Assembly: GCA_964594255.1 (NCBI GenBank)
Contig: CAZQNI010000001.1
Span: 1-26,264, forward strand
Direction: 5' to 3'
Length of the DNA stretch: 26,264 nucleotides
From: an uncultured bacterium
Lineage (GTDB): Bacteria > Hydrothermota > UBA3072
Positions 1 to 26,264 of this stretch are shown here, one piece after another (the first letter of the stretch is position 1; the number at the start of each line of letters is the position of its first letter). Both the position numbers and the translations under genes were made by a program. Below the pieces are notes generated by a model. That model saw nothing but the letters and a program-made list of their open reading frames with translations. It had not been told where the DNA came from and made no database searches.

Positions 1-39
1 TTTGTAATTTTCCATTTTGATATTTGATTTTTTAATTAT
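1..39 (+). repeat. Intergenic heptamer-arm element E1 (arm B only; remainder lies left of the window)
   Basis: tttgtaattttccattttgatatttgattttttaattat matches arm B of the copies at 3241-3293 (reverse complement), 6321-6376 and 9635-9686. Confidence 0.85.
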
Positions 40-54
40 TGCGGCCTTGCCGCA
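40..54. repeat. Mini-hairpin TGCGGC-CTT-GCCGCA capping E1
   Basis: Perfect 6-bp stem with a 3-nt loop. The equivalent AGCGGC-AAA-GCCGCT at 21559-21573 abuts the same arm type of E5. Confidence 0.75.
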
Positions 55-274
55 TTATGTAAAATATTATTGACTAAAGGAAAAAATTTAGCTTTCTGCG
101 AAATATAATTGCATTATGCGAGACACTTTGCGAATTAAGAGTTTATTAATCAAGTGCTTATCTGATGGAATAAAAGTTGTATGTACAGCAAATAGTTCTT
201 TGGTAATTTAGCAGGCGGTAGTGATTGGTTATTAAGGTTATGTCTGAATTAATAACTTTTAAAGGGAGGTGAAA

Positions 275-832
275 ATGAGGAAATTGATTCTTCTAACTTC
301 AATTTTGCCTGTAATGCTTTTTGCTCAGGGTCGTATCACGGGTCCAAGTCCTCAATCTATGATTGCGACTTTGACTTTTATCATTCCAACGTCTGTTGGA
401 ATATATGTGAACAACGATGCTGAGTGGGATTTTAGCAATATAACGCTTAATTCGAGTAATCCCATTTACCCTCCTGCTCTTTATCCAGAGCAATATTATC
501 CAACAACCCCAGCTGCGTCTCCTTATCAGCAGTTAGAATATATGGTAGCTGGTTCCCAATCTGGGAGTCCTGTTAATTGGGTTCTTACAGTTTACGGAAG
601 TGCAGATCCGGGAAGCGGTGTACTTCTTTCGGACATAGAGCATAGTCCTGCGGGAATGGGTTCCTGGGATGTGTTTAATACGTCAGCTGCACCCGATACT
701 CTCGCGAACGGAAGCGGTAATACTGGAGGATGGCAGTCCCTCAATCAAGATTATAGAGTGACTTTAGACGGTGATGAAGAACAGACTGCTGGTGTGAGCT
801 GTGTCTTAACTTATACTATTCAGACTGATTAA
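275..832 (+). CDS. Secreted hypothetical protein, probably a beta-sandwich (pilin/WxL-like C-terminal strand)
   Basis: SD GGAGGT at 265-270 favours ATG 275 over GTG 269. Signal peptide MRKLILLTSILPVMLFA; T/S/G/P-rich body; ends VLTYTIQTD; followed by a terminator. The fold is inferred. Confidence 0.8.
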   Translation: MRKLILLTSILPVMLFAQGRITGPSPQSMIATLTFIIPTSVGIYVNNDAEWDFSNITLNSSNPIYPPALYPEQYYPTTPAASPYQQLEYMVAGSQSGSPVNWVLTVYGSADPGSGVLLSDIEHSPAGMGSWDVFNTSAAPDTLANGSGNTGGWQSLNQDYRVTLDGDEEQTAGVSCVLTYTIQTD

Positions 833-871
833 CCAATAGTCATTTCCACTAAAGAAGTCTGCTAATAGAAC

Positions 872-899
872 AAAAAGGGCGTCAAAAAACGCCCTTTTT
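872..899. terminator. Bidirectional intrinsic terminator
   Basis: AAAAAGGGCGT-caaaaa-ACGCCCTTTTT: perfect 11-bp inverted repeat with A/T tails, between convergent genes. Confidence 0.9.
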
Positions 900-1000
900 A
901 TTTCTATAGTAAAAAACCTTTTTATCGGCGAATTATCCCATTCCTAAACAATCATCCTTACCTTATAGGTCAAAGCAGGGAAAACGGGATACGTTACGTG

Positions 1001-1888
1001 TTACTTAACGCAGATAGCTTTACCGGTTGCTTCTCCTGTATCGGTAGCAACTCTGGTTAAATAAACACCGGCAGCCAAGTCCAAAGGAATGCTGTAGGTA
1101 CCAGCAGGCTGCATGCCAACAGGTATTTCTAATTGCTTTCGACCGGTCAGATCGAAGACCTGTATGATTACCGGTCCACTGGTGTTAATTGCATACTTGA
1201 TGCAGTTAATCGAACCCCTGGCAATGCTAACTCCGTTACCCTGTTCCGGTATTTTAATTCCTGCCTGGCCGGTGGTGTCACAGTACTGACTGGGTACTCT
1301 TCCTTTTGAGCTGATAGCGTCAAAATACAGTGTACAAGCTGGCGGATTAACCTCTGGGTTTGTATGTATTTCGAAATCGCTTTGTATGATTCCAGTCGTG
1401 ATCTCTAAATCATCCGAAATACCATCTTTTAATTCATTCCACCTACCAAAATGTAAATTTCGGGGGTAGTAAGTCGTATGTCCATCATGTTCCCAATCCT
1501 GGTTTCTTACGAAGATAAAGATACTATCGATTGGGGCGTTCCAGGGAATATAAACATAATAATACATCGTATCTCTATTTTCTACGCCGATCAAAAAAGA
1601 TGTATCCCGGTTCTCAGGCTGAGAACCTATGACCGCGTTCTTAGCCATGATATTCCACCTTATACCTTCATGAGTCATACACATCTGGATCGAATGAGTA
1701 CCATGCCACCATTTTTTACCCTCAACAATTGAAAAATCTTCTGGATCACTGTCTCTATAGCCTGTTATAAAGGGTTCCATACCTTCATAATCTGTCTCAT
1801 TGGGCTCAAAACTAAACGCATCTTTTGCAAATGTAGTTAAAGAAAACATTAATATGAGAGCAAATGACAGTAAAATAAACTTTCTCAA
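1001..1888 (-). CDS. Secreted protein: putative carbohydrate-binding (galactose-binding-like) domain plus T9SS/FlgD-type C-terminal domain
   Basis: SD AAGGAGGT (1900-1893) precedes in-frame TTG at 1888 (MRKFILLSFALILMFSLTTFA signal peptide). The C-terminus IIQVFDLTGRK...G.Y...LAAGVYLTRV...TGKAICVK is typical of Por/T9SS-like sorting domains. The Trp/Tyr-rich core ending LYFDAI looks CBM-like. Confidence 0.75.
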   Translation of the reverse strand: MRKFILLSFALILMFSLTTFAKDAFSFEPNETDYEGMEPFITGYRDSDPEDFSIVEGKKWWHGTHSIQMCMTHEGIRWNIMAKNAVIGSQPENRDTSFLIGVENRDTMYYYVYIPWNAPIDSIFIFVRNQDWEHDGHTTYYPRNLHFGRWNELKDGISDDLEITTGIIQSDFEIHTNPEVNPPACTLYFDAISSKGRVPSQYCDTTGQAGIKIPEQGNGVSIARGSINCIKYAINTSGPVIIQVFDLTGRKQLEIPVGMQPAGTYSIPLDLAAGVYLTRVATDTGEATGKAICVK

Positions 1889-2005
1889 ATTTACCTCCTT
1901 TACGTTTAACCTAAACCTAAATTCGTACAATTCTTCTAATTTTTATACGCTGCCTTGGCTCGTTTTCGTAGTTTCCATTTCAACAAGCCCCTCCACCTAT
2001 TATTT

Positions 2006-2034
2006 ATTATATAAATACTTTGATGGTTTGTCAA
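2006..2034 (-). promoter_or_regulatory. Sigma70-type promoter for the 1001-1888 gene
   Basis: Minus strand TTGACA (2034-2029), 17-bp spacer, TATAAT (2011-2006): perfect consensus. Confidence 0.75.
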
Positions 2035-2165
2035 GAGTTAAATTACAACTTATTTCTACTCTTTTACCTTACCCATAAATCAGATAAAAATCTATCCTAG
2101 CCGATAATTTCACTAAGGTAAAACTTAGATTATGTGTCGCGCTGCTAATTTACAAAGAGCTAAAA

Positions 2166-3155
2166 TTATTTAACAAATTGTTTTATTTCGTTCCTGACTA
2201 TTGCAGAAATTTTGTAATCTTTTTTTAAACAGCTTAAGACCAGCGGAAATCTTTCTTTTAATATCAAAATATTAACCTGTGAATACTTTTCCCCCTTGAT
2301 TATTGTCGGTTCATCAGCACATAATTCTTCCGATATTAAGTAATTTCTAACCATTTCAACCTTATTATTGGTGACGTTGAACTTAACGTCAAAATATCTC
2401 CTTGCTGTTACTGCGCCGTACAACTGCTGAAATATATCTTCTGCCTTTTTCTTCTTCCATTTATCGCAAGTAGGCCCCCCATAAAGACTGGCACTCGAAT
2501 GCATGATTTCTTCTATTTCTTTTAAACCATAATCTTTCAATGTTTTTCCGCTTTGCACATTATCTACTATAATATCCGCTCCCTTTGCTATATAGCCTTC
2601 TGTTACTCCATCAGAACTTATAATTTGAACCAATTCGTTTTCTCCTTCAATAAGCCCTCTGATTTGAACTATCGGACTTTTTGTTCCATAATTCGAAATA
2701 TAGGCTTCATTTTTTACAATATAATCTTTCGTAATATTAATATACTCGGTAAAGCATAGAATTGCGTTTTTCCTTTTTTTATTAAAGAAATCGCCAAAAG
2801 ATTCAAAAGAAAGGTTGTTCGGAATAGCCGCAACAATTCTTGTCTTACCGTATTCCAAATCACCTATTTTAAAAATATTGTTTCGGGAATTGGCTATACT
2901 CTCTTCCGTAACCCAATCATCACCGACTATTGCAATATCTAGAAAACCTTTATTCAGTTCTACCGGGGCACTCTGAGGTCGAACAAGATAAACTTCAATC
3001 TCCGGATCGTTTAATATTTTCAATTTTTTGTCGGACTCATTTCCGGGTTCATATCCCATTATATCATATCCCGAGTCAATGAGTAATTGATGAGTATTTC
3101 CTCTATCTTTTGTATTTAAGCTACCCTTAGGGAGACCTAATTTAATTGTATTCAT
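2166..3155 (-). CDS. hisG: ATP phosphoribosyltransferase, long form with C-terminal regulatory domain
   Basis: KLGLPKGSL, VRPQSAP..L..G.LDIAIVGDDW..E, DLEYGKTRIVAAIP, G.TE...GADIIVDNVQSGKTLKDYGL and a C-terminal YFDVKFNV...PTI domain. SD GGAGGG 7 nt upstream of ATG 3155 (the track's TTG 3170 is less likely). Confidence 0.9.
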   Translation of the reverse strand: MNTIKLGLPKGSLNTKDRGNTHQLLIDSGYDIMGYEPGNESDKKLKILNDPEIEVYLVRPQSAPVELNKGFLDIAIVGDDWVTEESIANSRNNIFKIGDLEYGKTRIVAAIPNNLSFESFGDFFNKKRKNAILCFTEYINITKDYIVKNEAYISNYGTKSPIVQIRGLIEGENELVQIISSDGVTEGYIAKGADIIVDNVQSGKTLKDYGLKEIEEIMHSSASLYGGPTCDKWKKKKAEDIFQQLYGAVTARRYFDVKFNVTNNKVEMVRNYLISEELCADEPTIIKGEKYSQVNILILKERFPLVLSCLKKDYKISAIVRNEIKQFVK

Positions 3156-3176
3156 CCGCAAACCCTCCAAATAAAA

Positions 3177-3204
3177 AATATAGTCGCCTTTATTCCTTTG
3201 TCAA
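3177..3204 (-). promoter_or_regulatory. Sigma70-type promoter for hisG
   Basis: TTGACA (3204-3199), 16-bp spacer, TATATT (3182-3177). Confidence 0.65.
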
Positions 3205-3240
3205 GCTCCGATATCACCACACAACACCAACAAACCCCCA

Positions 3241-3414
3241 AAAATTAAAAATTAAATATCAAAATGGAAAATTACAAATTAAAGTTCAAAAATATACTAA
3301 AAAAAACAACAAATAAGAAATCCCATTTGATCTGCGTAAATTCGCGTGCTATCATTTTTTAGTTTTTACGTTTTCATTTGTCATTTTGCTTTTTAATTTT
3401 TAATATTTAATTTC
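3241..3414 (-). repeat. Intergenic heptamer-arm element E2 (complete, reverse orientation)
   Basis: Arms 3241-3293 and 3362-3414 align as an ungapped imperfect inverted repeat (40/53 matches by hand count) made of ~7-bp units (AAAAATT, AAATATC, AAAATGG). Each arm matches the corresponding arm in E3, E4 and E5. Confidence 0.9.
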
Positions 3415-3496
3415 TTACGAAAAATAAATAAGACGAGTCATTTTATCAAAAAACAAAAAGATAGAATTATAGTACTATATAATTATAAAATAGCAC

Positions 3497-3524
3497 TTGA
3501 TATTTTTATTAAATCATATATTCT
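3497..3524 (+). promoter_or_regulatory. Possible sigma70 promoter for the MBL hydrolase
   Basis: TTGATA, 16-bp spacer, TATTCT. The context is very AT-rich, so chance matches are possible. Confidence 0.4.
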
Positions 3525-3558
3525 CCATAAAGATAAATGTATTATTAAGGAGGTCAAG

Positions 3559-4923
3559 GTGAAAATAGAATTTTACGGGGCGACAAAAGAGGTTACAGGA
3601 AGTAAATTTTTGCTAATCTCTAATGGTATTAAAGTACTAATCGAATGCGGTCTTTTTCAGGGAAGGCGAAAAGAGGCGGAAAAGAAAAACCGAGAATTTT
3701 TGTTTAATATTGAAGATATTGACTATATGCTTCTTTCTCACGCGCACATTGACCATTCAGGTAATATACCAAATCTGGTGAAAAACGGATTTTCCCAGGA
3801 TATCTACACAACCCCTGCGACTATTGATCTCCTCAAATATCTCCTACTCGATTCGGCTTACATCCATGAAAGAGACGCCGAATATATTAATAAAAAGATA
3901 ATGAAAAAGGGAGAAGACCCAATAGAGCCTCTATATACAGTTGAGGACGCTAAAGAATCACTTAACCTTTTTAAACCCAAAGTTTACGAAAATAAGCATC
4001 AAAGAGGCATTAATTTCGAGTTTTTGGATGCCGGTCATATACTGGGTTCATCTGAGATTATAATGGAGTTAGAGGGGAAAAGAATTCTTTTTACCGGTGA
4101 CCTTGGGAGAAGCAACCTTCCTATAATAAGGAATCCTAAAGTACCGGGAAAGGTAGACATACTTATTATAGAAAGCACCTACGGCAATAGATTACATAGA
4201 GATATAGAAAATGCAAAAAAAGACCTTGAGGAAATCTTAAAAAGAGCCATAAATAGAAAAGGCAAAGTTATAATTCCTTCATTCGCGCTTGAAAGAGCCC
4301 AGGAAATAATATACGCAATCAATTCGCTGATAATAAACGGAAAAATACCTGAAATACCCATTTATGTTGATTCTCCTCTTACTGTTGAGATAACAAGTGT
4401 ATTTATTAAACATCCAGAATATTTTGACAAAGAGGCATACAGAATGCTCCAGGAAAATCACATTTTTAACTATGGAAAGATAAGCTACATAAAGGATGTG
4501 GAACAATCGAAAGCATTAAATACTAAAGAAGGACCTATGATTATAATCTCAGCTTCGGGTATGTGTGAGCACGGAAGAATACTGCATCATTTGAAGAACA
4601 ATATTGAAGATGAGAGAAATGTAATACTCATTGTGGGATACCAGGCAAAAAACACTCTCGGCAGGAAACTTGTTGAAAAACAGGAAGTAGTGAATATCTT
4701 CGGTCAGCCTTATGAAAGGAGAGCAGAGGTTGTTGTCCTTAATGAATTCAGCGCGCATGCTGATAGAAACGACCTTGTATCTTTCGTAGAGAAAGTCTCA
4801 CCAGAAAGAATCTTCTTAGTTCACGGAGAAGAAGACCAGATGGAGCCTCTTGGTGTGAGTTTAAAGGAAATGGGATATAATGTTGAGATGCCTGAGGTAC
4901 CGGGAACTAAATACGAGATATGA
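3559..4923 (+). CDS. Metallo-beta-lactamase/beta-CASP fold hydrolase (YSH1/TTHA0252-like RNase family)
   Basis: GATKEVTGS, ECGLFQG, SHAHIDHSG (HxHxDH), AGHILGS, TGDLG, ESTYG, SASGMCEHGRILHHL, FSAHAD and LVHGE motifs. SD AAGGAGG before GTG. Confidence 0.93.
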   Translation: MKIEFYGATKEVTGSKFLLISNGIKVLIECGLFQGRRKEAEKKNREFLFNIEDIDYMLLSHAHIDHSGNIPNLVKNGFSQDIYTTPATIDLLKYLLLDSAYIHERDAEYINKKIMKKGEDPIEPLYTVEDAKESLNLFKPKVYENKHQRGINFEFLDAGHILGSSEIIMELEGKRILFTGDLGRSNLPIIRNPKVPGKVDILIIESTYGNRLHRDIENAKKDLEEILKRAINRKGKVIIPSFALERAQEIIYAINSLIINGKIPEIPIYVDSPLTVEITSVFIKHPEYFDKEAYRMLQENHIFNYGKISYIKDVEQSKALNTKEGPMIIISASGMCEHGRILHHLKNNIEDERNVILIVGYQAKNTLGRKLVEKQEVVNIFGQPYERRAEVVVLNEFSAHADRNDLVSFVEKVSPERIFLVHGEEDQMEPLGVSLKEMGYNVEMPEVPGTKYEI

Positions 4924-4951
4924 GAAATATGTATGAAGAAATTACTAAACC

Positions 4952-4979
4952 TTGACATTTAATCAGAAAATTTTATATT
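4952..4979 (+). promoter_or_regulatory. Sigma70-type promoter for the DUF378 gene
   Basis: TTGACA (4952-4957), 16-bp spacer, TATATT (4974-4979). Confidence 0.65.
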
Positions 4980-5003
4980 AGTAAAGGAAAAAGGAGGTGT
5001 AGT

Positions 5004-5204
5004 ATGAAAAAATTAAATATTATTGACATTATTGCCCTGATTCTCTTGATCATTGGCGGATTAAACTGGGGACTCGCGCTATTTAACATCAACTTAGTTC
5101 CACTTATATTCCGTGTAGATATATTAATAAAAATCGTATACGCGCTTGTCGGAATATCCGCAATTTACATTTTAGTCATTATAGGTAAATTGGGCAAAAA
5201 ATAG
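5004..5204 (+). CDS. DUF378 (YuzA-like) small membrane protein
   Basis: IALILLIIGGLNWGL..FNINLV..IF...IVYALVGISAIY matches the DUF378 signature. SD AAGGAGGT. Confidence 0.9.
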   Translation: MKKLNIIDIIALILLIIGGLNWGLALFNINLVPLIFRVDILIKIVYALVGISAIYILVIIGKLGKK

Positions 5205-5221
5205 TAGAGAAGTTAATTTCA

Positions 5222-5263
5222 TATTACAAAACGGGTGATTTATCAATCACCCGTTTTGTAATA
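5222..5263. terminator. Bidirectional terminator hairpin between DUF378 and xth
   Basis: TATTACAAAACGGGTGATT-tatc-AATCACCCGTTTTGTAATA: perfect 19-bp inverted repeat between convergent genes. Confidence 0.85.
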
Positions 5264-5331
5264 AAATAGATTTTTTATTGTTTTTCAGAGTAATAGACTT
5301 CTTCTACATATTTATAGAGGCGAGCGCGGTA

Positions 5332-6099
5332 TTATTTTATTCGCAGAAGAATAGGGGCATGGTCAGAACCATACACATCCGAAAGGATAACCGACTTCTC
5401 CACTCTATCAATTAAACCCGCAGTTACAAAAAAATAATCTATCCTCCAGCCAATATTTTTCTTTCTTGCATTGAACCTGTAAGTCCACCAAGTGTACGTT
5501 TCGGCTCTTACAGGATAAAAATGCCTGAATGTATCGAAATATCCTTTTTCCAACAGTTTATCAATCCATTCTCTCTCAATAGGGAGAAATCCCGAATACT
5601 TTTCGTTTTCTTTTGGGTTTGCAAGATCTATCTCTCTGTGAGCGGTGTTGAAATCTCCTGTAATTACAAGTTCCTCGCCTTGCTCTCTAAGCCCCTCACA
5701 TAATTCCAAAAATGCATCATAATAGTCAAGTTTAAATTTAAGACGCTCTTCACTGCTTTTTCCGTTTGGGAAATAAACGTTAAGTAAAGTAAAATCAGGG
5801 TATTTTAGCCTGATAAGTCTACCTTCATTATCAAACCGTTCTATTCCAATACCAAAATCAACTTCTTCGCATTTTTCTTTTGATAGGACTAAAACTCCGC
5901 TGTATCCCTTTCTTTCTGCTGAATTCCAATAAGAATTATATCCTTCAAGATTAAGAAATTCTTCTAATTCTATCTGAGTTTTATCTGCTTTTATCTCCTG
6001 TAAACAGAGCACATCGGGTTTTTGGCTTTCGAACCATTGGCTAAAACCTTTTTTTAGTATCGCCCGGAGACCATTTACGTTGAAGGAAACAATATCCAT
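5332..6099 (-). CDS. xth: Exodeoxyribonuclease III / AP endonuclease
   Basis: SFNVNGLRA, DVLCLQEIK, GYSGV, EGR, NVYFPNG, GDFNTAH, YTWWTYR..AR.KNIGWRIDYF and SDHAP motifs. Confidence 0.96.
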   Translation of the reverse strand: MDIVSFNVNGLRAILKKGFSQWFESQKPDVLCLQEIKADKTQIELEEFLNLEGYNSYWNSAERKGYSGVLVLSKEKCEEVDFGIGIERFDNEGRLIRLKYPDFTLLNVYFPNGKSSEERLKFKLDYYDAFLELCEGLREQGEELVITGDFNTAHREIDLANPKENEKYSGFLPIEREWIDKLLEKGYFDTFRHFYPVRAETYTWWTYRFNARKKNIGWRIDYFFVTAGLIDRVEKSVILSDVYGSDHAPILLRIK

Positions 6100-6177
6100 A
6101 TGTTATATAGTATTACCAGTCAATTTTTTGTTTTTTGCAAAAGAATATATCATTTAATTCTACCGCCTTTCTCTACT

Positions 6178-6376
6178 AAATCAAATATAAAAAATTAAAA
6201 TGCAAAATGACAGATAAAAATGTGAAATTATTCCTTCCCCCAACTTTAAAACCCAAAAAATCTTTGTGCTCTTTGTAATCTTTGTGGTTCGATCACTATT
6301 CGGTGGGATGTTGAGTTTTAGATTTTTGAACTTTGATTTGTCGTTTTCCATTTTGATATTTAAATTTTACATTTTG
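6178..6376 (+). repeat. Intergenic heptamer-arm element E3 with an internal 9-bp tandem repeat
   Basis: Arm A 6178-6228 and arm B 6321-6376. 6203-6244 vs 9532-9573 match 38/42; 6321-6341 vs 9635-9655 match 21/21. The core has tttgtgctc/tttgtaatc/tttgtggtt (6263-6289). The element ends at the base next to the hisF stop codon. Confidence 0.9.
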
Positions 6377-7141
6377 TTATAGCTTTACATTCAGGCCTTT
6401 TTCCCTCAAATATTTTTTAACCTCTTCGATGCTTAAAATACGGAAGTGAAAAACCGAAGCTGCTAAAAGAATATTGGCTCCCCCTTCGACTACTCCTTTA
6501 TAAAAATGTTCAAGAGTTCCTGCACCACCCGAAGCGATTACCGGCAGACTGACCTCGTCGGAAATTGCTCTGGTAAACTCTATATCATACCCTGCTTTGG
6601 TTCCATCACCGTCCATACTCGTGGGCAGAATTACTCCTGCCCCCAGTTCTTCACACTGCTTTGCCCACTCTACCGCATCTTTTCCTACGGGTTTTGTGCC
6701 TCCCGCGACTACTACCTCAAATCCTGAAGGCATTTCATTATTTCTTCTGCCGTCAATTGCTATCGTTATCTTTTCTGAGCCGAAAGCAGAAACCGCATCA
6801 TTAACCAAGTCCGGATTTTTCACTGCTGCGCTATTCATAGAAATCTTATCCGCACCGGCATCAAGAACTAACTTTATATCCTCTAAAGTCGAAATTCCGC
6901 CCCCGACTGTCAAAGGGATATTGATAACCGAAGAAACGTTTTTAACCCATTCCAGCCGTGTTTTTCTGTTTTCCAGAGTTGCAGCGATATCCAGCATGGC
7001 AAGCTCATCCGCACCTTCTTTTTGATAAAACGCAGCGTTTTCTACAGGATCTCCTGCTTCTTTCAAATTAACAAAATGAACACCTTTAACGACACGTCCT
7101 TCTTTCATGTCCAGACAGGGCATAATTTTTATCTTATCCAT
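6377..7141 (-). CDS. hisF: Imidazole glycerol phosphate synthase cyclase subunit
   Basis: IMPCLD..GRVVKG, GDPVE.A..Y..EGADEL..LDI.A, IPLTVGGGI, GADKISMNSAAV, AIDG, ILPTSMDGDGTKAGYD, PVIASGGAG, LAASVFH. Catalytic Asp residues are present. Confidence 0.95.
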   Translation of the reverse strand: MDKIKIMPCLDMKEGRVVKGVHFVNLKEAGDPVENAAFYQKEGADELAMLDIAATLENRKTRLEWVKNVSSVINIPLTVGGGISTLEDIKLVLDAGADKISMNSAAVKNPDLVNDAVSAFGSEKITIAIDGRRNNEMPSGFEVVVAGGTKPVGKDAVEWAKQCEELGAGVILPTSMDGDGTKAGYDIEFTRAISDEVSLPVIASGGAGTLEHFYKGVVEGGANILLAASVFHFRILSIEEVKKYLREKGLNVKL

Positions 7142-7197
7142 ATTTTCTCCCTTTTTTTAAAACGAACATATTATTATTTTTAAATATAAGCTTTCAG

Positions 7198-9411
7198 TCA
7201 GAAATAAATTCTGAATCCTCCGGAAGGCAATATTGGAAGAGAATAGTAAGGTTCAATTTTTACGTTATTCTCGTATTCTTCTCCGTATTCGCAATAGTAT
7301 CCCATTATATTTTTTCTGTTGTATACATTCCAAATTTCAAAATAAGACGAAGATTTCAAACCGAAAAGAGTGTAATTGAAATTTAATCTTAAGTTAAGTT
7401 GATGAAAAGGAAAATATCTCCGGGAATTATTTTCACCTTTAATAGGTATCCAAAAAGTACCTGAGGAATCGGGAACAGCGGCCACGGTAGGCGTATAAGG
7501 GCTTCCGCTTGCATATCTGAACTGCGTGCCTAAAGAAAACTTTTTCGTAATTTCCCAATCAAAAACTACAGAAAACATATGTCGCTTATCAAAATCGGCA
7601 TAGTACTCGATCTCATCAAGAAATTCTCTTCGTTTTGCGATCCCAAGAGAGTAACTTAACCAACCGTTAAATCTTTTCGAATCTTTCTTCAAGAAAAATT
7701 CTATCCCTCGAGCATATCCTGTACCATCGCTTGAAAAGTTCTCAAGCGTATCAACCGTTACCAGGCTCTTATAATCTTTTTCATATAGTTCCACCCATCC
7801 CTGCAAATCTTTACCAAATTTATGTCTTAAACCTAATATGTAATGTATGGCTTCTCTGGAATCGAGGGACTGCTCTCTTTCGGCAACCTCAGCTCCGGAA
7901 TACTGAGAGAATAAACCTGTTGCAGCACGTATCTCAGTTTTGGGCGTCAAACTATATTGCAAAGAAAATCTGGGAGAAACATCAAAAATTTCATTTAAAT
8001 CCCAGTAGTCGAATCTCAGTCCCCCGGTAACAGAAAGCCAATCTGTAAGATTCCAGGAATCCTGAATATAGTAAGAAGCTTCCCAAGTTGTATCTTTTAA
8101 CTCAAAAATTGTAGTTTGCACTGTGGGGTCATCCGGGTCTACATTAAAATCAACCAAATCGAGCGGCAGGTCTTCCTCAATATCATAAAGACCTACACCC
8201 AATCTTACTCCTGTTTTAATAGTGTGGGGAGAATTGAAAGTCCAGGTCAAATCTTCCACAAATCCAAAATCAAGAGCATCTACATCAATTTTTACATTCC
8301 TGCCTATCTCTACATGAAACGTTGTTTTTTCTCTGGTTAAAGCGCAGACAGAATACAGATTTTCGTTAATGATGCTCTTCCATTCCAGCGTCTGCGTATT
8401 GAGTTTACCCTCATCGTATATCTTCGTGGGCATTCCTTCTTCAGGCTCATCAGTAACGAAATCAATAAGCTCGTAAGAGACGAGTCCCGAGAGATAGATT
8501 TTATTGGTTGGGTTAGGTTCATACCCAAACTTAAAATTACCATCCCAGAAATATGGAATAGGGAATTCCTCGCTATCTTTCATGACAAGGTCAAGATAAG
8601 TGCGCCGCCCAGCTATCAGAAAAAACCCTTTGGAAGTGACTGGACCTTCAAGTAAGCCCTGCATATTTATAAATCCGAGAGAAACGTTACCTGAGAAACG
8701 TTCTCTGTTACCTTCTCGGGTAGTTACGTTGAAAACCGACGATAATGCATTGCCGTACTTTGCAGGGAATCCTCCGGTTTGGAGTTCTATATTCTCAATA
8801 ATATCCGAGTTAAAAACCGATTTCATCCCACCGAGGTGCCAGGGCCACGAAACCGTACACCAATCAAGCATGAATAAATTTTCATCAGAACCTCCGCCGC
8901 GAACATACAAAACCGCTGATGAGAAAATATCTCCCATTGCAGCAACTCCCGGCAAGGTATGAATTACCCTTAAAGGGTCCTGCATGGGCCCTTCTCTCAA
9001 AAGAAAAGTTTCTCCTTCCAGCACATGGTCGCTGACTGAGCTTCTCTCAACCAATCGCTCACCTGAGACCACGACTCCCGGAAGATATATCGATTTCTCT
9101 TCGAGAACCGCATTTAACGGAACAGCTTTATTCCGTAAAACTTCTACGTCCAGCGTTTCAGCCTGATAACCCATCATTCTTACGATTATTTCCCGATGAC
9201 CGACAGGCACGTTCTGAATTATATAATATCCTTTACTATCAGTAGAAGCTCCTAATGTAGTTCCAAGTACCAGGAGATTTACTCCAATAAGCGGCTCTTC
9301 ACCATCTTTATCAGAAACCATTCCATAAATAGAACCTGTTTCCTCGGCAAAAATCACCTCTGGAATCAATGCGGAAAAAAACAAAAATAAAGCAAGAAAT
9401 AATCTTCTCAT
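7198..9411 (-). CDS. TonB-dependent outer-membrane receptor with an N-terminal carboxypeptidase-regulatory-like domain
   Basis: Signal peptide; GSIYGMVSD...EPLIGVN...GASTDSKGYY.I..VP.G domain; plug LPGV...LYVRGG..DEN.F.LD; GGFPAKYGNALSSVFNVTTREG; barrel strands ending in the C-terminal RIYF. Confidence 0.92.
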   Translation of the reverse strand: MRRLFLALFLFFSALIPEVIFAEETGSIYGMVSDKDGEEPLIGVNLLVLGTTLGASTDSKGYYIIQNVPVGHREIIVRMMGYQAETLDVEVLRNKAVPLNAVLEEKSIYLPGVVVSGERLVERSSVSDHVLEGETFLLREGPMQDPLRVIHTLPGVAAMGDIFSSAVLYVRGGGSDENLFMLDWCTVSWPWHLGGMKSVFNSDIIENIELQTGGFPAKYGNALSSVFNVTTREGNRERFSGNVSLGFINMQGLLEGPVTSKGFFLIAGRRTYLDLVMKDSEEFPIPYFWDGNFKFGYEPNPTNKIYLSGLVSYELIDFVTDEPEEGMPTKIYDEGKLNTQTLEWKSIINENLYSVCALTREKTTFHVEIGRNVKIDVDALDFGFVEDLTWTFNSPHTIKTGVRLGVGLYDIEEDLPLDLVDFNVDPDDPTVQTTIFELKDTTWEASYYIQDSWNLTDWLSVTGGLRFDYWDLNEIFDVSPRFSLQYSLTPKTEIRAATGLFSQYSGAEVAEREQSLDSREAIHYILGLRHKFGKDLQGWVELYEKDYKSLVTVDTLENFSSDGTGYARGIEFFLKKDSKRFNGWLSYSLGIAKRREFLDEIEYYADFDKRHMFSVVFDWEITKKFSLGTQFRYASGSPYTPTVAAVPDSSGTFWIPIKGENNSRRYFPFHQLNLRLNFNYTLFGLKSSSYFEIWNVYNRKNIMGYYCEYGEEYENNVKIEPYYSLPILPSGGFRIYF

Positions 9412-9465
9412 TATCCCCCCATTTTCTAATTGTTAAAAGCTTTTCTTTATTTATGTTCCAACTTA

Positions 9466-9493
9466 TATATAGATGGATTCTGTTTTTTGTCAA
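9466..9493 (-). promoter_or_regulatory. Possible sigma70 promoter for the TonB-dependent receptor
   Basis: TTGACA (9493-9488), 16-bp spacer, TATATA (imperfect -10). Confidence 0.45.
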
Positions 9494-9501
9494 GATTGAA
9501 T

Positions 9502-9686
9502 AAATCAAATGAAATATCAAAAATTAAAAAGCAAAATGACAAATAAAAATGTAAAATTATCCCTTCACCCAACCCTAGAAACTAAAAAAATTTGTGCTAT
9601 CTGTGTGATTTGTTGTTACTTTGTTTTTTTTATTGATTTTTGAACTTTGATTTGTAATTTTACATTTTGATATTTGATTTTTATAT
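9502..9686 (+). repeat. Intergenic heptamer-arm element E4
   Basis: Arm A aaatcaaatgaaatatcaaaaattaaaaagcaaaatgacaaataaaaatgtaaaa and arm B gatttttgaactttgatttgtaattttacattttgatatttgatttttatat. Nearly colinear with E3. Confidence 0.9.
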
Positions 9687-9785
9687 TCTAAAGGCTTTGA
9701 CATAAAAGGTTTCTTCAACTAGTAAGGTTGACAGTATTGTATAAATGCCCTTGACTTTATTACCTTTTATTTGTAATTATTTTGT

Positions 9786-11756
9786 ATGAAAAAGAATACA
9801 ACCTTAATGTTGCTAGGTTTTGCGATTATAGTTATTCTATTTGTAGTAATGGAATTCAGGCCTCAAATTTATATGCCTCTTGAGAGATTTCTTTATGACA
9901 GAAGAGAATTCTTTGAAATTGATCTAAGTAGGGAAAGAAAAGAAATTAATATCGTAGATATAGATAAAAAAAGTGTAAAAGAGCTTGGCAGATACCATGA
10001 TTGGCCAAGATATTACTTTGGCAGAGCAATAAATGTTATTTCCGCACAGAGACCTTACGTGATAGGATTGGACGTAATATTTTCCGTACCTGATTCTTTG
10101 AACGATTTTGCGGAATCGGTATATATGCATCGTTTAAAAGATGACTTCAAATCAATATTTTCGTCCGCTGATTCTTCAGAAATAGAAGAAAAACTTAAAG
10201 CCTTTCTTTCCTCTTTTTCTTTTGATTCCTACGTCGCGCAATCGATAAAAAAAACAGGAAAGGTAGTGCTTGCTTCCTACTTAAATAGAGACAGCACTAG
10301 CGAACCTCTAAGTGATTTGAGTGAATATTACCTTGACAGAATCAAACCTCCGATGAATCCGGAACTCTCTTTTGAGGGAATAACAGCTCCCATTACGGAA
10401 TATTTAGAAGCCGGTGCAAGTATAGGATTGGTTAACGATGTTTTCGACCCTGACGGGATAAGAAGAAAAGATCCCCTATTTTTTAATTACAAAGGCAGTA
10501 CACTACCTTCTTTTTCTCTCGCAGTAGCAATGAAAGCAGTAAAAGACTGGGATTTTAGGGATGGGAAATTGCAAATTTTGGGTAGAGAAATTCCTCTTGA
10601 AGATGACGTTTATTTAAGAATAAAATATCAGGGGGATGCAAAGACATTCCAATATGTTTCGTTTGTGGACGTGGTAAAAGGAAATATTCCTGATACTTTA
10701 TTTACAAAAAAAATAGTTTTATTCGGTTCTTCTCTTCCTGAGTTATACGATTATTCTCAAACCCCCTTTGGTGCTAAATTACCTGGGGTAGAATGTCATG
10801 CTAACGTGATACATAATCTTTTATTCTCCAACCCCATAACTACTCCTCCTAAGTATATAGTAATTATAATATCAATCTTCTTAATTTTCCTTACATTGTT
10901 ATTAGCAAACAAAACAGCTCCTTACGTTTCGCCCATAATAACTTTTATAATTATTATGGGATATATTTTGTTTACAATCGTAATGTACATGAGTTATTTC
11001 GTTTCGTATGAGATGTCAAGACCTGTAGTTGGCATTATATTTGCCTTCTTAGCAGGGCTCTCTTCCCGAATTTATTTTGGGGAAGAAGAAAAAAAGTGGA
11101 TCAAAGGCCTTTTTTCAAGATATGTTTCAGAAGAAGTAGTAAAGCAAATAATGGAATCTCCTCATTTAAGTCTTGAAGGAAAACGCCAGGATATTAGTGT
11201 TTTATTTTGCGACATCAGAAACTTCACTCCAAGAGCTGAAAAAGAAAATCCGGAAAATATTGTAGCGATTCTCAACGCTTACTTTGAAGAAATGTCAGAC
11301 ATAATTTTTCAATATGGGGGTATGGTAGATAAGTACCTGGGAGATGGAGTCATGGCACTTTTCGGAGCACCAATAAACCAACCAGGACATGCAGACAGAG
11401 CAGTTTCCTGTGCTATTGAAATGCAGAATCGTGTTCATTATCTAAACCAAAAGGAAATACTAAGAGGAAAACCTCCTCTGGAGATTGGGATCGGTATAAG
11501 CTCTGGTGAATCAGTTATTGGTAATGTGGGGTCTACAAACAGAATTGAATACACTGCTATAGGAGACCCCGTAAATACGTCTGCACGCATTGAACCTCTT
11601 AACAAAGAATATAAGACGAAAATATTAATATCGGAAAGTACAAAAAACAAACTTCAAGGAACCTATAAGATACATTTTGTGGGTAAAATCCAGCTTAAAG
11701 GTAAAAGTGAATTTACCGGTATATATGCAATCACTTCTGATTTATCCTTATGGTGA
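9786..11756 (+). CDS. CHASE2-domain class III adenylate cyclase
   Basis: N-terminal TM; CHASE2 motifs (IVDID.KS..ELGR..DWPR, IGLDVIF, D.DGI.R, PGVECHANVI.NL); three TMs; catalytic domain LFCDIRNFT, VDKYLGDGVMA.FG, EYTAIGDPVNTSARIE. Lys/Thr specificity residues indicate ATP as substrate. Confidence 0.93.
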   Translation: MKKNTTLMLLGFAIIVILFVVMEFRPQIYMPLERFLYDRREFFEIDLSRERKEINIVDIDKKSVKELGRYHDWPRYYFGRAINVISAQRPYVIGLDVIFSVPDSLNDFAESVYMHRLKDDFKSIFSSADSSEIEEKLKAFLSSFSFDSYVAQSIKKTGKVVLASYLNRDSTSEPLSDLSEYYLDRIKPPMNPELSFEGITAPITEYLEAGASIGLVNDVFDPDGIRRKDPLFFNYKGSTLPSFSLAVAMKAVKDWDFRDGKLQILGREIPLEDDVYLRIKYQGDAKTFQYVSFVDVVKGNIPDTLFTKKIVLFGSSLPELYDYSQTPFGAKLPGVECHANVIHNLLFSNPITTPPKYIVIIISIFLIFLTLLLANKTAPYVSPIITFIIIMGYILFTIVMYMSYFVSYEMSRPVVGIIFAFLAGLSSRIYFGEEEKKWIKGLFSRYVSEEVVKQIMESPHLSLEGKRQDISVLFCDIRNFTPRAEKENPENIVAILNAYFEEMSDIIFQYGGMVDKYLGDGVMALFGAPINQPGHADRAVSCAIEMQNRVHYLNQKEILRGKPPLEIGIGISSGESVIGNVGSTNRIEYTAIGDPVNTSARIEPLNKEYKTKILISESTKNKLQGTYKIHFVGKIQLKGKSEFTGIYAITSDLSLW

Positions 11757-11767
11757 GAAAAAAATTT

Positions 11768-11786
11768 AACCACAGAAAACACAGAG
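11768..11786 (+). repeat. Stand-alone 9-bp-period repeat arm (aaccacagaaaacacagag)
   Basis: Same family as 21629-21647 and 21672-21690, and as the reverse complements at 6263-6289, 19177-19206 and 23917-23946. Confidence 0.75.
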
Positions 11787-11864
11787 AAAAAAGTTCGCAG
11801 GCAGTGTTACATATTTAGGGAACTAAGTTAAAGCAGATTTATCTAAAATAAAAAAGGAGAAGTT

Positions 11865-13049
11865 ATGTTATATTTAATTTTAGGAACAATTTTAAATTTT
11901 TATACAAATGATGTAGTGATTAAAAGAGCCGATAGTACAATTGTACCTACCATAGGTATGGTAATACAGGATAATGATACAATAATAGCAAAAGATAGTT
12001 CTCAGGCGGAGATACTTTATTCCGACAGCAGCACTCTTTACATAGACGAAAACTCACGAATTGTTACCTCAGGTGTAGAAAAAAGATCTGTTTTTATTTC
12101 TGTTGGACGAGTATGGGCTAAGATAAAAAAACTAATGAAAGGTGAATCTTTTGAAGTAAAAAGCCCATTATCTGTTTCCGGAGTACTTGGAACCGAATTT
12201 GAAGCTTCTTATATTAACGATGAATCCGAAATTAGAGTGGTTGAGGGCAAAGTTAACACAAGAGACAAGCAAACAGGCAGGGAAGTAATTCTCGAAAAGG
12301 AAAAAATGGCAAAGATAAGAAGGAATAGGGAAATGGAAATAAGAGAATTCAAATTAAAGGAATTGAAAAAATGGTATGAATGGAAAAAAGGTCACCTGGA
12401 CTTTTTACTCAGAAAAATAGAGGAAGCTTTAAGTCAGGGCCGAGGTATGCAGGCCTCAAGATTAATTGCCCAGGGATATATTCTTGCTAGAAGACTAAAT
12501 TTATATGATGAGTACGAGCATAAGATTGAAAAATTAAAGAAAGAATACGAAAATTTAAAAGAAAAACAAGGCATACTAGAAAAGAGAATTAAAGAAATTA
12601 ATGTTCTTTGTAACGCGGCTACGCTGGACCTTAACAGGAAAGAACCACAACTAATGGAACTAACGGCAAAGATAAAACGCCTGTCCATGCAAGAAGCAGA
12701 GTTGGAAGGTTATGTAAACAAACAAAACGCATTCGTTGCGAAACAGCAGTTGAGCGTTATTAATCGTCAAACAGGTGAAATAGAAAGCCTAATAAAAAAT
12801 ATAAAGCCGCAAACTATATATGAATGGCAGCAAAGATTAGATAATGATTATCAATTCTTACAAAACGCTCTGAAAATGCCGGGGCTCGCTTCTGATATAA
12901 GAATTAAAGTTCAAATTACATCTAAAAAGGTAGAAGAGTTGAGAGATAGAGTGCAAGGAGTAAAGATTACCCTTATAAAAGACACGAGCGCTTTCAAGAA
13001 AATAAAACTTGAACTGGTAAAATTAAAAATAGAGACTAACCAGAGGTAA
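11865..13049 (+). CDS. FecR-domain protein with a long C-terminal coiled coil, probably exported
   Basis: Short hydrophobic N-terminus; FecR-like D.I.....S.AEI.YSD.S.LYIDENSRI, VKSPLSVSGVLGTEF and IRVVEGKV; ~220 aa K/E/L-rich helical tail. SD AAGGAGA. Confidence 0.85.
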   Translation: MLYLILGTILNFYTNDVVIKRADSTIVPTIGMVIQDNDTIIAKDSSQAEILYSDSSTLYIDENSRIVTSGVEKRSVFISVGRVWAKIKKLMKGESFEVKSPLSVSGVLGTEFEASYINDESEIRVVEGKVNTRDKQTGREVILEKEKMAKIRRNREMEIREFKLKELKKWYEWKKGHLDFLLRKIEEALSQGRGMQASRLIAQGYILARRLNLYDEYEHKIEKLKKEYENLKEKQGILEKRIKEINVLCNAATLDLNRKEPQLMELTAKIKRLSMQEAELEGYVNKQNAFVAKQQLSVINRQTGEIESLIKNIKPQTIYEWQQRLDNDYQFLQNALKMPGLASDIRIKVQITSKKVEELRDRVQGVKITLIKDTSAFKKIKLELVKLKIETNQR

Positions 13050-13089
13050 ACAACTTGTAGGATCGTTTGATAATAACAACAAGAAATTA

Positions 13090-13125
13090 ATGTGCGAGGT
13101 CAATAGGCCTCGCACATACTTTTTA
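13090..13125 (+). terminator. Intrinsic terminator after the FecR gene (convergent with the esterase)
   Basis: ATGTGCGAGG-tcaatagg-CCTCGCACAT, 10-bp stem followed by acttttt. Confidence 0.85.
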
Positions 13126-13132
13126 GTAAATA

Positions 13133-15082
13133 TTATTCGTTATCAGTTCTGAAAGGTGATGCAGGTAAGCCTTCCTTATTATATAAATTTGCGCCTTCGG
13201 GATTATCAGCCCATGCATACCGTACAGCAACAGGATTTGGAATATTGTCGTTCCAAACAATCACTTTATCACCTTCGATTTTTGCGTCCGCCCATACGAA
13301 TTTCTTATCAGCGCCACAGATAGCAAAATGATTTAAATTTCCGCCGCCTTTAACAACTAAACCGCCGTCGGTATTCGTGAATGTAAGGATAATTTTATTC
13401 CCCTTAATTTCCATATCTTTGTAAATGGGCCCCGAATATACAACATCTTTTTCACCATAAGCTACTTTTCGAGCTGCAAGAGCAAGTCTTCTGCCGACAT
13501 CCTGTTTGTTTAAAGGATGTATGTCGTTCCATTCCCCGATATCTATTGCGACAGCCATACCGGTGTTAGGAACAGCTAGCGTTTTAAGCTGATCTTCTCG
13601 AAGCTTTGCCCAGTTGCTTTCGTAAGGCTGGTCTTTTGCTTCCATAAAATTAGGGAGCTGTACATACAGGAAGGGAAAATCTCCCTGATCCCAGTTTTTC
13701 CTCCAGTCATTTATGAGGGCAGAAAATAATTTATGATATTCGTCCGGTTTCTCGGCATTAGATTCCCCCTGATACCATATAACTCCTTTAATTCTGTAAT
13801 TTAATAGAGGCGCAATCATTCCGTTATAAAGACCTAATGGTTTGTACTGAATAAAGGTCTGTCCGGGCAGCGAATCCATCTCTGCGCCTAATTTGTACTG
13901 CCATTTACCCTTTAACTCGATTACCTCATCGCCTACTATCAACTTATACGGCTTATCTTTAATAAACCCACCCCGACCTATATTATTGATAACTCTAACT
14001 ACTATGATATTTTTACCCACCTTAAGTAAATCCTTTGGTACGTCATATTTTCTTGGGGGATACTGATATGATATTGTGCCAACGAATTTCCCGTTAATAT
14101 ACACTGAATCACTATCGACAATTCTTCCCATTAAAAGCCTTGCCGGTTTTCCTGTCATGGAAGCAGGAACGTCGATTTCTTTCCTGAACCATACGACTCC
14201 ATCTACGCCTTCCAAACCTTTGTCTTCCCAGTAAGCCGGCAGTTGCATGGTTTTCCATTCGGAAGCATCGTAACTTGGATCAAACCATGTTTTCTCAGGA
14301 TTTTCGAATCCCTTATCAAGCTGCTTTAAACGATTGTACCATGTATCGCTGCGTATTTTATCTTCTCTTATAATTTTATTCACGTAAGCACTATCTTTGA
14401 ATTTCTCCGCTATTTCAAGAGATGCAGGAAATTCTTTTAAAGCATCCTCACTTAACCAGGCTTCCGCAGGTGTACCGCCAACACTTGCATTTATTAAGCC
14501 TATAGGAATTTGATATTGTTCATATAATGCTTTTGCGAAAAAATACCCCGTTGCTGTAAAATGAAGAATATTTTTAGGATTCACGGACTCCCATTTTCCT
14601 GATTTCAGGTCTTGCCCGGGTACATTAAAATCATACCTTTCTGGAACTAAAAAGAGTCTTATAAAGGGATTTCCAGCATGGGTAATCTCATCTTCATAAA
14701 GATCTTCCACTCTTTTCATAGGCAGAACCATGTTGGACTGACCCGAGCATACCCAAACATCACCGATGAGAATATCCTTTACGATTATATTATTACTCGC
14801 GTTGATTTCCATATTGTACGGTCCGCCCGCTTTCATTTTGGAAAGTGTAACTACCCATTTACCGTCGTTTCCGGTTTTAGTATTATACTCTTTGTCATTA
14901 AAGTTTATTTTAATTTTCTCTCCCGGTGTAGCCCATCCCCAGATTTTCACACTTGTCTCTCGCTGCAAAACCATACCATTGCTTATTAACCGCGGAAGAC
15001 TAACCTTGCATAAAGCAGTCTGACTAATCGCAAATAAACAAAAAAATACTAACAAATAAAACCTTTTCATATTCATTTTCAT
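13133..15082 (-). CDS. Sialate O-acetylesterase family (SGNH/SASA) protein with an inserted sugar-binding jelly-roll domain
   Basis: Signal peptide; LPRLISNGMVLQRE, GDVWVCSGQSNM, PIGLINASVGGTPAEAW, GVIWYQGESN, PFLYVQLPNF, DIHP.NKQDVG.RLA, VRYAWADNP, GLPASPFRTD. SD AGGAGG 8 nt upstream of ATG 15082. Confidence 0.93.
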   Translation of the reverse strand: MKMNMKRFYLLVFFCLFAISQTALCKVSLPRLISNGMVLQRETSVKIWGWATPGEKIKINFNDKEYNTKTGNDGKWVVTLSKMKAGGPYNMEINASNNIIVKDILIGDVWVCSGQSNMVLPMKRVEDLYEDEITHAGNPFIRLFLVPERYDFNVPGQDLKSGKWESVNPKNILHFTATGYFFAKALYEQYQIPIGLINASVGGTPAEAWLSEDALKEFPASLEIAEKFKDSAYVNKIIREDKIRSDTWYNRLKQLDKGFENPEKTWFDPSYDASEWKTMQLPAYWEDKGLEGVDGVVWFRKEIDVPASMTGKPARLLMGRIVDSDSVYINGKFVGTISYQYPPRKYDVPKDLLKVGKNIIVVRVINNIGRGGFIKDKPYKLIVGDEVIELKGKWQYKLGAEMDSLPGQTFIQYKPLGLYNGMIAPLLNYRIKGVIWYQGESNAEKPDEYHKLFSALINDWRKNWDQGDFPFLYVQLPNFMEAKDQPYESNWAKLREDQLKTLAVPNTGMAVAIDIGEWNDIHPLNKQDVGRRLALAARKVAYGEKDVVYSGPIYKDMEIKGNKIILTFTNTDGGLVVKGGGNLNHFAICGADKKFVWADAKIEGDKVIVWNDNIPNPVAVRYAWADNPEGANLYNKEGLPASPFRTDNE

Positions 15083-15141
15083 CAATAATACCTCCTTTAC
15101 TTTTTATAAGTTAGGATTTCAATCATTTCCGATTTAACTTG

Positions 15142-15546
15142 TTACGCTCCCGATATCGTCACCAGTATATTCCTGCTACTTCTCGGTCCGTCGAACTCAC
15201 AGAAAAATATATTCTGCCAGGTTGACAAACCCAATTTACCTTCAATTATCGGAATAGTTTCGCCGGGACCTACAATACCTGCTTTCAGATGAGCATCCGC
15301 ATTCCCATCCTGAACGTCATGTTTCCAGATTCCCCGGGGTATAAGCTTCCGGAGTAAGTCAACAACATCCTGTTGAACACTGTCATCCCAATTTTCCTGA
15401 ATCATTATTGCTGAAGTTGCTCCCTGAGCATAAACATTTACAAATCCCGATTTTACGTCAGATTCTTTAACGCACTCCGCTACCTGCGAGGTTATATCGT
15501 ATAACCCTTCTCTATTGGTTGTAGTTATGTTTATCGTTTTCTGCAT
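15142..15546 (-). CDS. yjbQ: YjbQ / UPF0047 family protein
   Basis: DIT..V...V..S.V..G...V...G.T.AI.IQEN.D..V..D, HD...GNADAHLKA, LG.STWQNIFFCEFDGPR..R. Confidence 0.93.
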   Translation of the reverse strand: MQKTINITTTNREGLYDITSQVAECVKESDVKSGFVNVYAQGATSAIMIQENWDDSVQQDVVDLLRKLIPRGIWKHDVQDGNADAHLKAGIVGPGETIPIIEGKLGLSTWQNIFFCEFDGPRSSRNILVTISGA

Positions 15547-15557
15547 CTATATTCCAA

Positions 15558-16601
15558 TTACCTGATGTTTTTTTGTCCGTCAAGAGGAGTCTTCATCCAC
15601 AGGTTATAGTTGTCCTTGGGTAAAAGCTCCAATTTATTCATGTCATATTTTTCCCGATTGGAGTTATACTTATCGTAAAAACCATTTTCAAACTCATAAA
15701 CTTTACCGCTAAGCGGGTCATATAATCTTTCCTTTCCCAGAATTGCATCGCTCCACTTTTCCGAAAGGATATCTTCGGTTTTATTTCTTGCCTCCCATCC
15801 CTTCATTATAATATCCGAAGTTTCACTCAATGTCTTGCCGGCTTTAAGAATACCGGCATAGGTGCTTGCCTGCTGTCTCAAACAATTGTTAACATAGTTT
15901 CGGCTAACCCAGAAACTTTTGATTGAATTGACGAGAGACTTTTCTAAATCTTTGAATTCCTCTTTAGGAGCGGTAATACCTGTAACAAGAAAACCATAAC
16001 CTATACCTCCACCAGGATTTCCGGTATAAGGAAGCATTGGTGCAACTGTTATCAAAAACAAACCTTCGCCAAGTTTTCCGTTCTTTGTAAATAAAGCCCT
16101 CAAAAGTTCCGTACTGCCTCCCGGAATTGGACACGGCTCGGATTTCCTTGAAACGATTTTGATATTTTCAAGCCTGGGGCACCCGGGCATAAATTGCTGG
16201 GCTACCTGGCTTTTTGCAATTATATGAAAATTTAAAAGAAATTCTCCCGGATTTAGAGGATTAACTGCGGGCATATCAATCCAGCCTACCGGGTATCCTC
16301 CCATACTCATATACTGTTGGTCTATCTGTTTCTGCTGTAAATTTAAGTAAACCGGACCGACTTCTCCAAAATAAAAGATCTGCCTTAAAGACTCGGAAGG
16401 GTCTCGAATTAAAAAAGCAAAAGAGCCGCATGTCCCGGCAGTGATTATTTTCCATCCTTTTGGCTTATTGATGGAGAAAAAACCTCCCTCGAATTTTCCC
16501 ATTTTTAATTTATAAGTGGCACTCACTACAGGATAAGTCCGCAAAAGAATTCCCGGAATGAGAAGCAAAGCCAATATTCTCATTAAACGAAAGTTCCTCA
16601 T
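15558..16601 (-). CDS. Secreted hypothetical protein
   Basis: Long ORF with SD (AAGAGGAGGT) and a signal-peptide-like N-terminus ending PVVSA. No family recognised. Confidence 0.8.
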   Translation of the reverse strand: MRNFRLMRILALLLIPGILLRTYPVVSATYKLKMGKFEGGFFSINKPKGWKIITAGTCGSFAFLIRDPSESLRQIFYFGEVGPVYLNLQQKQIDQQYMSMGGYPVGWIDMPAVNPLNPGEFLLNFHIIAKSQVAQQFMPGCPRLENIKIVSRKSEPCPIPGGSTELLRALFTKNGKLGEGLFLITVAPMLPYTGNPGGGIGYGFLVTGITAPKEEFKDLEKSLVNSIKSFWVSRNYVNNCLRQQASTYAGILKAGKTLSETSDIIMKGWEARNKTEDILSEKWSDAILGKERLYDPLSGKVYEFENGFYDKYNSNREKYDMNKLELLPKDNYNLWMKTPLDGQKNIR

Positions 16602-16616
16602 TTTTTACCTCCTCTT

Positions 16617-17744
16617 TCAATCTACAATTTTGTATTTATCTCTTATAATTTTAGCGTTCGGCGGATTATACTGGATTCTTATTGTTTTCGTATTTCTCTC
16701 GAACCGGACAAGACTTGTTGTTTTTCTGCTTCTCTGCATTTTTATCATCGAAGAGTGCACCTTTGGAGATAAATTTTTATCCATCTTATTATCTTTTCTT
16801 ACATAGATTTTCCTGATAGATTTCTTCCAACCCAGACCCAAAAAATGAAAAACAAATTCTTCATTTTTTCCGATTGTCGTATAACTCTTTAACAAATCCT
16901 TCTTGAACTTAATTTTGGTCTTATATTTCTTTGAATGCTCTATAAGCTTATCCACCATAAATTGAAGAGAAATTTTGCCCAAGGCATCTTCCTTATAACT
17001 TCCGCCAACATCCGAATGTACCCCGGGAAACCAGACTTCTTCAACTATACCAGGCTTATAATTCATCAATGTGGGTATGTAGGCATTTCTTGTCTCATCC
17101 AGACAAACGCAATGCACAGCTTTTTTAACGTGCTTTCTAACACGCATGTTCTTAAAAAGATTCAACCTTTGTAAGGGCAACCCCAGAATATTTACAGGGA
17201 TACCAAAAGCCCCCACAGTATCCCATACACCAAGGAATTCGACATCAACGTCCTGCCTTTTACCGCTTGAAATATAACGCACGAATCTGTCTTCGATGTT
17301 TCTTGTTGCTCTATTGGCAAAAGGTTTCCATGTTACTTTAATATTTTCCGGAATACCTTCTTCGTAAAGCTGATTCGCGAGTATTCTGGCACTCGCTGCT
17401 CCTCTACTGAATCCAAAAATGTGAATTCTGTCTCCCTTATGATATTCTCTTACAACCGTCGCATAGGCTTCATCTCTAATTCTTTTTTCATCTCTTCCTG
17501 TACCTCCGCATATATACCTTCCAAAAAATCCGTAATCATCATCATTTCCAATGCCTCTAAAATATCTTGAAATTTGTTTCGGAGAATCTTCCTTCAAAGA
17601 TTTGTAGAGTTTAACAACATTAGTGACAAGTCCGCTACACTGTTTTCCGTTTTCATCATTCCATGTCCCATCCATAAATATGAAAACATTCCTTTCCCTG
17701 GTCTTGGCATCGAAATCTTTCTTGTATTCTTTTTCTATCCTCAC
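16617..17744 (-). CDS. DUF2235 (Tle1-like alpha/beta hydrolase, putative phospholipase)
   Basis: IFMDGTWND, TNVVKLY, YFRGIG, IFGFSRGAASAR (GxSxG), FLGVWDTVG, HCVCLDETR, EEVWFPGVHSDVGG. SD AAGGAGG before GTG. Confidence 0.9.
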   Translation of the reverse strand: MRIEKEYKKDFDAKTRERNVFIFMDGTWNDENGKQCSGLVTNVVKLYKSLKEDSPKQISRYFRGIGNDDDYGFFGRYICGGTGRDEKRIRDEAYATVVREYHKGDRIHIFGFSRGAASARILANQLYEEGIPENIKVTWKPFANRATRNIEDRFVRYISSGKRQDVDVEFLGVWDTVGAFGIPVNILGLPLQRLNLFKNMRVRKHVKKAVHCVCLDETRNAYIPTLMNYKPGIVEEVWFPGVHSDVGGSYKEDALGKISLQFMVDKLIEHSKKYKTKIKFKKDLLKSYTTIGKNEEFVFHFLGLGWKKSIRKIYVRKDNKMDKNLSPKVHSSMIKMQRSRKTTSLVRFERNTKTIRIQYNPPNAKIIRDKYKIVD

Positions 17745-17784
17745 TTTCTATCCCCTCCTTTACTTAATATTTACTTTATAATGT

Positions 17785-18264
17785 TTAATCTTCCTCATCC
17801 CAGTAATGATGTGGTTGCCCTTTGTTTATCCATTCCTCAAGACCCATAGCTTTGATCTCTTTTAAATTTTTTAGCATGGCTTCATAATGAAGCCCCTCCA
17901 TAATTGATTTAAGTTTTTCACAAACTTCAAAATCGCCACACTCATAACATGCAAAAAAACCCTTACTTCTACAGCATTTTCTAACTTCACAGGCTACATT
18001 ATCGTCCTTCCTTTCCCTGCAAACCATCGGACACCTTAAACTTGCCATAAAAACTATTCTATCAAAAATTTTATCATAGTCTTTAAGTTGATCGGTAAGA
18101 ATACATTTGGCCGATTTCTCGAATTTATATTTCTCCAGCACTGCTTTAAAATCCTCTGCGGCATCGGCAATCACACCAGTATGACCCAGACAATCACCGC
18201 AATAAAAACCACAGTATGCAAGTGATTCTTTTCTTATCTTATCTACCTTACCACATTTAGCCAT
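17785..18264 (-). CDS. DUF3795 Cys-rich protein
   Basis: AYCGFYCGDC...C...CEVRKCC..KG...C.ECGDF..C pattern. Confidence 0.85.
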   Translation of the reverse strand: MAKCGKVDKIRKESLAYCGFYCGDCLGHTGVIADAAEDFKAVLEKYKFEKSAKCILTDQLKDYDKIFDRIVFMASLRCPMVCRERKDDNVACEVRKCCRSKGFFACYECGDFEVCEKLKSIMEGLHYEAMLKNLKEIKAMGLEEWINKGQPHHYWDEED

Positions 18265-18278
18265 TGAATTTTAAACTC

Positions 18279-19055
18279 CTACTTCTTAATTTTATTCATA
18301 ATATTCATAAATCTTGTATTGCTTATCGGGTGGTCTGCAATAACTTTTCCGTCATATATAATACAGAATGTTCCGAATGGACGTGGAGCCTCCTGCGCTT
18401 CTTTATAATTTTTAAGTTTTACTAAATTCGGTTTTATACCGTATGTGTTTTGGGAAGTCTCTACTATTTCTTTGACATTTTTTACAGAATAAGGACACTG
18501 ATCTGCTCTAATTATAGTTAAACCCTTACCGTACAAATTCAGTTTTTCCTCCCGGTTACTCTTGAAATGCGGCGTTGGTGCTTTTTTATTGATTTTTTTC
18601 ACAAGTAACTCAAAATCAGGTAGTGATTTATCCACAATTTCAAATGAATTTTTCAAAAAGAATTCATTTCCAACCATAAATGGACCCTTACGGGTCACAA
18701 CAGCTACTCCATACATATTTTCACTTTTAGCATCCCTAAAACATTCCTCCAATAACATTGTAGCGTATCCTTTATTCTTATAAGCCTTTTTAAACCCTAC
18801 AAAAACACAATGGATAAACATATAGCCGGCTGCCTCGACCGGTCTCCAGCAATATTCTCCGGGTATGTATTCAATCATTCCCTGGTTTTTATCTTTATCC
18901 GAATACAAAGTTTTTATTTTCAGACCTTCGGCAAAACGTTTTTTCAACCATCCAACTTTTTCCGGGAATCCCGGGGTATTAATGTTTTTATAACCACAAA
19001 CTCCGATCCTAAGAATATTGTCTGAATTCGTATCAATGACTTTTATTTCTTCCAT
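18279..19055 (-). CDS. GNAT-family N-acetyltransferase with a C-terminal YoaP domain
   Basis: K..WLKKRF.EGL, GMIEYIPGEY.WRPV.A.GYMFIHC.FV....KNKGYA..LL..C, and the C-terminal QCPY...V...A...P.PFGTFCIIYDGK typical of YoaP fusions. Confidence 0.88.
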   Translation of the reverse strand: MEEIKVIDTNSDNILRIGVCGYKNINTPGFPEKVGWLKKRFAEGLKIKTLYSDKDKNQGMIEYIPGEYCWRPVEAAGYMFIHCVFVGFKKAYKNKGYATMLLEECFRDAKSENMYGVAVVTRKGPFMVGNEFFLKNSFEIVDKSLPDFELLVKKINKKAPTPHFKSNREEKLNLYGKGLTIIRADQCPYSVKNVKEIVETSQNTYGIKPNLVKLKNYKEAQEAPRPFGTFCIIYDGKVIADHPISNTRFMNIMNKIKK

Positions 19056-19093
19056 TTGAATTTCCCCTTTTCATGTTCTAAGTTTATTTTTTT

Positions 19094-19122
19094 ATTCTAA
19101 GCAATAATCAAAGTCATGTCAA
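19094..19122 (-). promoter_or_regulatory. Sigma70-type promoter for the minus-strand accessory cluster
   Basis: TTGACA (19122-19117), 17-bp spacer, TAGAAT (19099-19094). Confidence 0.7.
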
Positions 19123-19176
19123 GTCACAGAAATTACCTTTTAAAAGCACATAAATTAAGAATAGGTGTTGTGTGGT

Positions 19177-19206
19177 TTTGTACTCTTTGTGTTCTTTGTG
19201 GTTCAA
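19177..19206 (-). repeat. Stand-alone 9-bp tandem repeat arm
   Basis: tttgtactc-tttgtgttc-tttgtggtt-caa; nearly identical to 6263-6290 and 23917-23946. Confidence 0.85.
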
Positions 19207-19237
19207 AAAAATGCTTGCACACAAATAAGAAAATGTG

Positions 19238-19265
19238 TTGACAATATTTAATCATAAATTATAAT
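19238..19265 (+). promoter_or_regulatory. Sigma70 promoter of folB-folK-dNK-panC, probably giving a leaderless mRNA
   Basis: TTGACA, 16-bp spacer, TATAAT; ATG starts 7 nt after the -10 with no SD. Confidence 0.8.
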
Positions 19266-19272
19266 CAAATAA

Positions 19273-19617
19273 ATGAAAAGCATAGGACTTACAGGTGTAA
19301 TTGTAAATAAAGTTTGCGGATTCGGTAAAGAAAGAGAGCGGCCTCAAAAAATAGGCGTCGATGTTTATCTCGAAACTGATTTCAAAAATGTTGCAGAAGA
19401 AGATGACCCATCGTTCGGAATTGATTTTAGAACTATTTATACCTTAATAAGGACAGGTTTAGAAGGGGAAATTTACACTCTTGAAAAGGCGGCACTTTCA
19501 ATCTGGGAACAAATGAAAAGTCTTGATAATGTCGGGAAAGTCAAAATCACGGTTAAAAAAATCAATCCTCCTTTTCAAGATAAAGTAAAAGATTCCTGGG
19601 TCACAATAGAAGAATAA
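19273..19617 (+). CDS. folB: Dihydroneopterin aldolase family protein (divergent)
   Basis: G..ERE..Q.I.VDV.L..D......DD....IDF..IY, LEK.A..I, V.ITVKKINPP; sits directly upstream of folK. Confidence 0.85.
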   Translation: MKSIGLTGVIVNKVCGFGKERERPQKIGVDVYLETDFKNVAEEDDPSFGIDFRTIYTLIRTGLEGEIYTLEKAALSIWEQMKSLDNVGKVKITVKKINPPFQDKVKDSWVTIEE

Positions 19618-19621
19618 TGAA

Positions 19622-20119
19622 ATGACAAAAGCATATCTTTCTCTTGGCTCAAACATAGGTGATAAGGAAACAAATCTACTGAAAACGTTCATACAGATTT
19701 CAAAACTGGGAGAAGTGAAAGGATCACATTTATACAGAACAGAACCCTGGGGTAGGGACGACATACCGGAATTTTTAAATGCATGCGTATACATAAAGAC
19801 TGGGTTGAACATAAAAAACCTCTTTCATGCCTTGCGTTCTATTGAAGACAAAATGGGAAGAAAAAGAAAAGAAAAATGGGGGGCTAGAATTATCGACATT
19901 GACATATTGCTCTCGGAGCAATTAATATTCGTAAGCCCCGAGCTAAACGTTCCCCACCCTTACCTTCAGATACGAAACTTTTACCTTAAACCACTTTCCG
20001 AAATAACAAAAGAAGAGATAGAACCGGTTAGTGGAGAAAAAATTAAAACTCTGCTGGAAAATTGTCCAGATAAAAAAAGAGTATGGAAAACTGGGAATAT
20101 ATTGCAATTGAAGGCGTAA
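19622..20119 (+). CDS. folK: 2-amino-4-hydroxy-6-hydroxymethyldihydropteridine diphosphokinase
   Basis: AYLSLGSNIGD, S.LY.TEPWG, FLNAC, IE..MGR.R..KWG.RIIDIDIL, L.VPHP....RNF.L.PL.EI. Confidence 0.96.
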   Translation: MTKAYLSLGSNIGDKETNLLKTFIQISKLGEVKGSHLYRTEPWGRDDIPEFLNACVYIKTGLNIKNLFHALRSIEDKMGRKRKEKWGARIIDIDILLSEQLIFVSPELNVPHPYLQIRNFYLKPLSEITKEEIEPVSGEKIKTLLENCPDKKRVWKTGNILQLKA

Positions 20120-20718
20120 TAGGTGTAGGAAAGACAACTCTGGCAAAGTTCCTTTCTCAAGAGTACAATGCAAAGGCATTACTCGAAGACATTGATGGAA
20201 ATCCCTTCCTTCCTCAATTTTACGAGGATCCGGAAAGATACGCTTTCCCGACTCAAATTTTTTTTCTTCTTTCCCGGTACAACGAACTTAGAAATCTAAC
20301 GAATAGAGAGCTTTTTACCAGAAAGATCATTTCCGATTATACTTTTGATAAGGACAGGATATTCGCATTTATAAATCTTGAGAAGAGAGAGAAAAGTCTA
20401 TATGAGAAAATTTACAATCTTCTTGATAAAGATATTATAAAACCGAATCTTGTAATCTATCTTCAGGCAAGCCTTGATACTTTAATGGAAAGAATAAAGG
20501 GTAGAGGAAGAAGTTACGAAAGGAGAATAAAAGAAGATTATATAAAAATCCTTATTAGTTCGTACAACGAGTATTTTTTTCATTTCCAAAAAAGCCCGGT
20601 ATTGATTTTAAATTCCAATGAATTTGATTTCTTAAGTGAGCCCTCTCACCTTAAGCTATTGAAAAAAGAAATTGCCTCGATAAAGACCGGAACACACTAT
20701 TTATCTGTCGCTCAATGA
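20083..20718 (+). CDS. Deoxynucleoside kinase (dAK/dGK family)
   Basis: IAIEGVIGVGKTT P-loop, NPFLPQFY, F.TQIFFLLSRY, SDY.F.KD.IFA, PNLVIYLQA, RIK.RGRSYE. Confidence 0.93.
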   Translation: MENWEYIAIEGVIGVGKTTLAKFLSQEYNAKALLEDIDGNPFLPQFYEDPERYAFPTQIFFLLSRYNELRNLTNRELFTRKIISDYTFDKDRIFAFINLEKREKSLYEKIYNLLDKDIIKPNLVIYLQASLDTLMERIKGRGRSYERRIKEDYIKILISSYNEYFFHFQKSPVLILNSNEFDFLSEPSHLKLLKKEIASIKTGTHYLSVAQ

Positions 20719-21575
20719 AAATTTTCAGAACAATAAAAGAACAACAAAATTATTCTTTAAACGAGAAATACCGGAACGTTAAAATAGCTTTAGTGCCCAC
20801 AATGGGATTTCTACACGGAGGTCATTTAAGCCTTATAGATAAGGCAAAAGAAAATGCGGATCAAATAATCGTATCCATTTTCGTTAATCCCACTCAATTT
20901 GGAGAAGGAGAGGATTATAAAGAATATCCAAGAGACGAAAGAAAAGATTTGGAACTCCTTAGAGAAAAAAATGTTGATGCAGTTTTTATACCCGAAACAG
21001 CCGAAATGTACCCGGAGGGTTTTAAAACTTTTTGTGAAGTCCGTGAACTTTCGAAGAAATACTGCGGAAAAAGCAGACCAGCTCATTTTCGGGGAGTGGC
21101 TACTGTGGTCTTAAAATTATTAAATATAACAAAACCGGATATCGCCGTTTTCGGAGAAAAAGATTATCAACAATACATCATAATAAAAACAATGACTGAA
21201 GATCTGAATTTGCCGATAGAAATTATTCCGTCCCCAATTATAAGAGAAAAAGATGGTCTGGCTGTTAGCTCAAGAAATATTTACCTGGCAAAGGAAGAAA
21301 GAAATGAAGCCACTATTATATATGAATCTCTAATTATGGCAAAAAAAATGGTTGATAAAGGTAAATACAGAGTAAATTTATTAAGGGAAAAAATGAATGA
21401 ATTGATAAAACCGAAAAGTCATGTACATATAGACTACATTGAATTTGTTAATCCCCAGACTCTGAAAAAAGTTGAAAAAGTAGAAAACCCAACTAGAATT
21501 TTAATCGCGGTATGGATAGGTAAGGCGAGATTAATAGATAATATGGAAGTAAGACCGAAGCGGCAAAGCCGCTAA
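20715..21575 (+). CDS. panC: Pantoate--beta-alanine ligase
   Basis: LVPTMGFLHGGHLSL, VSIFVNPTQFG..EDY..YPR, SRPAHFRGVATVV.KL, FGEKDYQQ, REKDGLA.SSRN.YL, RLIDN. ATGA overlap with the kinase gene. Confidence 0.97.
   Translation: MKIFRTIKEQQNYSLNEKYRNVKIALVPTMGFLHGGHLSLIDKAKENADQIIVSIFVNPTQFGEGEDYKEYPRDERKDLELLREKNVDAVFIPETAEMYPEGFKTFCEVRELSKKYCGKSRPAHFRGVATVVLKLLNITKPDIAVFGEKDYQQYIIIKTMTEDLNLPIEIIPSPIIREKDGLAVSSRNIYLAKEERNEATIIYESLIMAKKMVDKGKYRVNLLREKMNELIKPKSHVHIDYIEFVNPQTLKKVEKVENPTRILIAVWIGKARLIDNMEVRPKRQSR
21559..21573. repeat. Mini-hairpin AGCGGC-AAA-GCCGCT capping E5 (overlaps the last panC codons)
   Basis: Perfect 6-bp stem. Counterpart of 40-54 in the same position relative to arm B. 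Confidence 0.75.
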
Positions 21576-21800
21576 AATGTAAAAATTAAATATCAAAATG
21601 GAAAATGGATTTAAAAAAGAAAAAGATTAACCACAGAGGACACAGAGAAATAATTGTGTTAAAAAAGAAAAAACCACTGAGAACACAGAGAAAAAAAGAA
21701 AATAAAAACTCTGTGATCTCTGTGTTAAAGAAATCCTGGGTGAAAAGGTGGGCTCTGTGTTTTTTATTGATTTTGCTTTTTGATTTTTAATATTTAATTT
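21574..21800 (-). repeat. Intergenic heptamer-arm element E5 with nested 9-bp inverted repeats
   Basis: Outer arms 21574-21608 (B type) and 21767-21800 (A type). Inside are aaccacagaggacacagag (21629-21647), aaccactgagaacacagag (21672-21690) and the inverted ctctgtgatctctgtgtt (21709-21726). Confidence 0.88.
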
Positions 21801-21805
21801 ACTAT

Positions 21806-22867
21806 ATGGCTACTTTAGAGAAAAAGATTCATAGAGGATTAAAAATATTTATAGCTCTCGTCATTCTAACAATGTTAGCCCTGCTGATCTTCGCAGATCC
21901 TGATCCGGGAAAAAAATTCAGTTTCCACATTATTCAAAAAATCACATACGCTTTCAAGAGAATGAATCCACTCTATTTTGTTTTTGCTTTGATTTTTTGG
22001 GTTGTTTACACTGCCCTTGACGCTTTCAGGGTTTTGCTTTTATGTGAGGGTGTAACCGGAAAATGGGTCAGCATGAAAACCTGTTTTGAGGTTATTTTGA
22101 CCGGGGCATTCCTTGCCGCGGTAACTCCTTTTCAAACAGGCGGACTCCCTGTACAATTATATCTACTAAAAAGGGATGGGGTTTCATACGGAAAAGGTAC
22201 CCTTATTATTCTGCTTAGAGCTATTTTTTTTTCAATAATGATGCTTATACTTCTACCTTTTCTTTTTCCTATTCTTACAAATGAATATGAAGCGACTTCC
22301 ATAAAAATATTGTCAAAATACAGTCTTATTGTTTATCCTATTATAGTATTAATTATAACGTTCGCACTTATTAAACCTGATATTATCAAACGTTTTATGT
22401 ACAAATTAACATTAATAAAAAGGAAAAGAAATAAAGCGACAAGGATAGTTTTTAAGATTTTCAGAGAATTACAGGAGATGAAGGATGGATTTTGGTATTT
22501 TGTAAAAAACAGAAAAACACTTTCTGTGATAAGCTTTTTTATGACGTTTCTAACCTATATTCCATTTTTCTTTATTGCTCCTTTACTTCTTAAAGGATTA
22601 GGGCTAGACGTATCATTCGTAAAAATAGCTTTTCTGCAGGTAGTAGTAATCTTATTTACTTTCTTCTCTCCTACACCCGGAGCCACAGGTGTATGTGAAG
22701 GGGTTTTTGCCATAATGTTCAAGGGGATAGTCAAAAGAAGCTTACTGGGCGTATTTACAATATTGTGGAGGTTTTTCACCTTTTATCTTTCTGCTATTGT
22801 GGGTGGAATTATGACTTTGGATGTCTTAAAATTGGGGGACGTAGAAATTGACGAAGAAGGAATTTAG
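21806..22867 (+). CDS. UPF0104 / lysylphosphatidylglycerol-synthase TM (flippase-like) membrane protein, paralog 1
   Basis: Multiple TMs; F.AAVTPFQTGGLPVQLY.L...G, FSPTPGATG..EG.F..MF, ILWRFFTFYL..IVG motifs. Confidence 0.88.
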   Translation: MATLEKKIHRGLKIFIALVILTMLALLIFADPDPGKKFSFHIIQKITYAFKRMNPLYFVFALIFWVVYTALDAFRVLLLCEGVTGKWVSMKTCFEVILTGAFLAAVTPFQTGGLPVQLYLLKRDGVSYGKGTLIILLRAIFFSIMMLILLPFLFPILTNEYEATSIKILSKYSLIVYPIIVLIITFALIKPDIIKRFMYKLTLIKRKRNKATRIVFKIFRELQEMKDGFWYFVKNRKTLSVISFFMTFLTYIPFFFIAPLLLKGLGLDVSFVKIAFLQVVVILFTFFSPTPGATGVCEGVFAIMFKGIVKRSLLGVFTILWRFFTFYLSAIVGGIMTLDVLKLGDVEIDEEGI

Positions 22868-23807
22868 CAAAAAGAATCTGTGGAGAGGAATCAGGTTATT
22901 TCTTTTCTTGTCTATTGCAGCTGCAGCAATAATACTATTTTTAACAGTAAGCGAAGAAACAATAGAACAGTTAAAACTAATATCTCCTTTATTTCTAATT
23001 TTAACTTTTCTTTCTACGTCTCTCAGATTCATATTTGATATATGGAGACTCAGATACATTACAGGAGCTCTGGGAAAAGAGATGACATGGAAAGGAGCTT
23101 TTTATTTTACGATGGGAGGATTGTCTTTCGGGGCAATTACCCCTATGCAGGTTGGAGGAATACCTTTTCAGCTTTATGTATGCTGGAAAGAAAAAATATC
23201 ACTTCCTGAAGGAACTGCTGCTGTATTTAGCCGCGGACTTCTTTCCGCGCTCGTTCTTCCATTTCTAATACCTTTTATTTACTATTATAGACAGTACATG
23301 ACTTCTGGAATAATGAATGCGATTGTTAAGTACTTAATAATATTTTATGGAATGTTTGCTTTAGTTTTTGTTTTCTTATTAACTCAAACTTCCTGGTTAA
23401 AACGTAAATTTGGCAATAAAGTAAAGGGTATTGTAACTTTTAAAGAAGTTTTTACCAATCAATTTATGAAAAGAAAAAAAATCTTCCTTAAAGCATATAT
23501 TACCACTTTCTTCTCTTTGAGTTTCTACTTCCTGACAGCTCCTCTTTTAATCAAAGGGTTGGGAATCAAAGCGCCCTTTTTTGAGGCTACTATTCTACAG
23601 ATAATAATGACATACGCCGTAAATTTTCTGCCTACACCAGCAGCAAGCGGTCTTGCAGAGGTAGGCGCAATGGGAGTATTTAGTCACTTGATGCCGAAAT
23701 CTATCTTGGGTGTTTATGTAATTTTGTGGAGATTTTTTACCACCTATCTGGGAATATTTGTAGGGATGCTCGCCATTTCTAAGTTTATTACGGAAAAACG
23801 GAAATAA
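22848..23807 (+). CDS. UPF0104 / lysylphosphatidylglycerol-synthase TM (flippase-like) membrane protein, paralog 2
   Basis: Same motifs (GAITPMQVGGIPFQLY, FLPTPAASGLAE, ILWRFFTTYL..FVG). TTG start overlaps paralog 1 by 20 nt. Confidence 0.86.
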   Translation: MTKKEFSKKNLWRGIRLFLFLSIAAAAIILFLTVSEETIEQLKLISPLFLILTFLSTSLRFIFDIWRLRYITGALGKEMTWKGAFYFTMGGLSFGAITPMQVGGIPFQLYVCWKEKISLPEGTAAVFSRGLLSALVLPFLIPFIYYYRQYMTSGIMNAIVKYLIIFYGMFALVFVFLLTQTSWLKRKFGNKVKGIVTFKEVFTNQFMKRKKIFLKAYITTFFSLSFYFLTAPLLIKGLGIKAPFFEATILQIIMTYAVNFLPTPAASGLAEVGAMGVFSHLMPKSILGVYVILWRFFTTYLGIFVGMLAISKFITEKRK

Positions 23808-23831
23808 ATAAATAAATCTAAGTGTTATAAT

Positions 23832-23863
23832 GTTAGAAAGTTAGGAGGTTGGGAGGTGAAAAG
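23832..23863 (+). repeat. 8-bp-period degenerate tandem repeat
   Basis: gttagaaa-gttaggag-gttgggag-gtgaaaag. Confidence 0.6.
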
Positions 23864-23871
23864 TAAAAAAA

Positions 23872-23946
23872 TTTAGTATTTCTAGTTTGTTTCGTGGTTA
23901 AATAAATTATTTTTTCTTTGTGCTCTTTGTGTGCTTTGTGGTTCAA
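23872..23946 (-). repeat. Two 9-bp-period repeat arms upstream of polA
   Basis: ...tttcgtggttaaa (ends ~23902) and tttgtgctc-tttgtgtgc-tttgtggtt-caa (23917-23946). Both end in GTGGTT(A/C)AA like the other copies. Confidence 0.8.
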
Positions 23947-23967
23947 TATTTTATGGTGGGGTGGAAC

Positions 23968-23995
23968 TTGACTTAGATTAAATCTCTTTTATATT
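23968..23995 (+). promoter_or_regulatory. Sigma70 promoter of polA, probably giving a leaderless mRNA
   Basis: TTGACT, 16-bp spacer, TATATT; ATG at 24002 follows 6 nt later with no SD. Confidence 0.7.
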
Positions 23996-24001
23996 AATGT
24001 T

Positions 24002-26264
24002 ATGAAAAAATTGCTATTGTTAATCGATGGATCATCCCTTGCGTACCGCTCTTATTACGCCTTTATTAAAAATCCTTTAAAAACGTCCAAAGGTGAACCG
24101 ACTTCAGCAATTTTTGGTTTTGCCAGGAGTCTAAAAAAACTCTCAGACGAGCTTAACCCCGACTACGCAGCAGTTTGTTTCGATCTTCCAGGTCCGACTT
24201 TCAGAGACGAGAAATTTCAGGATTATAAAGCAAAAAGGAAGGAAACTCCCGAAGAACTTGTAACGCAACTTCCGCATATAAACAATTTATGTGAGTCGGC
24301 AGGGTTCTCTGTCATTAGCAAGAAGGGATATGAAGCAGACGATATAATCGCTACCCTTGCGGGAGAAGCCGAAAAAGCAAACGTAGAAACGGTAATATTT
24401 ACTCTGGACAAAGATTTAATGCAGCTTGTCTCAGATAACGTCAAAGTACTAAACATGCACAGATCAGGAGTGGAATGGTACGATAAAGCTAAAGTTGAAG
24501 AAAAATTTGGGATCCCTCCCGAGAAAATAAATGATTTTCTTGCTCTCACGGGAGATTCATCGGATAATATACCGGGAGTCAAGGGAATCGGAAAGAAAAC
24601 GGCGGCAAAACTGTTAAACAAATTTAATTCTATTGAAAATATATTTTCAAATATAGATCAGATTCCAAATACCAGTATAAAAGATAAGATTATGGGTAAG
24701 GAAAAAGAAGCAGAGCGATGGAAAGAATTAACCCGACTGGAAAATCATGTACCTATCAAAGAAGACCTGACGGATCTTAAGTATAAAGGTGTGAATTCGA
24801 AAAAATTAAAAAATTTACTAAAGCATTTTGAATTCTATTCACTAATAGAAGAATGGCTTGGAAAAGAAAAAAACTCCCAGGAATTCAATATAGTTAATCT
24901 AATCGAAGCTAAAGAAGGACAACCAATATATATATATTACAACGAGGATCAATCTTTTATTTCTGTAGAAAACGACGTTGAAGTTATAGAAAAAGATAAA
25001 CTAAGGTTAAGGCTTACTGACTTTGAAAAAAATTCCTTTGTTTTAGAAGATGCTAAAAAATTTGCACATTTAATCGGCTTTTATCCTAAGAACAAAGTTT
25101 TCGATCTTTCTATTATGCATTATTTGCTTTATCCAAACAGGAAGAATCACTCACTTTCGAGAATACTTCTGGAACAAGGAATTACTCCGGGAAAACCTGA
25201 ATCAATATCTATTTTGATGAAAGGAGTTTATGAAAGGCTGCTTGATGAATTGAAGAAAAACAACCTTTTAAAAGTTTATAATGAAATTGAAGAACCGCTA
25301 ATTTCTATTCTTTATGAAATAGAGAATCATGGATTGTTGATTGACAAGGATTTATTAGACGAATTAAAGGATTCTATAGAAAAAGAACTTGAAACAATTG
25401 AAGAAAAAATATATAAACTTGCAGGAAGCGAGTTTAATTTACGTTCCCCTAAACAACTGAGTGAGATTTTATTCCTTAAGCTTAAACTGCCTCCTGTAAA
25501 AAAGACAAAAACGGGTTTTTCGACTGATTTTGAAGTGCTCAAAGCTCTGTCTAAAAAACATCCTATAATACCCGAATTAATTGATTTCAGGGAATCAGAT
25601 AAACTCCTTGCCGCTTATGTTATTCCCTTAATAAATTGTATAGATAAAGCAAGTGGCAGAATACATCATGAATTCCAGCAATCGGTTGCGGCTACAGGAA
25701 GGCTAACTACTACAGCACCAAACCTTCAGACATTGCCTGTAAGAACAGAAAAGGGAAGAAAAATCAGGGAATCGGTTATTGCTCCACAGTACAATCAAAT
25801 TCTCTCCTGCGATTACTCACAGATCGAACTGCGAATTCTTGCCTACATTTCAAACGATCAAAAATTAATAAATGATTTTGAAAATAACCTTGATATACAT
25901 CTACAGACTGCCTGCAGGATTTTCGGCGTTGAAACTGGCGAGGTCACGTTGGAAATGAGAAGAAAAGCAAAAGCAGTGAATTTTGGTATCATCTACGGAA
26001 TAAGCCCATTTGGCCTTTCCAGGCAACTTGAAATAACAAACACGGAGGCAAGCAGTATTATAGAAAAATATTACAATAACCATCCTGGAGTAGAAAGATG
26101 GCAAAAAGGAACTATTGACGAGGCAATGAATTCAGGATTCGTAAAGACAATTTACGGAAGGAAGAGACTAATACCGGAGTTAAAAAGCCTGAGGGAAATA
26201 GAGTACGGGAAGAGAATAGCTATAAATACACCCATACAGGGCAGCGCAGCCGATATAATAAAAA
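24002..26264 (+). CDS. polA: DNA polymerase I (3'-truncated by the window edge)
   Basis: Absent from the ORF track, presumably because there is no stop in the window. Translates MKKLLLLIDGSSLAYRSYYAF...GEPTSAIFGF, GYEADDIIATL, LTGDSSDNIPGVKGIGKKTA, TGRLTT..PNLQ, DYSQIELRILA, KAVNFGIIYGIS and ends INTPIQGSAADIIK in the same frame. Confidence 0.97.
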   Translation, partial: MKKLLLLIDGSSLAYRSYYAFIKNPLKTSKGEPTSAIFGFARSLKKLSDELNPDYAAVCFDLPGPTFRDEKFQDYKAKRKETPEELVTQLPHINNLCESAGFSVISKKGYEADDIIATLAGEAEKANVETVIFTLDKDLMQLVSDNVKVLNMHRSGVEWYDKAKVEEKFGIPPEKINDFLALTGDSSDNIPGVKGIGKKTAAKLLNKFNSIENIFSNIDQIPNTSIKDKIMGKEKEAERWKELTRLENHVPIKEDLTDLKYKGVNSKKLKNLLKHFEFYSLIEEWLGKEKNSQEFNIVNLIEAKEGQPIYIYYNEDQSFISVENDVEVIEKDKLRLRLTDFEKNSFVLEDAKKFAHLIGFYPKNKVFDLSIMHYLLYPNRKNHSLSRILLEQGITPGKPESISILMKGVYERLLDELKKNNLLKVYNEIEEPLISILYEIENHGLLIDKDLLDELKDSIEKELETIEEKIYKLAGSEFNLRSPKQLSEILFLKLKLPPVKKTKTGFSTDFEVLKALSKKHPIIPELIDFRESDKLLAAYVIPLINCIDKASGRIHHEFQQSVAATGRLTTTAPNLQTLPVRTEKGRKIRESVIAPQYNQILSCDYSQIELRILAYISNDQKLINDFENNLDIHLQTACRIFGVETGEVTLEMRRKAKAVNFGIIYGISPFGLSRQLEITNTEASSIIEKYYNNHPGVERWQKGTIDEAMNSGFVKTIYGRKRLIPELKSLREIEYGKRIAINTPIQGSAADIIK

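Follow-up and report, generated by a model that had tools for sequence, protein, structure and literature searches.

Five gene-less elements in one stretch of DNA

The 26,264-nucleotide stretch analyzed here (the window) contains a family of short intergenic elements that carry no gene, each bounded by two distinct arms, A and B. What are these elements, and how could a unit of this kind have spread? An earlier note, made from the sequence alone, had listed five copies, E1 to E5. We found all five at the positions given there, in intergenic DNA and in both orientations; four are complete and one, E1, is cut by the window edge. A 26-mer from the B arm, allowed up to 3 mismatches, had five matches in the window (8-33, 6344-6369 and 9658-9683 on the plus strand; 3246-3271 and 21580-21605 on the minus strand) and none in 100 shuffles. 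A 33-mer from the A arm had three matches against 0 expected, and the A arm of E5, which is more diverged, still aligned.

The arms are AT-rich and not self-palindromic. That they are built from heptamer units, as had been claimed, was evident from a lag-7 self-identity of 0.669 compared with 0.455 ± 0.02 in shuffles (z = 10.6). Arms A and B are complementary to each other at 72 to 75% of positions over 43 to 53 nt and have a terminal core, AAATYAAATATYAAAA, in common. The moderate complementarity reported for E2 was reproduced exactly (75% over 53 nt, or 40/53). The likeness of the same arm across copies also held, with E3 and E4 agreeing at 86% of positions both in the A-side alignment (83 nt) and in the B-side one (58 nt).

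The extent of the unit had to be revised. The arms stood as described, but the units are larger: in E1 (41-53) and E5 (21560-21572) the B arm is followed by a hairpin, GCGGCnnnGCCGC, of which E4 has a decayed version, and E3 has a repeated module of about 75 nt on the outer side of its A arm. The cores, said simply to differ between copies, are non-random mosaics of short tandem-unit modules; one such module, CTYTGTGNNCTYTGTGGTT, had 10 matches compared with 0.28 expected.

Arms shared with a four-helix-bundle gene

In L067, a locus from a metagenome-assembled genome (MAG), an A arm and a B arm enclose an intact 123-aa PF05635/TIGR02436 ORF (73.8 bits in Pfam against a cutoff of 33.8). Using the L067 protein as the query, we retrieved 57 metagenome loci encoding close relatives. 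The same two arms enclose the PF05635 ORF in at least 12 of the 57: in L117 to L124, L126 to L128, and L137, the nhmmer match to the B arm covered the ORF start and that to the A arm came immediately 3' of the stop codon, and related arms were found upstream of the ORF in about 25 more. An A...B pair can thus enclose an ORF, and the suggestion that E1 to E5 represent the cargo-free form of a four-helix-bundle system is borne out. The cargo of every filled copy was the 123-aa four-helix bundle and never a transposase, and a strict (crude) scan of all retrieved loci for the GxxExxY motif gave 0 matches.

The arms do flank the gene, but arm B also holds its start codon and first codons. Its reverse complement is an A-rich leader followed by ATG GAA AAT GAC AAA TCA AAG TTC AAA AAT (MENDKSKFKN) of the intact gene. 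Since the TIGR02436 match begins at residue 13-14, the codons in the arm specify an N-terminal tail that precedes the conserved domain. Arm A, when reverse-complemented, starts directly 3' of the stop codon and duplicates such a 5' end in inverted, diverged form. E2 to E5 could be aligned with filled cassettes at either end, which left about 330 nt of the cassette without a counterpart. We conclude that E1 to E5 are very probably gene-less, decaying derivatives of a cassette of about 460 to 600 bp whose cargo is a 123-aa four-helix-bundle protein (23S rRNA intervening-sequence/Avd-like). Gene-less derivatives far outnumber intact copies, only 1 of the 124 B arms in a genome scan having an intact gene.

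The window copies do not encode the protein; all that they retain of its gene is the ATG and at most 10 relic codons. A search of the window by nhmmer with an ORF-body profile found no trace of the body, and an anchored position weight matrix for the last 30 nt of the ORF gave p values of about 0.1 to 0.9 in the window copies. The evidence for derivation by deletion is therefore that of the arms, and it is equally possible that E1 to E5 are such arms placed around a different, noncoding cargo.

The individual copies retain these features to different degrees. E1 (1..53, minus strand) consists of the hairpin GCGGCAAGGCCGC at 41-53, a leader, an ATG at 15-13 and the codons MENYK, which together make up a 5' arm (arm B); the remainder lies off the window. 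E2 lies on the plus strand. Its 5' arm (arm B, reverse complement; 3240..3296) has the leader AAATTAAATATCAAA, an ATG at 3264-3266 and the relic codons MENYKLKFKN, and aligned with the filled cassettes L117, L120 and L122. Its "type II" core (3297..3363), a ATCTGCGTAAATTCGCGTGCTATC... module, occupies the place of the gene body of about 330 nt and is also found at unrelated loci in L024, L025, L047, L049, L060 and L077. The 3' arm (arm A, reverse complement; 3364..3413) is an inverted, diverged copy of a 5' arm.

E3 and E4 lie on the minus strand. In E3 the 3' arm (arm A, 6178..6227) is followed by a core (6228..6318) containing the 9-mer tandem module TTTGTGCTCTTTGTAATCTTTGTGGTT and by the 5' arm (arm B, 6319..6376), which has an ATG at 6351-6349 and the relic codons MENDKSKFKN and abuts the hisF stop codon at 6377-6379. 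The extra repeated module outside its A arm (AGTAGAGAAAGGCGGTAGAATTAAATGATATATTCTTTTGCAAAAAACAAAAAATTGACT...; 6100..6177, minus strand) is promoter-like and sits between E3 and xth; modules of this type also adjoin A arms in other genomes. The 3' arm of E4 (arm A, 9507..9556) ends about 13 nt upstream of the −35 element of the native TonB-receptor promoter, the core (9557..9632) has a decayed 9-mer tandem module, and in the 5' arm (arm B, 9633..9703) the ATG at 9665-9663 is followed at once by TAA, with a decayed hairpin relic (CTAAAGGCTTTGACAT) at 9688-9703.

E5, on the plus strand, begins with a hairpin and 5' arm (21560..21610) made up of the hairpin GCGGCAAAGCCGC (21560-21572), a TAA (21573-21575) and an arm with an ATG at 21598-21600 (MENGFKKEKD*). 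The last five codons of panC and its stop now come from this hairpin and TAA, the product ending in ...EVRPKRQSR* in the window and in ...EVKP* in the relative L115. The core (21611..21763) has three copies of a CACAGAG-type 9-mer module, in both orientations, and the diverged 3' arm (arm A, 21764..21800) ends 5 nt ahead of the ATG of the next gene (21806).

Genomic setting, arm pairing and turnover

Intact cassettes were co-oriented with both neighboring genes in 28 of 34 loci, or in 17 contexts versus 1 after orthologous contexts were collapsed. Gene-less copies between tandem genes had no orientation bias (12 versus 11). A arms faced gene starts 21 times and gene ends 22 times, the corresponding figures for B arms were 58 and 56, and the mix of contexts followed intergenic length. 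Neither the window nor 20 filled loci gave a match to rRNA; the neighbors of the copies are protein-coding genes and tRNAs.

Because arm A is an inverted copy of such a 5' end, a duplex of about 50 AU-rich base pairs between the ends can close off the ORF. Among 35 filled cassettes, 24 had a 5'/3' arm duplex more stable than shuffles (z < −2), and the median z was −2.7 (fold of filled L117, −2.6). Gene-less copies folded no better than shuffles (z of +0.55 and −0.85 for E4), and their arms carried uncompensated mismatches. Arm pairing showed no asymmetry between sense and antisense (Wilcoxon p = 0.52; 110 G-U pairs versus 103), and so the data do not favor pairing in RNA over pairing in DNA.

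The earlier note had proposed that the unit spreads whole rather than arising by slippage. In agreement with this, the gene-less type II subfamily showed 80% column identity through arms and core at loci with unrelated flanks in several genomes. Finding the same noncoding core at unrelated loci implies that the gene-less unit spreads as a whole.

We then compared orthologous sites in relatives with 72 to 92% protein identity, a filled/empty comparison that the note had called for, and found sites that were filled, remodelled, reduced to a solo arm or empty. At the E1 site, L115 retains the hairpin and 5' arm only, and in L112 the same boundary carries another module. The window shares E3 with L174, L175 and L113; L112 lacks it, and there 14 nt separate hisF from xth. 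The site occupied by E4 in the window holds a remodelled copy in L113, a version expanded to 772 nt in L175 and a solo arm in L176, and L174 and L115 have no element there. Both E3 and E4 are old and have been inherited vertically in this lineage. Modules have been exchanged at orthologous sites, and orthologous arms in the window and L113 differ at the level of heptads.

Target-site duplications were not visible at 44 complete copies or in the type II alignment; the filled/empty pairs are too diverged for base-level junctions. No mobilizing enzyme was identified. No genome had near-identical copies (maximum, about 92% identity). The absence of a transposase ORF from the window, as first reported, extends to the syntenic loci. 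A 25-mer from the arm occurs at more than 108 loci in WOR-3, Patescibacteria, Omnitrophota, Planctomycetota, Nitrospirota and other MAGs, and the cargo protein subfamily comprises more than 3,000 clusters at 90% identity.

Known systems and alternative explanations

The closest known relative is the 23S rRNA intervening sequence (IVS) carrying an S23p ORF. IVSs with an S23p/PF05635 ORF occur in Leptospira and Coxiella burnetii (PMC4990558), and that of C. burnetii is 428 to 444 nt long, ends in inverted repeats that form a 28-bp stem and is removed by RNase III (PMC4990558). Members of this ORF family are also found in 16S and 23S rRNA insertions of CPR bacteria (bioRxiv 10.1101/2024.02.27.582315). 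The earlier description of an undescribed system therefore has to be narrowed, since IVSs with this ORF and terminal inverted repeats were already known (PMC4990558); what we describe is a variant outside rRNA with MITE-like derivatives. The cassette resembles the 23S IVS in its cargo family (PF05635/TIGR02436), in its size (about 460 nt for ORF plus arms), in terminal inverted repeats able to close the ORF in a stem (in filled relatives; decayed in the window copies), in the sense orientation of intact copies within a longer host transcript and in a sporadic distribution across taxa that suggests horizontal transfer. It differs in lying outside rRNA, between protein-coding genes and next to tRNAs, in having AT-rich, heptad-periodic, imperfect arms, the 5' one including the start codon and N-terminal tail, and in being far outnumbered by its gene-less derivatives. 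Avd, the accessory protein of diversity-generating retroelements, is also a four-helix bundle, and PF05635 has been described as resembling it (PMC10053308). However, the cargo protein scored 22.7 bits against the NCBIfam Avd model, below the equivalog cutoff of 80, and the cassettes have no adjoining reverse transcriptase or template/variable repeats. The closest solved structure to the cargo protein is 2RLD.

Could E1 to E5 instead be ordinary MITEs, that is, internal-deletion derivatives of an insertion sequence that a DDE or other transposase mobilizes in trans by recognizing the terminal inverted repeats? Like MITEs, they are short, gene-less, multicopy and intergenic, they have imperfect terminal inverted repeats with AAATYAAATATYAAAA at both ends, nothing but the ends remains in them of a longer parent that bears a gene, they spread in gene-less form as a unit, and they differ in presence between relatives. 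However, filled copies enclose a four-helix bundle where a transposase would be expected, no transposase ORF was seen in the window or the syntenic loci and no target-site duplication at any copy, the two ends are distinct rather than near-identical, and the cargo ORF begins within the 5' arm, all of which makes a conventional MITE quite improbable. We think it less probable still, and very unlikely, that they are extragenic mosaic repeats of the REP/REPIN or BIME/BOX type, mobilized as single-stranded hairpins by a RAYT/HUH enzyme. The mosaic of arms, 9-mer tandem modules and GC hairpin, the extragenic position beside stop codons without target-site duplications and the inverted doublet able to form a hairpin would all fit, as would the order of modular arm, variable number of internal modules and arm, the module exchange at orthologous sites and the placement near stop codons and promoters seen in Escherichia coli BIMEs and pneumococcal BOX elements. 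Yet the sequence families are unrelated, and the outer modules here derive from the two termini of a cassette that codes for a protein. Each arm is AT-rich, spans about 50 nt and is not a palindrome in itself, unlike the short GC-rich imperfect palindromes of REP/REPIN, and a non-exhaustive look at the retrieved loci showed no Y1/HUH or RAYT gene.

Retention as regulatory DNA, in the form of portable promoters, UP-like A/T tracts or bidirectional terminators kept for expression, is unlikely as well. Outward sigma-70-like hexamers do occur in the arms (TTTACA-17-TATATT in E4, TTGTCA-17-TAATAT in E2), the A arm faces a gene start in 4/4 window copies, a promoter-like module follows the cassette, and in Patescibacteria a B-like arm lies 4 to 13 nt before start codons, including those of rplT and rpmA. 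Against this stand the even orientation of both arms overall, the position of the native promoters outside the elements and their conservation in relatives without one, a number of promoter-like matches modestly above the AT-rich background (32 versus 21.4 ± 4.4) and the finding of 0 terminator-like sites within the elements. Independent slippage in AT-rich intergenic DNA, with no common descent, could account for the strong 7-nt periodicity and the heptad-level differences between the window and L113, but it is contradicted by the alignments and we rejected it as almost certainly wrong: 0 chance matches to the arms are expected, copies are 86 to 92% similar, nonperiodic cores included, and the same arms are joined to a conserved ORF start across dozens of loci.

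Returning to descent from a four-helix-bundle cassette, an intact copy may act like an rRNA IVS set in mRNA operons and be transcribed by read-through from host promoters. In the transcript its arms would pair as a double-stranded stem, to be processed by an RNase III-type enzyme, and such processing would allow insertion in operons to be tolerated. Gene-less copies may be non-autonomous hitchhikers or relics, comparable to MITEs, that retain only the ends recognized by the mover of the cassette. Those in the window are probably selfish or neutral DNA with side effects, which would include the new panC stop (E5), the splitting of hisF from xth with a promoter-like module alongside (E3) and A/T tracts beside promoters (all copies). 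It is a tentative idea, which we hold to be possible rather than probable, that four-helix-bundle genes and their inverted arms form one class of autonomous selfish "intervening" cassettes in the operons and rRNA genes of many bacterial phyla. These would be tolerated through processing of the arms from the host transcript and spread by the activity of the four-helix-bundle protein itself, for example by binding the arms and recruiting a host polymerase or recombinase, and the window elements would be their MITE-like satellites.

Uncultured bacteria have the PF05635/TIGR02436 "four helix bundle proteins" in great abundance. Here, the gene and a defined pair of inverted arms, which overlap its start codon, travel together, the unit lies sense-oriented inside ordinary operons, and gene-less arm copies litter the genomes of WOR-3, CPR and other phyla. 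What was a vague association now gives predictions: RNA processing that depends on the arms, binding of the protein to its own arms and movement in trans of copies that lack the gene. An insertion can alter the end of a gene (panC) or divide an operon (hisF-xth), and in practical terms the elements account for contig breaks and spurious small ORFs in AT-rich MAGs. If true, the autonomous-cassette reading would give a very large protein family of unknown function a role and account for how rRNA intervening sequences originated.

Two-arm elements in the window

The window holds 26.3 kb of housekeeping genes at about 35% G+C, among them hisG, a beta-CASP RNase gene, xth, hisF, a TonB-dependent receptor gene, the folB-panC cluster, and polA. 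An earlier note had described five copies of an element with two inverted arms, and arm searches bore this out: a 26-mer from arm B had five matches at three or fewer mismatches and a 33-mer from arm A had three, with none for either in shuffled sequence. Four copies (E2 to E5) are complete and E1 is truncated by the window edge; arm A is A-rich and arm B is T-rich. The 7-nt period of the arms is strong, with a lag-7 identity of 0.669 versus 0.455 ± 0.02 (z = 10.6). The two arms were also right to be given separate identities, since A and B are 72 to 75% complementary within a single copy, versus 86 to 92% identity for the same arm between copies (alignment A1).

The units are larger than that note had them. 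In E1 and E5, a hairpin, GCGGCnnnGCCGC, adjoins arm B; E3 has a repeated module of about 75 nt beyond its arm A. The cores differ from copy to copy yet are composed of further short tandem-unit modules, one of which, CTYTGTGNNCTYTGTGGTT, had 10 matches versus 0.28 expected. An Rfam scan of the window gave nothing above threshold and no match tied to the elements, and a tRNA scan gave none. A U7 snRNA match at 17845 to 17897, inside or beside a coding region, scored 30.2 bits versus a gathering score of 34 and is almost certainly due to chance.

The arms are the ends of a four-helix-bundle cassette

The elements had been proposed to be the cargo-free form of an arm-flanked four-helix-bundle system, and we did find A and B arms bracketing such a gene. 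In the MAG locus L067, the same two arms enclose an opposite-strand ORF matching PF05635, “23S rRNA-intervening sequence protein” (73.8 bits; cutoff, 33.8). NCBIfam assigns its product to TIGR02436, “four helix bundle protein,” and the nearest solved structure is 2RLD. Searching metagenome contigs with this protein gave 57 loci. In 12 of them (L117 to L124, L126 to L128, and L137), arm B overlaps the start of the ORF and arm A starts directly past its stop, and about 25 more have a related arm over the ORF start. Read in the direction of the gene, arm B is AAATCAAATATCAAA-ATG GAA AAT GAC AAA TCA AAG TTC AAA AAT, encoding the N-terminal tail MENDKSKFKN; the conserved domain begins at residue 13 or 14. 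Arm A is a diverged inverted duplicate of such a cassette 5′ end, its AAGCAAAATGACAAAT matching ATGCAAAATGACAAAT of “MQNDKS” cassettes, and the arms are complementary yet separate in identity for this reason. They are thus the two mutually complementary ends of a four-helix-bundle cassette.

In alignment A2, both ends of E2 to E5 match filled cassettes, and about 330 nt of the gene body are absent. Relic frames are present in all five copies, reading MENYK... in E1, MENYKLKFKN... in E2, MENDKSKFKN... in E3, M* in E4, and MENGFKKEKD* in E5. No remnant of the gene body or of its 3′ end could be demonstrated in the window copies; a relic of the ORF 3′ end in E3 and E4 looked plausible in A2 but was not significant. 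The gene-less units may have arisen by internal deletion or, alternatively, may represent the same arms with other cargo.

Another four-helix-bundle gene in L067 (3860 to 4480), adjoining a tRNA, has different AT-rich inverted arms with TTGTAAA-type heptads, and one in a Patescibacteria contig (L011, 5720 to 6200) is bracketed by a perfect 31-bp inverted repeat. The arm-flanked architecture therefore seems to be general for the protein family. In L058 (4281 to 6558), 2.2 kb separate an A arm from a B arm, with an HEPN_AbiU2 gene and a 332-aa ORF of no assigned function between them; this single case could be a cassette with defense-type cargo, or the two half-elements could be unrelated.

Distribution, dispersal, and turnover

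Scanning one genome per species with an exact 25-nt degenerate arm B pattern, we found at least 108 loci. The matches listed include WOR-3, many Patescibacteria lineages, Omnitrophota, Planctomycetota, Nitrospirota, Bacteroidota, a gammaproteobacterial metagenome-assembled genome (MAG), and many further MAGs, of which some have over 15 loci. No match to the pattern occurred in 2.9 million viral contigs, and a phage origin was rejected on this ground. Among the matches listed, nhmmer searches of these loci with profiles of the window arms gave 124 B arms and 50 A arms, and in 44 pairs an A arm and a B arm were separated by less than 450 nt; for each intact unit among the arm matches listed there were about 100 gene-less ones. 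One gene-less subfamily with a specific noncoding core (E2 and loci L024, L025, L047, L049, L060, and L077; alignment A3) has unrelated flanks but a column identity of 80% across both the arms and the core. The gene-less unit was therefore dispersed as a whole, as the earlier note had supposed. Within a single genome, identity between copies reaches about 82 to 92% at most, giving no sign of a recent burst.

Syntenic relatives were found via homologues of the TonB receptor gene, with protein identities of 92% (L112), 89% (L174), 81% (L113), 77% (L175), 73% (L176), and 72% (L115 and L116). The E3 site, between hisF and xth, is filled in the window, L174, L175, and L113 (where arm B is swapped for another module), has unrelated inserts in L115 and L176, and is empty in L112, with a hisF-xth gap of 14 nt. 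The E4 site is filled in the window, remodeled in L113, and without an element in L174 and L115; in L175 it has expanded to a mosaic of 772 nt, and in L176 it is reduced to a solo arm. Filled/empty differences of the kind sought thus do occur at orthologous intergenic regions. In the L175 mosaic (2389 to 3161), the same outer arms surround a chain of modules in which CACAGAG repeats occur together with a second GCGGCAAAGCCGC hairpin, the promoter-like module in one copy, and a palindrome with the sequence gtcattacgag...cgcgaagtaatc. At the E5 site, L115 lacks the arms and its panC ends in ...EVKP*, five codons before that of the window, which ends in ...EVRPKRQSR* by reading through the element hairpin to its TAA; the GCGGCAAAGCCGC hairpin and TAA (21560 to 21575) form the last five codons and stop. 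At the E1 site, L115 has the hairpin and 5′ arm only, and this boundary in L112 is occupied by another kind of inverted-arm module. Base-exact junctions could not be read across relatives so diverged, and no target duplications were visible. The elements are old residents that have been gained, lost, eroded, and overwritten.

Several accessory modules accompany the elements. Tandem 9-mer modules (TTTGTGCTC, TTTGTGTGC, and TTTGTGGTT, plus CACAGAG variants) lie in the cores of E3, E4, and E5 and stand alone at 11768 to 11786 (minus strand), 19185 to 19203 (plus strand), and 23916 to 23943 (plus strand). The solo modules precede the −35 boxes of the folB operon and polA promoters by about 30 to 35 nt. 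The variants ATTCGTG, ATCCGTG, and ATCTGCG fill element cores in other genomes. These modules could represent either an array of protein-binding sites or an independent family of small repeats. The conserved module of about 75 nt (…GAAAAAG..GGTAAAATTAAATGGAATATTTTTTTGCAAAAAA.ACAAAA.TTGAYT..TAATA…) occurs at 6100 to 6177 of the window and in L028, L045, L057, L060, L061, L067, and L104, to the left of A arms, between the cassette 3′ arm and the gene that follows. It has the look of a portable promoter, one that would re-establish expression past an insertion, for example that of xth after the hisF-xth split. Intergenic sites of A/B elements can also hold other inverted-arm modules of short tandem units, and some such modules are nested within the A/B elements (L112, 5842 to 6112 and 8998 to 9401; L113, 16103 to 16343; L110; and L060, 4713 to 4969). 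Examples such as GCTATTAGCC...GGCTAATAGC, CCGCTTACCGCC...GGCGGATAGCGG, and ACATGTAG repeats point to a broader class of low-complexity inverted repeats whose modules turn over fast.

Orientation, possible roles, and relation to rRNA intervening sequences

In 24 of 35 filled cassettes, the 5′ and 3′ arms paired better than shuffles did (median z, −2.7), and the fold of one whole filled cassette had a z of −2.6. The thermodynamic hairpin of gene-less copies was no better than that of shuffled sequence. A G-U asymmetry test found no sense-strand RNA signature. Intact cassettes were co-oriented with both neighbors at 28 of 34 loci (17 contexts versus 1 once orthologous contexts were merged), and none of 20 filled loci contained rRNA; intact cassettes are therefore sense-oriented inside ordinary gene strings. 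A leuC-leuD context recurs in 15 intact-cassette metagenome loci (L131, L138, L142, L144, L146 to L151, L153, L154, L157, L159, and L160), with placement and sense orientation read in three (L138, L148, and L157), and looks like an old insertion inside the operon. Gene-less copies showed no orientation bias.

Both arms hold outward-reading sigma-70-like hexamers, and arm A faces a gene start in every window case. Among the matches listed from all loci, A arms faced 21 starts and 22 gene ends and B arms faced 58 and 56, and complete elements were spread over tandem, convergent, and divergent intergenic regions roughly as the lengths of those regions would predict, their orientations in tandem contexts being 12 versus 11. 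The native promoters of the E2 and E4 sites are located outside the element, and they are conserved where a relative has none. Given this unbiased orientation and these native promoters, we rejected promoter activity as the primary role of both arms. A terminator role was likewise rejected, with no terminator-like sites inside the elements.

A B-like arm also stops 4 to 13 nt short of the start codon of unrelated genes, rplT and rpmA among them, in L017, L023, L031, L036, L070, L087, L091, L093, L102, and L108, mostly from Patescibacteria. The layout there, TTTACA-N17-TAAATT-N7-ATG/GTG, is that of a leaderless-mRNA promoter, and CPR bacteria may have taken over relic arms for use as promoters.

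Among known systems, the nearest to these elements is the rRNA intervening sequence (IVS) that holds an ORF. The Coxiella IVS is 428 to 444 nt long, with a 28-bp inverted-repeat stem, an S23p ORF, and excision by RNase III (PMC4990558), and CPR rRNA insertions also hold members of the same protein family (bioRxiv 10.1101/2024.02.27.582315). The intact cassette is sense-oriented in gene strings as an IVS is in the rRNA transcript, but the elements here fail the defining feature of lying inside rRNA. Their additional features are heptad-periodic arms, which overlap the start codon, and gene-less, MITE-like derivatives, which are abundant across phyla. Our literature search found no account of extraribosomal cassettes of the four-helix-bundle family or of gene-less forms of them. 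If the Coxiella and Leptospira IVSs are a guide, the intact cassette would be read through from host promoters, and the arm stem would be a processing site making the insertion tolerable. The gene-less copies would be nonautonomous satellites or relics keeping recognized ends. Avd is a nucleic-acid-binding protein (PMC10053308), and the distant likeness of the cassette protein to it serves as a lead only. The window copies are decayed, probably neutral DNA, and the wider interest lies in the cassette to which they point.
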